DNA of 64,000 nt from positions 1 through 64,000 of IMG/VR virus record IMGVR_UViG_3300027533_000013; one strand, given 5' to 3'. Under the pieces are notes generated by a model, which saw nothing but the letters and a program-made list of their open reading frames with translations, was not told the origin of the DNA and searched no databases. Of this stretch, positions 1 through 64,000 are shown in pieces. The stretch is from a virus (taxonomy: Duplodnaviria; Caudoviricetes). Positions within the stretch are counted from its first letter, which is position 1, and the number at the start of each line of letters is the position of its first letter. Made by a program: the position numbers and the translations under genes.

Positions 1-2
1 TG

Positions 3-437
3 GGCTATGAGGGTCTGATGATTCGGAGTCCGAAGGGACCATACAAGCAAGGCCGATCCACCAGCAACGAAGGCTTCCTGATGAAGATGAAGCGGTTCGT
101 GGATGGTGAGGGCGAAGTGTTGGACCTTATCGAGCAAGAGTCGAATCAGAACACGGCGTTCGTGAACGAACTGGGCCGCACAGCACGTAGCTCGGCCAAG
201 GATGGTAAGGTCGCCAAGGGCACGTTGGGGGCCTACCTCGTGAAGAATTTGGAGACGGGTGTCGTTCACAAGGTAAGTCCGACCGGCACGCTGTCCGACC
301 GTCAGGCCATCTGGAACGACAGCGAGAAGTATCTCGGGAAGATTGTGAAGTTCAAGTTCTTCCCCACGGGTGGCAAGGATAAACCGCGCTTCCCGCAGTT
401 CGTCGGGTTCAGGGATGCGTCGGATATGGGGGCGTGA
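3..437 (+). CDS. ATP-dependent DNA ligase, C-terminal part (5' truncated by window edge)
   Basis: GYEGLMIR (motif IV), YKQGRS..LMKMKRF (motif V), OB-fold end GKIVKFKFF..KPRFPQFVGFRD. Confidence 0.9.
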   Translation, partial: GYEGLMIRSPKGPYKQGRSTSNEGFLMKMKRFVDGEGEVLDLIEQESNQNTAFVNELGRTARSSAKDGKVAKGTLGAYLVKNLETGVVHKVSPTGTLSDRQAIWNDSEKYLGKIVKFKFFPTGGKDKPRFPQFVGFRDASDMGA

Positions 438-679
438 TGAAGTTCAGTCGGGTGCAGGTATACATGGCCACGTTCGACTTGGTGGTGAATGGTGTCATCA
501 AGGTCGAGACGGAGCCGTGCGAGGAACAGTTGCTGGTGGCGAAGGATTTCCCAGCGGCATACGCCATGGCTGATGCCATGAGGAACGAATTGCGCGGCAC
601 ATCCGTGCATAAAGAGACGGTGATTCGTGACATTTCGGTGGTGAACATCGATGTCTTTCAGAAGGAGAGTGAGAAGTGA
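434..679 (+). CDS. hypothetical protein
   Basis: 81-aa ORF overlapping ligase stop and next start. Confidence 0.6.
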   Translation: MMKFSRVQVYMATFDLVVNGVIKVETEPCEEQLLVAKDFPAAYAMADAMRNELRGTSVHKETVIRDISVVNIDVFQKESEK

Positions 680-1191
680 GACGGCAGATTGTTATGGGGT
701 TGATCGCCTGTATGTTGTCCAGCGGGACAACGGTGTGGGCGCAAGACGTGTATGTGTTTGATGAAGCGAAGTTTAACGCCGAAAGCTATGCTCTGATGCG
801 TGAGCATTGTTTGAAGAACAAAGACGCACCGGGCGTTGAGGGGTGGTGTGTACGAAATGGCTACTTGCCAGCACCGACCACGAAGTGGCTGTCACCGGGG
901 TTGGCGGTGGCTGGCCTGCTCACCACGATAGCAGGCATGGGCGTGGCGATGCACTGGGGTGAAGACACGAAGAACGTGTTGGGTAATCAATACTGCGTGT
1001 CGGACTACGGCGACGTAGAGTATGGCTCGTGTGGTGGCCCGACACAGACGCAGATCGGTTTGATCATGATCGGGAGTGGCGTGTTGATGGGGTTCATCGG
1101 AAGTAGGCACGTAGCCATCAATCCACAGATATCGAAGGACAAGAAAGCCGTAACGGCAACGGTGGAGTGGGGAAGCGACCGTCGTCGGTAA
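676..1191 (+). CDS. hypothetical secreted/membrane protein
   Basis: signal-peptide-like N-terminus, two further hydrophobic segments. Confidence 0.6.
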   Translation: MRRQIVMGLIACMLSSGTTVWAQDVYVFDEAKFNAESYALMREHCLKNKDAPGVEGWCVRNGYLPAPTTKWLSPGLAVAGLLTTIAGMGVAMHWGEDTKNVLGNQYCVSDYGDVEYGSCGGPTQTQIGLIMIGSGVLMGFIGSRHVAINPQISKDKKAVTATVEWGSDRRR

Positions 1192-1192
1192 T

Positions 1193-1206
1193 TGCAATCA
1201 ATTGCA
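1193..1206. promoter_or_regulatory. 14-bp palindromic site TGCAATCAATTGCA (intergenic copy of genome-wide motif)
   Basis: exact match to consensus TGCAATYRATTGCA, ~21 copies in window. Confidence 0.7.
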
Positions 1207-1216
1207 GGGAGATGTG

Positions 1217-1609
1217 ATGGAGTATACGGTCAGGTGGACGACACAGGTGGATGCGGAGTCGCCACAAGAAGCGGCCAAGCTGGCGGCGGCGATGCAGCGA
1301 GACCCCAGCACGCTAGCCATCGTGTTTGAAGTGGTGGCCGGGGAGTATTCGGACGACCCTAACGTGCAGTACAAGACCATCGAAGTGCCGTGGCCGGAGA
1401 CTCCGGTGGACATGTCGCTGCGGGAGAATCTGCTCCACGGACAGCGGCAAGCCCTGGTCCAGGCGCGGATGATTGACGGTGATAGCCCGGAACCGACAAC
1501 CGCTGGTACGCAGTACCGTGGATGGGCGTCACTGATGGGGCAAGCGGCTGCGGCGTTGGAGCAGTCATTCAATGAATGGCTTCAACGTAGGCGGAAGGAG
1601 AGAACGTGA
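1217..1609 (+). CDS. hypothetical protein
   Basis: GGAGA RBS before ATG 1217; coupled to next gene. Confidence 0.6.
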   Translation: MEYTVRWTTQVDAESPQEAAKLAAAMQRDPSTLAIVFEVVAGEYSDDPNVQYKTIEVPWPETPVDMSLRENLLHGQRQALVQARMIDGDSPEPTTAGTQYRGWASLMGQAAAALEQSFNEWLQRRRKERT

Positions 1610-1950
1610 CGCTGAGGAAGATTGTCTCGTTTGGGTTCAAGTACGACGGAGAACCGCCGTCTCCGGCTGGGGTGTTGGTGGTGGATATCCGCCAGATGTT
1701 CCGGAACCCGTATCATGACCGGAAGCTGCGTTACAAGCGGGGGACGGACCCCGAAGTGCAGGCCGACGTCATGAAGACCCCGAACTTCCAAGCCAAGTAC
1801 GACTACCTGAAGGAAGAAGTCACGACACCGGGGGTGGAGGAAGCATGGATCGGATGCACAGGGGGTCGGCATAGATCGGTTTTCCTTGCAGAACGATTGG
1901 GGAAAGAGCTTGGTGTTCTCGTTGAACATCGTGACATCGACAGGTCATGA
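1606..1950 (+). CDS. stand-alone RapZ/YvcJ C-terminal domain protein
   Basis: SFGFKY, VDIR..FRNP, IGCTGGRHRSV..AE.L, EHRDI match RapZ CTD; no P-loop N-domain. Confidence 0.85.
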   Translation: MTLRKIVSFGFKYDGEPPSPAGVLVVDIRQMFRNPYHDRKLRYKRGTDPEVQADVMKTPNFQAKYDYLKEEVTTPGVEEAWIGCTGGRHRSVFLAERLGKELGVLVEHRDIDRS

Positions 1951-2108
1951 AGCTGTTGCTTTTGACCCAAGGCAAGGCCGCACTGGTTGATGATGCTGAT
2001 TGGGACAGGAAAACGAACGGCATCAGCGCCGACGCCACGAACACCACCACCAGTATTTTACCCCGGAATAGGCTCTTGACAAATATCCCGGCCTTTGGTA
2101 GTATATAG
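1947..2108 (+). pseudogene. remnant N-terminus of HNH(-AP2)-type homing endonuclease
   Basis: MKLLLLTQGKAALVDDADWD resembles the LTQGKxAxVDDxD start of HNH-AP2 endonucleases, then stops after 53 aa with no HNH motif. Confidence 0.5.
2076..2104 (+). promoter_or_regulatory. sigma70-type promoter
   Basis: TTGACA-17-TAGTAT with extended TG. Confidence 0.75.
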
Positions 2109-2139
2109 GGAGTCGTTTAACCCAAAGGAGTTGGGACAT

Positions 2140-2955
2140 ATGAACATCGCAGAACAAGTCGCTCAGTTGCAAAACGCCCTGCCGAAGCTGAAGGCTAACG
2201 ATCAAGATTTCGCCATCAGCCTCATCGCGTCATTCAAGAAGTACAAGAAGCTGTCCCCCAAGCAAGAGCCGTGGATCGGCAAGTTGCTGGAACGTGCGAC
2301 CACCCCGGCCTTTCAGGTGGTGGCGTCATCGCCTGTGGCGGTGGAAGTTGGTTCGTTTGAAGGGGTCATCGCGCTCTTCGCCAAGGCGAAGGCGCATCTC
2401 AAGTTCCCGAAGATCACGCTGCTCTGTCTCGGCAAGCCGGTCACGCTAGCGGTCGCTGGACCCAATAGCAAGGCCGCTGGGAGCATCAACGTCATGGGTG
2501 AGGGTCAATACCCCAACCGTGCCTTCTACGGTCGTGTGAGCCCCGAGGGCGTCTGGTGGCCATCGTTCAAGACCAGCCCCGAGATGGTGGAGGCCCTGAC
2601 GGCGCTCCTGACCAAGTTCTCGGCGCAACCCGCACGGGTGGCTCGGGAGCACGGTAAGTTGACGGGTCATTGCTGCTTCTGCAACAAGGGCCTGACCGAC
2701 GAGAAGTCGTTGGCGGCAGGCTTTGGCCCTGTGTGCGCGAATCATTACGGTTTGTCGGTGGAGTGGAAGCTGGCGGGGGCGAAGGCTTCGTTGGAAGCTG
2801 GGGTGGTGGCCAGTGAAGTGGTCACCATCGAGGGTGAGCCGGTGCAAGCGGCATCAGCCATCAAGTGTTTTTTCTGTGAGGTGCCTTCGGTTGAGACGCA
2901 AGTGATTCAAGGTTACACTGTCTGCCCGAAGTGCGCGGCACAATTGATGAAGTAA
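2140..2955 (+). CDS. DUF6011-like zinc-binding domain protein
   Basis: CCFCNKGLTDEKSLAAGFGPVC motif plus C-terminal CxxC..CxxC; AAGGAG RBS before ATG 2140. Confidence 0.7.
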   Translation: MNIAEQVAQLQNALPKLKANDQDFAISLIASFKKYKKLSPKQEPWIGKLLERATTPAFQVVASSPVAVEVGSFEGVIALFAKAKAHLKFPKITLLCLGKPVTLAVAGPNSKAAGSINVMGEGQYPNRAFYGRVSPEGVWWPSFKTSPEMVEALTALLTKFSAQPARVAREHGKLTGHCCFCNKGLTDEKSLAAGFGPVCANHYGLSVEWKLAGAKASLEAGVVASEVVTIEGEPVQAASAIKCFFCEVPSVETQVIQGYTVCPKCAAQLMK

Positions 2956-2960
2956 GTTGC

Positions 2961-3025
2961 GGCGAGGTCAGGCTAGCCGGGGTCTGGCAAGGTATGGTGA
3001 GGTTGGGCAAGGCACGGTTCGGTGT
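2961..3025 (+). repeat. pentameric (GGNNN)n tract
   Basis: ggcga ggtca ggcta gccgg ggtct ggcaa ggtat ggtga ggttg ggcaa ggcac ggttc ggtgt: 12 of 13 pentamers start with GG. Confidence 0.75.
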
Positions 3026-3109
3026 TGACAAAGTAAGACGTAGTGACGAGAATAGGGACGGGTGGGAGGTCGAGTTTTCCTCCTGCCCGTGAGTCTTTTG
3101 GGAGAGTCG

Positions 3110-3352
3110 ATGGACGGATGCGAGATCGTCGCCGTAAACAGTGCGTGGTATTGCAAGACGCACGAGTGCCGGATGAGTGGCACACAGGTGCCACCCGTGT
3201 TGTGCTTGAAGGTCCGACCGATGACCAGCAAGGAGCGGAAGTGGCTCCAGAAGGAACAGCGGTTGTTGACCTATCGGTTCTATGCGGGTACATTGACGCG
3301 AGAGGACCGGCAGCGTATGGCTGAGGTCAAGGAGCTACTGAACCCATCATGA
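3110..3352 (+). CDS. hypothetical protein
   Basis: GGAGA RBS before ATG 3110. Confidence 0.5.
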   Translation: MDGCEIVAVNSAWYCKTHECRMSGTQVPPVLCLKVRPMTSKERKWLQKEQRLLTYRFYAGTLTREDRQRMAEVKELLNPS

Positions 3353-3509
3353 CCATGTGGTGGCGACGGGTGAGACGGTGGCTGAAAGACCGGTGGTGGG
3401 CAGAGCCATTGCTCGATTCGCATGACTACATGTCCGATACGTGGATGAACGATCATATCTACCGGGCGGGTGTGGGTAGGGGTAAAGATACGTGAACTGA
3501 ACTAATACC

Positions 3510-3725
3510 ATGGAGGGTGAGATGAAGCTCGGAGAGATTGCTCGGTTGGATGGGTTGACGCTTCCTAAATGTTGGCGGAAGCAGAAGTATAAGTCTGAGG
3601 GAGCCGCAAATGCACACTTACGTTCATTGGGTAGGTCGGCTGGCGTGCAAAGAGAAAATGAATTGAATGCGTTTGTCTGCCCATGGTGTAAGTATTGGCA
3701 TGTGGGCCGAAGCAGACAAGATTGA
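3510..3725 (+). CDS. small Cys/His zinc-finger-like phage protein
   Basis: CWRKQKYKS..AFVCPWCKYWHVG. Confidence 0.6.
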   Translation: MEGEMKLGEIARLDGLTLPKCWRKQKYKSEGAANAHLRSLGRSAGVQRENELNAFVCPWCKYWHVGRSRQD

Positions 3726-3789
3726 GAAATCAATTGATTACGGGTCGTCCGGCAATTGATTGCAAAAAGTAAAATTATAATTGGTGGGT

Positions 3790-3960
3790 AAGAAGGCCCT
3801 GTCTGGGGATGGTCAACAATCAATTTATTGATGTTGTGATCAGTTGAACCGGGCAGGTTGGGTACGGCCCCGTGTGGGAGTCCTTAATGCGGAAGGGACT
3901 GTGAACCTACGGGAAGAACGTCAGTCGCATCGCTGGCCGCTGTAGGCGATGCGCGGTTAA
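3790..3960 (+). ncRNA. candidate structured non-coding RNA or leader
   Basis: three consecutive stems (3798-3857, 3869-3913, 3926-3953) in a ~300-bp intergenic gap, downstream of TATAAT at 3776. Confidence 0.35.
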
Positions 3961-4033
3961 AAAATTTGGCGTGATTATCGGATGCGAGTATACTTGTGGG
4001 CGTCTGTCGGTCCTTTTTAGGAGTCCCACGACG

Positions 4034-4351
4034 ATGCCCAACAGTAATCCGCAAGCGATCCTCATTGCGAACTCAAAAATTCGACCGATGGCTGATGTGT
4101 TGGCTGGCATGTTCAACATGCTCAAGTCAGCCCAGATCGAATATGTGGCCGAAGGCTGGGGTGCGCTCTTTCCCGCCGACAACGAAATCCTCGTAGATGG
4201 TTCGGCTGAGGATGGCCGCACACCGATCACCAACAACGACGTACGGAATCTCATTCTCGTCCATGCAGCGGCCATTCTGTCGGCTCTAGAGGCCAACGGT
4301 AATGCAGGCCGCGACCTCGCCTTCAAGATTGCCCCGAATCCCAGAGTCTGA
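4034..4351 (+). CDS. hypothetical (probable virion) protein
   Basis: AGGAG RBS; first gene of tightly coupled cluster. Confidence 0.6.
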   Translation: MPNSNPQAILIANSKIRPMADVLAGMFNMLKSAQIEYVAEGWGALFPADNEILVDGSAEDGRTPITNNDVRNLILVHAAAILSALEANGNAGRDLAFKIAPNPRV

Positions 4352-4353
4352 CC

Positions 4354-5808
4354 GTGTCCATCAATGCAGCGATGAACTGGTGGGTCCGCGCAGGCGGCGA
4401 CCAGTTGAATGGCGGCGGCTATGATGAGACGGTGAGTGGCGCAGGCACGAACTTCTGCGACCAAGATTCACCGCAACTCTCGCTGTCTGATTTTGCCACG
4501 TCGGGCGCAGCATCGACCACGCTCACCAGTGCCACAGGCGGGTTCACTGCCGCCATGATTGGTAATGTCATTCGCATCGCGTCAGGAACGAACTTCCAGA
4601 CTGGTTACTACGTCATCACCGCCTACACGAACACGAACACCGTAACCCTCGACCGGACGCCCACGTCTGGTGGTGCGGGGTCTGGAGGCGTGGGAAGGGT
4701 AGGAGGAGCCCATCCCGGTTTCATCAACTACGGAATCGGCGGGACGGCTACACAGCCGACGATTACTTCGCCGTTGGCGGCGGGTCACAGGATTAACGTC
4801 CGTGGTTCTGGATCGAGTGATCCGGGGTCGCCCGACTATACTCAAAGCGGATACTACACTTTAACAAGTGGTGATGAAACCTCTGGCCATATTCATATTA
4901 AGGGTTACAACGGGCGTCCACGATTCAATGTTGCTAACCTCCTGATATATGACGCTGGTTTTTTGCGCGTGTCAGGGATCGTGTGCCATGCCACCGGAGC
5001 CGACTTCGCGGTTAATGGATTTTTTGGCGTCAACTCAGGCAATCATCGGTCGTTCGCAGATTGTATTTTCGATATCAATGGGATCGACATGGCGGTGGCT
5101 CAGGCGGTTGAAGCGTTCCTGAACTGTACCATCAGGAATAGTGGATCAACGTCGGCTGGATCGTATCCTGCTCTTCTACTGGATTCCTACAATGCGGTGG
5201 TGAGTGGTGTCTATTGTCGTAATTTTCGTGGGTACTTCGCCACCGTCGTGAATATGGCGACCATCAACAACTCAGTCATTGCTGGGTGTCGTCATGGGTC
5301 GAATGCGGCGTTTGTCGTAAATTTAGCTGCCAATAGCTATAAGGCGAATTTTAATCGCGTCACGATTTATGGCTCCACAGGTTCTGGGATATCGCTGACC
5401 GCTGCCCAAGATATCTTCAATACGTCCATCAATAATTGCGTGTTTGATAGTAATGGTGGGTATGGGATCACGTGTGCCACGGGTACGCAAGCTCGTAACG
5501 ACCGGATGAAACCGCACTGGGACTACAATGCCTTCCGAAATAACTCCTCGGGTGCAAGAAATGCGGTGGGTGCCGGGGACCACGATGTGACGCTTTCAGC
5601 CGATCCCTTTACCAATGCGGGAAGTGGAGATTTTTCTCTCAACAACACGGCTGGTGGCGGTGCGGCATTGCGTGCGGCTGGTTTCCCCGGCGCATATCTC
5701 GGGGGTCTCACGACGGGGTATCTTGATATTGGCGCGGTGCAGCATCAAAGTGTTGCTGGGGGCGGTGGACTTTCACGGCCTGTTGGAATGGGTGGGGGGC
5801 TTGTCTGA
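4354..5808 (+). CDS. tail-fibre/spike-like protein with right-handed beta-helix (pectin-lyase-like) region
   Basis: G/T/S/N-rich; NCxF/NxxI beta-helix repeats; ADPFTNAGSGDFSL..DIGAVQ cap motif. Confidence 0.65.
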   Translation: MSINAAMNWWVRAGGDQLNGGGYDETVSGAGTNFCDQDSPQLSLSDFATSGAASTTLTSATGGFTAAMIGNVIRIASGTNFQTGYYVITAYTNTNTVTLDRTPTSGGAGSGGVGRVGGAHPGFINYGIGGTATQPTITSPLAAGHRINVRGSGSSDPGSPDYTQSGYYTLTSGDETSGHIHIKGYNGRPRFNVANLLIYDAGFLRVSGIVCHATGADFAVNGFFGVNSGNHRSFADCIFDINGIDMAVAQAVEAFLNCTIRNSGSTSAGSYPALLLDSYNAVVSGVYCRNFRGYFATVVNMATINNSVIAGCRHGSNAAFVVNLAANSYKANFNRVTIYGSTGSGISLTAAQDIFNTSINNCVFDSNGGYGITCATGTQARNDRMKPHWDYNAFRNNSSGARNAVGAGDHDVTLSADPFTNAGSGDFSLNNTAGGGAALRAAGFPGAYLGGLTTGYLDIGAVQHQSVAGGGGLSRPVGMGGGLV

Positions 5809-6401
5809 TGGAAGAAATCCTAATCGGCACGACCGACCGCTCCATCTTGGTGTTCGTGCCAGACCCAGCCGCCACAGATGGTACTGGGAAGACCGGGCTG
5901 GCACATACCGCCATGACCGTCAGCGTGACCCGTGTGGAGACGGACAATGACGTGGTCATCACCGATGCCACGTCCAGTCTGAACGCCCTCAGCACCCTCA
6001 CAGACGCCCACAACGACTGGGGCTGGAAGGAAGTGAGTAGCACGCTAGCCCCCGGCCTCTATCGCCTTGACGTGGCGGATGCCGCTTTTGCAGCCGGTGC
6101 TCTGTACGCAGTCATCTACGTCATGATCACCACGGGTGAAGCCGCAGCCGTCCCGAAGGCATTCCGTTTGATGACGTATACCGAAGTCATTGATGCGTTG
6201 TTGTGTCGTGACTGGACCGCGATCACGCTCACGCCTGCCGACAGATCCGTGCTGCAAGCCTTGAGGCTTCTGCGTAACAAGTGGGATATAGCGTTGGGCG
6301 TTCTTACCGTCAAGAAGGAAGACGACACCACCACGGCATGGACCTCGGTGTTGACGGGCGCTCCGGGGGCTGACCCCGTATCAGGGAGTGACCCCACGTG
6401 A
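5808..6401 (+). CDS. putative virion structural protein
   Basis: PGLYRLDVADAAFA; C-terminus RDWTAI..RLLRN.W..LTV.KEDD.TTAW..GSDPT shared with 7118-8485. Confidence 0.65.
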   Translation: MEEILIGTTDRSILVFVPDPAATDGTGKTGLAHTAMTVSVTRVETDNDVVITDATSSLNALSTLTDAHNDWGWKEVSSTLAPGLYRLDVADAAFAAGALYAVIYVMITTGEAAAVPKAFRLMTYTEVIDALLCRDWTAITLTPADRSVLQALRLLRNKWDIALGVLTVKKEDDTTTAWTSVLTGAPGADPVSGSDPT

Positions 6402-7114
6402 GTTTTTCTGCGATCACCCAGAGAGCATCCGCTTCTCGCGGCTCCTCTGATTTTATTGCGGTCACATTTTCATCTGGAAGTGTGGTAGTTGGGAAAGCGG
6501 CGTTTGTTGTTGTTCTTTCGAGAAACAGAGCCACAACGAATGGCGCGTCAAATACTCATACTGGACTTACGAGTATTACCGCCACGAATACGTGGGTCAA
6601 GCTCGGGGAATATACCCAAACGTCGGGAACCATAAGTGATGGATCGTGTCTTTCGATTTGGTCCAGTATCATCACGTCTCAAATTACCGCTGGTGCAGAC
6701 AATCTACGGATGTCGTTCAGCGGCATCGTTTCACGTTCGATAATGTATGTGTTTGACGCGAGTGTTGGTGCTGGCATTCTTGGTCTTTCATTGGCTGAAC
6801 TTGGTGTGGGACAAAATGCGTATGAAGCGAGTGTCTCTGGACTGCCCAGCCGTGAGTATTTGTTGATTGGTGCGATGGGGGGTAACAGTTCAGATACCAC
6901 CAAAACTCCGGATGCTGATTATGTGGAACGCCACGATGTAACGGACCAAACGGACTTAACCTTTGCGGCTCACATCCAAACGCGCATCGCCACGTTGACC
7001 GATGATACGTGTTCGTCCACGGATTGGACGGCAACCAATCCCTTGTCGTTGTTAGCAGCAGTGTATGAGCAATCCAATTCGTGGAATTATTACGCGCAGC
7101 ATCGCGGAGCATAA
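6398..7114 (+). CDS. putative virion structural protein (beta-rich)
   Basis: Ser/Thr-rich ORF coupled on both sides. Confidence 0.55.
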   Translation: MSFSAITQRASASRGSSDFIAVTFSSGSVVVGKAAFVVVLSRNRATTNGASNTHTGLTSITATNTWVKLGEYTQTSGTISDGSCLSIWSSIITSQITAGADNLRMSFSGIVSRSIMYVFDASVGAGILGLSLAELGVGQNAYEASVSGLPSREYLLIGAMGGNSSDTTKTPDADYVERHDVTDQTDLTFAAHIQTRIATLTDDTCSSTDWTATNPLSLLAAVYEQSNSWNYYAQHRGA

Positions 7115-7117
7115 TCG

Positions 7118-8485
7118 ATGAACAGTTACCTTCGGCAATCAACTGCATCGCAGTCACGGGCCTTGGGTCCGTTTGTAGACTCATCGAATGTTCCGGCAAC
7201 CGGTCTGTCCATCGCCAACACCGATATCAAAATCGTCGTGAACGGCGCAGCCAGTGTCAACAAGAATTCAGGTGGCGGCACGCATCGCGTGAACGGTGTC
7301 TATGGGGTGACGTGGGATGCGACCGATACCGCCACCGTTGGTGAGATGGAAGTCTCGGTGTATGTAGCTGGGGCCTTAGTGGTGTTTGCAACGTATACCG
7401 TGTTGGAAGAAGCGCAGTACGATTCACTATTCGGCGCAGCTTTGCTTAGTCTTGATGGATCGGGCAACGTGTTGATGGCACTGGGCAAGCTATCGATTAC
7501 TCCGGCCTCTGGAGTGGCGGTGGAAATATTGGGGCAAGGCTCTGGCGCAGGCGTCAGAATTGTCGGAGGAGCAACGGGGAAGGGCCTTGAGATCATTGGT
7601 GGAGCCACGAGCGGAAACGGTGTGCATATCTCCACAACGAATGGTGTCGGCCTTAATGTTGTGGCGGCTGGCACTGTCGCGGTTCAGTTGACGACATCGG
7701 CAGCAGCATCGGCGCTATCTATTGTTGGGGGCGCGAGTGCGACAGCAGCCGTTTACATCCTCGGTGGGGCGGGTAGTGAAGGACTCCGCATTGTGGGTGG
7801 CACGGACTCTGATGGCGTACGGATTCATGGTGGTGGCGCGGATGGTGTGGGTCTCCAAGTGCGTGGGGGAACGGCGGCGATTGGCGTGGATGTGCGCGGC
7901 GGGTCCACGAGTGGCGATGGCATCAAGATTTCTGCCACGAGTGGGCAAGCGGTGTGGCTGGAAAGCGCGAGTGGCCTTGGCCTCTACGTGAAGGGCGGTG
8001 GCGGCAACGAAGGCGGATACTTTGTAGGCGACGACGCGCCGGGTGTGCGTCTTGTTGGCGGTGATACTGCCGCAGGATTGCATTGTCAGAGTGGTGTTGG
8101 TAACGGGGCTGGTATTTTTGCCGTTGGTGGGACAACAGGACCGGGAATCGAAGTCCGAGGTGGCGGGTCCGATAGTATCGGTCTTTGGGTGAAGGGATCT
8201 GGCACAGGCGCAGGAATGACGGCTGTTGGCGGTGGGTCTGGGGTTCCGCTAAACATCGAGACGGTTCGTCAAATCACGGATGAATTACTGAAGCGTGATT
8301 GGACGGCCATCACCGGAGAGTCCGCACGGTCATTGTTGAATGCGGCCCGACTGCTCCGCAACCACTGGGAAATTGTGGCGGGTATCTTGACGGTCACGAA
8401 AGAAGACGATTCCACCACTGCGTGGCAAGCGGCGATTGCCACGACACCGGGTGCGGTGCCGATCACGGGGAGTGACCCCACGTAA
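7118..8485 (+). CDS. glycine-rich fibre-like protein
   Basis: LRQSTA..LGPFVD N-domain, ~13-aa GxGxxIxGG repeats, shared GSDPT C-terminus. Confidence 0.7.
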   Translation: MNSYLRQSTASQSRALGPFVDSSNVPATGLSIANTDIKIVVNGAASVNKNSGGGTHRVNGVYGVTWDATDTATVGEMEVSVYVAGALVVFATYTVLEEAQYDSLFGAALLSLDGSGNVLMALGKLSITPASGVAVEILGQGSGAGVRIVGGATGKGLEIIGGATSGNGVHISTTNGVGLNVVAAGTVAVQLTTSAAASALSIVGGASATAAVYILGGAGSEGLRIVGGTDSDGVRIHGGGADGVGLQVRGGTAAIGVDVRGGSTSGDGIKISATSGQAVWLESASGLGLYVKGGGGNEGGYFVGDDAPGVRLVGGDTAAGLHCQSGVGNGAGIFAVGGTTGPGIEVRGGGSDSIGLWVKGSGTGAGMTAVGGGSGVPLNIETVRQITDELLKRDWTAITGESARSLLNAARLLRNHWEIVAGILTVTKEDDSTTAWQAAIATTPGAVPITGSDPT

Positions 8486-9606
8486 TGGCTCTTGTTCGTC
8501 TCCCTACACCGTTGCCCTTTGGCGTTGTCACGCAACCTTTTAATCAGGTGGGTGGCATTGCAGGGGTGGGCCACAGTCAAAGCACGGTGGGTCAGATTTT
8601 TTTTGAGGATGGACTCGGCCCGAAAACATTGTCTGCGGCTGGCGGCGGGGCGATACTTTGGTTGTCACAGAGTCCGATTACGTGGGCCAACGCGGGAACC
8701 ACCTTGCGCGTGAGCGTGATGGATACTGAAGCCAGTGGGTATGAGGATGGCACGCCTGACGTGTATGGAACTCTCGTACCCGGAGTGAATACCCTCACCA
8801 CCCTTGCGTGGCAGACGACCCTGATGACCTCCGGGTCAAAGACGATGAACGATGGTGACCTGATTGCTGTGCAATTGGAGATGACGAGTCTGGGCGGGTC
8901 GGATAGTGTGTTGGTACAACGAACACAGGGGACGTTCCCCTTTAGTGGATGGCCCTATTCGTCGTTGCCACATGGGGTGAGCGATACCGGCTCGGGATTT
9001 ACTAAATCAACACTGATGGTCCCTGTCGTCCTGCGATTCGATGATGGGACGTATGGATGGATGACCGGTCATCCTCTTATTGGAAATGCTCCGGTTCCAA
9101 ACGATATAACGAAGCTGAGTTTTGGAAGCTCGTCATCGCCTGATGAATGTGGAGCGGCGTTCAGTTTGTCGTTCCGTGCCACTGTCTCTGGAGTGCTTTT
9201 GCAGGCTGCGGAGACGTATAGCACCAGTGCGTGTGAAGTCAGTGTCCTCTCTGACCCGTGGGGAACGCCAACCGCGATTCCGGGGATGCCGATTGCCTAT
9301 AACGCGGAGGCTATTTCGAGCATTGGTGGTGTCTTTGGTGGGTGGATATTGACCCAGTTACCCACACCACTCACGGTGGAGCCGAACGTGGAATATGCGG
9401 TGCCGTTGCGACCAACGACTACCAATGTGCAAAGTTTGGGGGTGATGGATCTAGGGAGTGGGTATGGTTTTCTGAAGCGTATGTATCCCTATGCTACGCT
9501 CAAGACGGTGGGACGTACGAATCAAACAGGAGCGTTCACTGAGATACAACCGCATTACATGCCGGTGTTTGGCCTGATGCTGTCGCATCTTGAGGATGGA
9601 CTCTGA
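8485..9606 (+). CDS. putative virion protein (paralogue A)
   Basis: MALVRLPTP..KTLSAAGGGAI..RFDDGTYGW shared with next gene. Confidence 0.65.
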   Translation: MALVRLPTPLPFGVVTQPFNQVGGIAGVGHSQSTVGQIFFEDGLGPKTLSAAGGGAILWLSQSPITWANAGTTLRVSVMDTEASGYEDGTPDVYGTLVPGVNTLTTLAWQTTLMTSGSKTMNDGDLIAVQLEMTSLGGSDSVLVQRTQGTFPFSGWPYSSLPHGVSDTGSGFTKSTLMVPVVLRFDDGTYGWMTGHPLIGNAPVPNDITKLSFGSSSSPDECGAAFSLSFRATVSGVLLQAAETYSTSACEVSVLSDPWGTPTAIPGMPIAYNAEAISSIGGVFGGWILTQLPTPLTVEPNVEYAVPLRPTTTNVQSLGVMDLGSGYGFLKRMYPYATLKTVGRTNQTGAFTEIQPHYMPVFGLMLSHLEDGL

Positions 9607-10775
9607 TGGCACTCGTGCGTCTTCCAACACCGCAACTCATCTCTACCATACCCGCACAACCGTTGGCTGGGCAGATGAATGCGCTCAATGAATCCGTGGC
9701 GGGGATTGGCCATCTCCATCTTGAAGGTGGACCGGGGACTAAGACACTGTCGGCGGCTGGCGGTGGGGCCATTGTGTGGGCCAACTCTGGCACGCCAGTC
9801 TTTGCGAACGCTGGAACCACTCTACGTCTCGGGTTACAGGACGCTTCTCTCGTGAACTTCATGGAATCCGGCACGTTCGACGTGTATGCGGATTTGGTGG
9901 GCGGCTCGGCCACGATCCCCACGAACGGGTGGCTGACGACCGTCATGACTTCGGGGTCCAAGACGCTGAGCCATGGCGATGTGTTTGCGACCGCGTGGAA
10001 GATGCTGTCGCGTGCAGGCACTGATACCGTGTCGGCGCAGCGCACGTACGCATTTCCGTGGTCATCTGGTCTTGGGTATAACTTTTCAGTGGCTGTGTGG
10101 CCGCATGGCGCACACAATACGGGGACTGGTAATTCACGGCAGGAAGAAATTCCTGTTGCGTTTATACGGTTCGATGATGGCACGTATGGGTGGATTTCAG
10201 GCACGGCTCCGTGCATGCAGCCTAGTGGATCAAACTCGGCGTTTTCTGGTATTTCCACAGCAACAACGCCTGATGAATACGCGGCGGTGGTCGCCCTGTC
10301 GTTTCGAGCGACGATTTCACACTTTGCTTTTCTCCCCAATAACTTATCAGGCACAACGAATTTTTCGGTGAGCATTCTGAGTGATCCATGGGGCACTCCC
10401 ACGGATATCCCCGGTATGCCCGTCGCGTGGTCGGCTCAAAAACTTTACCAAGTACAAAATGCAGCGGTGTTGATTTCACATTTGCCGACACCGTTGACGG
10501 TCGAAGCAGGTGTACCGTTTGCCGTGTCGTGGTGGCCGACTGCATCGTCTTCGAATTTCAGTTACTTCGCCGTGACGAGTGGCTACGGTGCGATTCTGAA
10601 GAAAGCTCTGCCATTTTCGGTGGCGAAGGTGGCGGCTCGGACAGATCACACGGGGCCATTCGTAGAAACATCTGTGGATCATTTCCCATTGTTGGGGCTG
10701 TATCTGTCGCATCTTGAAGCTGGGGGTAGCATACAACCCAAGCTCCATGAATATCGACGGAGGCGCGTGTCATGA
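9606..10775 (+). CDS. putative virion protein (paralogue B)
   Basis: tandem paralogue of 8485-9606. Confidence 0.65.
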   Translation: MALVRLPTPQLISTIPAQPLAGQMNALNESVAGIGHLHLEGGPGTKTLSAAGGGAIVWANSGTPVFANAGTTLRLGLQDASLVNFMESGTFDVYADLVGGSATIPTNGWLTTVMTSGSKTLSHGDVFATAWKMLSRAGTDTVSAQRTYAFPWSSGLGYNFSVAVWPHGAHNTGTGNSRQEEIPVAFIRFDDGTYGWISGTAPCMQPSGSNSAFSGISTATTPDEYAAVVALSFRATISHFAFLPNNLSGTTNFSVSILSDPWGTPTDIPGMPVAWSAQKLYQVQNAAVLISHLPTPLTVEAGVPFAVSWWPTASSSNFSYFAVTSGYGAILKKALPFSVAKVAARTDHTGPFVETSVDHFPLLGLYLSHLEAGGSIQPKLHEYRRRRVS

Positions 10776-11248
10776 GATTACTTCGACAAAGCACGGCTGT
10801 TGATCTTCCACTTGGTCCGTTTGTGGATGGCACTGATGGTGTGACGCCTGAAACGGCTTTGTCCATCGTGCAGGCCAGCGTGCGTCTGAAGAAGAACAAC
10901 GGGGCATGGGCACAGATCAACGATGCGACCACAGCCACTCATGAGGAGTTCGGGTGGTATGAGAAGGAGTTTGATGCAACTGATTGCAATACGCTGGGGA
11001 CGTTGGTGGTGTCCGTTCAGATGGCGGGAGCGGTGCCTGTCTGGCATGAATTCATGGTGATTCCTGCTATTGTCTACGATGCGTTCATTTTGGGTATCGA
11101 GTTCATGCCCGTCGATCCGCACAAACAGAAATTCGCGGTGGCGGCGGGAAATCTCACGACCAAGAAACCAGACGGCACGACGGATACCGACTATTCACCC
11201 AAGCCTGTCACGTCAGATGCGGCGGCTCTTCCGATTATTGGTGCGTAA
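10772..11248 (+). CDS. putative virion protein
   Basis: LRQSTA..LGPFVD domain paralogous to N-terminus of 7118-8485. Confidence 0.65.
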   Translation: MRLLRQSTAVDLPLGPFVDGTDGVTPETALSIVQASVRLKKNNGAWAQINDATTATHEEFGWYEKEFDATDCNTLGTLVVSVQMAGAVPVWHEFMVIPAIVYDAFILGIEFMPVDPHKQKFAVAAGNLTTKKPDGTTDTDYSPKPVTSDAAALPIIGA

Positions 11249-11653
11249 ATGAATCCTAATTCGACCCATCAACTCTGGAGTCGCTGGACGGTGGATGTGC
11301 AGGTACCGTTCCACCCGACGCATCTCCACCCATTATTTTTTGCGGAGATGAAACGGGCGACAGCTTCATATTTTCGAAAGCTGTTTGGGTCAGCGTCAGA
11401 GATGCGGTTACTCATCAAACCCGATCTCAAAATATTTCGTCTTCGCGTGGAAGTTCGGACAGAAGGGCCTCCCGCGAATGAGTCCGACTATCGTAAAATA
11501 GCCATGAACGACATTGGCAATTTCTTCGGCAAGAATTTGCGGAAGTATGGCCGAGTGAACGTGCATGTAGATATCGTGATTGAGGCTGGTGATCCGGGGA
11601 ATGGAAATCCACCCTCGCAGTTGATCATTGCTCCACCGATTTCGATTCACTGA
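11249..11653 (+). CDS. hypothetical protein
   Basis: coupled 134-aa ORF. Confidence 0.55.
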   Translation: MNPNSTHQLWSRWTVDVQVPFHPTHLHPLFFAEMKRATASYFRKLFGSASEMRLLIKPDLKIFRLRVEVRTEGPPANESDYRKIAMNDIGNFFGKNLRKYGRVNVHVDIVIEAGDPGNGNPPSQLIIAPPISIH

Positions 11654-11665
11654 AGGAGACTCAAC

Positions 11666-11917
11666 ATGGAACGCTGTGCAGGGTGTGATGATGAGGGCCA
11701 GATGCCCGTCGTCGGTATCGCGTTAGCGAACGATGCCTTGAAGGATTTCGAAATTTCCAAGGCCAGTGATCGAGGCTTCGTCGCGTTTGGGGTCTGTGCT
11801 GCCTGTCACAAAGATCCCGAGCATCGGAAGCGTCCGCTGAAGATGCACTTCTTCGAACGTGGGCAGATGAAGCACGCACTCCGGAACGCAGGCTCCAACG
11901 TGATTGGTGGGAGGTAG
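11666..11917 (+). CDS. small CxxC/CxxC protein
   Basis: AAGGAG RBS; two CxxC pairs. Confidence 0.55.
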   Translation: MERCAGCDDEGQMPVVGIALANDALKDFEISKASDRGFVAFGVCAACHKDPEHRKRPLKMHFFERGQMKHALRNAGSNVIGGR

Positions 11918-11920
11918 AAA

Positions 11921-12331
11921 GTGGCGAACGCACTCTATAACACCTTTAAGGAAGGTATTCTCGGCAACACCGCGTTCGACCTCGACACCGATATCATCAA
12001 GGCGTCACTGGTCGATGCAGCGGATTATACGTACTCTGCCGCTCACGATGAATACTCGGGTGGTGCCAGAGACGTTCCATTGGTGGCTATTGTTGCAGAA
12101 TCTCCTACGCTGACTGGTCCCACGGTGGCGCTCGGGGTGTTCGATACGAACAACTTCACGTGGACCGCTGTGACCGGTGACGTGAGCGAAGATGTGATCG
12201 TGTGGGACGACACGCTGACCAACGACCGACTGATGATCTTCTACGACACGGGTATGACCGGGATGCCGGTGACGCCCAACGGTGGGGACATCAACTTCAC
12301 GGTCCACGCATCGGGCTGGTTCGCCATCTAA
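11921..12331 (+). CDS. phage minor structural/tail protein
   Basis: MANALY..FDLDTDIIKASLVD..PVTPNGGDI pattern typical of phage structural proteins; GGAGG RBS. Confidence 0.65.
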   Translation: MANALYNTFKEGILGNTAFDLDTDIIKASLVDAADYTYSAAHDEYSGGARDVPLVAIVAESPTLTGPTVALGVFDTNNFTWTAVTGDVSEDVIVWDDTLTNDRLMIFYDTGMTGMPVTPNGGDINFTVHASGWFAI

Positions 12332-12354
12332 CTCCGCGCTGAGCGCGGTGGACC

Positions 12355-13101
12355 ATGTCGCAGCTTCCGATCTGGTTGTTGCCAGCACTCACCACGCCTG
12401 AGTTGGCGGATCTGCTCAGCGTGGTGTCGGGAGGGGTCAACAAGAAACTCGCCCTGACGCATTTCGCTACGCTGACTGTTAGTAATGTCGTTGTACAGGT
12501 GAAGACGGTCGGCTCGGGGACGTATACGCCAACACCCGGCATGAAGAAGGTACTCACTATTGCCGTGGGTGGCGGCGGCGGTGGTCACGGTGGACTGAAC
12601 ACCGACTCAGCCGGAGGCGGTGGAGGTGGAGGGGGCACGGTCATCAAACTGATGTCTGCTGCCGACATCGGTGCCAGTAAAGCCTACGTCGTAGGGGCTG
12701 GTGGAGCCGCAGCCGGTGCAGGCACAGCGACCACGGTTGATGGGGGTACGCTTCTCAGTGCTGGCGGGGGCCAACCGGGCACGCAGGGAGCCACGTTCTC
12801 GGTGATTGGGGTCAGTGTCGCTGGTGGAGCCGGTGGAGCCGCGACAGGAGGTAATTTGAATGTTCCCGGAGCCGCTGGAGAGCGTGGTGTCATCCTTGAT
12901 GGTAGCGTCGGATTGGGTGGTATCGGGGGCTATAGTCGTTTCGGATTCGGTGGTGTGCCCGGTGGGACAAACGCAGCCGGTGGTAATGGTGGAGCCTACG
13001 GTGGCGGTGGTGCCGGGGGTCATGCAAGTGCGACACAGGACCGTGCGGGTGGAACAGGTGGCAATGGCATCCTGTATCTGATTGAATTCCTCGGTGGGTG
13101 A
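12355..13101 (+). CDS. glycine-rich tail-fibre-like protein
   Basis: SGTYTPT..AVGGGGGG..GGGGGG..GGNG..LIEF glycine-rich domain. Confidence 0.7.
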   Translation: MSQLPIWLLPALTTPELADLLSVVSGGVNKKLALTHFATLTVSNVVVQVKTVGSGTYTPTPGMKKVLTIAVGGGGGGHGGLNTDSAGGGGGGGGTVIKLMSAADIGASKAYVVGAGGAAAGAGTATTVDGGTLLSAGGGQPGTQGATFSVIGVSVAGGAGGAATGGNLNVPGAAGERGVILDGSVGLGGIGGYSRFGFGGVPGGTNAAGGNGGAYGGGGAGGHASATQDRAGGTGGNGILYLIEFLGG

Positions 13102-13844
13102 CAACATTGGCTGATCAAAAAACCACCGAACTGACAGCACTGACGACACCCGTTGAAGCGGACCTGTTGCAGATTATTGATGATGTGGCAGGTTCGCCCA
13201 TCACGAAGAAAATCACGATACAGGATTTGCTCTCGCTGTTCACGAGCAACGTGACAGTGCAAGTCTTGTCCGCAGCCAGTGGCACGTATACGCCCACGGC
13301 TCGGATGAAGAAAGTCCTGCTGATTGCGGTTGGACCCGGTGGTAATGGTGCGAATATCACAGGTGCAGATGACGCAGCCGGTGGTGGCGGTGGTGGAGGA
13401 TGTGCCATCAAGCTGCTCGATGCTGCCACGGTAGGAGCCAGCAAGGCATACACGGTTGGTCAGACTTCTGGCAACAACACCACGTTTAATACGTCCACAC
13501 TGGTGGCAAATAGTGGATCGAATGGTTCAGCTACAGGTAATACGACGACGCTCGGAGCGAACGCAGCCGGTGGTGCAGGCGGTGCGGCATCCGGTGGTGA
13601 TCTGAACATTCCCGGTGAAGCCGGTCAGAGAGCCATCATCTTCAGCACGACGCATGGCAGCGGTGGACGTGGTGGAAGTTCTGCCTTCGGCAATGGTGGT
13701 GCGGCGTCAGGGACGGAAGCTGTGGGAGCCGCTGGGGGTGCGTATGGTGGTGGAGGTGCAGGAGGACATACAGCGTCAGACGTAGACCGCACTGGAGGTG
13801 CGGGTGCGGCGGGTGTCATCTTCGCTATTGAATTTCTCGCGTAA
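13098..13844 (+). CDS. glycine-rich tail-fibre-like protein (paralogue of preceding gene)
   Basis: same 248-aa length and motif order as 12355-13101. Confidence 0.7.
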   Translation: MTTLADQKTTELTALTTPVEADLLQIIDDVAGSPITKKITIQDLLSLFTSNVTVQVLSAASGTYTPTARMKKVLLIAVGPGGNGANITGADDAAGGGGGGGCAIKLLDAATVGASKAYTVGQTSGNNTTFNTSTLVANSGSNGSATGNTTTLGANAAGGAGGAASGGDLNIPGEAGQRAIIFSTTHGSGGRGGSSAFGNGGAASGTEAVGAAGGAYGGGGAGGHTASDVDRTGGAGAAGVIFAIEFLA

Positions 13845-13850
13845 TGAGCT

Positions 13851-16421
13851 GTGAGCGACTATCTCCTCAAAGAAGATGGTGACCGTCTCCTTCAGGAGAA
13901 TAACGATCCACTCCTGACGGCTTCGTCCGTTTCAAATCTTACGGGCGATTTTCTCGCATCTACCCTACAAGTTTTTGCCAGTGTTGTTGCCGCTGGTGCG
14001 GTGACTGTTGCGGGGGCATTCATCCCGACCGGCAGTCAGGTTTTCGAAGGCACCATCATACCGGGTGCCACGATTATCCTTGGTGCCCCGGTCGTTCCTA
14101 CCTCCGTTGCCTATTCAGGACATGTCGTCACGGTTGGTGGTCCACGAGCACCACAGTCGATGCTCGGGTTCTGGATGGGGGGCATTTCAAAACCCGCCAG
14201 CGGTGGTAGCCAAGCTGTTACCGGTGAACACGTTGCTTCGACCGTCCAGACTTTTAGTGGCACCGTTGCAGTTGGTGCCGTCAGTGTTTCAGGCGCACAT
14301 CTCGCGTCCACTGCACAGTTATTTGCAGGTACGGCATCGCCACAGCCAGTTGGAATTACTGGTGCCACGATTTCAGAGGGTAATCAGGTATTCGCTGGCA
14401 GTGTGTTACATGTAAGTGTTGGAGGTCTGACGTCGTACTTCGCGTTCTGGTTAGGTGGTGCATCAGCCGAAACAGGATTGGGAGTAGTTGGAGCCTACCT
14501 ACCGAGTGGTGTCCAACTCTTTGCAGGCACCGTCACGACCGGTGCTGTAACGGTTGATGGGGCACACATTGCCTCAACGTCTCAAGTCTTTGCAGGCACA
14601 GTTGCCCCAGCCCCTGTCGCAGTCAATGGCGCACATATCGCTTCTACCGCACAAGTATTTGCGGGTCAAGCGTGGTATCCCGCAGGGTATCGTTCGTTTG
14701 CAGCCCGATGGATGGGTGGTGCATCGGCTCCTGCGGCGTTCTCACAAGCGGTTACCGGGGCACATCTCGCATCCACGGCGCAGATATTCGAAGGTTCCGT
14801 TACGACAGGTGCCGTCACTGTTACGGGTGCCCATGTCGCATCAACCGTACAGGTATTTGCTGGATCAGTAACGACAGGTGCCGTGACGGTTGTTGGTGTT
14901 CACATCCCAACGACCAGTCAAATATTCCCCGGTTCAGTGGCTGTAGGAGCAGTCACGGCGGTTGGCGCACACATCCCCTCTACGGTTCAGCTATTCGCTG
15001 GTTCAGTTACGACTGGAGCCATCGGCGTTACGGGGGCGCATGTCGGCTCGACCGTTCAGGTATTTGATGGACTTGTCACGCAAGGTGCGGTGGCGATTGA
15101 TGGAGCGCATATTCCATCAACCGTGCAACTGTTTGCAGGCACGGCATCACCCCAGCCGGTTCCAGTTTCGGGCGCACATGTCGCGTCTACGGTTCAGCTA
15201 TTTGCAGGTTCTGTCCGACTGATCGGTGGGGCACACGTTCCCTCGACGCTCCAGATATTTGCAGGCACTGTTGCACCGGGTGCCGTCACCATCAGTGGTG
15301 CTCATCGAGCATCGACGCTGCAACTGTTTGCTGGCTCGGTCACAACTGGGGCCATCACGGTTGTCGGAGCACATGTCCCATCTACGGTTCAGGTCTTCGC
15401 AGGGTCTGTAGCACCCGGAGCCATCACATGTGTTGGAGCGCACATCTCCAGCACGCTCCAAATCTTTGCTGGGTCTGTTACGACAGGCGCGGTTACGGTC
15501 GTTGGCGCACACGTCCCCAGCACGGTGCAAGTCTTTGCGGGGTCAGTCACGGTTGGCGCGGCCACGGTGGTCGGGGCGCACATCCCGTCTACCCTGCAAC
15601 TGTTTGAGCCGACCATCCTGCAAGGTGGTCAGCTAGCAGGCGCGGAGTGGGTCACCAGCACGCAAGTATTTCCCGGTTCCGTGGCGGCAGGAGCCGTCAG
15701 CGTCACCGGGGCGCATTGTCCATCAACGCTCCAGATATTTGCTGGTCTAGTGACACGTGGAGTCATTGGGGCGTTCCTGCCGAGTGGGTCGCAAGTCTTT
15801 GCAGGCAGTGCGAATTACAACGTCACCGGAGCGCACGTCTCATCGACGGTTCAGACGTTCCCCGGCACGGTGCTCAGGGCGTTGGTTGGGGCGACCATCC
15901 CGGCTGGGTCACAGGTATTCCCCGGTAGCATTGGTGTTGGTGGCGCAGAAATATCTGGGGCGACCATCCCGAGTGGCAGTCAGGTGTTCCCCGGCAGCGT
16001 GCTTGTCGGAGCCATCACGGTTGGTGGAGCGCATCTACCATCAGGCAGTGCCACGTTCCCCGGCAGCATCACGGCAGGACCGGCATCAGTGGCTGGGGCG
16101 TTCGTGCCCAGCACGCTGCAAATCTTCCCCGGTTCGGTGGTGGCTGCATCCACGCAGGAAGTTGGTGGAGCGTTCATCGACTCAACCGCACAGGTATTCC
16201 CCGGTTTGGTGCAGCCCAAGGCCGGAACCTGCGTCAAGAGTGACGTAACCGTGCGGTGTCGGGTGACAGGTGCTACACTAGGGCCGACATTCACGGTCTG
16301 TTCAGACGGGGTCAAAGTGAAATATCTTGGGGTAGGTGCAATTGATTGCACAAATGACGGGGTGGTTGCTGAGGTGTCGGTGCGGACGAGAGTCACCGCT
16401 GATATCGAATTCTGTTGTTAG
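13851..16421 (+). CDS. long repeat protein (23-aa beta-rich repeats), probable fibre/appendage
   Basis: about 30 degenerate copies of GAHxxSTxQxFAGSVxxGAVTVx. Confidence 0.75.
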   Translation: MSDYLLKEDGDRLLQENNDPLLTASSVSNLTGDFLASTLQVFASVVAAGAVTVAGAFIPTGSQVFEGTIIPGATIILGAPVVPTSVAYSGHVVTVGGPRAPQSMLGFWMGGISKPASGGSQAVTGEHVASTVQTFSGTVAVGAVSVSGAHLASTAQLFAGTASPQPVGITGATISEGNQVFAGSVLHVSVGGLTSYFAFWLGGASAETGLGVVGAYLPSGVQLFAGTVTTGAVTVDGAHIASTSQVFAGTVAPAPVAVNGAHIASTAQVFAGQAWYPAGYRSFAARWMGGASAPAAFSQAVTGAHLASTAQIFEGSVTTGAVTVTGAHVASTVQVFAGSVTTGAVTVVGVHIPTTSQIFPGSVAVGAVTAVGAHIPSTVQLFAGSVTTGAIGVTGAHVGSTVQVFDGLVTQGAVAIDGAHIPSTVQLFAGTASPQPVPVSGAHVASTVQLFAGSVRLIGGAHVPSTLQIFAGTVAPGAVTISGAHRASTLQLFAGSVTTGAITVVGAHVPSTVQVFAGSVAPGAITCVGAHISSTLQIFAGSVTTGAVTVVGAHVPSTVQVFAGSVTVGAATVVGAHIPSTLQLFEPTILQGGQLAGAEWVTSTQVFPGSVAAGAVSVTGAHCPSTLQIFAGLVTRGVIGAFLPSGSQVFAGSANYNVTGAHVSSTVQTFPGTVLRALVGATIPAGSQVFPGSIGVGGAEISGATIPSGSQVFPGSVLVGAITVGGAHLPSGSATFPGSITAGPASVAGAFVPSTLQIFPGSVVAASTQEVGGAFIDSTAQVFPGLVQPKAGTCVKSDVTVRCRVTGATLGPTFTVCSDGVKVKYLGVGAIDCTNDGVVAEVSVRTRVTADIEFCC

Positions 16422-16430
16422 AGGCCAACC

Positions 16431-16748
16431 ATGAGTAGAGTTGTGATCAAACGGGGTAACGATCAAGTTGTCACGCTCGTGGGCCTGCGGACGACTGATC
16501 CCGTTACGGTGTATCTGAATTCCGCCGAAGTAAAGGCCACGCTGTTCGATAGCAAGGGCACGGTGGTGCAGCCATTCCAAGAGGTGTCCATGCCCTACGT
16601 GCAGGGGAGCGAGGGCAATTACGAATGGTCTATCGCGGCGGCTAACTCGATGCTTTCGATGGGTGTAGAGTATTCGCTGGAAATCAAGGCCGTACAGGAT
16701 GCTCTGAACTATCGAGCCGTGCATGCGGTGTCGGTAGTGGATGCGTGA
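16431..16748 (+). CDS. small Ig-like/baseplate-type structural protein
   Basis: IKRGND..YLNSAEVKATL..GNYEW. Confidence 0.5.
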   Translation: MSRVVIKRGNDQVVTLVGLRTTDPVTVYLNSAEVKATLFDSKGTVVQPFQEVSMPYVQGSEGNYEWSIAAANSMLSMGVEYSLEIKAVQDALNYRAVHAVSVVDA

Positions 16749-16757
16749 GGTAGAATA

Positions 16758-16931
16758 ATGGCGTTGACATGGAAGACGGAACCCACGAAGAAAAAGAAGA
16801 AGCCGAAGTATTCCTACGTGCTCAAGTTCCCGGCCAACAAACAGACGGGGTGGCAGGAAACGGTCATGGATATCAATAGCATCAGTGACCGGTTGGAAGC
16901 GGCGAGAGGGGCCATTACCCAGAAACTGTAG
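16758..16931 (+). CDS. small basic protein
   Basis: GAGG RBS; MALTWKTEPTKKKKKPKYSYVLKFP..; not in ORF track (57 aa). Confidence 0.45.
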   Translation: MALTWKTEPTKKKKKPKYSYVLKFPANKQTGWQETVMDINSISDRLEAARGAITQKL

Positions 16932-16934
16932 CTC

Positions 16935-16963
16935 TTGACAAACTATTTCACCCGTGGTATCTT
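16935..16963 (+). promoter_or_regulatory. sigma70-type promoter
   Basis: TTGACA-17-TATCTT, extended TG. Confidence 0.65.
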
Positions 16964-17008
16964 GTAAGTCGCGTTCACGGTCTGGGTTCAACTTCCAACG
17001 ATGGGCGC

Positions 17009-17037
17009 TTGACAAACATGGAGCCATTTGCTACCAT
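17009..17037 (+). promoter_or_regulatory. sigma70-type promoter
   Basis: TTGACA-17-TACCAT, extended TG. Confidence 0.65.
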
Positions 17038-17075
17038 AGTTGAAGTTCGTAGTGACCAATGGAGTGGTGAAAAGC

Positions 17076-19043
17076 ATGGATTTCTATACATTTGGACTAG
17101 AAAAAGAAACGCTGGCAAAGGGTTCGACCGAGTTGCTCGGGGGCAAGGGTGCAGGACTTTTGTGGCTGGTCAATGAGGGTGTCCCGGTTCCACCGGGGTT
17201 CGTGATTCCGACCACGGTGTGGGCCGATTACGACCAAAAGCCCAAGACCACCATGAAGGCCATCGCCAAGGCTCTGCCGGAGTATCTGGCGAAGCTGGAA
17301 AAGCACTTCGGCTACATGCCGCTGCTGTCCGTCCGGTCTGGTGCGCGTGTCTCGTGCCCCGGCATGATGGACACCATCCTGAACGTCGGAATTGACAGTG
17401 ACAACGTCTCGCAGTGGATTGAACGTCTCGGGCCGAAATGCTTTGGCAATAGTTTTGAACGGCTGGTGACCATGTATGGTTCCGTCGTGGCGGGTATCCG
17501 TAAGGAATCGTTGGAAGGCAGTCTGAAGTCTCGGTTGGATGCGTATCAGTCGCACACTGGATCGGAGTTTCCGGACGCGAAGGCGCAGCTACTGGGCGCT
17601 ATTGAAGCGGTCTTCAAGTCGTGGGATAACGAACGAGCGAACATCTACCGCAAGGATCATGGCTACGACCGGGCATGGGGAACGGCGGTCACCGTGCAAG
17701 CGATGGTTTTCGGCAACCTGAACGAACAATCAGGAGCCGGGGTGCTGTTTTCGCGGAACCCGATGACGGGAGCCATGGCCGTGACTGGTGAGTGGGTGCC
17801 GAACGCTCAGGGTGAGGATATCGTGGACGGCAGCAAGACGCCGCTGTCACTGGACAAAATGAAGGGATGGAACGCATCGGTTCATGAGGAATTGGTGAGC
17901 CATGCCATCAATCTGGAGAACCTGAAGCGCGAGATGCTCGACATTGAATTCACGATTCAGGACGGCAAGCTGTATCTGCTGCAAGTGAGAACCGGCAAGC
18001 GGTCACCGCTGGCGGCGATCAAGATTGCGGTGGACATGGCCAAGCAACAGTTGATTACGCCGAAGGTTGCCATCAAGCGTGTGTCGCCCAAGGAATTTGA
18101 CTTGGCGCAAACGGTGACGGTGGACCCGAAGTTCACGAAGTCAGCGGCGTTCAGTGGCCTTGGAGCCAGCAACGGTGTCGCCATCGGCAAGCCGGTGTTT
18201 AGCAAGGAAGATGCAATCGCTTGCACAGAGCCGTGCATCCTCGTGACGCAAGAGACCACCCCGGAAGATATCGCTGGCATGAAGGCGGCGAAGGGGGTCA
18301 TCACCATGGTCGGTGGCGTGACATGCCACGCAGCGGTTGTGATGCGTCCGATGGGCAAGGCGTGCATCGTGGGCGTCGGTCAGAGCATCGAGTCGTTCAA
18401 GGACGTGGAAGTCATCAGCATGGACGGGCTGACGGGCCGGATCTGGACTGAGGTCGTTCCGACTGTCGGTGGCAAGGTCAACGGTGAGGTTCGTGAGTTT
18501 AACGAATTGGTGCGGCAAACACTTGGGATCATCCCGGTCATCTTCGATGTGCCGACTGTAGAGATGGACGAAGTTCTGCTGTATCTTGGCGACAAGGTTC
18601 TCAGCGATGATGCCATGGGTATCGTGACCAAGACGCTGGACAAGGTCAACAAGCTGTATTTGGACCTGACGCCATCGGCGGCTGAAGAACGGTTCCTGAA
18701 TATCGTGGGTGCCTACGGGCATACGCAACGACTGTTGGACTGGTTGGGGGGTCTGCCTGAGTCGCAGGTTGCCAAGTTGGTGGTGATTGCGAAACCTGAA
18801 CTGACTACGTCGCTTCCACGGCTGTCGTCCAGTTCTGACCTGCGGTCGCTGGTGCTCTCAGGGACTGACATCGTGATGGACGGGGGGCTGAATATCGCGG
18901 ACCCGGCAGTGAAGCGTGTGCTGGACTGGAAGAAGGCTGAGGGTGGAGCCATCGTGTCCATCGGTCAGTATCTGGAAGGCAGCAAGTCGATGATCAGTGT
19001 GTCGCAGGCACTGCACCTGATCGGGAATGGAGTGGTGCAATAA
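17076..19043 (+). CDS. PPDK-like dikinase (ATP-grasp + phospho-His domain) with non-canonical C-terminal domain
   Basis: LLGGKGAGL, PVPPGF, PLLSVRSGA..PGMMDTILNVG, VQAMVFGN, QGEDIV, DIEFTIQ..LLQVR, ETTPEDIAGM, GGVTCHAAVV; pyruvate-binding barrel absent. Confidence 0.9.
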   Translation: MDFYTFGLEKETLAKGSTELLGGKGAGLLWLVNEGVPVPPGFVIPTTVWADYDQKPKTTMKAIAKALPEYLAKLEKHFGYMPLLSVRSGARVSCPGMMDTILNVGIDSDNVSQWIERLGPKCFGNSFERLVTMYGSVVAGIRKESLEGSLKSRLDAYQSHTGSEFPDAKAQLLGAIEAVFKSWDNERANIYRKDHGYDRAWGTAVTVQAMVFGNLNEQSGAGVLFSRNPMTGAMAVTGEWVPNAQGEDIVDGSKTPLSLDKMKGWNASVHEELVSHAINLENLKREMLDIEFTIQDGKLYLLQVRTGKRSPLAAIKIAVDMAKQQLITPKVAIKRVSPKEFDLAQTVTVDPKFTKSAAFSGLGASNGVAIGKPVFSKEDAIACTEPCILVTQETTPEDIAGMKAAKGVITMVGGVTCHAAVVMRPMGKACIVGVGQSIESFKDVEVISMDGLTGRIWTEVVPTVGGKVNGEVREFNELVRQTLGIIPVIFDVPTVEMDEVLLYLGDKVLSDDAMGIVTKTLDKVNKLYLDLTPSAAEERFLNIVGAYGHTQRLLDWLGGLPESQVAKLVVIAKPELTTSLPRLSSSSDLRSLVLSGTDIVMDGGLNIADPAVKRVLDWKKAEGGAIVSIGQYLEGSKSMISVSQALHLIGNGVVQ

Positions 19044-19393
19044 TGGCCACTCCTACCTATGAACGTGTGCGGGAGATGTTGCACTACGAACACATTGTGG
19101 GAACTTCCGAAGGGAGTGGTAGCTATATCGCATTAAGTATCGGAGTCTCGGTCGGTAGTAAAATTGACGTTGGGGGACACATGGTGCAAGTAAAAGCACT
19201 GGTGTATCCCAACGTCGTGGTGGTGACCGTGGATCGCGGCGATGAGATTGTCATCAGTGAGGGCAAGACGGTGGAGATTCTGCCGGGTGTCCGAGTCCAG
19301 TCTGGGATGGGTGGCAATCGTCTGGCGTTCCATGCGGCAAAGTCGATTCGAATTTCACGGGTAGAGGAAGCAACGAAAGGTGAACGGCGATGA
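19043..19393 (+). CDS. hypothetical protein, weak CsrA-like signature
   Basis: LSIGVSVGSKIDVG..RLAFHAAKSIRISR loosely parallels CsrA termini. Confidence 0.5.
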   Translation: MATPTYERVREMLHYEHIVGTSEGSGSYIALSIGVSVGSKIDVGGHMVQVKALVYPNVVVVTVDRGDEIVISEGKTVEILPGVRVQSGMGGNRLAFHAAKSIRISRVEEATKGERR

Positions 19394-19713
19394 GAATCAG
19401 TGGCAAGGTTCTGAAGGTTTTACAGGCCGAGAAGATTTCGCCTGACGAGCTAATGACCATGCTGACCGAAGCGGCGTTCACGTCGCTTCGTGGTTGCAAC
19501 CTGCGGTATTTCCAGTGGCTGTTCGTCCGGAAGGCTGACGTGCTGCTGGACATGCAGCGTGCGGACCTGATGGAGATTGGCCGAGGTCAGAATCGCATGT
19601 TGGAAGAGCACGACCAGTGCGATGGTGAAGGGTGCAGAGACTGCGGCTGGGCCGGGGAGATTTCACGGGCGGTGAACGATGCCACTTTGACAAATGTCGG
19701 TGGTAGGGTGTAA
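19390..19713 (+). CDS. hypothetical protein with C-terminal Cys cluster
   Basis: coupled ORF; HDQCDGEGCRDC. Confidence 0.55.
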   Translation: MRISGKVLKVLQAEKISPDELMTMLTEAAFTSLRGCNLRYFQWLFVRKADVLLDMQRADLMEIGRGQNRMLEEHDQCDGEGCRDCGWAGEISRAVNDATLTNVGGRV

Positions 19714-19716
19714 GAT
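19687..19716 (+). promoter_or_regulatory. sigma70-type promoter
   Basis: TTGACA-18-TAAGAT. Confidence 0.55.
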
Positions 19717-19739
19717 GTAGAGGCTAGTTTTCTCAAGGA

Positions 19740-20264
19740 GTGAGACAAGTGTTAGGGCAAATACAGATACCGATAGGCAAGCGACAGTTCTACGTGGTGA
19801 CCGGGGGTCCATTCATGGAGTGCCCGTCCACCATGAAGGGCGTCAAAATGGCCAAGGAGATACGGAAGGATTGCGCCGTGGATATCCCGACGCAAGACTT
19901 TCATGTGCCTGACCGCCTGACCCTCTACCGGGGGCTGGACAAGGCTCTGGACCTGATGCTGGCGGGTGAACCCCTCTACGTCGGTTGCATGGGCGGGAAG
20001 GGGCGCACAGGGCTGTTCTTGGCCGTCCTAGCGAAAGCCTTCGGCGTCAAGAAGCCCGTGGAGTTTGTCCGAGCCAATTACTACGCGCATGCCGTGGAGA
20101 CTCAGGAGCAGTATCAGTTCGTGAAGCAGTTCCTGATCACGCCCCGGCAACGCCGGAAGATCAAGCTGGTGCGGCGGTGGGCATGGCTGAAGTTCTGGAG
20201 AACGAACCTGACCCGGCTACCAGCGGAGTTTCAACCAGAATACAGGCTGTCCGAGACAATTTGA
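19740..20264 (+). CDS. CX5R (PTP/dual-specificity) phosphatase
   Basis: IPTQDF acid loop, YVGCMGGKGRTG P-loop, AVETQEQ Q-loop. Confidence 0.85.
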   Translation: MRQVLGQIQIPIGKRQFYVVTGGPFMECPSTMKGVKMAKEIRKDCAVDIPTQDFHVPDRLTLYRGLDKALDLMLAGEPLYVGCMGGKGRTGLFLAVLAKAFGVKKPVEFVRANYYAHAVETQEQYQFVKQFLITPRQRRKIKLVRRWAWLKFWRTNLTRLPAEFQPEYRLSETI

Positions 20265-20289
20265 CAAACGGATGAGGTTGTGCCAGAAT
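20261..20289 (+). promoter_or_regulatory. sigma70-type promoter
   Basis: TTGACA-17-CAGAAT, extended TG. Confidence 0.55.
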
Positions 20290-20330
20290 AGTCAGGTCGG
20301 TCAAATCTCAAGGAGTGAGGGCAAAGGACC

Positions 20331-21422
20331 ATGAAATTTTTAGAACCAAACACACTGGCGCACTGGAACGCAGCCCCGCAGACCCATCTGCATAACTTTG
20401 CAGATTTGCCGGTCTCGGTGTTCGCCGCTTCGACGCTGAAATATCGGGACCATTGCAAGACGACTCATGACACGGTCAATCCTGAGAATGAGGCCGTGTC
20501 GTTTTACGCGCTCAACCATGCGGCGTCGATTGTTCGCAGGAAGTTCACTGAGAATGAACCGCTACCGGCATGGGCGCAAGAAATCATGGCGACCTACACC
20601 GAAGTGTGCGGGTTGCAAGGTGAGCGGATACTGCACTACCTGTTGCTGATCACGACGCGAGAAATGCGTCACCTGTATCCCGGCACGGAGACGTTCTGGA
20701 AGAAGGTGCAGAAGGAATTTGGCGACAAGGGTGTGGCTAATCTCAAGAACATCTCGTCGGACGGTAACGAAGATACCGCGATGAACAAGTATCTGATCAC
20801 GCCACCCGCGATGACCATCGGGGAATACACCAAGACGTTGTCGCTGGGGTTTCACAAGGGTTCGTGGGGCGGATCGTATGGCGGGAAGCCATGGGGCGAC
20901 ACGACCGATGCGCTCGTCTCCATGCTGACTGGTAACACGTCGATGGAAATACTGGTCGATACCGGCTACACGCTGGCGCACAACGGTGGACCCATCTTCG
21001 ACAAGGCCGCTGCCCACATGTATTCGCACTACGGGAGCCATCTGCTGACGGTGCTCGACGTGCAACGTGCGGGGCAGATGTTGGAACTGATGCTGGCCTC
21101 TGACACGTTTGGGATCACGAAGACGCCACACGCGATACGGGCCATGGAGTTGATCAAGGAATTTTGCCCGGTGGACGCTGAAGACAAGCCAACCATCAAG
21201 GGCTATGTGGACTGGAAGCTGGTGGATTCAGAACGTCCAGACAAGCATAAGAGTCCGAACAAGTATGCGAAATACATCGGGGCGCAAAAGCAGCCGAAGG
21301 CAAAGGCTGCACCCGTGAAGCCAGTAATCACGACGCTGGGGGGCAAGAAGATCAAGGTGACGGGCACGTTCCAAGTGTTCCCGAACCAAACGGTCAATAT
21401 CGTGGAGAGGGTAGGCAGCTAA
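20331..21422 (+). CDS. hypothetical protein, possibly enzymatic
   Basis: 363 aa; REMRH, WGGSYGGKPW, VD..YTLAHNGGPIFDK motifs; family not recognised. Confidence 0.7.
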   Translation: MKFLEPNTLAHWNAAPQTHLHNFADLPVSVFAASTLKYRDHCKTTHDTVNPENEAVSFYALNHAASIVRRKFTENEPLPAWAQEIMATYTEVCGLQGERILHYLLLITTREMRHLYPGTETFWKKVQKEFGDKGVANLKNISSDGNEDTAMNKYLITPPAMTIGEYTKTLSLGFHKGSWGGSYGGKPWGDTTDALVSMLTGNTSMEILVDTGYTLAHNGGPIFDKAAAHMYSHYGSHLLTVLDVQRAGQMLELMLASDTFGITKTPHAIRAMELIKEFCPVDAEDKPTIKGYVDWKLVDSERPDKHKSPNKYAKYIGAQKQPKAKAAPVKPVITTLGGKKIKVTGTFQVFPNQTVNIVERVGS

Positions 21423-22162
21423 TGGCACTGTGGGACACGTTCAAAAAGAATAGTGCGAAGGATGACTTCGCAGATACCGAGATGCCATTGCACTGCTATG
21501 AGTCGCATCCTGCGATGAAGTTGGGCAAGGGTGTGCTGGTCGGCGGAAGCGCCAGCCACCCTGCCGTGAAGGATGCCGACGTGTATGTGTCGTTGCAGAA
21601 CGGCAGCACGAGTGGCCGGTCGTCGGACCCATGGGAGCCGAAGGGGCACGTGGTCGAGGTTCACTACAGCATTCAGGACATGAACGCTCCGGTGAACCTG
21701 CCACGGTTCAAGAAGATGGTCACGTGGCTTTGCACTCAATTGCAGGAAGGCAAGAAGGTGCATGTCGGGTGTGTGGGTGGCCATGGTCGGACAGGGCTGG
21801 TGGTGTCTGCCATCGTGGCCGAGATGACCGAGAAGAAAGACGTCATTCAGTGGGTGCGGAAGCACTACTGCAAGAAGGCCGTTGAGTCGAAGTCGCAGAT
21901 CCAGTTCCTGATGAAGCACTACGGCGTGACCGAGGTCGAGGGGACCAAGACCTACAGTGGTAATGGTGGCAGCGGCAAGTATTTCAGTGGCGGCGGGACC
22001 AGTGCCATCGGTCAGTCGTATGAGACGTTCTCATCAAAGCTGGTGAAGTCGTCTGACATGCCCAAGGTGAAGCAGATTGTGCCAGCCGGGGTGACGTCGA
22101 AGACCAAGCAGTTCAGTCCGATGCCATCGGCTCGGAGTCTGTGGAAGGGCAAAAAGCTGTAA
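21422..22162 (+). CDS. CX5R (PTP/dual-specificity) phosphatase
   Basis: IQDMNAP, HVGCVGGHGRTG, KAVESKSQ. Confidence 0.85.
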   Translation: MALWDTFKKNSAKDDFADTEMPLHCYESHPAMKLGKGVLVGGSASHPAVKDADVYVSLQNGSTSGRSSDPWEPKGHVVEVHYSIQDMNAPVNLPRFKKMVTWLCTQLQEGKKVHVGCVGGHGRTGLVVSAIVAEMTEKKDVIQWVRKHYCKKAVESKSQIQFLMKHYGVTEVEGTKTYSGNGGSGKYFSGGGTSAIGQSYETFSSKLVKSSDMPKVKQIVPAGVTSKTKQFSPMPSARSLWKGKKL

Positions 22163-22191
22163 TTGACAAATGGCTGGTGGTTTGGTAGACT
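22163..22191 (+). promoter_or_regulatory. sigma70-type promoter
   Basis: TTGACA-17-TAGACT, extended TG. Confidence 0.7.
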
Positions 22192-22230
22192 GTAGACCGT
22201 GACATTTACCCAAGGGAGTGGGAGAAAAAT

Positions 22231-23238
22231 ATGGCATTTATCATGAAAGAATCTCAGACGGCCTTTTTCAATAGCGTGTTTGGCCCCGGTAGTGTGGTGG
22301 CCGACAAGGTGAAGAAACTGATTGCCGCTGGTGTCTCGTTCGATGTGTCGTTGTATAGCCTGACGGCCACGTATCAGAACCAGACACATCTGGTCAGTGT
22401 GACCAAGTCCACCACGGCTTTGATGAAGGCCGAGGGTTTGGACGCTGCTGTGTTGGAGCAGAACAAGGTCGTGGTGGCTGACTGGGTGGAGAAGCTGTAT
22501 TCGCTGATTGTGGACGTTCCGGTAGGCGCGATGAACCCGACGTTGGCTCAGGCTCTTGCCAGTGGCGAGACGACGGTCATCTTGACTGGTGGTGAGCACT
22601 CCAGCCTGTTGGTCCTGATCAAGGCAATTCAGTCGGTGACCGGGCTCAGTCTGCTTGCCTCCAAGAATGCCGCCCAAGGTGCGATTGCAGGGACGGCACA
22701 GCAACTGAAGACGTTCCCGACCTACAACGAAGCGTTCGAAGCGGCGACCATCCTGAAGGATGCGAAGGGCAACGTGGAGTTGTCGTCCAAGGGGCAGAAG
22801 GTGTCCATGGCGTCAGCTATCATCGGGGCCACGGCAGCGGTGAAGAATTTGGGGCAGGCGTTTGCGGTGGCTGCAAAGCCAGTGGATGCGGTCCTGAGTC
22901 TGAGGGACGCCAAAGCACTGGGTCAGAAGGTCAAGGGCACAAGTTCAGGCAGCGTGTATCACTGCATCGCACTCGGTGAGCATGTGCGACTGGCTGCGAA
23001 GCTCTACCAGAGCGGGATGATTTCGGTGCGTGTGGAGTGGACCGACAACCCGAAGGACGACCTGAAGAAGCTGGAAGCGGCTGGCGTGCAGATGAAGCAG
23101 AACTACGGCAGCATCCACTTCGATTCACAAGGGGTGCCTATCGAGCGGTGCGTTGGTGCGTTCCTGATGGGCACGGGCATCAACTGGAAATCCGTTGTCA
23201 CTAATGCGGGGGAACTGGTGATCGGGGGCAAGTCGTGA
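22231..23238 (+). CDS. multidomain protein with ribosomal bL12 (L7/L12) CTD-like segment
   Basis: VIL..LIKAIQSVTGLSL..K..LK..EA..LKDAKGNVEL parallels the bL12 CTD. Confidence 0.6.
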   Translation: MAFIMKESQTAFFNSVFGPGSVVADKVKKLIAAGVSFDVSLYSLTATYQNQTHLVSVTKSTTALMKAEGLDAAVLEQNKVVVADWVEKLYSLIVDVPVGAMNPTLAQALASGETTVILTGGEHSSLLVLIKAIQSVTGLSLLASKNAAQGAIAGTAQQLKTFPTYNEAFEAATILKDAKGNVELSSKGQKVSMASAIIGATAAVKNLGQAFAVAAKPVDAVLSLRDAKALGQKVKGTSSGSVYHCIALGEHVRLAAKLYQSGMISVRVEWTDNPKDDLKKLEAAGVQMKQNYGSIHFDSQGVPIERCVGAFLMGTGINWKSVVTNAGELVIGGKS

Positions 23239-23492
23239 TCGCCCGAGACATGATGCGACTCGATGCGCCAGCCGCCAAGGCGGAACTGGGGCTGCTGAAG
23301 CTGGTCAAGGTCGGGGACGTACGGTGCAGTCCGTTGTTCCCGGCCATTGACATGGACATTGACTGGGTCTGTGTGTCGGTGGCCGAGTCCGAGTGGGTGT
23401 TCGATGCCACGTTCCTCGGTCAACCTATGTTCCGCATGAAGATTGTGGAGCTACCAGAGACCATCACGTTGGAAGTGAAGGATGTCATATGA
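23235..23492 (+). CDS. hypothetical protein
   Basis: coupled ORF. Confidence 0.5.
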   Translation: MIARDMMRLDAPAAKAELGLLKLVKVGDVRCSPLFPAIDMDIDWVCVSVAESEWVFDATFLGQPMFRMKIVELPETITLEVKDVI

Positions 23493-23884
23493 ACTTAGGA
23501 TACTTTGCGTCAGACACGCTCGGAGTCACCCTGTATGGAGTGGATGGTGGGCTGAAGGCCAGTGAGGTTCACCAACTCAAGATGGGGCCATGGCGGGTGG
23601 ATCTACCCATCGAGGTCCAGTCAGATATTCTGGGCAGCACGGAGCTAGGGTTTTGGGTGACCATCGCCAATCGCCTGCGGCTCTACTCCATCATCAAGGA
23701 GAAAGAGAACTGGCTGTTCGTTCTGAACGAAGATAAGCTGAAGGAGTGTGGGAAGAAAACAGGTTTCGCTGCACTCAGCGTGAAGGAGCGGGTGCAGGAA
23801 TTCAAGCCAGCCATCGTGGCCATGTATCGGTGGAAGGACGATGAGTGGAGGCGCGTGCAGTATGGTAACGACAAGGAGGCATAA
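23489..23884 (+). CDS. hypothetical protein
   Basis: ATG overlaps upstream stop. Confidence 0.55.
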   Translation: MNLGYFASDTLGVTLYGVDGGLKASEVHQLKMGPWRVDLPIEVQSDILGSTELGFWVTIANRLRLYSIIKEKENWLFVLNEDKLKECGKKTGFAALSVKERVQEFKPAIVAMYRWKDDEWRRVQYGNDKEA

Positions 23885-23886
23885 CC

Positions 23887-24207
23887 ATGCCTGATGACGT
23901 GACAGTTGAGAGCCCGATTCAAGATCGACTGCTCAAGGCGGCTGAACTGTTGCGGCGGGAAGCGACTCAGGAACACAGTGTCACGTTCCTACCAGAAGCC
24001 ATGTTCGCATTGGCTACGATGTATGAAATTACCGCTGGTACTATCGAGCACTTGTCCGAGAACAATCGAGAGTTCCGGCGCGTCCATGTGCAGGATGTGG
24101 AAATCATCGAGCGGCTGATCCTAGAGCGGAACGAAGCCATCCGTGGTCTGCCAAAGTGGTTGCGGGAAGAGATGGCTCTCATGATCAAATCAGGAAGCAA
24201 GCTCTAA
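23887..24207 (+). CDS. hypothetical protein
   Basis: AGGAGG RBS. Confidence 0.55.
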   Translation: MPDDVTVESPIQDRLLKAAELLRREATQEHSVTFLPEAMFALATMYEITAGTIEHLSENNREFRRVHVQDVEIIERLILERNEAIRGLPKWLREEMALMIKSGSKL

Positions 24208-24234
24208 AAACGCATCTCATCGTCAGGACCATTC

Positions 24235-26607
24235 ATGCTGTTGACCATCTGGACGAAGACCTCATCGGCCAAGACACTCGCGGTTCTGTCCCCGGTGCTC
24301 CGAGCCGTGCAAGACCTCCCCATCACCGTCGTGTCCGATTTCACCATCCCGGCAGACACCACCATGGTGTTGGCGTTAGGGTCCGACCCTCTCAAGAAGC
24401 TCCAAGAAAACAAGGTCGTTCCCAAGAACCGGACCACCACGTCTCTCCGCACGGTGCCCCACATGTTGGGGAGTGTGCCGGTCCTGATTTCCTACAGCCC
24501 TGACATTGGGGACATTGACCATGGATATTACGTAGACCTGCTGACCGATGTGACCCTGAGCCTGCGCTACTGCCTCTCAGGGAAGTGGCACCCAGTCTAT
24601 GGGGAGTACACCTACGTCCATGACTTCAGTGGGCTCTGTGAGGCGATAGAGACGCGCTATAAGGCGTCTGGCCAGCCTGTAGACGTGGCGAAGGACTTGG
24701 AGACGCTAGGACTGGACCCCTACGCCCTCCCCACCCTGACCTACCCCGGTGCCTACATCGTGACCCTACAGGCGACCTGTGAGGCTGGCAGAGCCTACGT
24801 GGTGAGGTTCACATCCCGGCAGCATGAGACGGAGCGGCTGCAAGACCCGGCCCTGCGGGAGCAGCTAGAGTTTATTCTTCGGAGTCCCAAGGTGAGTCTC
24901 CGAGGGGCCAACTTCAAGTATGACCTGCATTGGCTGCACAAACGGGCTGCAATCAGTTGCACCAATTTCAAGTTCGACACCACCATCGTGGGCAGCTTGC
25001 TCGATGAGAACCGGAGCAACGCCCTCGACGTGCATACCAAGATTTATGTCCCATCGCTGGCAGGTTACTCGGACCAGTTCGACCGGGCCATCGACAAAGG
25101 CCGGATGGACCAAGTCCCACCAGACCAGCTACTCCCGTATGCGGGTGGGGATGTGGATGCCGATCTCCAAGTGGCGGCGGCGATGAAGCAGGAGTTGTTG
25201 AAGGACCAACGACTCACCAGCTTCTATGTGAACATCCTCCATCCAGCGGCGAGAGCGTTCGAAGCGGTGGAGCAGGGTGGCATCATCGTAGACAAGGACG
25301 CCTATCAGGAGTTGAAGTCAGACCTAGAGACTGAGCACGCACGACTCGTCAAGGAAGCGGTCAAGATCATGGGTGGCCGCATCTATGTGAAGCATGGTGA
25401 TCCATCGAAACCCGGTGGGATGAACCTGACCAAAGCGGCCATGCTCACGGACTTCATGTTCTCACCGATGGGTCTGGGCCTGAAACCCAAGATGTATACC
25501 GAGAAGCCCGACAAGGATGGGATCAAGAGGCCATCGACGGCGATGGAGCATCTGGAGATGTTCGCGGATGAACCCAAGGCCAAGGACTTCATTGCCATCA
25601 TTCGTGAAGACAGCGGCGTGATGAAGACCTACAACACCTACGTGGTGGGCTTCCTAGAGCATCTCCGATCTGATGGTCGATACCATCCCACGTACTATCT
25701 GTTCGTAGGTAATCAGGATGAAGGTGAAGGTGGGGCGAGGACGGGGAGACTCTCGTGTAAATCTCCCGCCTTTCAAACTGTCCCGAAGCACACGAAGTGG
25801 TCAGCACGCATTAGACGCTGTTTTCCAGCCCCACCGGGCTATGTGGTGGTGGAGCGGGATTATGGACAGGGTGAACTCCGTGTGGTGGCCTGTATCGCCC
25901 ATGAGCAGAACATGATCAACGTGTTCAAGTCTGGCAAGGATATCCATGCCGACACAGCGGCACCATTCGCAGGATTCACATACGACGCTCTGATGGCGTT
26001 AGAGCAGACCGACATCCACACGTTCGAAGAGACCCGGCAGTTAGGCAAGGCCGGTAACTTCGGCTTGGTCTTTGGGATGAAGGAAGAAGGCTTCGTCAAC
26101 TATGCCCGTAGTAACTATGGGGTTACCTTGACCTATGGAGAGGCTGAAACCTTCCGCAATACCTTCTTTACGAAGTATCCGAATCTGTTGGTGTACCATC
26201 GTGTGGCGGTGGAGCAGGCGAGACTCCAGAAACACGTCAGAACACCACTCGGCAGAATCCGTCATCTCCCATTGATCAAGAGTCCCAATCGTGAGGTGGC
26301 GGCAAAGGCGGAAAGACAAGCGATCAATAGCCCCGTCCAAGGATGTCTAACAGACATGGTGCTCTGGACGATTGCCTTAGAGCACCAGTCAGGATTATCA
26401 CATACTGCACCATGCTTTGGTGCCTGCCATGACAGCATCTTGAATTACGTCCCCGAGAACAACGTGGACAATATCGTGTCCCTCCAACTCGGCACCATGG
26501 AGAATCTTCCGTTCGAAAAAGTCGGGTGGAATCCACAGTTAAAATTCGTGGCTGATGCTAAAGTAGGCAAGAACTGGGGTGAGGTGAAGAAGTTCAAGAG
26601 GTCATAA
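24235..26607 (+). CDS. DNA polymerase family A with 3'-5' exonuclease
   Basis: DLETLG (ExoI), NFKYD (ExoII), YAGGD (ExoIII), TGRLS, DYGQGELR (motif A), RQLGKAGNFGLVFG (motif B), HDS (motif C). Confidence 0.95.
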   Translation: MLLTIWTKTSSAKTLAVLSPVLRAVQDLPITVVSDFTIPADTTMVLALGSDPLKKLQENKVVPKNRTTTSLRTVPHMLGSVPVLISYSPDIGDIDHGYYVDLLTDVTLSLRYCLSGKWHPVYGEYTYVHDFSGLCEAIETRYKASGQPVDVAKDLETLGLDPYALPTLTYPGAYIVTLQATCEAGRAYVVRFTSRQHETERLQDPALREQLEFILRSPKVSLRGANFKYDLHWLHKRAAISCTNFKFDTTIVGSLLDENRSNALDVHTKIYVPSLAGYSDQFDRAIDKGRMDQVPPDQLLPYAGGDVDADLQVAAAMKQELLKDQRLTSFYVNILHPAARAFEAVEQGGIIVDKDAYQELKSDLETEHARLVKEAVKIMGGRIYVKHGDPSKPGGMNLTKAAMLTDFMFSPMGLGLKPKMYTEKPDKDGIKRPSTAMEHLEMFADEPKAKDFIAIIREDSGVMKTYNTYVVGFLEHLRSDGRYHPTYYLFVGNQDEGEGGARTGRLSCKSPAFQTVPKHTKWSARIRRCFPAPPGYVVVERDYGQGELRVVACIAHEQNMINVFKSGKDIHADTAAPFAGFTYDALMALEQTDIHTFEETRQLGKAGNFGLVFGMKEEGFVNYARSNYGVTLTYGEAETFRNTFFTKYPNLLVYHRVAVEQARLQKHVRTPLGRIRHLPLIKSPNREVAAKAERQAINSPVQGCLTDMVLWTIALEHQSGLSHTAPCFGACHDSILNYVPENNVDNIVSLQLGTMENLPFEKVGWNPQLKFVADAKVGKNWGEVKKFKRS

Positions 26608-26610
26608 GCC

Positions 26611-26901
26611 ATGACTGATGATGCGGTCTGGGTGGGCAAAGCCCGAATGATGGAGCACCGATGCCACGTCTGCTATCGCGTCATCGATGCCGTCACCTCC
26701 GTTAGTAATATGGAACCCCAGCCCGGTGAATCCATCCTCCCACAGCCCGGTGACCTGACAGCCTGCGTATATTGCTGGTCAATTGGCGTGTGGGAGGCTG
26801 ATGGCTCAATCCGTACCGCCACCCCAGAGGAGTGTGAAGACGTGCCCGACTGGGTGCGCTTACAGATTGCGAGGGTGCAGTCGCCCAGTAAGCCTTCTTG
26901 A
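26611..26901 (+). CDS. small zinc-ribbon-like protein
   Basis: CHVC..PQPGDLTACVYC. Confidence 0.55.
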   Translation: MTDDAVWVGKARMMEHRCHVCYRVIDAVTSVSNMEPQPGESILPQPGDLTACVYCWSIGVWEADGSIRTATPEECEDVPDWVRLQIARVQSPSKPS

Positions 26902-26926
26902 CAAATAGCCAGACTGGTGGTAAGAT
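26898..26926 (+). promoter_or_regulatory. sigma70-type promoter
   Basis: TTGACA-17-TAAGAT, extended TG. Confidence 0.65.
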
Positions 26927-27090
26927 CGTTATCATGGAAGACACCCAGAAATTGATGGAGGATATTGCGCGTGCAGTGTCACCACTCCTGAAAAAGCATT
27001 GGGCCACCACGGGAAAGTTCCCGGTTCAGGTCACCATTCAGGTTGACAGTAAAGACCCGGAGAAGGTGCGATTCATGGTGAAAGCCATAT

Positions 27091-27119
27091 TTGACAAATA
27101 GATTGGTGTAGGCTAGACT
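27091..27119 (+). promoter_or_regulatory. sigma70-type promoter
   Basis: TTGACA-17-TAGACT. Confidence 0.65.
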
Positions 27120-27144
27120 CGTGGCAGTCCATGGAGGGAGTCAG

Positions 27145-27447
27145 ATGGCAGCAGCAATTCCCCGTCGTATCGAAAGTTATTGGTGCAATAGTCCCTATAA
27201 GCACGACAAGGTGTATCGTCTGGAGATTCAGGAGTTCAAGGGTCTTTTTGACGTGATCGGGGCGTATGCGCGGCGGAAGCAGCCGTTGAAGGTGCATATC
27301 TTGTCAGAAGGCACCGAATTCTACGAGGCCAAGCAGGCGTTCGAAAAGAAAGTAGCCGAACTGGAAAAGAAGGGCTACGTCCGAGTCAATGAGGACGTGT
27401 CCAAAACCTCAGAGTTGACCTTCCAGAAGGTGTTCACATGGGCCTGA
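27145..27447 (+). CDS. WGR-domain-like protein
   Basis: HDKVYRLEI..FDV..YARR..A..FEKKVAE..KKGY. Confidence 0.6.
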   Translation: MAAAIPRRIESYWCNSPYKHDKVYRLEIQEFKGLFDVIGAYARRKQPLKVHILSEGTEFYEAKQAFEKKVAELEKKGYVRVNEDVSKTSELTFQKVFTWA

Positions 27448-28769
27448 TGCGACTACCCATGGGCTATAAGCCTATTTCGTTGAGCTTGATGCTGCAAAAG
27501 TATGCGAACATCGCTCCCACGCTGGGTCGATTGCTGTTCAGGCATCTGGGGATGCCCGAGGAAAAAGCGGCAGAGCGTATCGTGGAGTTGGAAGCACTGA
27601 GTCTGGTGCAGTTCGCCATCGCGCCGAACGGGGAACCATCCTGTTTCATTGCCCCGAGCAGTGAAGACTTCAATCCCTATCCGAGCCCTGACCATGTGGC
27701 GTTGGCTGAGAAGCTGATCACGTTCTGGGACATTCAGGGGAAGCACAACGACGGGCAAATCATTTCAGCCGAAGTGCCACTGAGTGCATTCCAGCATAAT
27801 GCGTTTGGCAAGATGCCCCACTGGCAGATCGCACTCGACCAAAAAATCGAAGCGATGAAGTCGTTGCAGGATATCAAGCAGCTAACGCCCACTGAATTGG
27901 CGGCACGTCGAGTGGACTACATGGACTTGCAGGAAGATTTGAACGCCCTGAAAGTTTCCGAGGTCTTCTCGTTCAATGCGGACACCATGCACGCCATCAT
28001 GGAAGGGGCGAAGTCCATTCCGCCTGACTCGCCACTTTCTTCCGTTGAGATACCTACAGCCCGAGCCGGGTGGTTCTGGTTCGCGGAGCCGTATCCCGTG
28101 GCATCGAGTCCGGTGTCCGCAGGGACTACCGCCGCACTGTTATGGTCATGGCACACGAATCAGAAGGAACCGGCGCTCCAGTTCTCCGCGTATGTCGTAG
28201 ATCAACAAGTGATGAAGGGTCGCATTCTGCCATCCACGAAGTGGTCGTGGCCGGTGAGGTTTACGCTCGATGAGATGCTGGCCATGAGCACGCAGCTATA
28301 TCGTGAGACCTATACAGGGAAGGGCAAGTATGCCAACAACCCATGGGCGGTGGGTGAGCATGCCACCATGGAGGTCGTGCAGAAGCTCAGTCGGTTCTTC
28401 ATGATGTCTTGCCTATGGTTTCGTCAGACGGTCCCCGGCACGAAGAAGAAAATCGAGCCGAAGCTGACACAGGAGCAGGGTCATATCGAGCGCCATGCGC
28501 GGAAGCGGTTTGAGAAGGAATTCAACCTCAAGCCCACTGTGCGTGTCATTGCACTCAGGAAGACGCAGGCGACCGCTGTAGAGCCGTTAGAGGCTGGCAC
28601 AGGACGGAAGCTGAAGGTGCGGTTCATTGTGAAGGGCCATGCGAAGCTCCAGCCCTGTGGGCCGGGACGGAGTGATCGGAAGCTCATCTGGGTGGATGCG
28701 TATCCGAAGGGTCCAGACGATGCACCGTTCAAGGAGAGCGGCCCGAAGGTATTCGCGGTGATTAGGTAA
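27438..28769 (+). CDS. hypothetical phage protein
   Basis: C-terminal VKGH..QPCGPGR..RKLIWV..Y.KG motif common in phage proteins. Confidence 0.7.
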   Translation: MGLMRLPMGYKPISLSLMLQKYANIAPTLGRLLFRHLGMPEEKAAERIVELEALSLVQFAIAPNGEPSCFIAPSSEDFNPYPSPDHVALAEKLITFWDIQGKHNDGQIISAEVPLSAFQHNAFGKMPHWQIALDQKIEAMKSLQDIKQLTPTELAARRVDYMDLQEDLNALKVSEVFSFNADTMHAIMEGAKSIPPDSPLSSVEIPTARAGWFWFAEPYPVASSPVSAGTTAALLWSWHTNQKEPALQFSAYVVDQQVMKGRILPSTKWSWPVRFTLDEMLAMSTQLYRETYTGKGKYANNPWAVGEHATMEVVQKLSRFFMMSCLWFRQTVPGTKKKIEPKLTQEQGHIERHARKRFEKEFNLKPTVRVIALRKTQATAVEPLEAGTGRKLKVRFIVKGHAKLQPCGPGRSDRKLIWVDAYPKGPDDAPFKESGPKVFAVIR

Positions 28770-28781
28770 GGTGGGGTAGTT

Positions 28782-29102
28782 ATGACAGATAAGGATCAAC
28801 AGTACGCAGAAGGGGTTGCCGTCAATCGTGGCCTGATTGAACGCATGATTCAGGATTTGGGAAATGGGGTCAGACCACCTGAACTTGGTCCAGAGAGGAC
28901 CAAACGGCAGATGCTGAGTGAGCATGATCAGCAAGAGCTTCGCAAGTGGATGGTGACGCATGCGATTCTCTATCATAAAAAAGTGGAAGGAGAGTACGGT
29001 TGTCCCGGTGAAACATGTCCCGGCGTTCAACGGTTGGTGAAGTTGTTGGAGGATTGGACAGCAACGGTGTTTCTGCTTGTCAGATGGAAAGAAGGAGTCT
29101 GA
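28782..29102 (+). CDS. hypothetical protein (paralogue of 30780-31103)
   Basis: LSEHDQQE.RK..YHK.VEGEYGCPGE.CPGVQRLV. Confidence 0.65.
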   Translation: MTDKDQQYAEGVAVNRGLIERMIQDLGNGVRPPELGPERTKRQMLSEHDQQELRKWMVTHAILYHKKVEGEYGCPGETCPGVQRLVKLLEDWTATVFLLVRWKEGV

Positions 29103-29442
29103 TGATTCGGTGGCGGCGGTGGGTGGTGGAAATCAATCCCATGGGTCTGGGCCTGTGGATACCGGTGTTTGAGCACTGGTTCAGGTGGACGGCTGTGCGC
29201 CGAGCCAATAGAATGCGGAAGAATTACGAATGTGAGACGAGGGTCACATGTCGCTGACCAGAGCCGAGTGGGAAGAAATGTGGAAGACCATCGAGAAGCT
29301 GGAAGATTGCGTGTTGGAAGGCATCCCACCGCACTCAGGCTATCGGAAGATGGCGAAGCTCCAGATCAGGAAGCTCAAGGGTCAGGTCCAACAAGTCATT
29401 GGGCAGATGGAGTCTGGCAATCGATTGCAAAGGGGATGATTC

Positions 29443-29907
29443 ATGATTGAGATTCGAAAGAGTGAGACTGCCGACACACGCACTTGCGATTTCGCCAACG
29501 TCTCTCGTGAGACACTTCTGGCTAGTAGTCTCCAGCACATTGGAGACGTGCATGCTGCGCTGGGTTTCATGGCGGCTGAATTGCTGAAGGCCGCAGGTCG
29601 TCATGACTTCGACAAGCTCACAGACATTGATAGCTTCCATGCGGACTTCATCACGGGCTTCAAGCAGACCGGGTGGTGGGACCGGCATCGTCAGTTGAAC
29701 CGTCACCATCTTCTAAATCCTGATGGTGTGCGGGACGACGTGAACCTCATCGACGTGATCGACATGGTGTGCGATTGCGTGATGGCAGGCATGGCCCGAA
29801 GCGGTGAGGTGTATGCCGTGAGCATCGACCCGGCTGTGTTGATGAAGGCGTTCCAGAACACGGTGGAACTGCTCAAGTCTCAGGTGGTGGTAAGGTCTGA
29901 TGAGTGA
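29443..29907 (+). CDS. DUF5662-like HD-type hydrolase
   Basis: HI..V, HDFDKL, H..NRHH, NLIDV..M.CD. Confidence 0.7.
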   Translation: MIEIRKSETADTRTCDFANVSRETLLASSLQHIGDVHAALGFMAAELLKAAGRHDFDKLTDIDSFHADFITGFKQTGWWDRHRQLNRHHLLNPDGVRDDVNLIDVIDMVCDCVMAGMARSGEVYAVSIDPAVLMKAFQNTVELLKSQVVVRSDE

Positions 29908-30292
29908 CCAAACGTTGTTCACCGAGTGTTGTAACGTCCCTATCGCTGGTGATTGGCGTTGGTGCCCGAAGTGTGGGCAAGAATGCCGAGTGCATATTGC
30001 TCCTGTCCAATTGCCGACGTTGCGAGAGGCGTTTCGTGCTGGTTTCCTTGCGACGGTTCCAAATGACTCTAAAACGCGAGGATGGTCATTCGATGGACCA
30101 GCCGCTGCCGACCGAGAGTCTGACGCATGGGACGCATGGCAAGCGTTGTTGATCGTCACGGCGGTGCAAGCTACTGATCATTCGCATAATTGGCGTCGTC
30201 AGTGGGAAATCATTGATGGTCGTCGCGTGTATTTTCGTGTGTGTGTCTGTGGGGCGCGAGAGCTACAGGTGCAGAATGCCGATATTCTGTAA
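29900..30292 (+). CDS. hypothetical Cys-rich protein
   Basis: TECC..CPKCG; coupled. Confidence 0.45.
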   Translation: MSDQTLFTECCNVPIAGDWRWCPKCGQECRVHIAPVQLPTLREAFRAGFLATVPNDSKTRGWSFDGPAAADRESDAWDAWQALLIVTAVQATDHSHNWRRQWEIIDGRRVYFRVCVCGARELQVQNADIL

Positions 30293-30570
30293 GTGGTGTG
30301 GGGTGAAGTGGGAGGATCTGAGTGTCCAACCACCCTGCGTCTGCCGTTTTGAAAAGTGTCGTAACTGTGGCCTTCTGCGGAGAGAGCACATCGAGATTTT
30401 TGGTGACAGTGAGAACATGCTCTGTCCGACCGGGGTGTTCAAGAAGGAAGTCTATGAAGCGGTCACGGAGACACACGAACACGACAGGGTATCGTCAAAT
30501 CAGAAACGGACAGACCCGGAAGCAGGTAGCGAGGATAGCTAAGCGTTTGGGCATACCGTTGGGAGGCACG

Positions 30571-30783
30571 ATGGAGAAGCAGTGGATTGTGTATGACGAG
30601 AGAGCCACCCCACTGGAGGGCACAGACGACGCTAACGTCATTGTCTGTGAAGGGACCGAGAAGAAGGCCATGTCATGGCCGGGGCGGGGCTACGTCTGGA
30701 AGTATGACGTAGACTCGGATGGCAAGACGTTGATCAACGAGGAATACGTCGGGCCGACGAAGATGCTGGAGCGCAACCCGTGA
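30571..30783 (+). CDS. hypothetical protein
   Basis: GGAGG RBS before ATG 30571. Confidence 0.5.
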   Translation: MEKQWIVYDERATPLEGTDDANVIVCEGTEKKAMSWPGRGYVWKYDVDSDGKTLINEEYVGPTKMLERNP

Positions 30784-31103
30784 ATGAACCGATAGCTAAA
30801 GTGTGGGATAAGTGGCTGAGTGAACACGACCAGCAAGAGATTCGTAAGTTGATGGTGATCAAAGCCAAAATTTACCACAAAACGGTGGAAGGCGAATATG
30901 GATGTCCCGGCGAAGACTGCCCCGGTGTGCAGCGACTGGTGACGTTGCTGGGGAATTGGACGTCAATGCTGTTCCTGTTGATTGAATTGCCCGAGCTAAC
31001 AGAGAAGTGGCAGGGGTCCGATGATGGTCACGAGTGGGTGGACTGCGAGGACGATCCCACGGGGTCGTATGGCCATGTGCGGAAGGTGTGGATAGAGCGA
31101 TGA
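30780..31103 (+). CDS. hypothetical protein (paralogue of 28782-29102)
   Basis: shared ~55-aa core. Confidence 0.65.
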   Translation: MNEPIAKVWDKWLSEHDQQEIRKLMVIKAKIYHKTVEGEYGCPGEDCPGVQRLVTLLGNWTSMLFLLIELPELTEKWQGSDDGHEWVDCEDDPTGSYGHVRKVWIER

Positions 31104-31278
31104 CGTGGCAAGAACGCGCAAAGATCAGAGAAGCCATGCGGTTGTTTGGCACCGATGATGGCTACGACCGCGCCATGCGGATATTGCGCGTGCTGGCTGG
31201 AGGTCCGAAGGAAACGGTTTTCGAAAAACAGGTGCGTGAAGCAGGGTCGATAAAGGTGACGGACTTGTGGAGGAAGCC

Positions 31279-31626
31279 ATGAAGTGTCCCGAGCATGGGC
31301 TAGAAGCCGTGCTCGTGAATGACGCCGTGATTTACCATGGGCATTCGTATGGCTTTGTCTGGATGTGCCCACAGAAAGGTTGCACGCGCCGTGTGGGAGC
31401 ACATAAGGAGTCATTGGCACCGAAGGGGTCATTGGCCACGGAGAGCATGCGGAAGGCTCGTATCAAAGCCCATGCCGCCTTTGATGGGTGGTGGAAGAGT
31501 GCAGGGATGACCCGGAGCCAAGCCTATAAGCAATTGGCAGTGCTCATGGGGAAGAAGGCCCATATCGGCCACATGGACGAAGCTGAGTGTGAGCGGGTCA
31601 TTGAAGAATTTGGAGAGAAGCCATGA
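31279..31626 (+). CDS. DUF3268-like zinc-finger protein
   Basis: CP..IY.G..W.C..VGAH..P.GSLA..R.AR..AH..FD.WWK..AY..LA..HIG.MD..C. Confidence 0.75.
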   Translation: MKCPEHGLEAVLVNDAVIYHGHSYGFVWMCPQKGCTRRVGAHKESLAPKGSLATESMRKARIKAHAAFDGWWKSAGMTRSQAYKQLAVLMGKKAHIGHMDEAECERVIEEFGEKP

Positions 31627-31714
31627 AGTGGGCGCGTGTCATCTTTTGGTGCGTCGAATCGGTCGTGCTGTTCGTGGGCTACGTGACCGTGTGGCGTTGG
31701 ATAGGAGTGGGGTC

Positions 31715-31924
31715 ATGAAGTGGGTAGTGTATGAGGTGTGGACGACAGCCCGAGTCATCGAGGCGGCGACGGAGCAGGAAGCTCATGACAAGGGAGAGCC
31801 GCCAGCCAGAGAAGGGTTGAACCTCAGCAACTGGCATGTGATTCCCTTGTCAGCCGACGAACCGAAGAAAGACCCGAATGCCTACAAGCCATGGGGCACT
31901 CGGTATCAGAACCCCGGAGGATAG
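31715..31924 (+). CDS. hypothetical protein (paralogue of 32184-32411)
   Basis: MKWVVYEVWT..REGL..NW..PL. Confidence 0.6.
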   Translation: MKWVVYEVWTTARVIEAATEQEAHDKGEPPAREGLNLSNWHVIPLSADEPKKDPNAYKPWGTRYQNPGG

Positions 31925-32183
31925 ATGGCGCTCGATCCGATTCTTGTGACAGAGTGGGCGGTATGCGTCGTAATTGGTGGCGTGGCACTGTGGCGAAAGC
32001 TGAGGTAACCATGTGGGTCATCCGAAGCGAGAGAAAACCTAAGCGTGTGCGACCGGGGCGGAAGGAAGGATGGTATTGGGCGAATGAATTTGGATGGACG
32101 TCCAAGGATCAAGCTGATCGATTCACCGAGGAACAAAAGGAAACATTCCTGCTACCCCGTGGTGGTGTCTGGGAGGAACTGCA

Positions 32184-32411
32184 ATGAAATTTGTGGTGTA
32201 TGAAATCTGGACGAGAGCTTCTATGGTGGATGCCGATGATACGACGGATGCCTTGAAGAAGTCACAACCGTCGCCGCGTGATGGATTGACCATGTGTAAT
32301 TGGTATGCCGTGCCGTTGATGGAACCAATGAAATTGGAGCCATCACCATCGAAGACGTCGTATCTGTCGAAGGTGCAGTCAGAAGTGCCGAAGGAGCCGA
32401 ACCCATCATGA
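32184..32411 (+). CDS. hypothetical protein (paralogue of 31715-31924)
   Basis: MKFVVYEIWT..RDGL..NW..PL. Confidence 0.6.
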   Translation: MKFVVYEIWTRASMVDADDTTDALKKSQPSPRDGLTMCNWYAVPLMEPMKLEPSPSKTSYLSKVQSEVPKEPNPS

Positions 32412-32620
32412 ACCTTTTACTGACCGATGAAGAACGCCAACGGTTTGCGGATTGGTTGGAGATGAGTGCCGACTCCAATGAGCAAATCGCGGCCCAGATG
32501 GAAAGGGTCGGAAGTCCACCGATGATGGCGGTGGCGAAGCTGAATCGTACGGAAGCAGCGGCCATGCGTGTGGTCTTGAGAAAACTCAGGACTACAGAGT
32601 CCATGTCCATCAAGCCATAG
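32408..32620 (+). CDS. hypothetical protein
   Basis: coupled ORF MNLLLTDEERQRF. Confidence 0.5.
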   Translation: MNLLLTDEERQRFADWLEMSADSNEQIAAQMERVGSPPMMAVAKLNRTEAAAMRVVLRKLRTTESMSIKP

Positions 32621-32670
32621 TTTGTCAAAACAGCCTTACTATCTTTTGGTGGGAAGGTCGCACAATCGAA

Positions 32671-32699
32671 TTGCAATTGAGTGCAAAAATCCGTAGACT
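32671..32699 (+). promoter_or_regulatory. putative morphogenesis-operon promoter overlapped by the 14-bp palindrome
   Basis: TTGCAA-17-TAGACT; TGCAATTGAGTGCA at 32672-32685 covers the -35 and spacer. Confidence 0.55.
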
Positions 32700-32746
32700 G
32701 GGTCATCCTTGTGTACGACAGAATACCGCTTTGTCAAGGGTGATTC

Positions 32747-34612
32747 ATGCTCAAGTTGATTGGCGACCCGGTCCAGAAATCTGAACACCCCGAGCACAAG
32801 ATAACCTTCATCCAGAAGGTGATTAAGGGTGAGACGTGGCTGGTGATGGCACACAGTGCCGTCGAGCTAGAGGACGAATGGTCCAGCCTCTACTTCACGT
32901 CAGGCAGTCAGAACAACCTGTTCCTGATGCCGCCTTTCGAGCCGAATGTCTTGCTCAACCTTGTCCAGACCAACAATGTCCTGAACCAGTGCATCGAAGC
33001 GATGGAGGTGAACATCGATGGCACAGGGCATGAATTTGTCCCGGTGGATGAAGGGAAGGACATCGATAAGAAGGAAGAGAAGATCGCCAAGGCGTTCTTT
33101 GATGAGCCGTACCCGAACATCTCCATGGTCACCATCCGGCGCAAGTTGCGGCGGCAGATGGAGTCTGTAGGGTATGGGTTTATTGAAGTGCTTCGGAACA
33201 TGGCCGAGGACGTGGTGGGTCTTCGCAGTGTGGAGACGGCCCACATCCGGATGGTGAAACTAGACAAGCCCATCCAAGTCAAGAAGAAGGTGCAGCGGGA
33301 TGGCACAGAAGTCGAGCTACTGATCTGGGAACGTGAGCGTCGTTTTGCACAGACCGTCGCCCTGAAACAGCAAGTGTACTATCGGGAATTCGGAACCACC
33401 CGTCATATTAACCGTGACACTGGGGATTGGGAAGAAGAAGGCAAGAAGATCCCGCCTGAAAAGCGTGGGTCGGAGTTGCTCTGTCTGGGTATTAACCCCG
33501 ACGTGACCACTCCGTACTGGTTGCCACGATGGATTAACCAGTTACCATCAGTCATTGGCTCCAGAGCCGCCGAGGAACAGAACCTCCAGTTCTTGGATGC
33601 TGGTGGCCTGCCCCCAGCCATTGTGTTCATTCAGGGTGGCACACTCATCAAGGACACGTCCGACCAACTTCGCATGTATTTGTCGGGCCTCAACAAGAAC
33701 AAGAACCGGGCGGTGGTGGTCGAGGTCCAGTCATCGTCAGGTTCACTTGATGCGGCTGGCAAGGTCGATGTGAAGGTGGAGCGTTTCGGTTCTGCCCAGT
33801 CTCAGGATGCGATGTATACCCAGTATGATGAGTCCACTAAGGAGCACATCCGTATTGGCTTCAGACTCCCACCCCTGTTTCTGGGTTATGCGTCAGACTA
33901 CAACTTCGCCACCGCACAAGTGAGCTACATGGTGGCCGAGGCGCAGGTCTTTCTGCCAGAGCGTGCTGAGTTTGACGAGATGATCAACAAGACCATCATG
34001 AAGGAGCTAAAACTCAAGACGCTCCTGTTCAAGTCGAAGCCCATCACGCTGAAGGATGTGGAGACGCAGTTGAAAGCTCTTGAATTGTCGGCGGCACTGG
34101 CCACACGCGAGAGCTACCTGAAGGAAATCAACACAGTCAGTAGCATGGCACTGGAACTGGCTGAAGTGCCTGCTCAGGGTGTTGGTCCCGACAACGTGCC
34201 ACTCAAGAATACGCCTACGGCTGATGAACTGGATTCGGGTAAGTTGCCTGCATCCATGACGGAAGTGAAGCCGGGTGTGAAGCCAGAACCCAAGGAAACC
34301 ATCGAAGAAATGGGGAAGAAGGAAGAAGTCAAGTCCATGGCCCGAGCAAAGGCCAAGGCCATGTATACCTTCAAGGAGCGGAAGGCGGCAGGCGATCTAC
34401 TTGCGTTGACGCAGGACTATGCCATGTATCAGGGTCTGATGCCCACACTGGCACAGAAGCAGGAATTGACCGCTGAGCGTGCTGAGGAAATCAATGCTGA
34501 GGTCGAGTCGTTGCACCCCGAAGACCTGAGAGCGTTTAATAGCTTACTGGCTATGGTGGTGTTTGGGTCCGATGATGCGGACCTGTCGTCCATCGTTGCG
34601 GCGTCGAGGTAA
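32747..34612 (+). CDS. portal protein (PBSX/XkdE-like)
   Basis: PPFEP..L, CIEAM..NIDG.G, GYGFIEVLRN, YWLPRW, FRLPPLFLG..DYNFATA; first gene of head module. Confidence 0.88.
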   Translation: MLKLIGDPVQKSEHPEHKITFIQKVIKGETWLVMAHSAVELEDEWSSLYFTSGSQNNLFLMPPFEPNVLLNLVQTNNVLNQCIEAMEVNIDGTGHEFVPVDEGKDIDKKEEKIAKAFFDEPYPNISMVTIRRKLRRQMESVGYGFIEVLRNMAEDVVGLRSVETAHIRMVKLDKPIQVKKKVQRDGTEVELLIWERERRFAQTVALKQQVYYREFGTTRHINRDTGDWEEEGKKIPPEKRGSELLCLGINPDVTTPYWLPRWINQLPSVIGSRAAEEQNLQFLDAGGLPPAIVFIQGGTLIKDTSDQLRMYLSGLNKNKNRAVVVEVQSSSGSLDAAGKVDVKVERFGSAQSQDAMYTQYDESTKEHIRIGFRLPPLFLGYASDYNFATAQVSYMVAEAQVFLPERAEFDEMINKTIMKELKLKTLLFKSKPITLKDVETQLKALELSAALATRESYLKEINTVSSMALELAEVPAQGVGPDNVPLKNTPTADELDSGKLPASMTEVKPGVKPEPKETIEEMGKKEEVKSMARAKAKAMYTFKERKAAGDLLALTQDYAMYQGLMPTLAQKQELTAERAEEINAEVESLHPEDLRAFNSLLAMVVFGSDDADLSSIVAASR

Positions 34613-34614
34613 CC

Positions 34615-35715
34615 ATGGACTACGCCCGTATTCTCAAGTGGAGTCCTAACCAGTTGCGAAACCCCGCAGGGTCACCCGAGGGAGGACGATGGGCGAAGGG
34701 TCTTACCCCACAGGGGGAACGAGATCGATGGCATGGGAAGGATCAGGCGAAGGGTCGGAGACTTGGTACAACTGAGGCTGCTAGGACCATAGAATTTCAG
34801 AGGAATGAAGCTCCCACGTTTCCCAAGGGTACGAGCACTCAGCAACGTGAGTACATTGCAGGGCTGTCTCCGAAGGCGCAGCGACGTATTCGGGACGCTG
34901 AAAATAAAGTCATACAGGATGCAGCACTGGCCGAGATGAAAGCCAATATGGCGGTGTCAAAGTCCCCGCCACTGGATCGGACTCCGTCTGGTGAACACAG
35001 GAATACGCTCAGGACGCCCATCGTAGAACACTCAGAACACACACGGGAGTTGGGCGGCGGCATCAATGAATCCTTGGTGGTGGAAATTGATGGCAAAGAG
35101 TTTGTGTTCAAGCCGGTTGAGGGAGAAAAACATGGCGGGAGTGGTGAGGCGTCACTCGCAGAACGTGAAGTGATCGCATCTCGCATGGATGACGAACTGG
35201 GGTTCGACTTGGTGCCCATGACGGTGATGGGTGAAGTCGAAATCTCGGCCCCTAAATATCCAGAATATGACGAGACGCCTGTGAAAAGGATAGGCTCACT
35301 CCAAGAGTTTCAGGCAGGCGCAAGGAATTATGGCGTGGCGGATGTGAGTGGTCTGTCACGAAAAGATATCGGGAACATGGCGGTGCTCGATGCCCTTCTG
35401 GGAAATACTGACCGGCATACCGGTAATGCCATGGTGAAAGGTAATCAGTTAATTGCCATTGACCATGGTTACACGATGAGTGAAGTACGCGGCACCAACA
35501 GTTTAGCGGTCGATAATCTCAGACGAGATGATTTACCCACGAAATATCAGGGCGAATTAGCGGAGCGCATTGAGAAGATGGATGTAGCCCGTGTGCTTGA
35601 TGGGTCACATATTGGGAAGGCGGAACGAGCGTCCTTTGAGCGCCGGAGAAAAATCGTCATCAACCAGTTGCGTAAGGGAGAAATCCACCTGATTGGTGGA
35701 GCGTTATATGCGTGA
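34615..35715 (+). CDS. HipA/PI3-PI4-kinase-like kinase 1, putative head cargo
   Basis: VFKP, AERE, LVPMTV, GSLQ, NTDRHTGN, AIDHG; leader YARILKWSPNQLRNPAGSPEGGRW. Confidence 0.8.
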   Translation: MDYARILKWSPNQLRNPAGSPEGGRWAKGLTPQGERDRWHGKDQAKGRRLGTTEAARTIEFQRNEAPTFPKGTSTQQREYIAGLSPKAQRRIRDAENKVIQDAALAEMKANMAVSKSPPLDRTPSGEHRNTLRTPIVEHSEHTRELGGGINESLVVEIDGKEFVFKPVEGEKHGGSGEASLAEREVIASRMDDELGFDLVPMTVMGEVEISAPKYPEYDETPVKRIGSLQEFQAGARNYGVADVSGLSRKDIGNMAVLDALLGNTDRHTGNAMVKGNQLIAIDHGYTMSEVRGTNSLAVDNLRRDDLPTKYQGELAERIEKMDVARVLDGSHIGKAERASFERRRKIVINQLRKGEIHLIGGALYA

Positions 35716-35977
35716 ACTCACCATCTATAACTACAGCATGAAGCCCGAAGAAGTCTTGGGTAAGGTACGGCTGGTGGAGGGTGAAGTCACCATCACTGGA
35801 TTCCCACCACGGATGATGGCCGAGCTACAGGCAGGCATGCCTGATGCGAACACCGGCACCCGCATCATGCCGGATCAGGGCGTGGTGTTTTTCGAAGCGG
35901 TGCTGAATCGGTATACCGGAGCGTATGTCCGAGCCGTGGAGCGGAGCATGGCGGATGTATTGAAGTCCCATGGCTAA
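35708..35977 (+). CDS. small protein, putative immunity/antitoxin for kinase 1
   Basis: overlaps kinase stop; homologous to 40151 and 41623 ORFs. Confidence 0.6.
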   Translation: MRELTIYNYSMKPEEVLGKVRLVEGEVTITGFPPRMMAELQAGMPDANTGTRIMPDQGVVFFEAVLNRYTGAYVRAVERSMADVLKSHG

Positions 35978-36452
35978 ATCCTTCACCGACGTGCTCAAGT
36001 GGGATGAGCATAAGCATCCCAGAGATAAACATGGGTTGTTCACGATGGGGACAGGCCCATTTGGGCACACGCCTGATGACCCCAAAAAAATCGTGCAGGT
36101 CTATGGGCTATCAGACTTTCCAGAGGATGCCCCGCCAGATCCCTTGGAGCCCAAGTATCAGACCGAGGAGAGAGCCGAGCAGGCTGAGCGGCGAAGCCAG
36201 CGAATTCATCTGACCCAAGAAAGTGATCCCAAGCTCCCACCTATGGGGTCGTTGACCACGAATACCGCCGCCAAGCAGCGGGGTATTGAGCGGCGGAAGA
36301 AGCGGAAGGAAAAAGCCGCACGGATGGCCGAAGCCAGACGAAAAGAAGGTGGCGTCGTCGGAGCGAAGCAGAGAGCCCTAGATTTCCGCATGGCGCAAGG
36401 CCGCGCACAGCAGAAAATTATCCGAGCTATCCGAGAGCGTAAAGACGACTAG
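35970..36452 (+). CDS. basic putative head-cargo protein
   Basis: FTDVLKWDEHKHPRDKHGLFT leader. Confidence 0.6.
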   Translation: MAKSFTDVLKWDEHKHPRDKHGLFTMGTGPFGHTPDDPKKIVQVYGLSDFPEDAPPDPLEPKYQTEERAEQAERRSQRIHLTQESDPKLPPMGSLTTNTAAKQRGIERRKKRKEKAARMAEARRKEGGVVGAKQRALDFRMAQGRAQQKIIRAIRERKDD

Positions 36453-36454
36453 CC

Positions 36455-38092
36455 GTGGCGAAGACTGTAGACCTGAGAACGTATATCGCACTGGAGAGGG
36501 CGTTTCTTAGGCGTCTTCTGCGGACGTGGCGTATTCAGTCGGCTCCCATTTACCAGAAAATCACGCAAGCCTGTCTCGACCATAAATGGGATGAAGCCCG
36601 TCGATTGGTGCCCGATCTGGATATGGCTGAAGTCGGCACGGAAAACAAAGAGTGGATTACCTACATGCTCCTGTCGTGTGGCGTGTTCGGGGCCAACATG
36701 GTGGCGAGAGGTAAACCCTCCTTTGTGGGCGTGGGCACTTTCGATACCTTCCTGAAGCAGACCACCAACAACATGCTCCAGTATCTGGAGCACAACGCCA
36801 CCGCACAGATTCAGAAGGATGCTCTGCAATTGATTGCAGAGGATGAGGCCAAGACCAAAGCCATCAAGTTCGATGAGAGTAAACACCCACGAGATGGTAA
36901 AGGTAGGTTCGCTTACCATGGCACGTCCAATGAGTTGGCCGAGAAGATTCTGAAGGAAGGACTCAAGCCTCTCAGCGAGATGGATCGGAGTTCTCCCATA
37001 GGGAAAGGGTTTGCATCCACGAGTGAGAAAGTGGCGCTGAGTTATGCGGCGATGGCGTCGGATGATTCGGTGGACACTATTACAGTGTTTGTGTTCAAGC
37101 CAGAAGCCAGTCGTTACTTCCAGCCTGCCAACAAGCATGCTTTTGGGCCATCGGGTTCGTGGGCACAAGCGCGTAGCACAGAGATGTCGAGCACAGAGAC
37201 TGTGCCACCGGAATTGATTCACGAGGTGCGTCAGTATCGACTGGCTGATGTGGTCGAGGCACTAGGGCCGCAAGGTGGGAAACAGTATGCAGATTGGGAG
37301 TCTCCACTGGAGGATGTAGATCCAGTGAAGGTGGTCCGAAAAGAAGATCAGGTCATTTATGTGGCCTTTTTGACCACGTCTGGGCCTGTGTTAAAATGGG
37401 ATGCGTCGAAACACCCACGGGAACCCAAGGGAAGCGCCATAGGAGGGCAGTTCACCGAGGGAACCGTGCAGGAGGGTCCGGACTTTACCCGAGTGGCCAT
37501 CACGAGTCAGCGGCCAGAGGGTGATCCGGGGCACCAAGCGAACAAAGAGGTCTTCCAGCACATGCACGAGTTCCAGAGCCGTCTGGAGGCCCTACCGGGG
37601 GTTACCAGAGTCTCTGTGAAGCCGGGAGTCGGTGGGTGGGATGGTGGGTCGGAGTCCATGTGGCAAGTGTTCTACCGGGGCAACGGAGCCGCCAGACGGT
37701 TGGTGGCGCAGACGGCTAAGACGTTCAATCAGGATGCGGTGCTGGTCCTGAAGAAGTGTACGGGCAGTAATTGCCAGCCTGCGGTAGAATTGTCGTTCGC
37801 GGGTGGGGTGTCTCCGGTCGTCAGGGAAAAGGTCCATGCGGTGCTGGTGAAGAACGGCATCCAAGGGTGGACGTGGATGAAGCGGGGCGGAAAGACCCTA
37901 CTCCGGATGGTGTCGGTGCCCCAGTGGGGTGGCGTGGCTGAGAAGCACCAGAAGGCGACAGCCGCCGTCAGTCAGAAGTTACGAGAGGATGGGCTAGAGA
38001 ACCATCGTAGCGTGCATAAAGTGGCCGTATCGGTCATGGAGCGCGAGGGAGACAACAGCTATGACCGAATCATCGGACGAACAGGCACGTAA
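36455..38092 (+). CDS. polyprotein: helical N-domain (possible MuF N-half) + ADP-ribosyltransferase-like domain + unknown domain
   Basis: AYHGTS..ILKEGLKP..FASTS..ALSYA (H-type ART); two internal K|[FW]D.SKHPR..G..F leaders. Confidence 0.65.
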   Translation: MAKTVDLRTYIALERAFLRRLLRTWRIQSAPIYQKITQACLDHKWDEARRLVPDLDMAEVGTENKEWITYMLLSCGVFGANMVARGKPSFVGVGTFDTFLKQTTNNMLQYLEHNATAQIQKDALQLIAEDEAKTKAIKFDESKHPRDGKGRFAYHGTSNELAEKILKEGLKPLSEMDRSSPIGKGFASTSEKVALSYAAMASDDSVDTITVFVFKPEASRYFQPANKHAFGPSGSWAQARSTEMSSTETVPPELIHEVRQYRLADVVEALGPQGGKQYADWESPLEDVDPVKVVRKEDQVIYVAFLTTSGPVLKWDASKHPREPKGSAIGGQFTEGTVQEGPDFTRVAITSQRPEGDPGHQANKEVFQHMHEFQSRLEALPGVTRVSVKPGVGGWDGGSESMWQVFYRGNGAARRLVAQTAKTFNQDAVLVLKKCTGSNCQPAVELSFAGGVSPVVREKVHAVLVKNGIQGWTWMKRGGKTLLRMVSVPQWGGVAEKHQKATAAVSQKLREDGLENHRSVHKVAVSVMEREGDNSYDRIIGRTGT

Positions 38093-38231
38093 GGAGTTGC
38101 GGGAAGCGTTGGCTCAGGAGCAGGCCACAGGTGAACCAGTGGATGACTCGTGGACCAATGACCTACCCAGTGATCCACTCCCCGAGGATGACGAGGACGT
38201 GTCGGCCACGTTCGTGAAGAAGCATACGTAG
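38061..38231 (+). CDS. small acidic protein
   Basis: GAGGGA RBS; MTESSDEQARKELREALAQE..PEDDED (56 aa, not in ORF track). Confidence 0.45.
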   Translation: MTESSDEQARKELREALAQEQATGEPVDDSWTNDLPSDPLPEDDEDVSATFVKKHT

Positions 38232-38237
38232 GACACC

Positions 38238-40094
38238 ATGCCACCACTTACCCGGCAATTGATTGCAACTATCAAGTCTATGGTGCAGGGCTATGCCCAC
38301 GTCTTGAAGTGGAATCGCAACCAGCCGCGTGGCCCGAAGGGGTCAGCCACGGGTGGGCAGTGGATCAGTCAAGGGAGTCATGGGACCGGAGCGGCCAGCG
38401 CAATCGATGATAAATACGGCACGGCACCGGGGATGGAACGCTACGCCACCCATGGGGATCGTGGCGCAGGCTTTTCCACCATGGATCGAGCACGGGCTAT
38501 CGCAGGCCACACGCGGACACCCGACCCATCCTTCAAGCCTGTTCTGTTGAACGTCAAAGAAGGTGGCCGAGGATTTGTGAATCGTCCTCGTGGAGTGGGT
38601 GTTCCCGAACCACCACCGCCTGATCCACATCAGGAAGTCATTCAGGCCCTGAAGACCGACCGAGCGACAGACAGCCGCCCACTGGGGAATGCAGGCAATG
38701 CGAATGCCTCATGTGTGGTGACGTTGGTGGATGACAAGGGGGAGACCATCGAAGCCGTCTATAAACCCGAACGTGGTGAATCGTGGAGTTTGCGTTTTGC
38801 GAACCATGACATCAAGAAGATGGTCACCAACAAGGACTTTTCGTTGGCGGCTCGTGAAACCTTTGCGTATGAGGTGGATTCGGCACTGAAGCTGGAAATC
38901 GTGCCTGAAACCGTGCTCCGTGAGGTCGTAGACGAAACTAACATCGATATCAACACCAAGGCCAAAGGCGGAATGAACAGTGGTGATGGGCAGGGATACG
39001 ATTCAGACCAAGCCCGAGAGGATTATCGAGACTATCAGGAAAATGCCGAAGAAGACGCCAGAGAAAATGCCTATGAGGAAGCTGGCGACCAGATGGCTGA
39101 CCTATACCATGAGGCACAAAAAGAGCATGTTTCTGATATCCAAGAACGTGCCAAAGAGGTACAGGAAATCTGGGATGAGGAATATGAGGCGTTCAGAGAT
39201 CAGGATGCCCATGGAACACGTTCCGCCATGTTGGAACATCCCACGTTGCCCATGGGGTCTAAGGAACCCTTTGAGCGCAAGCCGGATGAAGGCAAACTGA
39301 ATCCCATCGAGTTTCTGGATGAAGCAAACGTCGATGTCACGGACTCTATGAACGAGGCCGAGGAAAACAAGGTCCGAGAACTTATCCGAGCGAAATTGAA
39401 GGACGGCTACAGCGGGTTCGATGAAGTCGATGAAGATGACGCGGAAGAACATCTGGACCGGGATAAATTCATCGAAGACCATGCGGACACCGAGGCCAGA
39501 ATCATTGACAGTATCGTAGCGAAAAACGTCCAGTCCTATACCGAGTGGCGTCACGACCATGGGTATAACACGTCAGGCACTGCTCCGAGCGGCAGTGGGA
39601 GTGGCAGTGGCCCTGATATGAATCCTGATGCGCCCCATCCTCAAGGGGGGTCGTTTCAGCACTACCGCAGTGATGCACGGAAAGACGGATACCTCAGTGC
39701 CAGTGGTGGAGCCAAGTTGGCGGTGCTGGACTACATGATCGGCACCATGGATCGTCACCCGAACAATTTGATGTACGACGGAACGGAACCTGTGGCTATC
39801 GACAACGGCTACAGTATGCCTGCGGTGCCTGACGGTGATCCGCCCGATGCTTTCACCTTCCGGTCGCATGGCGCGAGGGATTGGGCTAGTTCCGGCACAA
39901 TACCAGACGCCACCCGAACTGAGATACTCGATTCCATGTCGAAGACGAATTGGCAGGCCGTGATGGACCGCCACCCGAACATGAATGCACTGGAGCGGAA
40001 GGCATTTCTGGGCCGTGTCGAGAAGATGAAGACGGCGTTGGGCACTCCGGATGGCCTGAAAAACCTGTGGAGCGGTTTGAACAATATGTGGTAA
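38238..40094 (+). CDS. HipA/PI3-PI4-kinase-like kinase 2 with large acidic insertion
   Basis: VYKP, ARE, IVPETV, MDRHPNN, AIDNG; leader YAHVLKWNRNQPRGPKGSATGGQW. Confidence 0.8.
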   Translation: MPPLTRQLIATIKSMVQGYAHVLKWNRNQPRGPKGSATGGQWISQGSHGTGAASAIDDKYGTAPGMERYATHGDRGAGFSTMDRARAIAGHTRTPDPSFKPVLLNVKEGGRGFVNRPRGVGVPEPPPPDPHQEVIQALKTDRATDSRPLGNAGNANASCVVTLVDDKGETIEAVYKPERGESWSLRFANHDIKKMVTNKDFSLAARETFAYEVDSALKLEIVPETVLREVVDETNIDINTKAKGGMNSGDGQGYDSDQAREDYRDYQENAEEDARENAYEEAGDQMADLYHEAQKEHVSDIQERAKEVQEIWDEEYEAFRDQDAHGTRSAMLEHPTLPMGSKEPFERKPDEGKLNPIEFLDEANVDVTDSMNEAEENKVRELIRAKLKDGYSGFDEVDEDDAEEHLDRDKFIEDHADTEARIIDSIVAKNVQSYTEWRHDHGYNTSGTAPSGSGSGSGPDMNPDAPHPQGGSFQHYRSDARKDGYLSASGGAKLAVLDYMIGTMDRHPNNLMYDGTEPVAIDNGYSMPAVPDGDPPDAFTFRSHGARDWASSGTIPDATRTEILDSMSKTNWQAVMDRHPNMNALERKAFLGRVEKMKTALGTPDGLKNLWSGLNNMW

Positions 40095-40100
40095 CAGTAA

Positions 40101-40129
40101 TTGACAAATTGTTCAAATTGTGATACAGT
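40101..40129 (+). promoter_or_regulatory. sigma70 promoter for putative immunity gene
   Basis: TTGACA-17-TACAGT, extended TG; GGAGG RBS follows. Confidence 0.7.
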
Positions 40130-40150
40130 AATGGGTGGAGGATTCTAGTT

Positions 40151-40378
40151 ATGCACACCGAGATTTGGGATCATACGGGGGGAAGGTCGAGGGTGATGGC
40201 CATCGTCCGAGTGGATGGTGGAAAGCTCTCGATTGAAGAAAAAGAACCCATGCCGCCATCCTATCACAAGATGATCGAGATGACGCAGGCACGGATGCAC
40301 GGAGAACGAGCGTTTCTACGGCAGTTGGAAGTGGAATTTTCGGGGTCATACATCACGGCGACGTTCAAGAAAGACTGA
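40151..40378 (+). CDS. small protein, putative immunity/antitoxin for kinase 2
   Basis: VRVDGGKL..FLRQLEVEFSGSY, homologous to 35708 and 41623. Confidence 0.6.
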   Translation: MHTEIWDHTGGRSRVMAIVRVDGGKLSIEEKEPMPPSYHKMIEMTQARMHGERAFLRQLEVEFSGSYITATFKKD

Positions 40379-40380
40379 CC

Positions 40381-41583
40381 ATGCTGATCTTCCAGCGGAA
40401 GCCTGTGCAATCAATTGCATACGTCTCCATCCTGAAGTGGGATCGGAACCAGCCCCGTGTCCCGAAAGGGTCACCAGAGAGTGGACGATGGACGCAGGGT
40501 GGTGTCAGTCAGGGTCTCGCCGCCACCACCATGGCCGGTCGAACGCCCAGAACGTCTACGTTCAAGCCGCCTGAGTATGGCTTTGGCAGTACGGAAGATC
40601 GTCGGATGGAAGCAGATAGGGCAAAAGCCGCAGGGTTTGCCACGATCATGAACGCCCCCATGGGCACGGGGTTTGCGAACCCACCACGTATCACCGGGCA
40701 ATCTTCGATGGTGAGGCGGTTGACGACGCCATCGAAAGCCCCGGTAGTATCGGCGGCACCAACTGGTTCGTCATTGAATTCGATGAGGACTGGCAACATC
40801 GCAGATTCTGAGGAAATCAATCCGGGGACACACGCCAATGAAACGTACAAAGTGACGTTGGAGGATGGGACCGTTGCCGCATTGAAGGCTGAATCAGGTG
40901 AACGCTGGGCCGCAGCCTTTTGGAATGACGATATTTCAAACTACGTCATCAACCGGGATCTGTCGCTGGGTGAGAGAGAAGCCATTGCCTTTGAAGTCTC
41001 AGAGGCGTTAGGACTGGATCTGGTGCCGGAGACGGTCCTCCGAGAACACATTGATGTTGTTAGTACCGGGCAACCTTTTGAGGGAGTGAACATCATGAAT
41101 GATGAGGCACCCCATCCACATGGAGGTAGTCTCACGAAGTGGGTGCCGGGTATTGATTCCGATGGTCAGAAAGCGACTCCACAAGAAATCCGAAGACTGG
41201 CAGTATTGGATTACGCTATGGGGCAGATGGATCGGCATCCCAACAATGTGTCCTTCGACGCTAATGGCAAGCTCCTCGCCATGGACAATGGTTACAGTCT
41301 TCCGGCTCCCATCTATGGTCATGATGAATTCACTTTCCGGTCGGCCACCACAAGAACGTGGAGGGAGTCAGCTAGTGACGACTTTCCAGAGGATGAACGG
41401 AAGCAAATGGCCGATGCGTTAGATAGGACGGACTGGACAGCGTTTGCTGATCGTCATTCGGGCATGAGCAGTCGAGAACGTGAAGCGTTTTTGGGTCGCA
41501 TTGAGAATCTGAAAGAAGCCATGAAGACCACCACGGGCTTGAAGGAACTGTGGAAGAACCAGACCCTGTATATGGACAATTGA
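40381..41583 (+). CDS. HipA/PI3-PI4-kinase-like kinase 3
   Basis: ALKA, GERE, LVPETV, MDRHPNN, AMDNG; leader YVSILKWDRNQPRVPKGSPESGRW. Confidence 0.8.
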   Translation: MLIFQRKPVQSIAYVSILKWDRNQPRVPKGSPESGRWTQGGVSQGLAATTMAGRTPRTSTFKPPEYGFGSTEDRRMEADRAKAAGFATIMNAPMGTGFANPPRITGQSSMVRRLTTPSKAPVVSAAPTGSSLNSMRTGNIADSEEINPGTHANETYKVTLEDGTVAALKAESGERWAAAFWNDDISNYVINRDLSLGEREAIAFEVSEALGLDLVPETVLREHIDVVSTGQPFEGVNIMNDEAPHPHGGSLTKWVPGIDSDGQKATPQEIRRLAVLDYAMGQMDRHPNNVSFDANGKLLAMDNGYSLPAPIYGHDEFTFRSATTRTWRESASDDFPEDERKQMADALDRTDWTAFADRHSGMSSREREAFLGRIENLKEAMKTTTGLKELWKNQTLYMDN

Positions 41584-41601
41584 CAAATTATCTGATAGAC
41601 T
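41573..41601 (+). promoter_or_regulatory. sigma70 promoter for putative immunity gene
   Basis: TGGACA-17-TAGACT, extended TG; GGAGG RBS follows. Confidence 0.55.
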
Positions 41602-41622
41602 ACAGGGGCATGGAGGTGCTAG

Positions 41623-41868
41623 TTGTACGCAGAACTTATCAATTATTCGATGGACCCGCCTAAAGTGATCCGGACCATCCGGATCGTGGATGGGAAGCTC
41701 GTCCAGACGGGTGACATGTCTCCGGAGAAGAGACGGCATCTGGAGCAGGAATATCATCTGTTCAAGACCAAGCTGAACGGCAGCGATAAGGATTTCTTGG
41801 AGAATCGGTTGGACGTGGTATTTGCGAGTAACACGTATTACAAGCCGAAGTTTCACCCCGAGGAGTAA
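41623..41868 (+). CDS. small protein, putative immunity/antitoxin for kinase 3
   Basis: INYSMDPPKV..IRIVDGKL; NYSM.P shared with 35708. Confidence 0.6.
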   Translation: MYAELINYSMDPPKVIRTIRIVDGKLVQTGDMSPEKRRHLEQEYHLFKTKLNGSDKDFLENRLDVVFASNTYYKPKFHPEE

Positions 41869-41873
41869 TACCC

Positions 41874-43649
41874 GTGCTGCAATCGATTGCAGGATATGCG
41901 GCGGTGCTGAAGGGTGGCACCTATAGCTATGGGAATACCCAGATCCCTATTGCTCCTACCAGTGCAGCCGCGCTTAGTCTGAACATGGCCCGAGACGCCA
42001 TTCAGGATGACCATCTGGAGGGCGCAGGAAAGGACGTGGACCCCAACCACGTCACGGTGCGGTATGGCCTGTTGAACGAGAACCTCGACGCCCTGAGAGC
42101 CTTTCTTGCCAGTCAGAAGCCTTTTGAGGCGCGAGTCGAGGGGGTGGAGTTATTCCCTGCCTCAGAACACTCGGATGGAGCCGTGCCCGTGGTGGCGAGG
42201 ATCGTGTCACCCGAGTTGCACGCTATCGAGGCTGAGATTGGAAATTACGCAGATTTCAAGGAAAAGAGCTTCCCGGTTTACAAACCGCACTGCACATTGG
42301 CGTATTGTAAACCGGAGATTGCCGAGCGGTATCAAGAACTATTTGTCTATGGTTCGTTTGTGGTGCAGAGCATCACCATCAGCCATGCGTCAGGTGTGCA
42401 GGAAACCATCCCGTTCGGTATAACGAATAAGTTCGATGTAACGAAGAAAGATCCGGTCAGCGGACGTTATGTCACGCCGTTTGTGTCGTTCGATAAGCAA
42501 GGCGATGAGCAGCTACGTATGATTACCAGTCTCAACGCCAGCCGCTTGGCGACGTGGGGATTTACGGCTGAGGCCGAAGTGCTGGGGATGGCCCGGTATC
42601 GTCTGACCGCCGTGCTCGATGGTCGGACCAGTAAGTTCTGCCGCATGATTGATGGCCATATTTTTGATGTGGCTGATGCGCGTGAGAAGGTGATTGAAGC
42701 CCTGAACGTGCAAGACCCCAACGACCTTCGCGTCGTCCAACCATGGCCCAAGCAGGACAAAGCATCGATGGCCATGTACAGCGAGATGAATGCCCAAGAA
42801 CTGACTGACCGAGGGCTACACATCCCACCCTACCACCCGCACTGCCGCACGTTGTGCCGGTCGGTGGAGTCGAGCAAGGGGAAGACCACCGAGGTCACGG
42901 CCACGGTGCCTGATGGGACTGAGGTCTTTCAGCCTGTCACAGCGGCTGACCTAGCGGAGATCGGTGTGACAGCGACTCCTGAACAGGTGGCCGAGTGGAA
43001 CGCCAACATCGGCATGTCTCCGGTCGAGTTGATGACCAAGCTCACTGGAGGGCGTCCCCAAGAGGTGATGACACGAGGCGTTGGTTCGAAGCCGGTGGAG
43101 TTTCATCCCTCTGGGGATATCGGACTGAACGCCCGAGGGGTCACGGATGGGGTGGAATTCAAGCTGGGGGCGATACTGGACCCATTCACGGGTATCTTCT
43201 ACTTGACCCGTGCGGAGTTGGCTGAGGGCACGCCAAAGGCCGAGGCCGCGTTCCTGAAGCGTATGTTCAGTGCCATGCTGGACATGGGGAAGAAGTCCAC
43301 GGCATCCTCGATTGCGCTCAGCGTGGCCGGTAATGCGGCATACTACGCCAAGCTGGGATTTCTGCCTGACGAGTTGGAATGGGATGCTCTGCGGACGTAT
43401 TCACTGGGAGAGTTGGAAGCAGGAGTGTTGCAGCCGATGATGGCATCGCTGGCCCCGGCTGATGCGTTGCTGGTGAAGCAGCTACTACAAGATGGGTCAC
43501 CATCGGCCTTAGTTGCTCTGACCGAGCTACCGTTCACCTACGCAGGCAAGACCATCGGTGAGTGGATTCTCAGTGAGTCGTCAGGTATTTGGGCACTGGA
43601 TCTGGCCGATGATTTGATGGTAGCGCAGGCGAAAGCGTACCTCTCATGA
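41874..43649 (+). CDS. Acb1/gp57B-like 2H phosphodiesterase + MuF (SPP1 gp7-type head morphogenesis) domain + GNAT-like C-terminal domain
   Basis: HVTVRYG and YKPHCTLAY (two HxT); AVLDGRTS.FC..DG..PPYHPHCR (MuF); AAYYAKLGF (GNAT-like). Confidence 0.8.
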   Translation: MLQSIAGYAAVLKGGTYSYGNTQIPIAPTSAAALSLNMARDAIQDDHLEGAGKDVDPNHVTVRYGLLNENLDALRAFLASQKPFEARVEGVELFPASEHSDGAVPVVARIVSPELHAIEAEIGNYADFKEKSFPVYKPHCTLAYCKPEIAERYQELFVYGSFVVQSITISHASGVQETIPFGITNKFDVTKKDPVSGRYVTPFVSFDKQGDEQLRMITSLNASRLATWGFTAEAEVLGMARYRLTAVLDGRTSKFCRMIDGHIFDVADAREKVIEALNVQDPNDLRVVQPWPKQDKASMAMYSEMNAQELTDRGLHIPPYHPHCRTLCRSVESSKGKTTEVTATVPDGTEVFQPVTAADLAEIGVTATPEQVAEWNANIGMSPVELMTKLTGGRPQEVMTRGVGSKPVEFHPSGDIGLNARGVTDGVEFKLGAILDPFTGIFYLTRAELAEGTPKAEAAFLKRMFSAMLDMGKKSTASSIALSVAGNAAYYAKLGFLPDELEWDALRTYSLGELEAGVLQPMMASLAPADALLVKQLLQDGSPSALVALTELPFTYAGKTIGEWILSESSGIWALDLADDLMVAQAKAYLS

Positions 43650-43871
43650 AGATGACCTTGAAACCGCTCAAGACAGACCATGCCACGCTAAAAATGGTGG
43701 TGTCGAAGCCTGTACCGAAGGCCAAGGCCCATCTCCAGTTGGTGACCAGACAGGGTGTGTCATCGGAACGAGCGAAGCAGTTACTGAGCTAGGAAAATAG
43801 TTGTTGCGTTCTTGCGTTGTCCTGTAAAATAAGACCCCGTGCAACTGATTGCAATTGTGAGTCAGTAACCC

Positions 43872-44978
43872 ATGCCCCTGCATACGAGTCGATTCGTGTC
43901 CCGGTATGGACTCACACATGCCGCAGAGCCATCCAAACCCAAACTCCCCTTTGAATTAGTCCTGAAGTTCAACAAGTGCCACGCAGACAATTCCGGCCAA
44001 TTCTGTGACACGAGTGGTGGCACAGGTGGTAAAGAAAGTGGCGGCATAGGCGGTAAAGAAAAAGAGACTGCGAACTTCAAGAAAACTGTCCCGAAGGACG
44101 GTGAATATCCGGTAGGCACAGAACAAGACCCCATCATCAGGGCGTCAGTGAAACGTCGGTACATGGCGGGGGAAATTGAACTGGCCGACGAGCAAAAAGA
44201 ATTCTTTGGGATCGGGCCGGAAGTGAAGTTCAATTCCAAAGCGGCCAAGGTGACGAAACCCTCCGCGAAGCCATCCGACGTGAAGTCTGAGGACGGGCCG
44301 ACGCAAGTGTTCTTGGATGCCAGTACGCCGGAAGGTATCACCACGGCGCTGAAGGCCATGGGATGGAAAGATAAGAGCAAGGTTACGAACCGTGACGAAC
44401 TTTTCAAAATCGCGGAAAACAATGGGAAGATTGCGGAGAAAGGGCGTAAGCTCATTCTTGAGGCGTTGGAAAGTAGCCCCCGTGGGAAGGGAAAGGTCAA
44501 GGTAACGAAGGCGAGTGGGATTGATCAGAAGACGGCGGATAAGCTACAAGCCAACGTCAATCTCTTGCTGCACCCGACCATCCTGAAGCAGTTGAAGTCC
44601 AAGAGTACGAATCTGACGAGGGGCAGGTCGAGTGGAGATGCCCATTACTCACATTCTATTGAGGGTCAGATTACGTTTGGGCATGGGATGAATAAAAACG
44701 ATCAAGAAGCAATCTATGTTCATGAATTCGGGCATAGAATTGAAGTGTCAGTCAAAGGGTTGTTGGCGAAGGCAACCAAGGCCCGAGACAAAGCCGTCAG
44801 TGAGAACGAACCGTTGGTCAATGAATACTCCGAGAAAGTGTACGAGCATATTAAGGGCACAGAATATGTGTCGTCTGGATACGAGCACTACTTCCGCGAT
44901 CCCATTTCCTTTGCCGCCAAAGCCCCGAAACATTTTACGTTCATTCATCGGCTGGTGACGCGAGGGGAGTTGGTATAA
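43872..44978 (+). CDS. putative head cargo with zincin metallopeptidase domain
   Basis: YVHEFGHRIE plus downstream EYVS; leader FELVLKFNKCHADNSGQFC. Confidence 0.65.
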   Translation: MPLHTSRFVSRYGLTHAAEPSKPKLPFELVLKFNKCHADNSGQFCDTSGGTGGKESGGIGGKEKETANFKKTVPKDGEYPVGTEQDPIIRASVKRRYMAGEIELADEQKEFFGIGPEVKFNSKAAKVTKPSAKPSDVKSEDGPTQVFLDASTPEGITTALKAMGWKDKSKVTNRDELFKIAENNGKIAEKGRKLILEALESSPRGKGKVKVTKASGIDQKTADKLQANVNLLLHPTILKQLKSKSTNLTRGRSSGDAHYSHSIEGQITFGHGMNKNDQEAIYVHEFGHRIEVSVKGLLAKATKARDKAVSENEPLVNEYSEKVYEHIKGTEYVSSGYEHYFRDPISFAAKAPKHFTFIHRLVTRGELV

Positions 44979-45244
44979 TGCAGGCGGTTATTAAGGTCGA
45001 GGGTGTCGAGGCGACATTCGATGGAGAGCGATGGGAGTGTCCCGATGCGACGTTAGCGGCGTTCCTGAATGCGTTTCGGTGGATGGGTTCTCGCCATAGC
45101 CAGTATGGTAGTGCTGGAAGCCATGCGGTGGCGGTGGCTGAAGAAATAGGAGCCGAAGTCGTTTCGGTGGAAGATACACCCACGGATAATGTCGATATCG
45201 TGAAGGGGTTGGGGGAGTCCGACGATGAGTCGGATGAGGAGTAG
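44978..45244 (+). CDS. small acidic protein, possible peptidase immunity
   Basis: coupled (TAATG) to peptidase gene; acidic tail. Confidence 0.5.
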   Translation: MQAVIKVEGVEATFDGERWECPDATLAAFLNAFRWMGSRHSQYGSAGSHAVAVAEEIGAEVVSVEDTPTDNVDIVKGLGESDDESDEE

Positions 45245-45248
45245 TTTG

Positions 45249-46064
45249 ATGGCCATTGACACTCGCAAATCGCTGGTCAAGAAATACAATCCCAACCACG
45301 GAGTTGATGGGCGGTTTACATCAGGGTCCAGTGGGCTAGGAAACCGTCGTATTGGAGAGCGTGGCGGTGGCACCGCAGGGGCACCTGTGAAGGATGCGTT
45401 TGGCAGGTCGATGGGTTACCAAAGCCCCCATCCTCCAACGAAACAGACAGTAGCCGCCCACAGTCCACAGGCACAGCAAACCGCAGCCCACCTTCATGGC
45501 GCGTCAGACGGTGGTTCGGGTATCGTCAAAGATCGCGTCTTCATTCCCGGTGTGACGGATGAATTTGGGAGAACGGCTGAGGAACAAGCGGCAGCAAAGG
45601 TACCCAAGTTTCAGATTGAGAATCCGGCTGGACCGGGTTTTCAGTTCAGTAGCGCACAGCGACAGGCGAACGCTAGAGAGATGTTCGGAGCATCACCGTT
45701 GAAGCCAGATCCTTATGGTGAGACCGCCAGAAAACCAAACATTTTGGTGAGACCAGAACCGGCTGCGTTTGCGACCACGATGCGAACACCTAAGACGCCT
45801 GTGATGGCTGAGACGGCTCGCACACCAGCGACCACCAGACATGCCCCCAAAGAGGCCACGTTTCATGCGCCGTCCAAGGACATCAACGAGTATGTGAATA
45901 CTCAGCACATGAGGCGACTGGAAGGTGAATCATTGAGTGCGTATGTGGAGCGCCGAAACTCGTTGTTGAAAACTCAACGTGATCGTGAGGCGAAAGTAGC
46001 GAAGGCGAGAGCGAACGCCAGTGCTCCATTTCTCAGGGGACGGCCACCAGCATTCGTGAGGTAA
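45249..46064 (+). CDS. low-complexity putative head-cargo protein
   Basis: SLVKKYNPNHGVDGRFTSG leader. Confidence 0.6.
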   Translation: MAIDTRKSLVKKYNPNHGVDGRFTSGSSGLGNRRIGERGGGTAGAPVKDAFGRSMGYQSPHPPTKQTVAAHSPQAQQTAAHLHGASDGGSGIVKDRVFIPGVTDEFGRTAEEQAAAKVPKFQIENPAGPGFQFSSAQRQANAREMFGASPLKPDPYGETARKPNILVRPEPAAFATTMRTPKTPVMAETARTPATTRHAPKEATFHAPSKDINEYVNTQHMRRLEGESLSAYVERRNSLLKTQRDREAKVAKARANASAPFLRGRPPAFVR

Positions 46065-46068
46065 CCTT

Positions 46069-46344
46069 ATGCCGCTCACGAACGGGTTGTTGACGAGTCG
46101 TGCGGCTGCTCTGAAGGGTGAGGGCCATATTCACTCGGAGAAGTGGCATCGCTGTGTGGAGCACGTCAAGGCCAAGGGTGGTGGATACGATCCGTACGCC
46201 GTCTGCACCTTCAGCATTGGGTACAATGAGTCGGTCAACAAGGAACATCAGACGCCGGGGCCACATTCTTCACGAGACACCCGCAGATTCAAGCGGCGGA
46301 AAGAGCGTGCTGAAAAGTATGCCGACGTATTGAAATTCAAATAA
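46069..46344 (+). CDS. small head-associated protein
   Basis: KWHRCVEHVK..PYAVCT; ends YADVLKFK. Confidence 0.55.
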   Translation: MPLTNGLLTSRAAALKGEGHIHSEKWHRCVEHVKAKGGGYDPYAVCTFSIGYNESVNKEHQTPGPHSSRDTRRFKRRKERAEKYADVLKFK

Positions 46345-46364
46345 CCCAGCAATAGGAGCACACC

Positions 46365-46604
46365 GTGACTGATAAACCGACACAGCTACCCACCGATCCC
46401 GACGACGAATCCGCTTCGCCACCGGAAGAAGGTGGTGAACGTCCTGATCAGGGACTTCCCGGCAAACCCGGTGGCATTGGTGGTCCCGGTAGACCCGATC
46501 AGGGGTTGCCCGGTCGTGGCCCCGGTGGACCGGGAAGCATCGGTGGTCCGAAGCCGACGCATCCGATTGCGCCGACACCCGAACCGAAGAAAGACAAGCG
46601 GTAG
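46365..46604 (+). CDS. Pro/Gly-rich small protein
   Basis: AGGAG RBS; two RPDQGLPG repeats, PTHPIAP. Confidence 0.55.
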   Translation: MTDKPTQLPTDPDDESASPPEEGGERPDQGLPGKPGGIGGPGRPDQGLPGRGPGGPGSIGGPKPTHPIAPTPEPKKDKR

Positions 46605-46673
46605 GGAAATTCTCCTGACGGTTGGCAATTGATTGCACGAATGGATCAGTTGCCAACCTGATTGGGGTGTAGA

Positions 46674-47207
46674 ATGTCCTTGGTACTGAAGTCCGAAGAA
46701 CAGCACATTGTCATGGGCGTTGCTCCGGGCTATTGGGTGTCGAATGATGGCCGAGTGTGGTCCACACGTCCATTGAACGGGCAGGGGCCATTATTGCCGT
46801 GGGAACAGCGCCGAGAGATGAAACCGATTGTTCAGCACAATCAATATCGAACGGTGGTGATTGATAGAAAGACCGTGGCAGTTCATGCACTTGTACTAAC
46901 GGCGTTTGTAGGCCCACGACCAGCCGGGAAGCAATGTCGCCATTTGGATGGTGACAAGTCGAATAACCGGCGAGACAATTTGATCTGGGGTACTTGTGTT
47001 GAGCAGTCAGAAGATCGGGCCAAACACGGCACTAAGTTAGTAGGGTCGAAGATAGGCACGGCGAAGTTGACTGAAGCGCAAGTGAAAGAAGCGCGGAGTA
47101 TGCGACCCACTTTTCCGCTTGATTACATTGCCAAGAAATTTGGAGTGACTAAGACCTGTATTTGGCATGCTGTTTCTGGTTCCGGCTCCAATTGGAGACA
47201 CGTATGA
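46674..47207 (+). mobile_element. free-standing NUMOD4/HNH homing endonuclease
   Basis: YWVSNDGRVWS, VHALV..AFVGP.P..CRHLDGDKSNNRRDNL.WGT, C-terminal HTH. Confidence 0.85.
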
Positions 47208-47794
47208 ACCGAAAACTCGTAATCAAACAGGACGGTGAACTTCAGATAGCGATGGGCGAAGTTTACGCCCCCAACCGTCCTGATGCACAGGGTGAGTACA
47301 TGACGGTGGTGGAAATTCGGAAAATGGCCCATGAGTTTATCCGCTCTGGTAAGATGAAGCAGATCGACTTGATGCACGGTAATAAGATTGTTGAGGGCGC
47401 GAGTGTTGTAGAGTCGTTCGTCTCGGACGCATCCGACACACGGTTCCTACCTGATTCATGGGTGATTGGTGTTCATATCCCCGACCCAACTTTGTGGTCG
47501 TCCATCAAGAAGGGCGAAATCAACGGTTTCAGCATGGAAGCTCTCGTGTCCCGACACGATACGGATGTGGAGATTGAAATTCCTCCGGTCGTGTCAGGGT
47601 TGACCAGTAAGGGTGATGACGGTCATGAGCATAAATTCTTCGTCACCTATGACGAAAAGGGACAGTTCAAGGGTGGATTGACGGATGTGGTCAATGGCCA
47701 TTCGCATACCATCGTGGCGGGGACGCATACCCAAGACAGTCAAGGTCATCGCCATCGATTTAGTTCTGTTGATAACGTCCGAATCTTGAGGTAG
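47204..47794 (+). CDS. XkdF-like prohead serine protease
   Basis: GEVYAP..DAQGE, IDLMH, VVESF, W..IKKGEINGFS; GHxH repeats at C-terminus. Confidence 0.85.
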   Translation: MNRKLVIKQDGELQIAMGEVYAPNRPDAQGEYMTVVEIRKMAHEFIRSGKMKQIDLMHGNKIVEGASVVESFVSDASDTRFLPDSWVIGVHIPDPTLWSSIKKGEINGFSMEALVSRHDTDVEIEIPPVVSGLTSKGDDGHEHKFFVTYDEKGQFKGGLTDVVNGHSHTIVAGTHTQDSQGHRHRFSSVDNVRILR

Positions 47795-47798
47795 GATC

Positions 47799-48965
47799 AT
47801 GCCGATTTTTCGGACCAAGTTGAAACAGTTGCGTGATGCGGATGTGCGGTTTATTTCGTTGGTAGATCGAGCCGCCACACGTATTCCGTTCCGAGTGTTG
47901 AAGCGTGAGAAGGAGAACGAGATGGGTATTGATCTGACGCGAGTATTCAAGTCGGACGGAAAAGAGGTGGCGAAGCCTTTTGTGTCGGCAATCGTGGTCT
48001 TCGCCCAGAAAAACGAGGACGCCGCGAAACAAGTGCGGGACGCCATCGAGAAGCACGGGTTCCGCATTGATCGCGTTCAGAAAGCCGATGGCGACGAGAC
48101 GCTGGTCTTCGCCCAGACGGATGCTCCGAAAGAAGTCCAGCTTGTGCGACTGAGCGATCAGTCGTTGGTATCCGTCGCCAACTTTCAGATTCCCTCGGGA
48201 TGGATGGGTGACCAGATCGAGGAGCACGGGTTCTTCCCCGATCTGAAGCTGGCCACTCAGAATCTGTACGACGAGATGCTGAAGGTTGCCAAGTCGGACA
48301 CACCACAGGACCATGCTCAGGCCGCGTTGACCAGCTACGCCCAGTACATGGAGCAGATGATCACGCTCCCGGTGGAAGCGTTCCAGTTGGACGAGGCCAT
48401 TGCTGAAATCGTCAAGAAGTGCTCCTGCGAAGACAAGAAAGAGGACGAGGAGCCGGTGAAGGAAGACGTGAAGACGGAAGACGTGGTCAAGGCCGACAAA
48501 AAGAGTCCCAAGTTGCCGCCGAAACTGGCCGGTGAGTCGGAGGCCGAGAGGAAGAAGCGTCTCAAGTCCCATCCGCCGTCTGAGATGGCTCCGGCTGATG
48601 AGGAAGATGACCAGAAGGGTCCACCGGAAGAAGCCAGCCCCGAAGAGGATGAAACCAAGAAGGCTGACACCGGCATTCAGGACATTCTCGGCGCGTTGAA
48701 GGCACTGAACGATAGCACCACGGCGCAGTTCACCACGCTGACGACCAAGTTGGAAGGTGTCGTCACCGAACAGGCCAGCCAGAAGAAAGTGCTTGACGAC
48801 GTGGTACAGAAAGCTGACACTTTGGGAGCGACGTTGAAGGGTACGGTGGTTGCCCCCGTTGTCTCCGAAGATCGCCCCGCAGGACCAGCCCGTATGCGGG
48901 TGCAGAAGGACGATGATCCTCGGACGGGCAATTTCGACACCGCGTTTCTGCGTCGTCGTCGGTAA
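47799..48965 (+). CDS. capsid scaffolding protein
   Basis: FISLVDRAA N-terminus, acidic/coiled-coil body, many xxKA/KS sites; lies between protease and capsid. Confidence 0.7.
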   Translation: MPIFRTKLKQLRDADVRFISLVDRAATRIPFRVLKREKENEMGIDLTRVFKSDGKEVAKPFVSAIVVFAQKNEDAAKQVRDAIEKHGFRIDRVQKADGDETLVFAQTDAPKEVQLVRLSDQSLVSVANFQIPSGWMGDQIEEHGFFPDLKLATQNLYDEMLKVAKSDTPQDHAQAALTSYAQYMEQMITLPVEAFQLDEAIAEIVKKCSCEDKKEDEEPVKEDVKTEDVVKADKKSPKLPPKLAGESEAERKKRLKSHPPSEMAPADEEDDQKGPPEEASPEEDETKKADTGIQDILGALKALNDSTTAQFTTLTTKLEGVVTEQASQKKVLDDVVQKADTLGATLKGTVVAPVVSEDRPAGPARMRVQKDDDPRTGNFDTAFLRRRR

Positions 48966-49006
48966 CGACCAGATCCACCATTCACCGTTTTGTAGTAGGA
49001 GATGAC

Positions 49007-49948
49007 ATGACGAATCAGGAAGTTATCCAAAAAGCGGATATGGCGCTTGCGGATCTGGCGACGGCTGGCAAGCTGAATCCGGAGCAGACCGACCGCTTCA
49101 TCCGTACGCTCATTGACCAGCCCACCCTGTTGGCTTCCATCCGGACGGTCGCCATGGGCGCACCGGAGATGAAGATCAACAAGATCGGCTTCGGCTCCCG
49201 AGTGCTGCGACCTGCGATCAGCGCCACCGCCATGGCTGATTCGGATCGCGTGAAGCCGGATCTTGGACAGGTGAACTTGGCGACGAAAGAAGTCATCGCT
49301 GAAGTCCATCTGCCCTACGACGTGATCGAGGACAACATCGAGAAGGGCAACATCAACGTGCCGTTGCAGACCGGCGCGGGTGGTCTGCACCAGACCATCG
49401 TGGACCTGTTGGCCGAGCGTGCCGCGCTCGACTTGGAAGAGCTTGGCATTCAGGGTGACACCGCAAACCTTGCGGACGCCTATCTGGCTCTTCAGGACGG
49501 CTATCTGAAGCTGGCCACCGCGAACGTGACCAACGTGGGTGGCGTGTTCGACAAGGCGGCGGTCAAAGCCGCACTGAAGACCATGCCGACCCGGTATCTC
49601 CGGAACCGCAGTGCCATGTCGCACTTCGTGTCCGTGGACAACGAGACGGAAATCCGTGACCAGTACGGTGCTCGTCAGACCGCACTCGGTGACGCACAGG
49701 TGCAGGGTCTGCTCCCGGTCTACATCTACGGTTCCAAGGTGACCCCGGTCGCCCTGATGCCGGGACCGCAGGGCCTGTTCACCGATCCGATGAATCTCAT
49801 CTTCGGGATTCAGCGGAACATCATGATCGAGTACGACAAGGACATTCGTGCCCGTGTGTTCATCATCGTGCTGACCTGCCGCATCGACTTCGCCATCGAG
49901 GAAGTCAACGCGGTGGTCAAGTACACGGGCATTACCGGAAGCCGGTAG
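49007..49948 (+). CDS. major capsid protein (XkdG-like, HK97 fold)
   Basis: GKLNPEQ..FI, KIGFGSR, EDNIE, DLEEL.IQGD..DGYLK; strong codon bias. Confidence 0.92.
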   Translation: MTNQEVIQKADMALADLATAGKLNPEQTDRFIRTLIDQPTLLASIRTVAMGAPEMKINKIGFGSRVLRPAISATAMADSDRVKPDLGQVNLATKEVIAEVHLPYDVIEDNIEKGNINVPLQTGAGGLHQTIVDLLAERAALDLEELGIQGDTANLADAYLALQDGYLKLATANVTNVGGVFDKAAVKAALKTMPTRYLRNRSAMSHFVSVDNETEIRDQYGARQTALGDAQVQGLLPVYIYGSKVTPVALMPGPQGLFTDPMNLIFGIQRNIMIEYDKDIRARVFIIVLTCRIDFAIEEVNAVVKYTGITGSR

Positions 49949-49967
49949 TCACCAGTCGTGAGGTTGC

Positions 49968-49999
49968 AAGGGACTCTTCCGCAAGGGGGAGTCCCTTTT
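49968..49999 (+). terminator. rho-independent terminator
   Basis: AAGGGACTCTTCC-GCAA-GGGGGAGTCCCTT then T-run. Confidence 0.75.
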
Positions 50000-50012
50000 G
50001 CACTTGATTGCA

Positions 50013-50303
50013 ATGACTGACGTACCGCTCAAACCAGACAAACCACCAAGGCCACCAAACCCTTCCCAGTACACCCAACTGGAGTTGGCCATCTATGATG
50101 TGTATACTGTCGGTCTGCTGTCGCCACCAGTGACGGGAGTCAAGGGGGTGCAGTATGTGAAGGGTGTGCGATATATCTTTTCCCCGGAAGAAGCGTTGGT
50201 GAAACTGGAAGAAATGGATCATGGACGTCCGGTGTGGAAGGTTCATGGAAAGCCACCGAAGCCGGAACCGACGCCTGTACGACTTCCCGCGTTCCTCACG
50301 TAA
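50013..50303 (+). CDS. hypothetical virion-associated protein (paralogue of next gene)
   Basis: LELA.Y..YT..Y.KG..Y.F..A..L.E.D.GRP.WK. Confidence 0.6.
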   Translation: MTDVPLKPDKPPRPPNPSQYTQLELAIYDVYTVGLLSPPVTGVKGVQYVKGVRYIFSPEEALVKLEEMDHGRPVWKVHGKPPKPEPTPVRLPAFLT

Positions 50304-50318
50304 TCAAGGAGTGATGTA

Positions 50319-50702
50319 ATGGCATTAAAGACAGAGAAGATTGAGAAATCACCAGAACCTGCGGTAAAGCCGGATACAACCGTGTTGGAATTGGCTTTGT
50401 ATACCCAGTACACGTGGCAGGGTGAGACGTACGAGAAGGGTAAACCCTACCGCTTCAGGACCGTGGACGCCATGCAGTTGCTGGCCGAGACAGACACCGG
50501 TCGTCCCATCTGGAAACTGTATCAGGCACCCAAGCCCAGAGTAGCACCCAAGAACGAGGTCGTGGATGCGACGGGTGTGCAGGCCGGGATTCCTGATGAA
50601 CCTGTCCATTTCTCTCCACCGAGAAAGCGCATTGAGGTGGGAGACGACAGCGAGATTCAAGACATTTTGGGGAAGACTGAGGGTGGAGATATCACGGTCT
50701 AG
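50319..50702 (+). CDS. hypothetical virion-associated protein
   Basis: paralogue of 50013-50303; AAGGAG RBS. Confidence 0.65.
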   Translation: MALKTEKIEKSPEPAVKPDTTVLELALYTQYTWQGETYEKGKPYRFRTVDAMQLLAETDTGRPIWKLYQAPKPRVAPKNEVVDATGVQAGIPDEPVHFSPPRKRIEVGDDSEIQDILGKTEGGDITV

Positions 50703-50705
50703 CCG

Positions 50706-51491
50706 ATGAGACGCCCACAGACGCCGCTGTTCGTGGATGTGCAGGATGTGATCCTGCGAATGGGTCTCAGTGCGGATCTGGCTGGGATTGAGGACGTAGT
50801 GTCGTCGGGCATCGTCTCGGCCCAGTTGCACGTTGAACGTGTGATTGATGGGAAGCTGTCTCGTCAGTCACAGGACTGTCGGTTTTTTATCGACTCCCAA
50901 GCCTTCTCAGGCATCGCTCCGGGTGGCCTGTATCGGTTGGAAGTGCCCAGTGGCTTGGTCCGACAAGACGTGCCGCAGACGGTGACGTTTTCGAACGACT
51001 ACGGCCCGTTCACCGCGCATTCAACTATCGATTCGACATTGATGAAGTTCGACTACAAGAAGGGGTATCTGTACGTCGATGCGGAGACGTACGGAGATAA
51101 CTACATCCGGATTCAGTGTGATACGGGGTTCGAAGATGGCACCCGACCCTACCCTGTTGATGACCTCACCGTATGGGCCGCTGACCAGCAGTACGCCATC
51201 GATGATGTGGTGGCCTATACCGGGATTGCCTACCGGTGTATCGGCGTCCCCCCAGTCGGTACGTTCCCCACGAATGCGGCATACTGGAAAGCCGAATTGG
51301 TTCCACAGGAGCCAATCCCCGATCCGATCTACGAAGCTATTATGTCGCTCGTTCCGATGGTGTTTAACGCGCAGCAGACCACGAAGCGCAGTAATGAGGC
51401 CAAGTCGCAGTACCAGACGTTGACTGACCATGCGAATCTGCTGTTGCAGCCGTACATGCGGACACAGGGATTCACCTTCAGGTCCATCTGA
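50706..51491 (+). CDS. head-tail adaptor/neck protein with inserted CBM5/12-like module
   Basis: position after capsid; W..DQQYAIDDVVAY.G..YRC..P..AYW. Confidence 0.6.
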   Translation: MRRPQTPLFVDVQDVILRMGLSADLAGIEDVVSSGIVSAQLHVERVIDGKLSRQSQDCRFFIDSQAFSGIAPGGLYRLEVPSGLVRQDVPQTVTFSNDYGPFTAHSTIDSTLMKFDYKKGYLYVDAETYGDNYIRIQCDTGFEDGTRPYPVDDLTVWAADQQYAIDDVVAYTGIAYRCIGVPPVGTFPTNAAYWKAELVPQEPIPDPIYEAIMSLVPMVFNAQQTTKRSNEAKSQYQTLTDHANLLLQPYMRTQGFTFRSI

Positions 51492-51655
51492 TGCAGCCCA
51501 AGAACCAGAATCTCAGCAAAACGTCGGAGTCGGAGTCGAAAAACTCTGAGAAGCCAATTCCCGGAGATAAACCGGAGTCTATCGTGGAACCTCCTGCCGA
51601 GGTGACGAAGCAGAAGGCCGCGAAGCAGATCAAGAAGCAGAAGCTCAAGAAATGA
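51491..51655 (+). CDS. small basic protein
   Basis: 54-aa ORF coupled at both ends (TGATG/ATGA). Confidence 0.4.
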   Translation: MQPKNQNLSKTSESESKNSEKPIPGDKPESIVEPPAEVTKQKAAKQIKKQKLKK

Positions 51656-52155
51656 GACTGCTCACGGTGTCCGTCGTGGGTCAGCAGGGGTTGGAGAAAT
51701 CCATCCGTGGGCTGGGCGAAGCACTGGACACGGTGAAGATACTGGATGAGGGTGCTGCCGTCATCTACAACCGGCTACGGTCTCGATTCCTGATTGAACA
51801 AGCACCAGACGGAACGAAGTGGCCACCCTCGCAGGCCGCGCTTCGCAGGGCACGTAGTGGCCGAGGGGGTGGGACGCTGTTCGATACGGGCAAGTTGTTT
51901 CGTAGCATCCAGTTGTATGCCGAGAGCCAGCACACCCGAGCGATTGGCACGAACGTCACGTCGCCCCAAGGGTTCCCCTATGCGGAGAAGCATCAGTTTG
52001 GTATTGGCTTCCCGCAGCGTCAGTTCTTAGGGTTTGCGGCTGAGGATATGGACCTGATGGCCCAAGTCATCATTCGACGCATCGCACAGGGATTACAGCA
52101 AGGAGCCAATCAAGGGAGTATTGGTCGTGCTTCTCCCACGTCAGGATTGCTGTAA
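51652..52155 (+). CDS. virion morphogenesis/tail completion protein (Mu gpG/P2 gpS-like)
   Basis: RF..EQAPDG.KW, LFDTGKL..SI, YA..HQFG..PQRQFLG. Confidence 0.85.
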   Translation: MRLLTVSVVGQQGLEKSIRGLGEALDTVKILDEGAAVIYNRLRSRFLIEQAPDGTKWPPSQAALRRARSGRGGGTLFDTGKLFRSIQLYAESQHTRAIGTNVTSPQGFPYAEKHQFGIGFPQRQFLGFAAEDMDLMAQVIIRRIAQGLQQGANQGSIGRASPTSGLL

Positions 52156-52661
52156 TGTCCAAACTCACTGAAGTGTTGGAGGAAGCTAGCACCCGACTCC
52201 TGACGTTGAACGCCCCACCGGTCAACCTGACGGGTAAGGTGGTGGTCGCCTACGATGAGAACGACTTGCTCGATGTGCTGAAGGGTGTCCGAGCGTATCC
52301 CGCTGTAGGCATCGTCTACGAAGGCATGCGGTCCATGTCTGAGGGTGGACCCACCGCGAAAGTGGGACTGTCTTGCGAGATTGTGCTGGCTTTTGTGTTG
52401 GTGGAGCGTGGAGACGAGATTCACGCCACGAACCAGAAGAAGGTCCGAGCGATTGAGTATCTGGACGCGATGCGGCTGATGTTCATGGGGAAGCGTAGCA
52501 CGGTGACTCAGCACTTCTGGCACTTTATGGTAGAAGCGCCAGCCGCGCTGAGGTCGGGTGCAGTGTGTTGGGTGCAGCGGTGGAGTCTGCCGACGCAGTT
52601 ACCCCATGAAGGCACAGCGACCAGTCCATCCCATCCATTTTTTCCCGCCAACTGTAAGTAG
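52155..52661 (+). CDS. putative tail terminator
   Basis: position; YPAVGIVYEG. Confidence 0.55.
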   Translation: MSKLTEVLEEASTRLLTLNAPPVNLTGKVVVAYDENDLLDVLKGVRAYPAVGIVYEGMRSMSEGGPTAKVGLSCEIVLAFVLVERGDEIHATNQKKVRAIEYLDAMRLMFMGKRSTVTQHFWHFMVEAPAALRSGAVCWVQRWSLPTQLPHEGTATSPSHPFFPANCK

Positions 52662-52668
52662 CCCTCGT

Positions 52669-53346
52669 ATGCTCGTCTCCTGCATATTGCCGACGAAGAA
52701 TCGTGCGGCGTTCATCCCGCAGGCTATTCGTTGTTATCAGTCGCAGACGTACCCACATAAAGAGTTAGTCATCATCGACAACGGGAACGATGGGACCGAG
52801 GCACTGATTCCCCCAGATGATCCGTCGATCCGGTACGGTCGGGTGGCAGGGAAGCGGACCACGGGGGACATGCGGAATTTGTGTGCCAGATACGCCAAGG
52901 GAGAAATCATCTGCCATTTCGACTCGGATGATTGGTCAGCCCCGGAGCGTGTGACAGATCAGGTCACACGGCTTGGTGAGTTTGGGGTGTTGACGGGCTA
53001 TCACGACATGTTGTTCTATGACGTGCGGGATGGCAGGCTCTACCACTGGCATATGCGGTCGCCCAATTGGTTCGCACTGGGTACGTCGTTGTGCTACCGC
53101 AGGGACTGGTGGCGTGGTCATCCGTTTGTGTCGTTGCAGATTGGTGAGGATATTCGATTTTTCCGTCAGGCCGCACGTGAAGCCAAACGGTTTGTATCGT
53201 CGGTGTCTGGTGGCCATATGATGGTGGCGCGAGTGCATGACTATCAGACCAGTAAGAAGTCACTCACGAAGATGAGCTACACGCCTATGCCCCCAACCGA
53301 GTTACCATCGGCTTTCCCATGCGGTTCAACATTGTCAGCAATCTAG
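52669..53346 (+). CDS. glycosyltransferase family 2
   Basis: VSCILPT.NR, QTY..ELVIID, RN..AKGE..HFDSDD, GED. Confidence 0.9.
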   Translation: MLVSCILPTKNRAAFIPQAIRCYQSQTYPHKELVIIDNGNDGTEALIPPDDPSIRYGRVAGKRTTGDMRNLCARYAKGEIICHFDSDDWSAPERVTDQVTRLGEFGVLTGYHDMLFYDVRDGRLYHWHMRSPNWFALGTSLCYRRDWWRGHPFVSLQIGEDIRFFRQAAREAKRFVSSVSGGHMMVARVHDYQTSKKSLTKMSYTPMPPTELPSAFPCGSTLSAI

Positions 53347-53350
53347 CCAC

Positions 53351-53938
53351 ATGCTGAAAATCTATCGGTCCAGCCGAGCGTTGAAAGGTGACTTGGTAGG
53401 GCGGCAGTTTGGTCGGCTGATTGTCAAAGCCAAGGTCGAAGAAGGTTGGCGATGCCAGTGTGTTTGTGGGGCCATGAAGACTGTGGCTGCAAGTAATTTG
53501 CGATCAGGGAACGTGGCGAGTTGTGGGTGTCTGCGGAAAGAAACGAGTGCTGCAAATGCTAAGGCTACGACTTTCAAACGAAAGGGTCAGAAGCGTCCAG
53601 CGGTTGCAAAGGTGGGATCGGCTTTTCGGATTGTGTTAGGCACCTATCGGCTGTCTGCGAAGACGCGGGGGCATACGTTTGAATTGTCCGAAGATGCTTT
53701 TAAGATACTAACGTCTGCGGTATGTTTCTATTGTGGCGCTTCACCTTCACGCGAGTCAAAGTCTTATGCAGGAGAGGTGTACCTGTTCAACGGCATTGAT
53801 CGCATGGACAATGCCTTGGGGTATACCGTCAGTAACAGTGTGCCGTGTTGCTGGACGTGTAATGAACTGAAGGGATCTGAAAATTCAAAGGAGTTTATCG
53901 CTCATATTCTCAAAATTGCGGGGCATTGTGCGATTTAA
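53351..53938 (+). mobile_element. free-standing HNH endonuclease
   Basis: FGRL.V..W.CQC.CG..LRSG..SCGC; CFYCG..GIDR.DN..GY..N.VPCC..CN..KG. Confidence 0.85.
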
Positions 53939-54791
53939 TTACATATCCAACCTCAGCAATGGCGCGGGACTTCAGCGGAACTATGAACTGCTGAAGCAGG
54001 CATTGCAGGCCCGTGGGCACTCGGTGCATGGTGTGCAGTTCAACGCCAAGCCGTTGGTGGTGCCACCGGCTGACATCAATATCTTCGATGAGGTGGTGAC
54101 ACCTCTCGCTTTCCGAGCCGCCAAGGTCCAGTGGGCGATGCCACATCCCGAGTGGTGGTTTGGGATGTGGGATCAGTATCGCTGGGACAAGATTCTGGCA
54201 AAAACACACGACTGTGAGCGTATTTTCCAAGCGAAAGTGGGCAACCGATGCCAGTACCTTGGATGGGTGGCCAAAGACTTGGCCCGACCGGGCATCCCGA
54301 AGGAACGCAAATTCCTCCATGTATCTGGGAAATCCTCGTTCAAGAACACACAGGCCGTGATTTTCGGGTGTCATCAGGCCGGTGTCCCGTTGACCGTGGT
54401 TGGCGAAAAATCGGGTGGTGTTGCCCGAGTCTCCGAGCAAGAATTGATTCACTTGATGAATTCGCACTTTTGCCATGTCATGCCGTCCGCGTATGAGGGG
54501 TACGGTCATGTGCTGCATGAATCGCAGAGCACCGGGCAGATTCTGATCACGACTAATGCCCCACCGATGAATGAGATATGCCCCGCATTTTACGTGCCCA
54601 GTGTGGGGGTCAGACCGCACCACGCAGGAGTGTTGCATCAGGTATTACCGGGAGATGTGGCAAAAGCCGTGAAGTATGTCATGGCGATGGAACAGACCGA
54701 GATAGATCGGTTGAGTGCCGACGCCCGAACGTCATACGATGAAGATGTCAAACAGTTCAATGTGGCGTTGGATAAGTTGGTAAATCAGTGA
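53916..54791 (+). CDS. GT-B fold glycosyltransferase (GT4-like)
   Basis: FLHVSGKS..KNT, PS.YEGYGHVLHE, TTNAPPMNE; start uncertain (GTG 53928 possible). Confidence 0.8.
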   Translation: MRGIVRFNYISNLSNGAGLQRNYELLKQALQARGHSVHGVQFNAKPLVVPPADINIFDEVVTPLAFRAAKVQWAMPHPEWWFGMWDQYRWDKILAKTHDCERIFQAKVGNRCQYLGWVAKDLARPGIPKERKFLHVSGKSSFKNTQAVIFGCHQAGVPLTVVGEKSGGVARVSEQELIHLMNSHFCHVMPSAYEGYGHVLHESQSTGQILITTNAPPMNEICPAFYVPSVGVRPHHAGVLHQVLPGDVAKAVKYVMAMEQTEIDRLSADARTSYDEDVKQFNVALDKLVNQ

Positions 54792-55327
54792 CCTTCACAA
54801 ATTACGGACATGAAGTAGCCCTGTGGAATGTGTTGCAATCAATTGCATCGCAGCGGAAGGTGGCTGCTTATCTGGAGGTGGGGGTCCGCTACGGCAATTC
54901 ATTGGCGGTGGTGCTGTCTCAGCACTTCCCGTATCGGTTGGCGCTTTGTGATACGTGGGGTGGTGAGTATGGGGGCGAGTCGTTTGGTGGTCCGACGCAC
55001 ATCGAGCGTCTGTTGCGGGACTTGAAATACACCAATCCGACTACGTATCTCAGCGGTAATTCGCATGATCTGTTGAAGAAGGCTATCGGCCAGTTCGATT
55101 TGATTCTGGTGGATGGTGACCACAGTGCGGCGGGGGCCAGAGAGGATCTGGACGACTGTTGGCGACTGCTGATGCCGGATGGGCTGTTGGTGTTCGATGA
55201 CCTTAATCACCCGTCGCATCCCTATTTACTGACGGTATACCAAGATTTCGTAAAGACCGTCAATGCTACCGTGGTGCATGAAGATATGACCCCGATGGGT
55301 GTGGGCGTTCTGTGCAAGACCGCGTAA
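54788..55327 (+). CDS. class I SAM-dependent methyltransferase (Methyltransf_24-like)
   Basis: YLEVGVRYGNS, FDLILVDGDHS, GLLVFDD. Confidence 0.88.
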   Translation: MTFTNYGHEVALWNVLQSIASQRKVAAYLEVGVRYGNSLAVVLSQHFPYRLALCDTWGGEYGGESFGGPTHIERLLRDLKYTNPTTYLSGNSHDLLKKAIGQFDLILVDGDHSAAGAREDLDDCWRLLMPDGLLVFDDLNHPSHPYLLTVYQDFVKTVNATVVHEDMTPMGVGVLCKTA

Positions 55328-56112
55328 TCGTCCCAACGTATGACCGACCCGAGATGTTGTGGCTGTGTTTGGAGCATATTGCGCGTAGCCCAGATAGTAA
55401 ACACCTGTCGGTGATGGTGTATGCGGATGCACACGTTGGGCATACGACACCTCGGGAGGAAATTGAACAAGTCGTAGACAAGTTTCCTCACCTAAACATT
55501 CAAGTGGGCTTTCGTAATCCCCATCCGTTCCACGGGAACAGTTTCAACGTCTTGATGGCGTTCAAGGACGCTTTTTATGAGCCACAGGTGCGGTATGTCT
55601 TCATGATTGAAGACGACGTGATGGTTCATCCGCAGTTCTTTCAGTGGCATTGGACGGCACATGCGGCGAAGACGCTGGGATGCAGCATCGGCGTCATTAA
55701 AGAGCCACAATACGGCCCGTATGCGTCTCTCGGTGTGTGTTTTCGGCGGGAGATGCTGGGGTTGATTGTGCCGCACTGTCAGGTGGCGTACTTTCACAAT
55801 CTTCGGATGTATTGCAAGACACGGTTTGCCCCGTCAAAGTTTGATTGCGAGCAGGATGGGCTGTTCTGTCGTGTCTTGATCGGGCATTCGATTGCGTGGC
55901 CACCGATTCCCTATGCACAACATGTGGGGTGGTATGGTTACCACCGGAAGAAGAGTATTCGACCGGTTGGCACGTTAGCAGAACGCTATTATCAGGTAAA
56001 GCACGTATTGACCAGTGCCACGGCTTTGCGCCAGTGGGTGAAAGATTTTGGGGATATTAAGGTCTTGCAATTGAGTGCAACGAGTGGCACAGTATCTGGT
56101 GCAGCCGAGTAG
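55312..56112 (+). CDS. GT-A fold glycosyltransferase
   Basis: VPTYDRPE.L, IEDDV, EQDGL, HVGWYG. Confidence 0.75.
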   Translation: MQDRVIVPTYDRPEMLWLCLEHIARSPDSKHLSVMVYADAHVGHTTPREEIEQVVDKFPHLNIQVGFRNPHPFHGNSFNVLMAFKDAFYEPQVRYVFMIEDDVMVHPQFFQWHWTAHAAKTLGCSIGVIKEPQYGPYASLGVCFRREMLGLIVPHCQVAYFHNLRMYCKTRFAPSKFDCEQDGLFCRVLIGHSIAWPPIPYAQHVGWYGYHRKKSIRPVGTLAERYYQVKHVLTSATALRQWVKDFGDIKVLQLSATSGTVSGAAE

Positions 56113-56138
56113 GTTGTCAGGTTCAAAGGAGAACGCTG

Positions 56139-56993
56139 ATGAGTATGGTAAATGCACGTAACTTGGGGTTTGGTGGTTCGGGCATTCCCGACACTTTGCC
56201 TCAAGCGATTGCCGAACTCCAAGGCATGAGACAGTCCGTCGTGGATGGAGCAGCGGCGGGTACGGTAATGGTCGTGCCGGGTATGGACCCTGAAGACCAT
56301 ATCGGTGCGGCTGTGGATCTGACGACCCCGGCATCGATTGACCCTTCAACACTGAGCGTGAAGGGGCGCAACGCTGAAGCCGTGATCACGTGTCTCACCA
56401 CCGCCGTGGACGGGAACACCGTGACGGTCAATGGTCGTGTATACACGTTCAAAGACGTCTACGTGCATCCCAGCTACAACACACCTCCCGGTGTGGTGCC
56501 CATCGACATTACGCCCAGCGGCAACGACGCCGAAGAGATGGCTGACAGGCTGGCCAAGGCCATCATGTCGGGTGATAGCAGCCTGACGGCCACCGTGGAA
56601 GCCGACACAGCCTCACCGCCAGCGATGACGAAGGTGCGCCTCAAGGTGCGTCAGCCCGGTACCGCAGGCAACGCCTACACGCTGACCGAGGTAGGCACCG
56701 CCGTGACGGTGTCGGGTGCCGTGTTCTCAGGCGGCACGGCAGAAGCTAGTGCAGGATTCGTCTGCACCGAGTCGCTGGCAGGCAAGAAAGTCCTTGTGAC
56801 GTGGTATGACCGTCATCCGGGAGTCGCCACTGCACCGCTGATGATGGAGTCGCAAGAAGTGGACGAAGAGGAAAGCCGTGTCTTGGGGAAAGTCGTATTC
56901 CGTGGCAAGCGTGAAGACGCCAAGGAAGACGAAGGTCGTGGTGACGACCGGAACGACAAACCCGGTCCCGGCAAGCCCAAAGTTGGCCGCTAG
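56139..56993 (+). CDS. virion structural protein (tail-associated)
   Basis: DGNTVTVNG.VYTF..A..LA.AI..GTAGN..FSGG, a module seen in tail/sheath-like proteins; AAGGAG RBS. Confidence 0.6.
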   Translation: MSMVNARNLGFGGSGIPDTLPQAIAELQGMRQSVVDGAAAGTVMVVPGMDPEDHIGAAVDLTTPASIDPSTLSVKGRNAEAVITCLTTAVDGNTVTVNGRVYTFKDVYVHPSYNTPPGVVPIDITPSGNDAEEMADRLAKAIMSGDSSLTATVEADTASPPAMTKVRLKVRQPGTAGNAYTLTEVGTAVTVSGAVFSGGTAEASAGFVCTESLAGKKVLVTWYDRHPGVATAPLMMESQEVDEEESRVLGKVVFRGKREDAKEDEGRGDDRNDKPGPGKPKVGR

Positions 56994-57020
56994 CTTCAAA
57001 AGGCATAGAGGAGACACAGT

Positions 57021-57854
57021 ATGAGCACCTTTGATGCGGCCAACTGGTACTTCAGTGGCCAAGGCGTAATCATGGTGGGGCGTCGTGACCCCATCACGGG
57101 CAATCCGATTGGGTTGCGTCCCATCGGCAACTGTCCTGAGATGCGACTGGGCATCGCCACGACAGTCGTGAACCACAAGGGGTCACAGGACGGCCAGAGG
57201 GCCACTGACGCTCGACTCCAGACCGAAGTCAACGTGACGTGCTCCATCACCGTGGAGAACTGGAACGCGAAGAACCTTGCAGAGGCCACTCGCGGCGACG
57301 ACATTCTGATTCCGGCAGGGACGGCCACTGATGAAGACATCATGGGCTTCCCCGGTCGTGTCACGTCGCTCCGCTACATCGACGTGAGTGCGGTGGTGGT
57401 TGAGCAGTACGGCACGCCACTGACGATGTACACCGATGGCACCGTGCCGTGGGACTACAAGTTGAATCCGGCAGCGGGTTCCATCATGTTGAACGACGGT
57501 GTGGCGATGGACTTTGCTGAATTCCAACAGGCATCGCCCATCGACCCTGCCGGTGACCCACTTACGGTGACCTATCAGTACGCCGAGCAGTATCTCGTAT
57601 CGGCTATGACCCGTCCGATCACCGACAATTGGCTGCGGTTCGAAGGTCTGAACACCATCGAGTCGAACAGTCCAGTCATTGTGGACGTGTTCCGCTTCAG
57701 CAACGATCCGCTGAAGGAACTCGCCCTGTTGTCCGACACGTTCGGTCAGTTCGTGATCGAGGGTTCGGTTCTGAAGGACGATACGCGGCTGGCGGGTTCG
57801 AATTACTTCAGCATCAAGAAGTTGAAGTTCGCTCCTGACAACGCGGTCAACTAG
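57021..57854 (+). CDS. major tail tube protein
   Basis: YFSGQG..IGNCPE, LRFEGLN..V.V..F..EG.VLKD; precedes chaperones and TMP. Confidence 0.8.
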   Translation: MSTFDAANWYFSGQGVIMVGRRDPITGNPIGLRPIGNCPEMRLGIATTVVNHKGSQDGQRATDARLQTEVNVTCSITVENWNAKNLAEATRGDDILIPAGTATDEDIMGFPGRVTSLRYIDVSAVVVEQYGTPLTMYTDGTVPWDYKLNPAAGSIMLNDGVAMDFAEFQQASPIDPAGDPLTVTYQYAEQYLVSAMTRPITDNWLRFEGLNTIESNSPVIVDVFRFSNDPLKELALLSDTFGQFVIEGSVLKDDTRLAGSNYFSIKKLKFAPDNAVN

Positions 57855-57874
57855 GAACGATTCGTGCTCACACG

Positions 57875-57907
57875 GGGTGGGTGGCAGGTGCCACCTACCC
57901 CATTTTT
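57875..57907 (+). terminator. rho-independent terminator
   Basis: GGGTGGGTGGC-AGGT-GCCACCTACCC then CATTTTT. Confidence 0.65.
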
Positions 57908-57934
57908 ATACTCGTCGGCCAACAAAGGAGTTGT

Positions 57935-58396
57935 ATGGCCAAGCAAACCGTTAAGATAGCGGACCTAGCTCAACTCGCACGACCCGTCGATATTTCTGAA
58001 GACCAGCAGATCATGGTGAGAGCTTTGAGTCTCCGTGAGATGGTGGGCTTGTTTATCGATTCTAGAGAAGTGTTTCTACCGTTGTATGCGGCAGGACTTG
58101 AAGGCAAGATGAGTACGGAAGAACTTGGTCCATTCTTGCTCACCGCGCCTGAAGTTGTCGCTAAGATTATTGCATTGGCTTCTGATGAACCGGATTCCGC
58201 CCCGGTTGTAGAGAAGCGTATGCCTGCGACCGTGCAATTGATTGCATTGTCCGAAATCTGGAAGGCGTCGGTACCCGACCCAAAAAAAGCGAGAGAGTTG
58301 TTATCCGAGGTGACAACTCTGTTGCAAAAGCTCAACGAAAAAGGCGAACAGTTGACCCAACCGATGCCTTCTCCGATGGCCTTGCAACCTCAGTAG
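57935..58396 (+). CDS. tail assembly chaperone (lambda gpG analogue)
   Basis: between tail tube and TMP; AAGGAG RBS; slippery A AAA AAA at 58282-58288. Confidence 0.75.
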   Translation: MAKQTVKIADLAQLARPVDISEDQQIMVRALSLREMVGLFIDSREVFLPLYAAGLEGKMSTEELGPFLLTAPEVVAKIIALASDEPDSAPVVEKRMPATVQLIALSEIWKASVPDPKKARELLSEVTTLLQKLNEKGEQLTQPMPSPMALQPQ

Positions 58397-58593
58397 AAAT
58401 GCTGATCGCTCATGGGCATCGTCTTGCGGACATCTGGGGCTACTCGATGAGAGCGGTACAGGTGTACGCGGATCTGATTGTTGCTCGTCAGCAGAGTGAG
58501 TTGCATGCGTTGACGGTAGCGATTCGTCATTCGCAGGGGACTGACCAGAAGATATTTAAGCAGTTTCTGGAAAGTTTACAGGGAGACGACTAG
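58282..58593 (+). CDS. -1 frameshift extension of tail chaperone (gpGT analogue)
   Basis: -1 frame is open from the slippery site into ORF 58399-58593 (LIAHGH..IWGYS). Confidence 0.75.
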   Translation, partial: KKSERVVIRGDNSVAKAQRKRRTVDPTDAFSDGLATSVEMLIAHGHRLADIWGYSMRAVQVYADLIVARQQSELHALTVAIRHSQGTDQKIFKQFLESLQGDD

Positions 58594-61500
58594 ATGAGTA
58601 ACGGCTCGTCCTCCGCGATGGAACTGAAAGTTCTGATCAGTGTGTTGCAGAATGGCACGGCTCTGCAAACGATGCTGGGTCAGGTCAATCAACTTTCTCA
58701 AGCTCTTTCGGCACTCCAACTCAAAGCAGCCACGGCAGGCGTAGCAGCGGGGGGTATTGGTGGGGGCACTGGGAACACCGCAGCGGCAATAGCCGCAGCC
58801 AATGCCTTAGCGGCAGCGTCAGGTAATGCAGCGGCTGGAATTACTGGGGCAGGGGCGGCGGCAGCGGCTGCGGCTCCTAAGATGTTGACACTTGAACAAG
58901 CCGTCAATAAAACGTGGAGAGCTATACAGTTTTTAGCTGGAGGGTTTTTAGCTTACCAGAGTGTTCGGTTTATAAAAAACATTGCAGATGTTGCTGCAAG
59001 AACAGAAGTTCTGAATACCGTATTGCACGTGGTGGCCCTCAATGCCGGGTATACGGAACAACAGATCGATAAAGTGTCCCGAGGTGTCCAGCGTTTGGGC
59101 ATCACTGCACAGTCAGCCAATCAATCGCTGACGCAGTTCCTGCAAGCCGGGTTGAAAATCGAATTCGCAGAACAATTGGCCCGAGCGTCACAGGATTTGG
59201 CCGTTGTTTCTGGGATGGACTCGTCGCAGACCTTCCAACGGTTGCTGGTCAACATTCAGCAGTTGGATACGTTGGGCCTGCGGCATATGGGCATCATTGT
59301 TTCCCGCACAGAAGCCGAAGCGAAGTTCGCAAATTCGTTGAAGACGTCAGTCAATGCTCTGTCACAGCGGCAAAAACAGGAATCCTTGATGATCGCTGTC
59401 ATCGAGAAGGCCCGTGGGCTGGAAGGAGCCTACGAAGCCGCGATGGGGAACGTCGGCAAGCAGTTGACGTCGTTGACTCGGTATACACAAGACTTGCGGA
59501 GTGAAATTGGTAAGCATCTGTTGCCAGCGTATTCCGCCATCATCTCGGAACTGTCGTTGTTTTTGTCCAAGATGCAGGATCTGGCGATTGCTAGTAGTAC
59601 CAATATGGATTGGGCTGAAAGGCTAGCCACGGTTACACGAACACTGGCGCATTGGTTTTTTCAGGTTGTCGAAGTCATCATCAAGTACCGTCAAGCTATT
59701 TACACCTTGGTTGCCGCGTACGGAGCGTACTGGGCTATTGTGACGGGTCGAGCGATCTGGGCACATCTCATTACGGTCGTTACAACGCTGACGACGAGCG
59801 TGCTCAGTTCGGCTGAAGCTATTGTGAAAGCGACACGAGCGACCTACGCTTGGATTGCCGCGTTGCAATTGTTACGAGGTGCTCAAGCGACTAATGCTGT
59901 CACACAGACTGGGCAATTTCTGTTGTTTCCCATTGAAAAAGAAACTCGGTTGGTTACCGGTATTAAGTCGGTAGTGGGGTGGCTGAAGACACTCGGTCTG
60001 TGGTTACTTGAAGCCAGTCGAATTTCGTTGGTGCTACGTGCGGCATGGGCGGGTCTTGTTCCAATTGTTGCAGGATTGGGACTCCCATTGATTGGATGGA
60101 TCGCTGGCATAGTTGCGGCAGTAACAGCATTTGGAGCGTTTACCGTTGCTCTGGTGAAGTTCACATCGGTCGGAACGATGGTGTCTTCGGTCATCGATAA
60201 GCTCAGGAATGCTTTTAGTGCGCTGACGAGGATTGGTATTGGTGACAAGACATGGGAGGTGTTGACGAACGCGGCAAACACTTTTAGTGATTCCATCACG
60301 CAACTGAAGATCAATATGGAAGCTCTGTTCAGGGTAATGGAGCAACTGCCCGGTAATCCTGTCAATAAGGTGAAACTTGGGCTGTCCATTATTGATCTGG
60401 CGATAGACGTAGAAATCGCCAAAATCAAGAAATTGATCGAGTGGCTTGAAAAGCTCGGCATTATTAAGGTCAAGGCTCCAGCCCCCGGAGAACGTAGTGA
60501 GGAATCTCTACGGCTGGAGCAGCAACTGAATGATAAAACGGCTGAATTGGCAGAAGCCAAAGAAGCTGAGGAACTTGCCAAAACGGCATTCGGAGCGGCT
60601 AATAAAGCCGGTAAATATTCAGAAATCAAGCGCACCGAAGAAGAACTAAAGAAGTTGTCCGAGGAAGTGAAGAGGTTGCTCAAGCAACGGGACGACCTCG
60701 TTGAAAAAAGTAGACAAACCGATCCTGAAGCCTTAGCAGCATCGGAAGCCCATGCCAGACGGTCGAAGTTTGAACAAGATTTGAACACTCTTGTTTCAGC
60801 GTCGAATGACGCCAAGACGAAGTTGTTGAAGGTCAATATTCTAGATGGCCTTATCACGACGAAAGAATTTGACGAGAAGCGTGGGCAATTGAAAGTGATA
60901 CTTGATGCCCTCGATAAGCTCCGAACTAGCGCGGCTCGTGCGGCAGGTATGGGGCGTACTGGGGCAGATGGAAGATTTGTCGCGCCACCGGGACAACCCG
61001 GCCTTACAACTCTCTCTGATGATTTACGAGGATTACGTGATCAGGCTTTGGCTAGTATTGAAGGAGCCAAAGTCATGTCGGGTGCTCCAGGCCTCATTTC
61101 AGATTTGAAGGGTTTTGATGAGGAGATGGCGAGGATACGACGCACCGTTACGTTGACGCCCAAAGATGAACAGTTGTTGCAGAATTTGGAACAGGTAGCA
61201 CGTCTGAGGGCAGAAGAAGGTGAACGCTCCGTATTGGCTCCGCTGACTGCGATTCGTAAAGCACGTTTTGAGGCTGTTGAGAAACAGTTGAGGAGCAGTC
61301 TGGAAGAACAGTTAGATATCCAAAAGAATGCGAATGAACAAGCGGAGACGATCAATAAAGAGTCACTAGAGCGTGGGTTGCTGTCCGTTCAGGAGTACTA
61401 CAACCGACGACGTCGAGCAGCCAGCGATGCGTATGGCATCGAATTGATGTTGGCGACTCAGAACGTCGAGGCGATGAAACGGAGAGTCGTTCAAGTTCGT

Positions 61501-62901
61501 GGTCAGGATGAACCAACACGAATTGCGGCACGGGAAGCTCTTGCAGAAGCTGAGCAACAACGTCGTCAGGTAGTAAACCAAAGAGCCACGTCAGTTACTG
61601 CGTTTGACGCGGAAGAACGTAACGCGATTTTGGCGTTTGATCGTAAGCGAACCGATGCAGCATTGGCGTCTGCTTCTGCCTATGGGAGTGAAACAGAAGC
61701 TCTGAATGCGTTGAATAATCAGTATCTGTTGCGGGTAGAGGCACTTGGTGGAGACATAGAAGCTGAGAGGATCGCTAAGGCCGAGTTGGTGTTGAACACG
61801 TTGAAGACGCAAATAGAGTTTGAAGAGCGAAGAACACAAGCTGAAATTGAGGCTACGAAAGCCAAATCGGCGTATTTGGACGTGTCACAGGCTGAAGTGG
61901 ATCTTGCCAAGCAAAGAATTGCCATTGGAGAAAAACTCGGTGCTCTCACCACGTATGAAGCGATGCAGGCGAGGAATGCACTGACTAACAGACAGATAGA
62001 GATTGATACGGCAAAAAAGGCTGGCAAAGAAGACGAATTAGCGCAGAAACGCCTGCAAGTGAAACAGGCGCAAGCGAATATCGACAAATTGATAACTGCT
62101 GGGTTTGCCGCTGACAACGAATTTATGCTGAAAGCGAACGCTGCATTGCGGCAGGCGCAGGCAGAAGTGTTGGGCTTGGAAACCGCTGTGCTCGGGCTGC
62201 AAGGGACCATTGAAGAAGGTCGAGCGGGTATTGAGAGCTATGGTCAGACACTCAAAGAAGATTTTGTAAAGGGGTTCTCTGACGCATTGACGCAGACCAT
62301 TACTGATTTCAAGAAGGCCGGGGACGCATGGATCAATTTGGGTAGGAGTATTTCGAACCAGATTGTCGATGTCTTTATGACCGCGTTCACTCAACGCTTG
62401 TTCGCCAAGATAGGTCTGTTTAAGTTTGTCGATGCGTTAATGAATCGTATTTTCGGAGGTGGTGGGGGTGGGGGTAAGTCGGGTGGACTTGGACTTCCGG
62501 GTGTCGTACCTACACCCTTCCTTGCTGGAGGTGGTCCAGTCAATGGCCCCGGCACAGGCACGAGCGATTCGATCCCGGCCATGGTGTCAGCCGGTGAGCA
62601 CATCATGCCTGCGTCGAAAGCCGCCAAGTGGATGCCCGTGTTGGAAGGTATCCGACTGGGCAGGATCACACCGGCCTTTGCACTGGGTGGCGTGGTGGCG
62701 TTGCAATCAATTGCCGCAGGACCAGTCATCCCAAGACGGTATGCCGGTGGTGGGATGGTTATGACCGATGCTGGCGCGTCAGCCGTGGTACCGGGTGCGA
62801 CCAACGGCAACATGACCATTGCGCTTCATCCTGACGCCCTGAACATGACGATGCGAGACTGGTTGGAGCATGAAGTCGTGCGTCAGCACGGGAGACGGTG
62901 A
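58594..62901 (+). CDS. tape measure protein
   Basis: 1435 aa, Ala-rich/coiled coil, hydrophobic middle, C-terminal GGPVNGPGTGTSDSIPAMVSAGE. Confidence 0.92.
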   Translation: MSNGSSSAMELKVLISVLQNGTALQTMLGQVNQLSQALSALQLKAATAGVAAGGIGGGTGNTAAAIAAANALAAASGNAAAGITGAGAAAAAAAPKMLTLEQAVNKTWRAIQFLAGGFLAYQSVRFIKNIADVAARTEVLNTVLHVVALNAGYTEQQIDKVSRGVQRLGITAQSANQSLTQFLQAGLKIEFAEQLARASQDLAVVSGMDSSQTFQRLLVNIQQLDTLGLRHMGIIVSRTEAEAKFANSLKTSVNALSQRQKQESLMIAVIEKARGLEGAYEAAMGNVGKQLTSLTRYTQDLRSEIGKHLLPAYSAIISELSLFLSKMQDLAIASSTNMDWAERLATVTRTLAHWFFQVVEVIIKYRQAIYTLVAAYGAYWAIVTGRAIWAHLITVVTTLTTSVLSSAEAIVKATRATYAWIAALQLLRGAQATNAVTQTGQFLLFPIEKETRLVTGIKSVVGWLKTLGLWLLEASRISLVLRAAWAGLVPIVAGLGLPLIGWIAGIVAAVTAFGAFTVALVKFTSVGTMVSSVIDKLRNAFSALTRIGIGDKTWEVLTNAANTFSDSITQLKINMEALFRVMEQLPGNPVNKVKLGLSIIDLAIDVEIAKIKKLIEWLEKLGIIKVKAPAPGERSEESLRLEQQLNDKTAELAEAKEAEELAKTAFGAANKAGKYSEIKRTEEELKKLSEEVKRLLKQRDDLVEKSRQTDPEALAASEAHARRSKFEQDLNTLVSASNDAKTKLLKVNILDGLITTKEFDEKRGQLKVILDALDKLRTSAARAAGMGRTGADGRFVAPPGQPGLTTLSDDLRGLRDQALASIEGAKVMSGAPGLISDLKGFDEEMARIRRTVTLTPKDEQLLQNLEQVARLRAEEGERSVLAPLTAIRKARFEAVEKQLRSSLEEQLDIQKNANEQAETINKESLERGLLSVQEYYNRRRRAASDAYGIELMLATQNVEAMKRRVVQVRGQDEPTRIAAREALAEAEQQRRQVVNQRATSVTAFDAEERNAILAFDRKRTDAALASASAYGSETEALNALNNQYLLRVEALGGDIEAERIAKAELVLNTLKTQIEFEERRTQAEIEATKAKSAYLDVSQAEVDLAKQRIAIGEKLGALTTYEAMQARNALTNRQIEIDTAKKAGKEDELAQKRLQVKQAQANIDKLITAGFAADNEFMLKANAALRQAQAEVLGLETAVLGLQGTIEEGRAGIESYGQTLKEDFVKGFSDALTQTITDFKKAGDAWINLGRSISNQIVDVFMTAFTQRLFAKIGLFKFVDALMNRIFGGGGGGGKSGGLGLPGVVPTPFLAGGGPVNGPGTGTSDSIPAMVSAGEHIMPASKAAKWMPVLEGIRLGRITPAFALGGVVALQSIAAGPVIPRRYAGGGMVMTDAGASAVVPGATNGNMTIALHPDALNMTMRDWLEHEVVRQHGRR

Positions 62902-63302
62902 TGGCGAGACTTCAATTCAGTAACACGCTCCGCAACGCCCGAGTCAATCAGGTAGAAGCCACGCTGGGCACGTCACCCAAGCTCCGTATTCTGGCTGGAG
63001 TGATTCCTGCGAATGTGGCGGCGGCAGAGACAGGTCTGTTGCTCTGTGAGATGACGTTACCGTCGAACTGGTTGACCAGTGGATCGAGTGGAGCCGTCTC
63101 AAAGTCTGGGACGTGGTCTGGAGTGGCAGAGGCCGGAGGCATCGCCACACATTTCCGGCTACTCAAGAGTGACGACACGGTGCATGCTCAGGGTGATGTG
63201 GGCCTGTCAGGCAGTGTTTCGATGGTGCTCAGTCAAGTAGACATAGATGAAGGTACCACTGTCACGGTGACCACTTTCACGTTGACGGACGGCAACGGAT
63301 GA
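62898..63302 (+). CDS. minor tail protein
   Basis: RNAR..LRI..G..P..GTW..G.ATHFRL..QG.V. Confidence 0.6.
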   Translation: MMARLQFSNTLRNARVNQVEATLGTSPKLRILAGVIPANVAAAETGLLLCEMTLPSNWLTSGSSGAVSKSGTWSGVAEAGGIATHFRLLKSDDTVHAQGDVGLSGSVSMVLSQVDIDEGTTVTVTTFTLTDGNG

Positions 63303-63568
63303 ATCTTGACCAGACGATCTGCTCGGCTGTTGCGGTGGTCGTTACCCCGCAAATTTTCAACATTACAGGCCAAATGTTGGACAATGGCGGGTGCATTCTG
63401 TGCTTTATTGGGGAACCTCACAAGACAATTGATTGGCGACTTCTGGAAGGGCATGCGACCCTGACGCCTTTCACCACGTTTACTGACAAGCTCGGTCGGT
63501 GCTCGTGTCGGGTGGATGCTCAGGGTTTTGTAGAAACCCTTGTGATTGGTGCGGCTTACGTACTCTGA
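63299..63568 (+). CDS. hypothetical tail-region protein
   Basis: coupled ORF. Confidence 0.5.
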   Translation: MNLDQTICSAVAVVVTPQIFNITGQMLDNGGCILCFIGEPHKTIDWRLLEGHATLTPFTTFTDKLGRCSCRVDAQGFVETLVIGAAYVL

Positions 63569-64000
63569 TGGCACTTCGACTTCTCGCCACCTTCCCGTTC
63601 ATTGATGCCAGCGGCAACAAAGCCGCTGATATGACGGTGCAGTATTGGTATCCGGGGGTGGGGTTGCTGTGCTCTGGGCATTTTAGTCAGTATGAGTCGT
63701 CGGGTGTGCATTTGGTCACGTTAGATGGCGTCTGTCGCAGACGTATGACCCACAATCGGACGTGGAGTTGGTGGCCGTCGAGACAACGTCTGCTCTGGAT
63801 GAGTGGCGGATACGAGAGGATGTATGAACCCAAGGTCTTTGCCGTTCAGCAGACGCATCCTGATGACCACATGGAAGTGAATGATTCCATCGGGGCACAT
63901 TACATCAAGTTGTTAGATCGTCGGGTGTTTGTTAGCCTCGGAAGGATTCACCACATCGTACTGGGAGGCACGCAAGATGTGGTTGAGTCGGATTTGTTAC
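63568..64000 (+). CDS. tail-region protein, truncated by window end
   Basis: TGATG-coupled start; frame open to end (MALRLLATFPF..). Confidence 0.5.
   Translation, partial: MALRLLATFPFIDASGNKAADMTVQYWYPGVGLLCSGHFSQYESSGVHLVTLDGVCRRRMTHNRTWSWWPSRQRLLWMSGGYERMYEPKVFAVQQTHPDDHMEVNDSIGAHYIKLLDRRVFVSLGRIHHIVLGGTQDVVESDLL

Follow-up and report, generated by a model that had tools for sequence, protein, structure and literature searches.

A genome-wide array of 14-bp palindromes in large tailed phages of proteobacteria and a candidate phage-encoded binder

The palindrome and its sites in the window

Along the 64,000-nt window, the whole stretch of DNA analysed here, genes for a PPDK-like kinase, a family A DNA polymerase, a portal protein, a major capsid protein and a tape-measure homologue carry or adjoin copies of a 14-letter palindrome, TGCAATYRATTGCA. 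All genes of the complete phage genome lie on one strand; the sites are listed without a strand.

1193..1206, exact site TGCAATCAATTGCA, intergenic, 1 nt past the stop of 676-1191 and 10 nt ahead of the start at 1217
3751..3764, one-mismatch site GGCAATTGATTGCA, intergenic
7134..7147, two-mismatch site GGCAATCAACTGCA, first codons of gene 7118-8485
10975..10988, one-mismatch site TGCAACTGATTGCA, within gene 10772-11248
15124..15137, two-mismatch site TGCAACTGTTTGCA (positions 6 and 9 changed), within gene 14160-16421
16337..16350, exact site, 3' end of gene 14160-16421
18212..18225, one-mismatch site TGCAATCGCTTGCA, within the PPDK-like kinase gene 17040-19043
21731..21744, one-mismatch site TGCACTCAATTGCA, within gene 21422-22162
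24948..24961, one-mismatch site TGCAATCAGTTGCA, within the family A DNA polymerase gene 24235-26607
29416..29429, one-mismatch CG-centred site GGCAATCGATTGCA, 13 nt ahead of the start at 29443
32672..32685, one-mismatch site, intergenic, 61 nt ahead of the portal gene 32747-34612
36825..36838, exact site, within gene 36455-38092
38254..38267, one-mismatch site, first codons of gene 38238-40094
40406..40419, exact site, start of gene 40405-41583
41878..41891, exact CG-centred site TGCAATCGATTGCA, start of gene 41874-43649
43840..43853, one-mismatch site, intergenic, 18 nt ahead of the start at 43872
46624..46637, one-mismatch site, intergenic, past gene 46365-46604
49999..50012, one-mismatch site, intergenic, 50 nt past the stop of the major capsid gene 49007-49948
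54834..54847, exact site, 5' part of gene 54788-55327
56066..56079, one-mismatch site, 3' end of gene 55369-56112
58233..58246, exact site, within gene 57935-58396
62702..62715, one-mismatch site TGCAATCAATTGCC, 3' end of the 1435-aa tape-measure homologue 58594-62901

A pattern search recovered every site of the sequence-only reading (seven exact, 13 with one mismatch and the two-mismatch copy at 7134) and added the overlooked copy at 15124, the weakest member of the array and possibly a chance match. Dinucleotide shuffles of the window yield 0.00 exact copies and 0.03 with at most one mismatch, in line with the earlier estimate of well below 0.1, against 7 and 20 observed. The whole genome of 119,701 bp holds 13 exact copies; allowing one mismatch raises the count to 34 and allowing two raises it to 37. 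A reversed-pattern control gives none.

The conserved core, TGCAA-N4-TTGCA, consists of inverted half-sites separated by 4 bp; variation between lineages is concentrated in the four central bases, and no conservation was found outside the 14 bp. As previously claimed, the changes tolerated in one half-site are mirrored in the other, and within single sites they are one-sided, with no compensating changes. Such symmetry, with coverage of the whole genome, would fit a protein binder acting as a dimer. In-gene copies are indeed read in differing frames, one of which (xTG CAA TYR ATT GCA, giving LQ[SL]IA) accounts for 19 of 27, an excess that likely arises because reading the palindrome in another frame calls for a Cys codon or introduces a stop.

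Spacing, placement and lineage of the array

Sites with at most one mismatch are spaced in this genome with a coefficient of variation of 0.45, compared with about 1 by chance (gaps of 1232 to 7224 bp), and none of 5000 random placements, either anywhere or at gene junctions only, was equally regular. Across six genomes the coefficient is 0.45-0.63, and random placement matched this regularity no more than 17 times in 5000 in any of them (P<=0.0034); typical spacing is about 2-4 kb, and no site-free stretch exceeds about 7.5 kb. A codon-preserving shuffle (n=200), a control already proposed in the sequence-only reading, keeps proteins and codon usage and leaves intergenic DNA unchanged; under it the count averaged 10 (maximum 13), roughly the number of intergenic copies, against 34 in the real genome. 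Since synonymous shuffling erases the in-gene sites, selection acts on the DNA, as had been argued.

The sites favour gene junctions, with 31 of 52 intergenic in genome G003 against 4.6 expected, and the in-gene share reaches about three quarters in the present genome (25 of 34) and is lower in G003 and G004. Junction sites lie 0-12 nt past stop codons or directly past terminator hairpins, in the latter case downstream of the terminator and upstream of the next promoter. Individual positions are also conserved: the site in the PPDK-like gene occupies one alignment column in five genomes (the present one, DLP5, G001, G002 and G003), the tape-measure site at 62702..62715 shares a column with a G003 site, the portal gene has an upstream site in four of six genomes, and the major capsid gene is directly followed by a site in five of seven.

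Sites often stand 4-12 bp upstream of the -35 TTGACA of strong early promoters. This arrangement is most stereotyped in Rhizobium phage L338C, where 11 of 25 sites lie 7-12 bp ahead of the -35 box in one promoter family; similar cases occur in G001-G003, and this fixed distance suggests that one class of sites, if not more, has a function tied to promoters. In the present genome, two of 23 strong promoter-like sites, 12 of these 23 being listed as intergenic or site-linked, have a palindrome within 40 nt upstream.

Identical or slightly varied sites are arrayed in Stenotrophomonas phage DLP5, Vibrio SIO-2, Rhodobacter RcZahn and RcKickapoo (CG-centred throughout), Rhizobium TM16 and L338C, Aeromonas HJ05, a Burkholderia contig and many uncultured relatives, at 39-64% GC. 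The half-sites are kept in phages that infect alpha-, beta- and gamma-proteobacteria and share <50% identity in their portal proteins. In IMG/VR, every multi-copy locus encodes proteins of the array-bearing clade, whereas single-copy loci mostly do not. The array is always accompanied by a replication and recombination module comprising DnaB, primase, a gp32-like SSB, an SF2 helicase, UvsX/RecA, a Cas4-like exonuclease and RuvC, and this module encodes both candidate binders.

The candidate binder

The sequence-only reading recognised no cognate regulator in the window, consistent with our finding that the best candidate maps outside it: a 262-aa early protein encoded at genome positions 97463-98251 is the most likely binder. 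Its family was found in every array-bearing genome sampled, shows 52-62% identity between the present phage and DLP5-like phages, and contains the near-invariant motifs YRKAxYLIxIY and GW[TS]K. A site lies 60-145 nt upstream of the gene start in 15 of 17 lineages, and in seven genomes the rate of upstream sites is higher for this family than for any other core gene family tested; in the present genome and in SIO-2 the gene lacks such an upstream site.

An AlphaFold2 model of the protein (mean pLDDT 77.5) was compared with known structures by VIA-align, for which Z below about 8 (about 13 for helical proteins) may reflect a common helical arrangement: the top score went to a Rubisco chaperone domain (Z 9.4), and lower scores to the ParB DNA-binding domain on parS (8.2), Spo0J (7.2) and the KorB DNA-binding domain on its operator (6.9, 107 of 114 residues), with SopB, VirB and P1 ParB scoring below these three and DnaA domain IV at 5.2-5.6. 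Foldseek gave weak matches to ParB, Noc and KorB, a viral library gave weak matches to DUF3102 and partition proteins, and a feature search returned the same leads; sequence profiles of Pfam, NCBIfam and PDB gave no match. On these moderate scores, we suggest from the model that the central helical domain resembles the helix-turn-helix DNA-binding domain of ParB, KorB and Noc. No N-terminal ParB/CTPase domain was detectable in the protein, so that the sliding-clamp mechanism of KorB is not simply transferable to it.

Possible functions of the array

Our current working hypothesis, to which we assign a probability of roughly 45%, is that a DNA-binding protein encoded by the phage and acting as a dimer, most likely the 262-aa protein, binds the palindromes, which would make them a KorB-like array of operators or anchors spanning the genome. 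On the model of KorB of plasmid RK2, the protein bound 4-12 bp ahead of -35 boxes would control or insulate the strong sigma70-type early promoters, including its own, where it would probably exert negative feedback. Junction and in-gene sites would spread its action across the whole co-directionally transcribed genome, and bridging, roadblocking or genome organisation could provide long-range effects. Against this proposal, sites that lie upstream of the promoter core without overlapping it are unusually placed for a steric repressor, and most sites are remote from promoters; regular spacing and conserved in-gene positions suit a role in organisation or DNA metabolism just as well.

The roughly 60 kb of the IncP plasmid RK2 carry 12 KorB operators (OB sites), whose sequence and location are shared by distant plasmids; the promoters under their control are a few bp to >1 kb away (PMC13768133, PMC11790492). 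The phage array is likewise a short, many-copy palindrome found replicon-wide (34 sites on 120 kb), with sequence and partly position common to distant relatives, at distances from a few bp upstream of -35 to >1 kb from any promoter; the gene of the candidate binder is itself preceded by a site, and the modelled DNA-binding domain appears KorB-like. The differences are that no sliding clamp is expected, that no KorA-like, TrbA-like or ParA partner was identified for the phage candidate, that the site to which the candidate would bind is unrelated in sequence to OB, and that the array is carried by a phage genome, along which its spacing is strikingly regular. The conserved inverted repeats of phiC31 and the 17-bp repeats of Cluster O mycobacteriophages are also present in many intergenic copies per genome, those of phiC31 being repressor-bound and often adjoining early promoters. 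Our sites share with them the form of conserved inverted repeats at many intergenic positions, but differ in sequence, phage lineage and host, and whereas those repeats are mostly intergenic, the sites described here are regularly spaced and, in the present genome, mainly in genes (less so in G003 and G004).

It is conceivable, although we consider it doubtful, that a phage protein on evenly spaced sites compacts or bridges the phage chromosome, or tethers it to the host nucleoid, a cell pole or the membrane, serving episomal (carrier-state) maintenance or a replication compartment, with secondary effects on transcription. The sequence-only reading had named matS/parS-like organisation among its candidates, and also docking sites for a co-injected protective protein, which may apply as well. 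RacA, a wHTH domain of which was among the search matches, and Noc offer precedents, with 14-bp palindromes dispersed along the chromosome, and parS, Noc sites, ram and matS are in general 13-16-bp palindromes that are bound by dimers, scattered over the replicon and used in organising or anchoring; their sequence is strongly conserved, since any change would have to be made in one protein and in many sites at once, and the deep conservation of the phage half-sites would be expected for such a housekeeping function. The regular spacing in six genomes agrees with this role, as do the possible resemblance of the modelled fold to the DNA-binding domains of ParB, Noc and SopB and the tendency of sites toward terminator-promoter spacers, presumably the least transcribed places, where a bound protein would be undisturbed. 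Furthermore, DLP5 reportedly persists as a phagemid (PMC5834331), and a 98.8-kb relative makes up a separate contig in an assembly of Burkholderia ubonensis. However, the phage sites are far denser than those of the chromosomal systems, at one per 2-3.5 kb across the entire genome, and one class is tied to promoters at a fixed distance; no ParA-type ATPase partner was identified beside the candidate gene and no membrane- or pole-targeting element in the phage, and the ParB-N-domain protein of the clade is absent from the present genome.

An improbable alternative is that the sites act in replication or recombination as loading, pausing or exonuclease-stop points, with a phage-encoded Chi-like function that would be bidirectional because the site is palindromic and that would place every break or fork within a few kb of a site. 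The constant pairing of the array with one module encoding both candidate binders argues for it, as do a spacing that implies a coverage requirement and the likeness of the model to DnaA domain IV. Nevertheless, a 14-bp palindromic Chi or priming signal would be without known precedent, marks of nicking or origins (AT-rich unwinding elements, iterons) were not found in the sequence, and the fixed distance to early promoters and the site before the candidate's own promoter would be left unexplained.

Sites like the stoperators of Cluster A mycobacteriophages, bound by the L5 gp71 repressor, were among the candidates proposed earlier; on that reading a lysogeny repressor would block initiation and elongation throughout the prophage. 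There is a resemblance, with dozens of 13-14-bp sites genome-wide, comparable in number and density, at promoters and in and between genes, and discovered through sequence repetition, and DLP5 and DLP3 are reportedly temperate (PMC5834331, PMC7326821). Stoperators are, however, asymmetric, oriented with transcription and bound by monomers (PMC9283540, PMC6550527), and their sequence diverges with the repressor between subclusters, giving heteroimmunity (PMC6550527). The present site is palindromic and its half-sites are identical in phages of three proteobacterial classes, so that very distant phages would be homoimmune; promoter-linked sites moreover lie upstream, not downstream, of promoters, and we now regard this proposal as hardly probable.

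The binder might also be a host factor, as suggested earlier, either a LacI/PurR/CytR-type transcription factor or some other conserved protein; GCAA-N4-TTGC, centred on a YR or CG step, does resemble PurR, CytR and cre operators, and all RcKickapoo sites are CG-centred, but this is very unlikely, since multi-copy arrays follow the phage lineage, with which the central bases also vary, whatever the GC content (39-64%) and in phages of Stenotrophomonas, Burkholderia, Vibrio, Rhodobacter, Rhizobium and Aeromonas alike. We give as little credence to a target for a nuclease, nickase or DNA modification, or to an RNA hairpin in transcripts: DLP3 DNA resists 15 restriction enzymes and is therefore probably modified (PMC7326821), and intergenic sites show a mild orientation bias (68 with central CA against 29 with TG on the coding strand, six genomes summed), but restriction targets are usually depleted rather than enriched, ATCGAT, which the CG-centred form produces, is itself avoided, the stem is just 5 bp without compensatory changes, an Rfam search of the window gave no match, and sites beyond a terminator and before the next promoter are not reliably transcribed.

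Taken over the phages in which its sequence recurs, the palindrome array, which appears not to have been described before, is characteristic of an entire lineage of large tailed phages that infect proteobacteria.

The palindrome array and where it sits

The palindrome TGCAATYRATTGCA occurs in the window as seven exact copies and as 20 copies with at most one mismatch, compared with 0.00 and 0.03 in dinucleotide-shuffled sequence. The coordinates listed in the sequence-only reading were all correct on recount; two-mismatch copies lie at 7134 and 15124, the latter missing from that list. The whole record, of which the window forms the first 64 kb (G000; 119,701 bp, rated 100% complete, GC 55%), contains 13 exact copies; the count rises to 34 when one mismatch is allowed and to 37 when two are, and the pattern read backwards, used as a control, gave no match. 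The impression of fairly regular spacing was borne out by a mean gap of 3.2-3.5 kb with a CV of 0.42-0.45 (smallest gap ~1.2 kb, largest ~7 kb), and none of 5,000 random placements, made either anywhere or on gene junctions only, was as regular as the G000 array. Alignment of the 37 copies revealed no conservation outside the 14 bp, which argues against a miniature mobile repeat of the MITE or REP type.

The site is palindromic at 12 of its 14 positions, and the tolerated changes are symmetric between half-sites, as had been proposed (T>G at position 1 with A>C at 14, A>C/G at 5 with T>G/C at 10, T>C at 6 with A>G at 9). The central CA/TG step is the sole asymmetry, with an orientation ratio of 16:14 in G000 and of at most 2:1 in other genomes. 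At intergenic sites summed over six genomes, CA lies on the coding strand in 68 cases and TG in 29, a bias that is not seen in G000 and that could be mutational or reflect a slight functional asymmetry. The suggestion that selection acts on the DNA also held: when synonymous codons were permuted genome-wide, with proteins and codon usage kept and intergenic DNA unchanged, the G000 count dropped from 34 to 10 on average, about as many as there are intergenic copies, and the same behavior was obtained for the Stenotrophomonas phage DLP5 (35 to 12) and for the IMG/VR relative G003 (52 to 31). The in-gene copies of G000 prefer one frame, read as LQ[SL]IA, probably because in any other frame the site would require a Cys codon or produce a stop.

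With a simple in-house caller, about 184 genes of G000 were called on the plus strand, together with two doubtful calls on the opposite strand. The sole sizeable minus-strand ORF called (genome 77955-78275, 106 aa) has no homolog in five relatives; it may encode a lineage-specific regulator, or the call may be spurious. One ORF at each end of the record, window 18-437 (43% identity) and genome 118446-119351 (39%), is similar to the DLP5 DNA ligase, and the record may open inside or beside a duplicated or split ligase region.

Non-coding DNA holds more sites than expected in G000 (9 of 34, against 2.5) and in the relatives G003 (31 of 52, against 4.6) and G004 (18 of 27, against 2.2), and sites within genes tend to lie close to either end, in the first or final few percent of the length. 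Intergenic sites typically start 0-12 nt past the upstream stop codon or right behind a hairpin that resembles a terminator. Gaps with a terminator have the site between it and the next promoter; beside a strong sigma70-type promoter, 4-12 bp separate the end of the site from the -35 TTGACA downstream. Of the strong promoter-like sites, 10 of 22 show this linkage in G003, as do 6 of 14 in the relative G001. In Rhizobium phage L338C, 11 of 25 palindromes are located upstream of a promoter of the TTGACAAAGGA family, at 7-12 bp from its -35 element, and the early region of Rhizobium phage RHph_TM16 contains a cluster of five promoter-linked sites. Nevertheless, only 9 of the 86 intergenic gaps of G000 contain a site and most sites have no adjacent promoter, so that a promoter-only reading was rejected. 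The sites thus seem to be constrained mainly by the need for even coverage and to occupy the positions that cost least.

Near-consensus sigma70-type promoters of the family TTGACA(AAC)-17-TGnTAnnnT in G000
Window 3025, 16935, 17009, 22163, 40101
Rest of the genome 80165, 88877, 96601, 97389, 98762, 110000, 117443

These promoters serve nucleotide-metabolism, replication and small early genes, and only those at 88877 and 117443 have a palindrome just upstream.

Some site positions are old, as judged from aligned genomes: the gene of the PPDK-like kinase has a site at one shared alignment column in five genomes and the helicase gene in three, and a site follows the capsid gene in five of seven. 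In G000, the PPDK-like protein (window 17040-19043) combines a PPDK_N domain with a PEP-utilizers mobile domain, and the palindrome at 18212 falls at the start of the latter. Its gene adjoins thymidylate-synthase homologs in relatives, and the protein probably belongs to a DNA-modification pathway, given that the DNA of Stenotrophomonas phage DLP3 resists 15 restriction enzymes (PMC7326821).

Several readings of the site as another kind of signal were discarded. A sharp class of sites 17-22 nt upstream of start codons is better explained by sites fitted into the tightest gaps that separate a stop codon from the following ribosome-binding site than by a translation signal, and a sigma-54 promoter was dismissed on manual inspection, the distance from GG to GC being wrong by one or two bases. 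An RNA hairpin or intrinsic terminator is contradicted by a stem of at most 5 bp, one-sided variants and the lack of compensatory changes, and an Rfam search of the window gave no match. More generally, RNA-level and nuclease-target readings fail on the lack of compensatory changes and on the placement relative to terminators and promoters.

The site across the phage lineage

Megablast of the window against cultured phages gave no match, and a genome-contig search with the capsid protein returned only an unrelated Firmicute prophage. The G000 portal protein is 49% identical to those of DLP5, DLP3 and Summit (Delepquintavirus), and its more distant relatives belong to Rhizobium, Vibrio and Rhodobacter siphoviruses. 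We found arrays in 12 further genomes or contigs besides G000, among them DLP5, with 35 sites of at most one mismatch in 96.5 kb, four IMG/VR relatives, with 27-52 regularly spaced sites each, and a 98.8-kb contig of a Burkholderia ubonensis assembly, with 9 sites in 15.8 kb. In an exact-match scan of IMG/VR, every multi-copy locus encodes proteins of the clade, over a GC range of 39% to 64%, and single-copy loci mostly lack them.

Arrays in further cultured phages (for SIO-2, RcZahn, L338C, RcKickapoo and HJ05, the 26-41 kb around the gene of the candidate binder were covered)
Rhizobium RHph_TM16: 23 sites in 100 kb, TGCAA-YAWA-TTGCA
Vibrio SIO-2: 12 sites in 41 kb, degenerate
Rhodobacter RcZahn: 10 sites in 41 kb, TGCAATYAACTGCA
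Rhizobium L338C: 25 sites in 40.5 kb, TGCAAC-NN-GTTGCA
Rhodobacter RcKickapoo: 21 sites in 40.6 kb, TGCAATCGATTGCA, perfect palindrome
Aeromonas HJ05: 8 sites in 26 kb, TG[CA]AAC-NN-GTTGCA

Shuffled TM16 sequence yields about 2 matches per 100 kb to the generic pattern. Comparison of the lineage variants shows that the constant part consists of two half-sites in inverted orientation, TGCAA and TTGCA, with 4 bp between them, and that the center is lineage specific. Constant half-sites around a variable center are expected of a dimer that would read the half-sites.

The centers themselves may be shaped by restriction avoidance. ATCGAT, a ClaI-type site, is strongly avoided in G000, G001, G003, G004, TM16 and DLP5; observed and expected counts are 0 and 28 in G003, 0 and 27 in G004, 1 and 22 in G001, 21 and 55 in TM16, and 35 and 57 in G000. 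The CA/TG center probably stands in place of CG because a CG center would create ATCGAT. Among G000, G001, G003 and G004, CG-centered sites occur only in G000, which has four; the variant TGCAAACGATTGCA is also CG centered, with a flanking base that prevents ATCGAT, and RcKickapoo uses the CG-centered form throughout. We infer from these sequences that CG would be the preferred center and CA/TG a compromise with restriction avoidance.

Full-text literature searches with the site sequences and phage names yielded no description of the array, the site-sequence matches being only primers and a synthetic hairpin. The string "palindrom" does not occur in the DLP3 paper, and among its listed mentions of repeats or motifs there is none on this site. 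Dispersed operator-like palindromes are an already known kind of feature; what is new here is the site sequence, its lineage-wide conservation, the regular spacing and the candidate binder family.

Candidate binding proteins

A host factor of the LacI type, one of the binders initially considered, is unlikely, given that the array tracks the phage lineage, not the host, across hosts of three proteobacterial classes. Two G000 proteins encoded outside the window, of 148 and 262 aa, were examined as binders, and a neighbor of the latter was also considered.

Proteins of G000 considered as binders
Genome 91060-91506: 148-aa protein with a MerR-type winged HTH, encoded between the SF2 helicase and the UvsX-like recombinase
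Genome 96694-97371: 225-aa protein, homolog of DLP3 gp61, encoded just upstream of the candidate binder gene
Genome 97463-98251: 262-aa protein, the candidate binder, encoded at the end of the replication/recombination module, behind its own strong promoter

The 262-aa family is present in all array-bearing genomes sampled, and tblastn detected homologs in 50 cultured phages of Vibrio, Rhizobium, Rhodobacter, Stenotrophomonas and Aeromonas. The homolog is gp066 in DLP5, gp074 in the Rhizobium leguminosarum phage L338C and gp86 in the Rhodobacter capsulatus phage RcKickapoo, and more than 400 homologs were detected overall. Its conservation is unusually high (52-62% identity between G000 and DLP5-like phages), with the near-invariant motifs YRKAxYLIxIY and GW[TS]K. 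Among core gene families in seven genomes, it is the one most often preceded by a site (six of seven). In 15 of 17 lineages its start codon is preceded by a site at a distance of 60-145 nt, G000 and SIO-2 being the exceptions, an agreement that does not amount to 17 independent events since the lineages are mutually related.

The family matched nothing in Pfam, NCBIfam or PDB sequence profiles. The AlphaFold2 model (mean pLDDT 77.5, about 90 at residues 60-160) is disordered over residues 1-25 and all-helical from residue 30. With VIA-align, residues 42-165 matched the DNA-binding domain of ParB on parS (Z 8.2), Spo0J (Z 7.2) and the DNA-binding domain of KorB, a protein of plasmid RK2, on its operator (Z 6.9, 107 of 114 residues); KorB with CTP, SopB, VirB and P1 ParB scored lower. 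The top Foldseek matches were weak, all with E about 1, and included complexes of ParB, Noc, Spo0J and KorB; a viral structure library gave weak matches to DUF3102 and partition proteins, and a feature-based search returned the same leads below its own reliability threshold. We consider a ParB-type DNA-binding fold only likely, because the ParB-type scores are moderate and the highest VIA score (Z 9.4) went to an unrelated helical Rubisco-chaperone domain. The ParB N-terminal/Srx CTPase domain (PF02195) was not matched in six members of the family at E values up to 5, and hhalign found no profile similarity between the family and the clade's own ParB-N-domain proteins. The latter (DLP5 gp114 family) were rejected as binders because G000 lacks them.

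The 148-aa protein matches profiles of the CarA/CarH DNA-binding domains and of RacA (E about 3e-4 to 2e-3) and occurs in G000, DLP5, G001-G004, SIO-2 and the Burkholderia contig. RcZahn gave no match to it, and TM16 a match to the basic N-terminal part alone; furthermore, its putative recognition helix differs between genomes with an identical site. The 148-aa gene is also missing from the contig fragment that carries the W-variant site. The absence from RcZahn and the varying helix argue against it as the universal binder. As for the 225-aa protein, its DLP3 homolog gp61 (basic, 204 aa) was detected with RecA in virion preparations (PMC7326821, Table 4), a proteome in which the candidate binder is not listed; it was set aside because, by gene order, it does not lie beside the candidate gene in SIO-2, RcZahn, TM16 and L338C.

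In the same genome, positions 88950-89711 (L006:5490-6251) encode a conserved 253-aa protein with an H-x13-C-x11-C-x2-C pattern and an acidic tail, which from its sequence looks like a T4 gp32-type single-strand-binding protein; its homologs in RcZahn and RcKickapoo are annotated as such. PDB sequence profiles gave nothing useful for this SSB-like family or for a 122-aa family.

Models for the array and their implications

By analogy, the closest working model for the array is most likely KorB of plasmid RK2. RK2 carries twelve palindromic OB operator sites on about 60 kb, and a distant plasmid has conserved both their sequence and their position. The distance between an OB site and the promoter under its control ranges from a few bp to more than 1 kb (PMC13768133, PMC11790492). 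The phage array resembles this arrangement, with one class of sites at a nearly fixed distance from early promoters. It differs in that the 262-aa candidate has no detectable ParB N-terminal (CTPase) domain, so that the sliding-clamp part of the KorB mechanism is not to be assumed. The site-linked early promoters are near consensus and should need no activator. Together with the site at the candidate's own promoter, this favors negative control or insulation: the protein would repress or insulate early promoters, its own included, and the other, evenly spaced sites would extend its reach genome-wide through bridging, roadblocking or organization.

A purely organizational or partition role of the array would also explain why the sites are evenly spaced, prefer the spacers that separate terminators from promoters, and are deeply conserved. 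It agrees with the phagemid state reported for DLP5 (PMC5834331). No ATPase partner was identified next to the candidate gene, and we regard this role as unlikely. A bolder proposal, to which we give roughly one chance in five, is that these phages share an ancient genome-scaffolding system, in which a CTPase-less, ParB-DBD-like protein on an even TGCAA-N4-TTGCA array would organize the whole viral chromosome for episomal persistence, for a replication compartment or for genome-wide silencing. Such phage chromatin, or poly-centromere-like system, has no described phage equivalent and would span the 80-120-kb proteobacterial siphoviruses (SIO-2/VHS1-like, Delepquintavirus, RcZahn-, RcKickapoo-, TM16- and L338C-like). 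A role in replication or recombination is quite improbable: the array is constantly accompanied by the same DNA-metabolism module, but the role is without precedent and leaves the promoter link unexplained. The stoperator-like repressor sites proposed by the sequence-only reading are disfavored, since stoperators of the mycobacteriophage L5 type are asymmetric and oriented and diverge along with their repressor (PMC6550527, PMC9283540), whereas this site is palindromic and its half-sites are identical in phages with portal identity below 50% and with hosts of three proteobacterial classes.

If the KorB-like reading holds, many cultured phages, including therapy candidates against Stenotrophomonas and Vibrio, share an unnoticed pair of a cis-element and a protein acting genome-wide. 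The site is a practical metagenome marker for members of the lineage, and the array offers a natural experiment in many-site recognition, in which the half-sites are frozen and the center adapts, for example to ATCGAT avoidance. The pair would give a handle on the regulation and organization of large, co-directionally transcribed phage genomes, on the episomal persistence of these phages without an integrase, and on the function of one of the lineage's most conserved "hypothetical" proteins.

What the first reader, a model, noticed from the sequence alone, without database searches (positions are those of the whole stretch)
34615..46344. Capsid-cargo effector array between portal and prohead protease, marked by a shared leader peptide
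Seen: at least eight proteins or domains in this ~12-kb block begin with one motif, [YF]-x-x-[VI]-L-K followed by [WF]..(H/Q)PR..G..G[RQ][WF]. Examples are YARILK|WSPNQLRNPAGSPEGGRW (34615), FTDVLK|WDEHKHPRDKHGLF (35970), AIK|FDESKHPRDGKGRF and PVLK|WDASKHPREPKGSAIGGQF (both internal in 36455), YAHVLK|WNRNQPRGPKGSATGGQW (38238), YVSILK|WDRNQPRVPKGSPESGRW (40381), YAAVLK|GG (41874), FELVLK|FNKCHADNSGQF (43872) and SLVKK|YNPNHGVDGRF (45249). The leaders precede unrelated enzymatic domains: three kinases, an ART-like domain, a 2H phosphodiesterase and a HEXXH peptidase. Known: MuF proteins can carry polymorphic toxins, and T4 loads internal proteins and Alt via a capsid-targeting peptide removed by the prohead protease. 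Inference: this is a plug-in 'address tag + protease site' system that loads a cocktail of host-takeover or anti-defence enzymes into the head for co-injection, far larger than a single MuF-toxin.
Basis: partly seen in the sequence, partly recalled or inferred. Interest (0 to 1): 0.93.

Follow-up and report, generated by a model that had tools for sequence, protein, structure and literature searches.

The report
Tagged phage head-cargo effector array
An uncultured 120-kb phage has stretched its portal-associated MuF head gene into a 12-kb string of enzyme modules, each preceded by the same short peptide; that peptide is a widespread junction signal, which I could not find described, in the 'polyvalent' proteins that phages are thought to pack in the capsid and inject with their DNA.

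Summary
The leader has two parts.

**Tag A**, [YF]xx[VI]LK[WFYG], is specific to this phage clade. It occurs 8 times in the 119.7-kb genome against 0.29 expected, 7 of them in the block.

**Motif B**, [WFY]-D-x2-3-[HQ]PR-D-x2-G-x-[WF], has six strong copies, all in the block.
- In 29 related loci, 101 copies lie downstream of the portal and none upstream or on the other strand.
- A profile of B finds 2,552 protein clusters, with up to 21 copies per protein.
- The hits sampled are ART, GNAT, MuF and 2H 'polyvalent' proteins, and the contigs examined place them in head modules.
- B matches no family in the libraries scanned, and I found no description of it in papers.
- This scan has noted the 'HPRD' junction before on other DNA.

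The enzyme calls mostly hold. The kinases match PI4K-II-like folds, and 2H+MuF and HEFGH are present. The ART call is weak.

Relatives show that the array grew inside a split MuF gene and that modules and leaders are reshuffled.

Packaging and cleavage after Lys remain inference. Support comes from disordered linkers, a near-invariant [VIA]-x-K upstream of B, and [VI][QL]K sites enriched in the scaffold and at the capsid-protein N-terminus. Against it, the residue before B varies between lineages.

Verdict: a new variant of a known kind.

The parts
32747..34612 (+). Portal protein; upstream border of the array
   Evidence: phrog_12 portal E 4e-22; 42 related loci
34615..35715 (+). Kinase 1 (PI3/PI4-kinase-like). 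Leader (tag A + motif B) at 34621-34692.
   Evidence: Pfam PF00454 5e-9; TIGR03843 4e-11, below cutoff; leader 29.8 bits
35708..35977 (+). Small partner ORF 1. No N-terminal leader; ends ..ADVLKSHG.
   Evidence: Related to the small ORFs after kinases 2 and 3; no family match
35970..36452 (+). 160-aa ORF of unknown function. Leader at 35982-36041.
   Evidence: Leader 46.7 bits. An ortholog sits directly after the portal in L019/L045.
36455..38092 (+). Three-module chain. MuF N-domain (36455-36859); motif B (36860-36910); ART-like domain; motif B (37385-37453); tandem ferredoxin-like domain (about 37487-38092).
   Evidence: The N-domain aligns with the DLP_5 MuF N-terminus. PARP 5e-4. Both motif copies have pLDDT below 50, while the C-terminal domain has pLDDT 80-95. 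Ferredoxin/ACT-like fold matches.
38238..40094 (+). Kinase 2 with an acidic helical insert. Leader at 38292-38363.
   Evidence: PF00454 1e-7; leader 32.7 bits; orthologs with leader in relatives
40151..40378 (+). Small partner ORF 2 (no leader)
   Evidence: Adjacency kinase to small ORF is conserved in L006, L019, L026 and L029
40381..41583 (+). Kinase 3. Leader at 40420-40491.
   Evidence: PF00454 1.5e-5. In the model, residues 1-127 are disordered and the kinase core matches PI4KII-alpha at E 1.8e-9.
41623..41868 (+). Small partner ORF 3 (no leader)
   Evidence: Alignment with the other small ORFs; L028 ortholog after its kinase
41874..43649 (+). Tag A (41895-41915); 2H phosphoesterase (about 42039-42323); degenerate junction (42429-42470); MuF core (about 42531-42851); C-terminal domain.
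   Evidence: PF13563 1.5e-9, PF04233 5.6e-5; TIGR01641 4e-8. The MuF core aligns with DLP_5 gp3 residues 150-290.
43872..44978 (+). Zincin-like peptidase (HEFGH at 44721-44735). Long leader with tag A and the NPNHG-type variant of motif B at 43950-44003.
   Evidence: ATLF 4e-3. The same leader type sits on other cargo in relatives.
44978..45244 (+). Small acidic ORF after the peptidase (no leader)
45225..46064 (+). 279-aa ORF of unknown function. Leader variant at 45270-45317.
   Evidence: Orthologs begin ..LVQKFNPNHDAKGRF
46069..46344 (+). Conserved 91-aa basic protein ending in tag A (46318-46341, ..YADVLKFK)
   Evidence: C-terminal [YF]Ax[VI]LK[FY] is kept in 10 relatives although the linker length varies
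46662..47207 (+). HNH homing-endonuclease gene in front of the protease gene
   Evidence: HNH_3 2e-11
47204..47794 (+). XkdF-type prohead protease; candidate processing enzyme
   Evidence: PF14550 2.4e-22; GFS motif invariant in 21 relatives
47799..48965 (+). Scaffold-like protein with four [VI][QL]K sites (aa 33, 93, 336, 368)
   Evidence: 10.2 sites per 1000 aa against 1.03 background; Poisson P 8e-4, post hoc
49007..49948 (+). Major capsid protein; conserved N-terminal ..EVIQK|AD
   Evidence: 73% nt identity to the DLP_5 capsid gene; N-termini compared
16758..16931 (+). 57-aa ORF with tag A (..YSYVLKF..). Probable remnant at a second, syntenic effector locus just upstream of a PPDK-like gene.
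   Evidence: In relatives this position holds motif-B-bearing ART and RelA/SpoT-like proteins.

Best explanation
The block is a phage-type 'polyvalent' head-cargo system that grew inside the MuF minor-head gene and was then broken into about 14 tightly coupled ORFs.

UNIT PLAN. Each effector unit is built as: short N-terminal peptide ending in tag A ([YF]xx[VI]LK), then motif B ([WF]D..(H/Q)PR..G..[WF]), then a flexible linker, then the enzyme. The enzymes are three PI4K-like kinases, an ART-like domain, a 2H phosphoesterase, an LF-like zincin and unknowns.

PROPOSED MECHANISM.
- Units are made late and taken into the procapsid together with the two MuF halves.
- They enter either as fusions to MuF or, for free-standing units, through the tag.
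- The XkdF prohead protease cuts at [VIA]-x-K just before motif B. It would cut scaffold, capsid protein and portal at similar [VI][QL]K sites.
- The freed enzymes leave with the DNA and act on the next host.
- The untagged small ORFs after the kinases and the peptidase stay in the producing cell, probably as inhibitors or chaperones.

SHOWN: the motifs, their restriction to cargo loci, module shuffling, the split MuF, disordered linkers and the enzyme families.

INFERRED: packaging, the cleavage position, the enzyme that cleaves, injection, and the role of the small ORFs.
For: MOTIF STATISTICS.
- Tag A: 8 hits against 0.29 expected in the genome.
- Motif B: six copies at 30-47 bits against 6.6 bits for the best noise hit.
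- Related loci: 101 hits downstream of the portal, 0 upstream, 0 on the minus strand, with equal DNA on both sides.
- Four complete relatives: 41 of 49 hits lie in the portal-to-capsid block.

ARRAY GROWTH INSIDE MuF.
- DLP_5 and L027 have the MuF N-domain and core contiguous.
- L025 has a 2.3-kb insert between them, and close relatives have 9 kb or more.

MODULE AND LEADER RESHUFFLING.

GENERALITY AND HEAD CONTEXT.
- 2,552 representative proteins at E<=1e-3, with up to 21 copies in one protein and a median spacing of 258 aa.
- Co-occurring families are ART-PolyVal, ADPrib_exo_Tox, GNAT, MuF and 2H.
- Neighbours are TerL, portal and a protease-capsid fusion.
- In L056, L062 and L075 the motif follows a prohead-protease domain directly.

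CLEAVAGE AND TAG IDEA.
- Both motif copies in ORF36455 and the kinase-3 leader are predicted disordered, pLDDT below 50.
- In the clade-dominated sample, K precedes the aromatic in nearly all copies, usually with V/I/A three residues before it.
- [VI][QL]K is tenfold enriched in the scaffold. It is present at the capsid-protein N-terminus (..VIQK|AD, conserved) and at the portal N-terminus.
- Tag A is enriched on ORF-initial copies: 14/26 against 8/68, P 5e-5.
- Small partner ORFs lack the leader.
- Tagged effectors also sit at a distant locus, so the tag can work in trans.

FROM ESTABLISHED KNOWLEDGE (my memory, not tested here).
- SPP1 gp7/MuF is portal-bound and leaves the capsid with the DNA.
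- The T4 capsid-targeting sequence is removed by gp21.
- HK97 protease cuts gp5 after Lys103.
Against: - There are no virion data: the phage is known only as an IMG/VR contig.
- The residue before motif B is K in only 42% of 668 copies from diverse proteins (D, A and E about 12-13% each). One 3,849-aa protein mixes K, D and E. A single shared scissile bond is therefore not a general property.
- Lineage consistency extends over positions -4 to +5. It could reflect descent by duplication rather than protease subsites.
- Tag A at the extreme C-terminus of ORF46069 would lose only 1-2 residues if cut.
- The three kinases are paralogs, so their identical leaders are not independent.
- The [VI][QL]K enrichment was noticed post hoc.
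- More distant relatives with the same protease and capsid types (DLP_5, L025, L027) showed no motif B in the portal-centred stretches scanned.
Confidence: 0.5

Rival explanations
1. Motif B is the recognition or cleavage site of the cargo's own zincin (the LF-like peptidase ORF 43872), or of self-processing. It would act inside the head or after injection, as Iyer et al. proposed for the metallopeptidase domains of polyvalent proteins. The prohead protease plays no part.
For: - PMC5512222 argues that MPTase domains cut polyvalent proteins into units and relates them to lethal-factor peptidase.
- The window has such a zincin inside the array.
- Motifs lie in disordered linkers between modules.
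- The motif core is conserved across phages with different prohead proteases.
Against: - None of 41 multi-copy motif proteins scanned hit a peptidase family in Pfam, although divergent zincins may be missed.
- In three unrelated contigs the motif sits directly after a prohead protease domain.
- The clade-specific [VIA]-x-K resembles sites in scaffold and capsid protein.
Confidence: 0.18
2. The motif is an uncleaved docking or transit peptide. It binds a head-internal partner (capsid inner surface, scaffold, portal, MuF or DNA) or helps each module pass through the tail. Tag A is the clade-specific anchor.
For: - Tag A works at a C-terminus in the ORF46069 family, and DLP_5 gp5 ends ..GGMKF.
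- Free-standing ORFs keep the motif although nothing precedes it that would need removing.
- The core is universal while the preceding residue varies.
- There are weak hits in ejected tail proteins: the 7-7-1 baseplate chain 9rku at E 0.015, and tape-measure proteins at E about 4.
Against: - Fusions to portal, MuF or protease need no extra address, yet carry the motif at the junction.
- No partner has been identified.
Confidence: 0.2
3. The enzymes are ordinary late-expressed cytoplasmic anti-defence or takeover genes that sit in a permissive hotspot. The motif is only a conserved linker or recombination junction kept by descent, like the demarcation motifs of polymorphic toxins, and has no loading role.
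For: - Module boundaries coincide with the motif, and modules are swapped there.
- The 14-bp palindrome TGCAATNNATTGCA lies 15-40 nt upstream of four leaders and inside MuF at the insertion point.
Against: - Codons of the motif are not conserved, so selection acts on the peptide.
- Modules are physically fused to both MuF halves.
- The motif is tied to head-module proteins in unrelated phages.
- The palindrome is genome-wide (34 copies) and not specific to the array.
Confidence: 0.1

Closest known systems
Phage-type polyvalent proteins (Iyer, Burroughs, Anand, de Souza, Aravind 2017, PMC5512222)
   Same: - Same domain repertoire: ART, atypical kinase, 2H, LF-like zincin, MuF.
- Same position next to the portal and head genes.
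- Same proposed delivery with the DNA.
- Proteins carrying motif B elsewhere hit ART-PolyVal and related families.
   Different: - Here the chain is cut into about 14 ORFs, many joined by stop-CC-start junctions. Each effector keeps its own leader.
- MuF itself is split into two carriers.
- The junction motif is not mentioned in the main text of that paper.
MuF polymorphic toxins of temperate phages (Jamet et al. 2017, PMC5576092)
   Same: MuF head protein used as carrier for variable toxic domains. Small genes follow the toxic modules.
   Different: - The toxins are not C-terminal extensions of an intact MuF.
- Most are free-standing and tagged.
- There are many effectors instead of one.
- No linker motif is described in that paper.
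T4 capsid-targeting sequence on internal proteins and Alt, removed by the gp21 prohead protease (reviewed in PMC9026906, PMC9958956)
   Same: A short N-terminal peptide shared by unrelated cargo, ending in a motif that resembles putative protease sites in scaffold and capsid protein.
   Different: - Different sequence.
- A second, much more widespread element (motif B) would remain on the cargo.
- The element also occurs internally, up to 21 times per protein.
- Function is untested here.
Stenotrophomonas phage DLP_5 head module (MG189906)
   Same: Same gene order: portal, MuF, XkdF, scaffold, capsid. The capsid gene is 73% identical in DNA.
   Different: DLP_5 has one 446-aa MuF-ParB gene in the slot, with no canonical motif B. 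Only the small gp5 shows a ..VQK|ANPYRGAGGKF variant.
Demarcation motifs of polymorphic toxins (VENN in CdiA, PxxxxDPxGL in Rhs; from my own knowledge)
   Same: A short conserved peptide marks the point where variable modules are exchanged. In Rhs it is also the point where the toxin is cut off.
   Different: Unrelated sequence and machinery. Here it is repeated many times per protein and tied to phage heads.

Membership tests
Phage-type polyvalent proteins (PMC5512222) | Combination of unrelated effector domains from the polyvalent repertoire (ART, kinase, 2H, zincin, MuF) | tested here: met
   Pfam and NCBIfam hits; kinase fold match. ART is weak.
Phage-type polyvalent proteins (PMC5512222) | Encoded with the portal/terminase head-packaging genes | tested here: met
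   The block lies between the portal and XkdF, scaffold and capsid genes
Phage-type polyvalent proteins (PMC5512222) | Domains joined in one large polypeptide (2-15 domains) | tested here: not met
   The window has about 14 ORFs, of which only 36455 and 41874 are three-module chains. Relatives do have open frames of 1,100-1,800 aa with 4-8 motif copies.
Phage-type polyvalent proteins (PMC5512222) | Carried in the virion and delivered with the DNA | not testable with these tools
   Uncultured IMG/VR contig
MuF polymorphic toxins (PMC5576092) | Intact N-terminal MuF domain with a C-terminal toxin in the same protein | tested here: not met
   The MuF N-domain is in ORF36455 and the core in ORF41874, 5.5 kb apart. 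2H lies N-terminal to the core. The kinases are free-standing.
MuF polymorphic toxins (PMC5576092) | Cognate immunity gene directly downstream | tested here: inconclusive
   Small ORFs follow all three kinases and the peptidase, and the adjacency is conserved in relatives. They match no family, and binding could not be tested.
T4-type capsid-targeting sequence | Short N-terminal peptide shared by unrelated head-internal proteins | tested here: met
   Tag A lies within the first 8-32 residues of seven ORFs. It is enriched on ORF-initial copies in relatives.
T4-type capsid-targeting sequence | Ends in the prohead protease consensus site that also occurs in scaffold and capsid protein | tested here: inconclusive
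   [VI][QL]K is tenfold enriched in the scaffold and present at the capsid-protein and portal N-termini. This was found post hoc, and the specificity of XkdF is unknown.
T4-type capsid-targeting sequence | Removed by the protease and sufficient to load a foreign protein | not testable with these tools
   Needs virion N-terminomics and reporter fusions
PI3/PI4-kinase-like kinases (PF00454) | Catalytic Lys, DRHxxN loop, DxG metal-binding motif and kinase fold | tested here: met
   These motifs are invariant in 12 sequences. Foldseek best matches are PI4KII-alpha and -beta, E 1.8e-9, prob 1.0. The substrate is unknown.
XkdF prohead protease (PF14550) | Profile match and conserved GFS serine motif | tested here: met
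   E 2.4e-22; invariant S110 in 21 relatives

The most novel reading that the evidence does not exclude
Motif B ([WFY]D-x2-3-[HQ]PR-D-x2-G-x-[WF], usually followed by a Gly-rich stretch) is a general, portable signal of tailed phages, comparable to a signal peptide. It would mark every protein module that is to be loaded into the capsid, cut free and sent into the host with the DNA. Clade-specific residues in front of it, here tag A ending in Lys, would adapt it to the local head protease or receptor.
Probability: 0.3. Interest if true: 0.85.

Novelty: new variant of a known kind. Interest (0 to 1): 0.68.

Why it matters
- **Open question.** How phages choose, load, process and eject non-structural proteins is known in detail for very few systems (T4, P1, P22, N4).
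- **A handle on it.** A 20-residue motif marks module boundaries in more than 2,500 protein clusters and sits on free-standing enzymes in this phage. That gives a concrete, mutable handle. It can be fused to reporters, mutated, and used to predict the injected proteome of uncultured phages from sequence alone.
- **A ready list of candidates.** The array also lists candidate early-acting host-takeover or anti-defence enzymes together with their probable inhibitors. These include PI4K-like kinases and a 2H enzyme with a weak sub-threshold Acb1 match (PF23474, E 0.0068).
- **An evolutionary intermediate.** It shows a stage between a single MuF-toxin and giant polyvalent proteins.

Tried and rejected
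- **Complex prediction.** Nothing was folded, so there is no information on binding.
- **Profile search of solved structures.** It gave only a marginal hit to a phage 7-7-1 baseplate chain (9rku_Af, E 0.015) and noise. The paper (PMC12796354) says nothing about the segment.
- **tblastn of one motif copy against cultured phages.** Only E>=0.3 hits, in Streptomyces and Gordonia phages and a Helicobacter prophage HI1409/MuF-like gene. This is too weak to use.
- **Literature.** Searches on polyvalent/MuF, capsid-targeting sequence, XkdF cleavage sites, HPRD+MuF and minor-capsid motifs found no description of the motif. Text searches inside PMC5512222 and PMC5576092 also found none.
- **The search for homologous proteins with kinase 3.** It returned only 10 clade relatives, all with the leader. 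The planned comparison with leaderless homologs was therefore not possible.
- **Atlas search of ORF46069.** No named relatives.
- **DNA-repeat idea.** I rejected the idea that the leader is a DNA repeat or recombination scar, because codons differ between copies.
- **P3-x-P1 subsite signature.** I rejected this as firm evidence. Within-protein consistency rises smoothly from -4 into the motif rather than alternating.
- **AlphaFold model of ORF36455.** The ART-like part is low-confidence, pLDDT below 50, so the ART call rests on sequence only.

Full report
**Context.** The window is the first 64 kb of a 119,701-base IMG/VR virus record rated complete. Only its capsid gene matches a cultured phage at the DNA level: Stenotrophomonas siphophage DLP_5, 73%. 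The block 34615-46344 lies between a portal gene (phrog_12, E 4e-22) and the downstream head genes. Those are an HNH endonuclease gene, an XkdF-type prohead protease (PF14550, E 2.4e-22), a scaffold-like gene and the capsid gene. All genes are on the + strand. Many are joined by 2-5-nt gaps (stop-CC-start) or short overlaps.

**The observation.** The leader splits into two elements.

- *Tag A*, [YF]xx[VI]LK[WFYG], occurs 8 times in six frames of the whole genome, against 0.29 expected. Seven copies are in the block.
- *Motif B* has the consensus K-[WF]-D-E-x-x-H-P-R-D-x-x-G-x-[FW], or a longer-loop form..QPRGPKGSxxGG[RQ]W. It has six strong copies at 30-47 bits, all in the block. The best noise hit in the genome scores 6.6 bits.
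- The copies on ORF 43872 and ORF 45225 belong to a degenerate NPNHGxDG[RK]F variant. It is recognisable only because orthologous leaders in relatives share it.
- ORF 41874 has tag A at its start. It has a decayed B at its 2H/MuF junction, where relatives have canonical copies.
- The codons differ between copies, so the conservation is in the peptide and not the DNA.

**Enzyme identities.**

- The three kinases hit PF00454. They keep the Lys, DRHxxN and DxG motifs. The kinase-3 model matches type II PI4-kinases best (E 1.8e-9).
- ORF 41874 is 2H phosphoesterase plus the MuF/SPP1-gp7 core.
- ORF 43872 has HEFGH and a weak lethal-factor-type zincin hit.
- The ART call is weak: PARP at 5e-4 and a low-confidence model.
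- The C-terminal domain of ORF 36455 folds confidently as tandem ferredoxin/ACT-like units of unknown function.

**Where the array came from.** In DLP_5 a single 446-aa MuF-ParB gene fills the slot between portal and XkdF.

- Its N-terminal 135 residues align with the start of ORF 36455.
- Its MuF core aligns with residues 200-330 of ORF 41874.
- Across 42 portal-centred relatives the series is graded. The MuF halves are contiguous in L027, separated by 2.3 kb in L025, and separated by 9 kb or more in close relatives. Kinase, small-ORF, ART, ferredoxin-like and 2H modules appear in different orders.
- The array is therefore an expansion inside MuF.

**The motif as a module junction.**

- In relatives the same modules are often fused into frames of 1,100-1,800 aa, with motif B before each module.
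- The ART module follows the MuF N-domain here but lies about 1,050 residues into a polyprotein in L004.
- The ..TRVAMTSQRP.. module and the 2H module (..ETIPFG..) are each followed or preceded by different partners.
- The long MPLHT..VLK[FY]NPNHG leader heads the zincin here but an ORF45225-like body in three relatives.
- Tag A is enriched on ORF-initial copies: 14/26 against 8/68, P 5e-5.
- Tag A is also the conserved C-terminus of the small basic ORF 46069 family.
- The small ORFs after the kinases and the zincin have no leader.

**Specificity for cargo loci.**

- In 29 portal-centred loci, 101 hits lie downstream of the portal and none upstream or on the other strand, with about 180 kb searched on each side.
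- In four complete relatives, 41 of 49 hits lie between portal and capsid gene.
- The other eight lie in one syntenic locus just upstream of a PPDK-like gene. It encodes ART and RelA/SpoT-like proteins.
- The window's only outlying tag A, in the 57-aa ORF 16758-16931, sits at exactly that position.
It also shows that tagged genes can be encoded away from the head block.

**Generality.**

- The 36-position profile A1 finds 2,552 representative proteins at E<=1e-3 among 1.84 billion, and 456 at E<=1e-10. One protein has up to 21 copies. Copies are a median of 258 residues apart.
- Of 41 such proteins scanned, 9 hit ART-PolyVal, 8 ADPrib_exo_Tox, 4 GNAT, 2 topoisomerase IB, 2 MuF and 2 Tpt1. This is the polyvalent-protein repertoire of PMC5512222.
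- Contexts in unrelated phages are head modules of other types. One runs TerL, a 3,849-aa protein, an S78-capsid fusion, then a portal. Another runs Portal_Mu, a 1,068-aa protein, then an ART.
- In three other contigs the motif follows a prohead-protease domain directly (S78 or XkdF). In one of these a Zeta-toxin domain comes after it.
- No Pfam, PHROG or NCBIfam model covers the motif.
- I found no description of it in papers.
- Earlier notes of this scan report the same 'HPRD' junction on other genomes.

**Mechanism.**

- Both internal copies in ORF 36455 and the whole first 127 residues of kinase 3 are predicted disordered. The motif is thus an exposed linear element, as expected for a docking or cleavage site.
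- In the clade-dominated sample, the aromatic residue is nearly always preceded by Lys, usually with V, I or A three residues earlier.
- The tripeptide [VI][QL]K is ten times enriched in the scaffold (four sites). It occurs at the conserved capsid-protein N-terminus (..VIQK|AD) and twice at the portal N-terminus. The DLP_5 scaffold has four VQK sites, and its gp5 reads ..VQK|ANPYRGAGGKF.
- This fits a Lys-specific XkdF protease that trims head proteins and releases cargo, as T4 gp21 does with its targeting sequence. It remains circumstantial.
- Over diverse lineages the residue before the motif is K in only 42% of copies, and a single protein can mix K, D and E. The lineage-specific signal does not single out alternate subsites.
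- The array's own zincin is a serious alternative processing enzyme (PMC5512222).
- A C-terminal tag A argues that at least this half is a binding tag.

- Modular, head-linked, tagged cargo: yes.
- Packaging and Lys cleavage: plausible but untested.
- 'Far larger than MuF-toxin': true locally, but the class is the known polyvalent proteins.
- What appears new is the junction motif itself, the clade-specific tag on free-standing and even distantly encoded effectors, and the split MuF.

Noticed in passing
whole genome; in the window e.g. 1193, 16337, 29416, 36825, 38254, 40406, 41878, 43840, 46624, 49999, 58233: The 14-bp palindrome TGCAAT-NN-ATTGCA occurs 34 times (at most 1 mismatch) in 119.7 kb, where about 0.3 is expected.
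- It is often 0-20 nt before a start codon.
- Four copies lie 15-40 nt upstream of leaders and there encode the peptide LQ(S/L)IA.
- It is shared by relatives and DLP_5, including one copy inside MuF at the point where cargo is inserted.
- It may be an operator or promoter-type site, or a recombination site.
   Followed up: partly
window 46662-47260: The HNH endonuclease ORF (HNH_3, 2e-11) begins MSLVLKSEEQHIVMGVA. This resembles the true N-terminus of the XkdF protease that follows (..KLVIKQDGELQIAMGEV..). It looks like a homing-endonuclease insertion that duplicated the 5' end of the protease gene. It agrees with note e1-5840051.
   Followed up: partly
window 16758-16931 and syntenic loci L122-L125: There is a second effector locus just upstream of a PPDK-like gene. 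Relatives encode motif-B-bearing ART and RelA/SpoT-like proteins there. The window keeps only a 57-aa ORF with tag A.
   Followed up: partly
window 13851-16421: An 856-aa protein is built of roughly 30 tandem repeats of the type GAH(I/V)xSTxQ(V/L)F(A/P)G(S/T)V. There is no convincing family match.
   Followed up: no
window 17040-19043: A phage-encoded pyruvate-phosphate-dikinase-like enzyme. The syntenic genes in relatives hit PPDK_N and PEP-utilizers. The window ORF itself was only read, not scanned.
   Followed up: no
window 47799-47905: The scaffold-like protein starts with ..DADVRFISLVDRAATRIPFRVLK. In the XkdF-scaffold fusion of L062 a similar segment (..EVSIVDAPCIPSATFEIVK) lies between the protease domain and the junction motif. 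The protease/scaffold gene boundary therefore seems shifted here and in DLP_5.
   Followed up: no
window 34612-46069: Several gene junctions in the array read stop-CC-start with a 2-nt gap (34612/34615, 36452/36455, 40378/40381), have a 4-5-nt gap, or overlap by a few bases. This suggests translational coupling of what is one polyprotein in relatives.
   Followed up: no
window 46365-46604: A 79-aa Pro/Gly-rich ORF with collagen-like PGGxGGPG repeats lies between ORF46069 and the HNH gene. It has no homolog in any fetched locus. It may not be a gene.
   Followed up: no

Follow-up and report, generated by a model that had tools for sequence, protein, structure and literature searches.

The locus

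The window, a stretch of 64,000 nucleotides, belongs to the complete 119-kb genome of an uncultured, DLP5-like sediment phage, whose major capsid protein matches its DLP5 counterpart at 69%. Three kinase genes, each followed by a small ORF, lie between the portal and prohead protease genes, within a split MuF gene, and all six ORFs were found on the plus strand at the positions given in Table 1. An assembly artefact is ruled out: contigs of four public runs, drawn from at most four studies, span the region throughout, covering 30 of 30 bins without signs of misassembly. A host search via the portal returned a single, uninformative 33% match on a 2-kb MAG contig.

Table 1. Features of the cargo array and its borders (positions in the window)
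Feature	Position	Strand	Description
Portal protein	32747..34612	+	left edge of cargo array; TIGR01540 E 9e-32; 48% identical to DLP5 portal
Kinase 1	34615..35715	+	366 aa; short leader, tag at K8 (34636), linker, type II PI4K-like domain ~aa 142-366
Partner s1	35708..35977	+	89 aa; overlaps kinase 1 stop by 8 nt
Tagged basic ORF	35970..36452	+	160 aa; tag at 35997; no match in Pfam/PHROG, no known domain
MuF N-terminal half (aa 7-131) with two tagged modules	36455..38092	+	ADP-ribosyltransferase-like and SAM-lyase-like modules
Acidic ORF	38061..38231	+	56 aa; relatives in four related phages
Kinase 2	38238..40094	+	618 aa; leader, tag at K24 (38307), kinase domain
Predicted s2 promoter	40101..40129	+	sigma70-type; TTGACA-17-TACAGT with TG extension; equal spacing in related phages
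Partner s2	40151..40378	+	75 aa; 56-nt gap after kinase 2
Kinase 3	40381..41583	+	400 aa; leader, tag at K19 (40435), kinase domain
Predicted s3 promoter	41573..41601	+	sigma70-type, extended -10; overlaps kinase 3 stop
Partner s3	41623..41868	+	81 aa; TTG start; 39-nt gap after kinase 3; most divergent
2H phosphoesterase joined to MuF C-terminal half	41874..43649	+	Acb1-like (weak)
Metallopeptidase-like cargo	43872..44978	+	HExxH; weak zincin matches; tag at 43965
88-aa ORF	44978-45244		directly after metallopeptidase-like cargo
Tagged basic ORF	45225..46064	+	279 aa; no known domain
Prohead serine protease	47204..47794	+	XkdF-type; PF14550 E 2e-22; proposed tag-site cutter
Scaffold; major capsid protein	47799; 49007		3' of protease gene

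Each cargo protein of the array begins with a tag, K/[WFY]..PR..G.[FW] (the slash marking the boundary), set behind a protease-like site. The tag occurs seven times in the genome, always at 34636-43965, against 0.13 times in shuffles; within the clade, K precedes 45 of the 60 instances, and some other phages have E or A there. V-x-K sites, like the tag site, are also present in the capsid, scaffold and portal proteins, and it is at a V-x-K site that MuF, a single piece in DLP5, is divided here: its N-terminal half matches DLP5 MuF aa 3-127 (34%) and its C-terminal half aa 136-275 (56%). The modules attached to the first half are weakly defined (PARP E 5e-4 with its tag at 36866, S-AdoMet_lyase E 0.04 with its tag at 37394), and the second half carries matches to 2_5_RNA_ligase2 (E 1.5e-9), Acb1 (E 0.007) and Phage_Mu_F (E 6e-5). 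The 56-aa acidic ORF could be the partner of the module upstream of it. Population variants exchange cassettes at the tag.

The pairs are part of this larger tagged cargo array and not a self-contained triplication. The sequence-only reading had called them a paralogous triplet; related they are, but kinase 1 and s1 are of a separate lineage from the other two pairs, and the array extends beyond the three. A recent triplication within the genome was likewise rejected, as the kinase domains are 27-46% and the partners 17-25% identical, and kinase 1 and s1 cluster with other phages. The head-module context, the split MuF and the tag had escaped that first reading.

The kinases

Intact catalytic motifs had been claimed for all three kinases, and the residues could indeed be mapped in each (K166/E185/D266/N271/D283 in kinase 1, K176/E207/D505/N510/D522 in kinase 2, K169/E200/D284/N289/D302 in kinase 3). 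The features of the atypical kinase fold are present: Gly-rich loop, Lys, Glu, catalytic Asp/Asn and Mg-binding Asp. In kinase 2 an acidic stretch of roughly 235 aa, 26% of it D/E, is inserted within the N-lobe. All three match Pfam PI3_PI4_kinase (E 5e-9, 1e-7 and 1.5e-5, in order), and the best sequence match is the type II phosphatidylinositol 4-kinase PI4KII (profile E 1.7e-12). The structure model of kinase 1 (pLDDT 92.7), with a full helical C-lobe, aligns with PI4KII at Z 21.8 (rmsd 2.9, 224 residues aligned), as compared with Z 13.3 for HipT and 12.2 for HipA. Neither HipA_C (PF07804) nor Couple_hipA matched any of the three at E 0.1, and HipA is absent among the 60 best PDB sequence matches. 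Of the earlier label 'HipA/PI3-4K-like', it is the second half that holds; as modelled, the kinases are closer to type II PI4K than to HipA, and 'HipA-like' is the weaker label. The SCO1664 family (TIGR03843) scores 42.6, 28.1 and 35.6 bits against a curated cut-off of 172; Kinase-PolyVal (Pfam) has no match, and the C-terminal subdomain is retained in the phage proteins. Pfam and PHROG found no MuF domain in the kinases of the window, and a tblastn search of cultured phages with kinase 1 gave no match.

The partner proteins

That an ORF of 75-89 aa stands immediately 3' of each kinase was confirmed, and a GGAG/GGAGG ribosome site precedes each of the three. Their mutual similarity, also put forward at the outset, is borne out by BLASTP (s1-s3 1e-6, s2-s3 1e-4), by profile-profile comparison between partner lineage groups (probabilities of 75%, 94% and 99.7%), and by HMMs built without window sequences, which rank s1-s3 as the top three among the genome's 2032 reading frames, s3 being weak in that ranking (E 0.55 under the broad model, 8e-8 under the one for the clade). 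In s3 the C-terminal segment said to be shared is degenerate. The family counts about 70 viral and more than 100 mostly Patescibacteria-type sequences, and has no Pfam entry; searches of Pfam, PHROG, NCBIfam, PADLOC and PDB sequences placed the partner in no family, and ESM Atlas and BFVD returned only nameless or low-scoring look-alikes.

A structure model of s1 reached pLDDT 96.6. Its top three Foldseek matches, and the top nine of a second look, are all HipS or the HipA N-subdomain; the resemblance is weak (Foldseek E 0.13-0.6, TM 0.45-0.54, rmsd about 4), and collinear with the HipA N-subdomain fold over 65-72 of 81 residues (Z 3.6-4.5). At the level of sequence, none of 67 family members matches a Couple_hipA/HipS-like domain, and profile-profile comparison with three HipN/HipS-type ORFs gave 0.1%, that is, no support. 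We take the partner to be, most likely, a distant HipS-like protein that inhibits the kinase it follows. A HipB-type HTH antitoxin gene was not matched among the neighbouring ORFs scanned.

The predicted promoters of s2 and s3 are conserved in related phages; the promoter score is at least 9.5 in 8 of 10 gapped cases of the clade, whereas none of 65 other gene starts scores above 8.5. The same scan found no promoter belonging to s1 itself.

Linkage and relatives

Among 125 related loci, 68 of the 74 partner-family members start between -9 and +86 nt from the kinase stop. Conversely, about a third of related kinases (41 of 108) have no detectable partner 3', a count that includes some HipA-type kinases or missed members. 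Kinase and partner tree distances are correlated (rho 0.50, p 0.001), in part through the common ancestry of their carriers, and nearest neighbours agree for each pair. Linkage and trees show that kinase and partner travel between phages as one cassette. Kinase relatives in Myxococcus phage Mx1 and in haloviruses such as HRTV-7 are followed by ORFs that do not score as partners. A literature search, of incomplete coverage, found no description of the pair or of the tag.

Among 47 long ORFs that are homologous to the kinases and have a partner, MuF is present in 17, a portal domain in 2 + 2 and an XkdF protease in 1, and where the kinase is fused to the C-terminus of MuF the partner stands directly behind; these fusions point to delivery at injection. 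A search independent of the kinases found partners 3' of kinase-type genes in Patescibacteria chromosomes, where conservation is higher for the partner (60-84%) than for its kinase (26-45%). Of four kinases there, two no longer have the catalytic motifs. Both points hint at a role independent of the kinase.

Proposed mechanism and alternatives

The reading we favour, with about even confidence, is one of protein kinases that are packaged and injected, and that are kept silent by cognate inhibitors of HipS-like type, made early and independently. The kinases would be synthesised late along with the head genes and enter the prohead, where the XkdF-type protease would cut after the tag Lys; a MuF orthologue and the protease have been detected in DLP3 ghost particles, with a caveat of contamination (PMC7326821). 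Leaving the particle with the DNA, the kinases would act on proteins of the next host, phosphorylating them during the first minutes of infection, so that, by analogy with the T7 kinase, host defence may be blunted or the cell redirected. In the producing cell each partner would hold its own kinase inactive during synthesis, as HipS blocks HipT through direct binding (PMC10627512) and as MuF toxins have small cognate immunity genes directly 3' (PMC5576092, PMC12226406). The partners of kinases 2 and 3 would in addition be expressed from a host-type promoter immediately upon DNA entry, thereby terminating the burst of the injected enzyme. The idea of a kinase with its cognate partner, already present in the sequence-only reading, is supported by linkage, mirrored trees, the weakly HipS-like fold, separate promoters and fusions. 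Against the favoured reading count the nearness of the kinase fold to a lipid kinase, the weakness of the HipS likeness, the third of related kinases that have no detectable partner, and the pattern in Patescibacteria.

A broader version is tentative, and we would rather doubt it than defend it: the tag, following a protease-matched site, would be a general, MuF-independent address for capsid loading and release, three orthogonal kinases would be injected with a time window set by separately transcribed inhibitors of a hitherto unrecognised HipS-like family, and Patescibacteria would retain the inhibitor at a housekeeping locus for protection from kinases of this kind.

Among rival explanations, kin discrimination by a MuF polymorphic toxin fares best, while being unlikely: packaged kinases would poison cells without a matching partner, aimed at rival phages or non-immune hosts and not at host defence, and constitutive partner expression from a resident (plasmid) prophage or a sibling phage already infecting the cell would confer immunity. 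The nearest cultured relatives, DLP5 and DLP3, are temperate, DLP5 being a persisting phagemid (PMC5834331, PMC7326821); the predicted sigma70 promoters sit on partners only, the three pairs are divergent and exchanged at the tag, and orphan-like partners occur in L089, L075 and L053. To be sure, no integrase, recombinase or ParB was found in the complete genome, in which the DLP5 ParB gene has no match, and the adjoining cargo (2H/Acb1-like, SAM-lyase-like, ADP-ribosyltransferase) resembles anti-defence rather than killing.

Less likely again is a lipid or small-molecule kinase whose substrate after injection would be a lipid of the membrane, a metabolite resembling inositol or a nucleotide of immune signalling, with a partner that may still inhibit it. 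PI4KII as the top match in sequence and structure, the weak SCO1664 match and packing next to signal-degrading enzymes are in keeping with this. Phosphatidylinositol, however, is absent from most bacteria, the phage domain, at about 225 aa, has none of the long insertions of PI4KII, the fold is also that of the protein kinases CtkA, Fam20C, HipA/HipT and CotH, and a HipS-like companion mirrors protein-kinase toxins.

There is but a slim chance that the small protein is no inhibitor, and instead a detached lid or subunit, comparable to the N-subdomain within HipA, or else a chaperone or a protein of independent function that travels with the kinase. The HipA N-subdomain is itself among its structural matches, in 9 of 69 cases it is fused in front of the protein that follows, and in Patescibacteria it outlives the kinase. 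However, it bears no tag, so that co-packaging with the kinase is not predicted; its separate predicted promoter uncouples it from kinase synthesis; and its fast pairwise divergence is in keeping with cognate inhibition. That the pairs are toxin-antitoxin morons of the ordinary kind, serving addiction or abortive infection, placed in the head module by chance and never packaged, is very improbable: the order of a kinase and then a HipS-like protein is that of hipJS (10.1101/2021.04.14.439929), the pair is chromosomal in Patescibacteria and PADLOC gives weak candidate matches for kinase 1 only (E 0.002-0.005), but all three kinases are tagged, homologues are fused to MuF, portal or prohead protease, and no promoter-like site was found 5' of the kinases in the promoter scan.

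Phage kinases have recently been shown to counter many defences together, though the known ones are made after entry. Were packaging, injection and cognate inhibition true, injected kinases that come with inhibitors of their own would reach the same end by a new route, and would give the MuF class a new toxin-immunity pair; with the partner family, the HipS fold may also come to include companions of PI4KII-like kinases. The three divergent pairs of this genome offer a built-in set for comparing cognate with non-cognate partners, and the split MuF with its tag-to-tag variants makes the loading signal testable in cultured DLP3 and DLP5.

Comparison with known systems

The closest parallel is with MuF polymorphic toxins (Jamet et al., 2017, PMC5576092; Apk2/IapK, PMC12226406), where, as here, enzyme cargo of the head module adjoins the portal and each enzyme has a small ORF 3'. 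There the toxin is fused to the C-terminus of MuF, as in the 17 of 47 homologues, whereas the kinases of the window are stand-alone and tagged, with MuF split around them; those toxins belong to temperate phages, and the nearest cultured relatives of this phage are temperate too, though its own genome yielded no integrase, recombinase or ParB. The term 'kinase' is absent from the 2017 paper (PMC5576092). The comparison suggests that the kinase-partner system belongs to this kind of toxin-immunity cargo, as a previously undescribed variant.

HipBST likewise couples a small kinase lacking the N-subdomain (HipT) with a separate small protein (HipS), whose fold the phage partner weakly matches (PMC10627512, PMC9325769), and in hipJS modules the kinase precedes the partner, as here (Gerdes et al., 2021, 10.1101/2021.04.14.439929). 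Unlike both, the phage kinase is PI4KII-like without HipA_C, HipB is missing, the context is one of virion genes, and by sequence the partner matches neither Couple_hipA nor HipN. Polyvalent proteins (Iyer et al., 2017, PMC5512222), in the passages devoted to them, share the mix of early-acting effectors (ART, 2H, zincin, kinase) in association with MuF or portal, and phages related to ours string such domains into proteins of 1100-1800 aa; those passages describe neither tag nor immunity partner, and their kinase clade lacks the C-terminal subdomain that the phage kinase retains as a full helical C-lobe. With type II phosphatidylinositol 4-kinases, the nearest solved fold, the phage kinases have catalytic motifs in common at about 18% identity, in a much shorter domain, and they share such motifs with the SCO1664 family, far below its cut-off. 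Finally, T7 gp0.7 and JSS1_004 (PMC13645617, PMC12345140) are phage kinases for which a short burst disarming host defences has been proposed, as we propose here; they are expressed early, carry a DPV-type motif and shut themselves off by autophosphorylation, whereas for the kinases of the window we predict injection, with their partners ending the activity.

Kinases and partners

The three kinases and three small ORFs lie where the sequence-only reading had placed them, all on the plus strand, each small ORF (here, the partner) directly behind its kinase. The kinases match Pfam PI3_PI4_kinase and, as proposed, have intact catalytic motifs (beta3 Lys, helix-C Glu, DRHxxN, D[HN]G); the partners are preceded by ribosome-binding sites. 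The supposed mutual likeness of the partners is borne out by pairwise BLASTP (1e-6 and 1e-4) and by HMM-HMM comparison (profile-profile 75-99.7% between their lineage groups), and HMMs built without window sequences rank them as the top three of 2032 genome frames. Contigs of four public runs cover the region; runs that contain it come from sediment, groundwater and soil.

Positions of the features discussed
Feature	Position	Strand
Phosphatase-like genes, before DNA polymerase	19740-20264; 21422-22162	
Portal	32747-34612	
kin1	34615-35715	+
s1, partner of kin1	35708-35977	+
First MuF piece	36455-38092	
Acidic ORF behind SAM-lyase-like module	38061-38231	
kin2	38238-40094	+
s2, partner of kin2	40151-40378	+
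kin3	40381-41583	+
s3, partner of kin3	41623-41868	+
Second MuF piece	41874-43649	
Acidic ORF behind zincin	44978-45244	
91-aa ORF	46069-46344	
HNH-like ORF	46662-47207	
XkdF-type prohead protease	47204-47794	
Kinases of Myxococcus phage Mx1 and haloviruses	L136:3909-5768; L137:3527-5219	
Patescibacteria pairs	L126, L129, L131 (about 5200-6300); L106:2370-3397	
Partner-kinase fusion chain	L052:4216-10129	
Displaced partners	L089:2277-4641; L075:5297; L053:6705-6935	

For the kinase family, 840 representatives were found (E below 0.001). A model of kin1 (pLDDT 92.7) has its best structural match in type II PI4K (Z 21.8), followed by CtkA (15.2), Fam20 (14.3), HipT (13.3) and HipA (12.2). This places the protein within the wider HipA/Fam20/PI4KII group, though not among the HipA kinases. 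Among cultured viruses, related kinases occur in virion modules of Myxococcus phage Mx1 and haloviruses HRTV-7/HSTV-2; a 76-aa ORF behind the halovirus kinase is partner-like by eye, yet does not score as a partner.

In the fetched loci, an iterative search identified about 70 different members of the partner family, which had no match in the sequence libraries searched; nor did our literature search find a description of this kinase-partner family. The loci had been retrieved through their kinases, which makes co-occurrence a given but not the exact position: the start of 68 of 74 partners lies -9 to +86 nt from the stop of the kinase, and a partner directly follows 67 of 108 kinases. Searching without regard to kinases gave 129 proteins, of which many belong to Patescibacteria, and all three that were looked up overlap with the stop of a gene of kinase type that lies between gyrB and secE; in Yanofskybacteria/Paceibacterota the pair sits between gyrB and secE-nusG-rplK. 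Kinase and partner distances are correlated (rho 0.50, p 0.001), and both members of each window pair have the same nearest neighbours (loci L004/L011 for kin1 and s1, L009/L062 for kin2 and s2, the L001/L002/L081 group for kin3 and s3). The pair thus moves as one unit, and kin1/s1 is a separate acquisition.

In seven loci elsewhere (L052, L068, L004, L020, L040, L063, L074) the next protein carries the partner domain at its N-terminus, which in L052 gives the chain kinase / partner-kinase / partner-kinase / partner. Partners that do not directly follow a kinase (extra, upstream or inverted) are possible orphan immunity genes.

Of 350,000 chains, those ranked one to three for the partner model (pLDDT 96.6) are Legionella HipS and the HipA N-terminal domain, which on re-alignment occupy the top nine rows at low scores (Z 3.6-4.5). 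With such Z values and a failed profile comparison against HipN-type ORFs, a HipS-like fold is a coherent lead, though a weak one. HipT is inhibited when HipS binds it directly (PMC10627512), and the order kinase then HipS is known as hipJS (10.1101/2021.04.14.439929).

A split MuF gene and its tagged cargo

The genome (119.7 kb) is probably complete and circular, as the contig start (1-800) recurs at 118902-119701. Stenotrophomonas phages DLP5 and DLP3 resemble it in the capsid protein (69% identity) and have further genes in common with it, among them those for portal, protease, terminase and polymerase. In DLP5 the stretch from portal to XkdF protease contains a single 446-aa MuF gene; here it spans 12.6 kb and MuF is broken in two, with residues 3-127 of the DLP5 protein matching the first piece at its start and residues 136-275 the second in its middle. 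The split point in DLP5 is a V-x-K site, and there the cargo is inserted; kin1 precedes the first piece, while kin2 and kin3 lie between the two. Surrounding modules are, mostly by weak matches, ART-like, SAM-lyase-like, 2H/Acb1-like and zincin. The two small acidic ORFs are candidates for further immunity genes; the first (56 aa) has counterparts in four phages related to this one, and in locus L081 it is joined to the cargo that comes next. The HNH-like ORF ahead of the protease is probably mobile, since a contig of run X4 skips 46712-47252.

Each cargo module starts with K|[WFY][DNS]..[HQ].R..G.[FW], a tag that occurs seven times in the genome, always within 34636-43965 (shuffles give 0.13), and of which our literature search found no description. 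Related phages have it at the head of all modules, even within polyproteins of 1100-1800 aa. Lys precedes its aromatic residue in 45 of 60 clade instances, and Glu, Ala or Arg in other phages; sites of the form V-x-K|[AS][DE] recur in the capsid, scaffold and portal proteins. These motifs suggest that the prohead protease may cut at the tag, which would expose a conserved new N-terminus. Two variants, each a single low-depth contig and hence weak, fit tag-bounded exchange: in one a different tagged ORF immediately follows the portal stop, in the other the ART module is lost by in-frame deletion, tag to tag. The 91-aa ORF, kept in related phages, has the leader half of the tag (V-L-K, followed by F) at its end and is not followed by cargo.

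Partners lack the tag. Sigma70-type promoters are predicted for s2 and s3 within the gap behind the respective kinase, and most related phages have the same element and spacing ahead of the partner; s1 overlaps kin1, and no promoter of its own was found. Of 10 partner gaps, 8 score 9.5 or more; among 65 other gene starts no score exceeds 8.5. Because promoter-like sites across the whole region do not exceed shuffles, the evidence is their conserved position. Such predicted promoters and tagless partners would suit an inhibitor whose synthesis in the infected cell does not depend on the late operon.

Proposed function

Anatomy, linkage, co-inheritance, folds, fusions and promoter-like sites are directly supported, and the kinase-partner array is a real system. 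The strongest argument that the kinases may be packaged comes from 47 long homologues with a partner: the fusion is to MuF in 17, to portal in a few and to the XkdF protease in one, and the partner follows immediately, then head genes, in the classic MuF toxin-immunity arrangement (PMC5576092). The DLP3 MuF orthologue was detected in ghost particles, with a contamination caveat (PMC7326821). The kinases would be synthesised late, loaded, cleaved at the tag and ejected into the next host, there to phosphorylate host proteins; the cognate partner would inhibit them during synthesis and again once the initial burst is over. We consider the chances of this injection model evenly balanced.

That the partners instead give a lysogen or siblings immunity against packaged toxins would suit the temperate relatives of this phage, but integrase and ParB were not found in it, and we think it unlikely. 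Somewhat less likely still, the substrate could be a lipid or small molecule. Two tyrosine/dual-specificity phosphatase-like genes, shared with DLP5, could reverse phosphorylation, yet the head module of DLP5 has no kinase gene. In Patescibacteria pairs conservation is 60-84% for the partner and 26-45% for the kinase, and the kinases of L126 and L131 have lost catalytic motifs; a partner kept while kinases decay would favour a subunit or independent protein, which we hold to be improbable. Non-packaged toxin-antitoxin morons we judge very improbable.

Under the injection model, the system resembles MuF polymorphic toxins and polyvalent cargo in how it works. It is not a strict member of either because, whereas the MuF-fused form is that of the 17 homologues, the window kinases are stand-alone and tagged.
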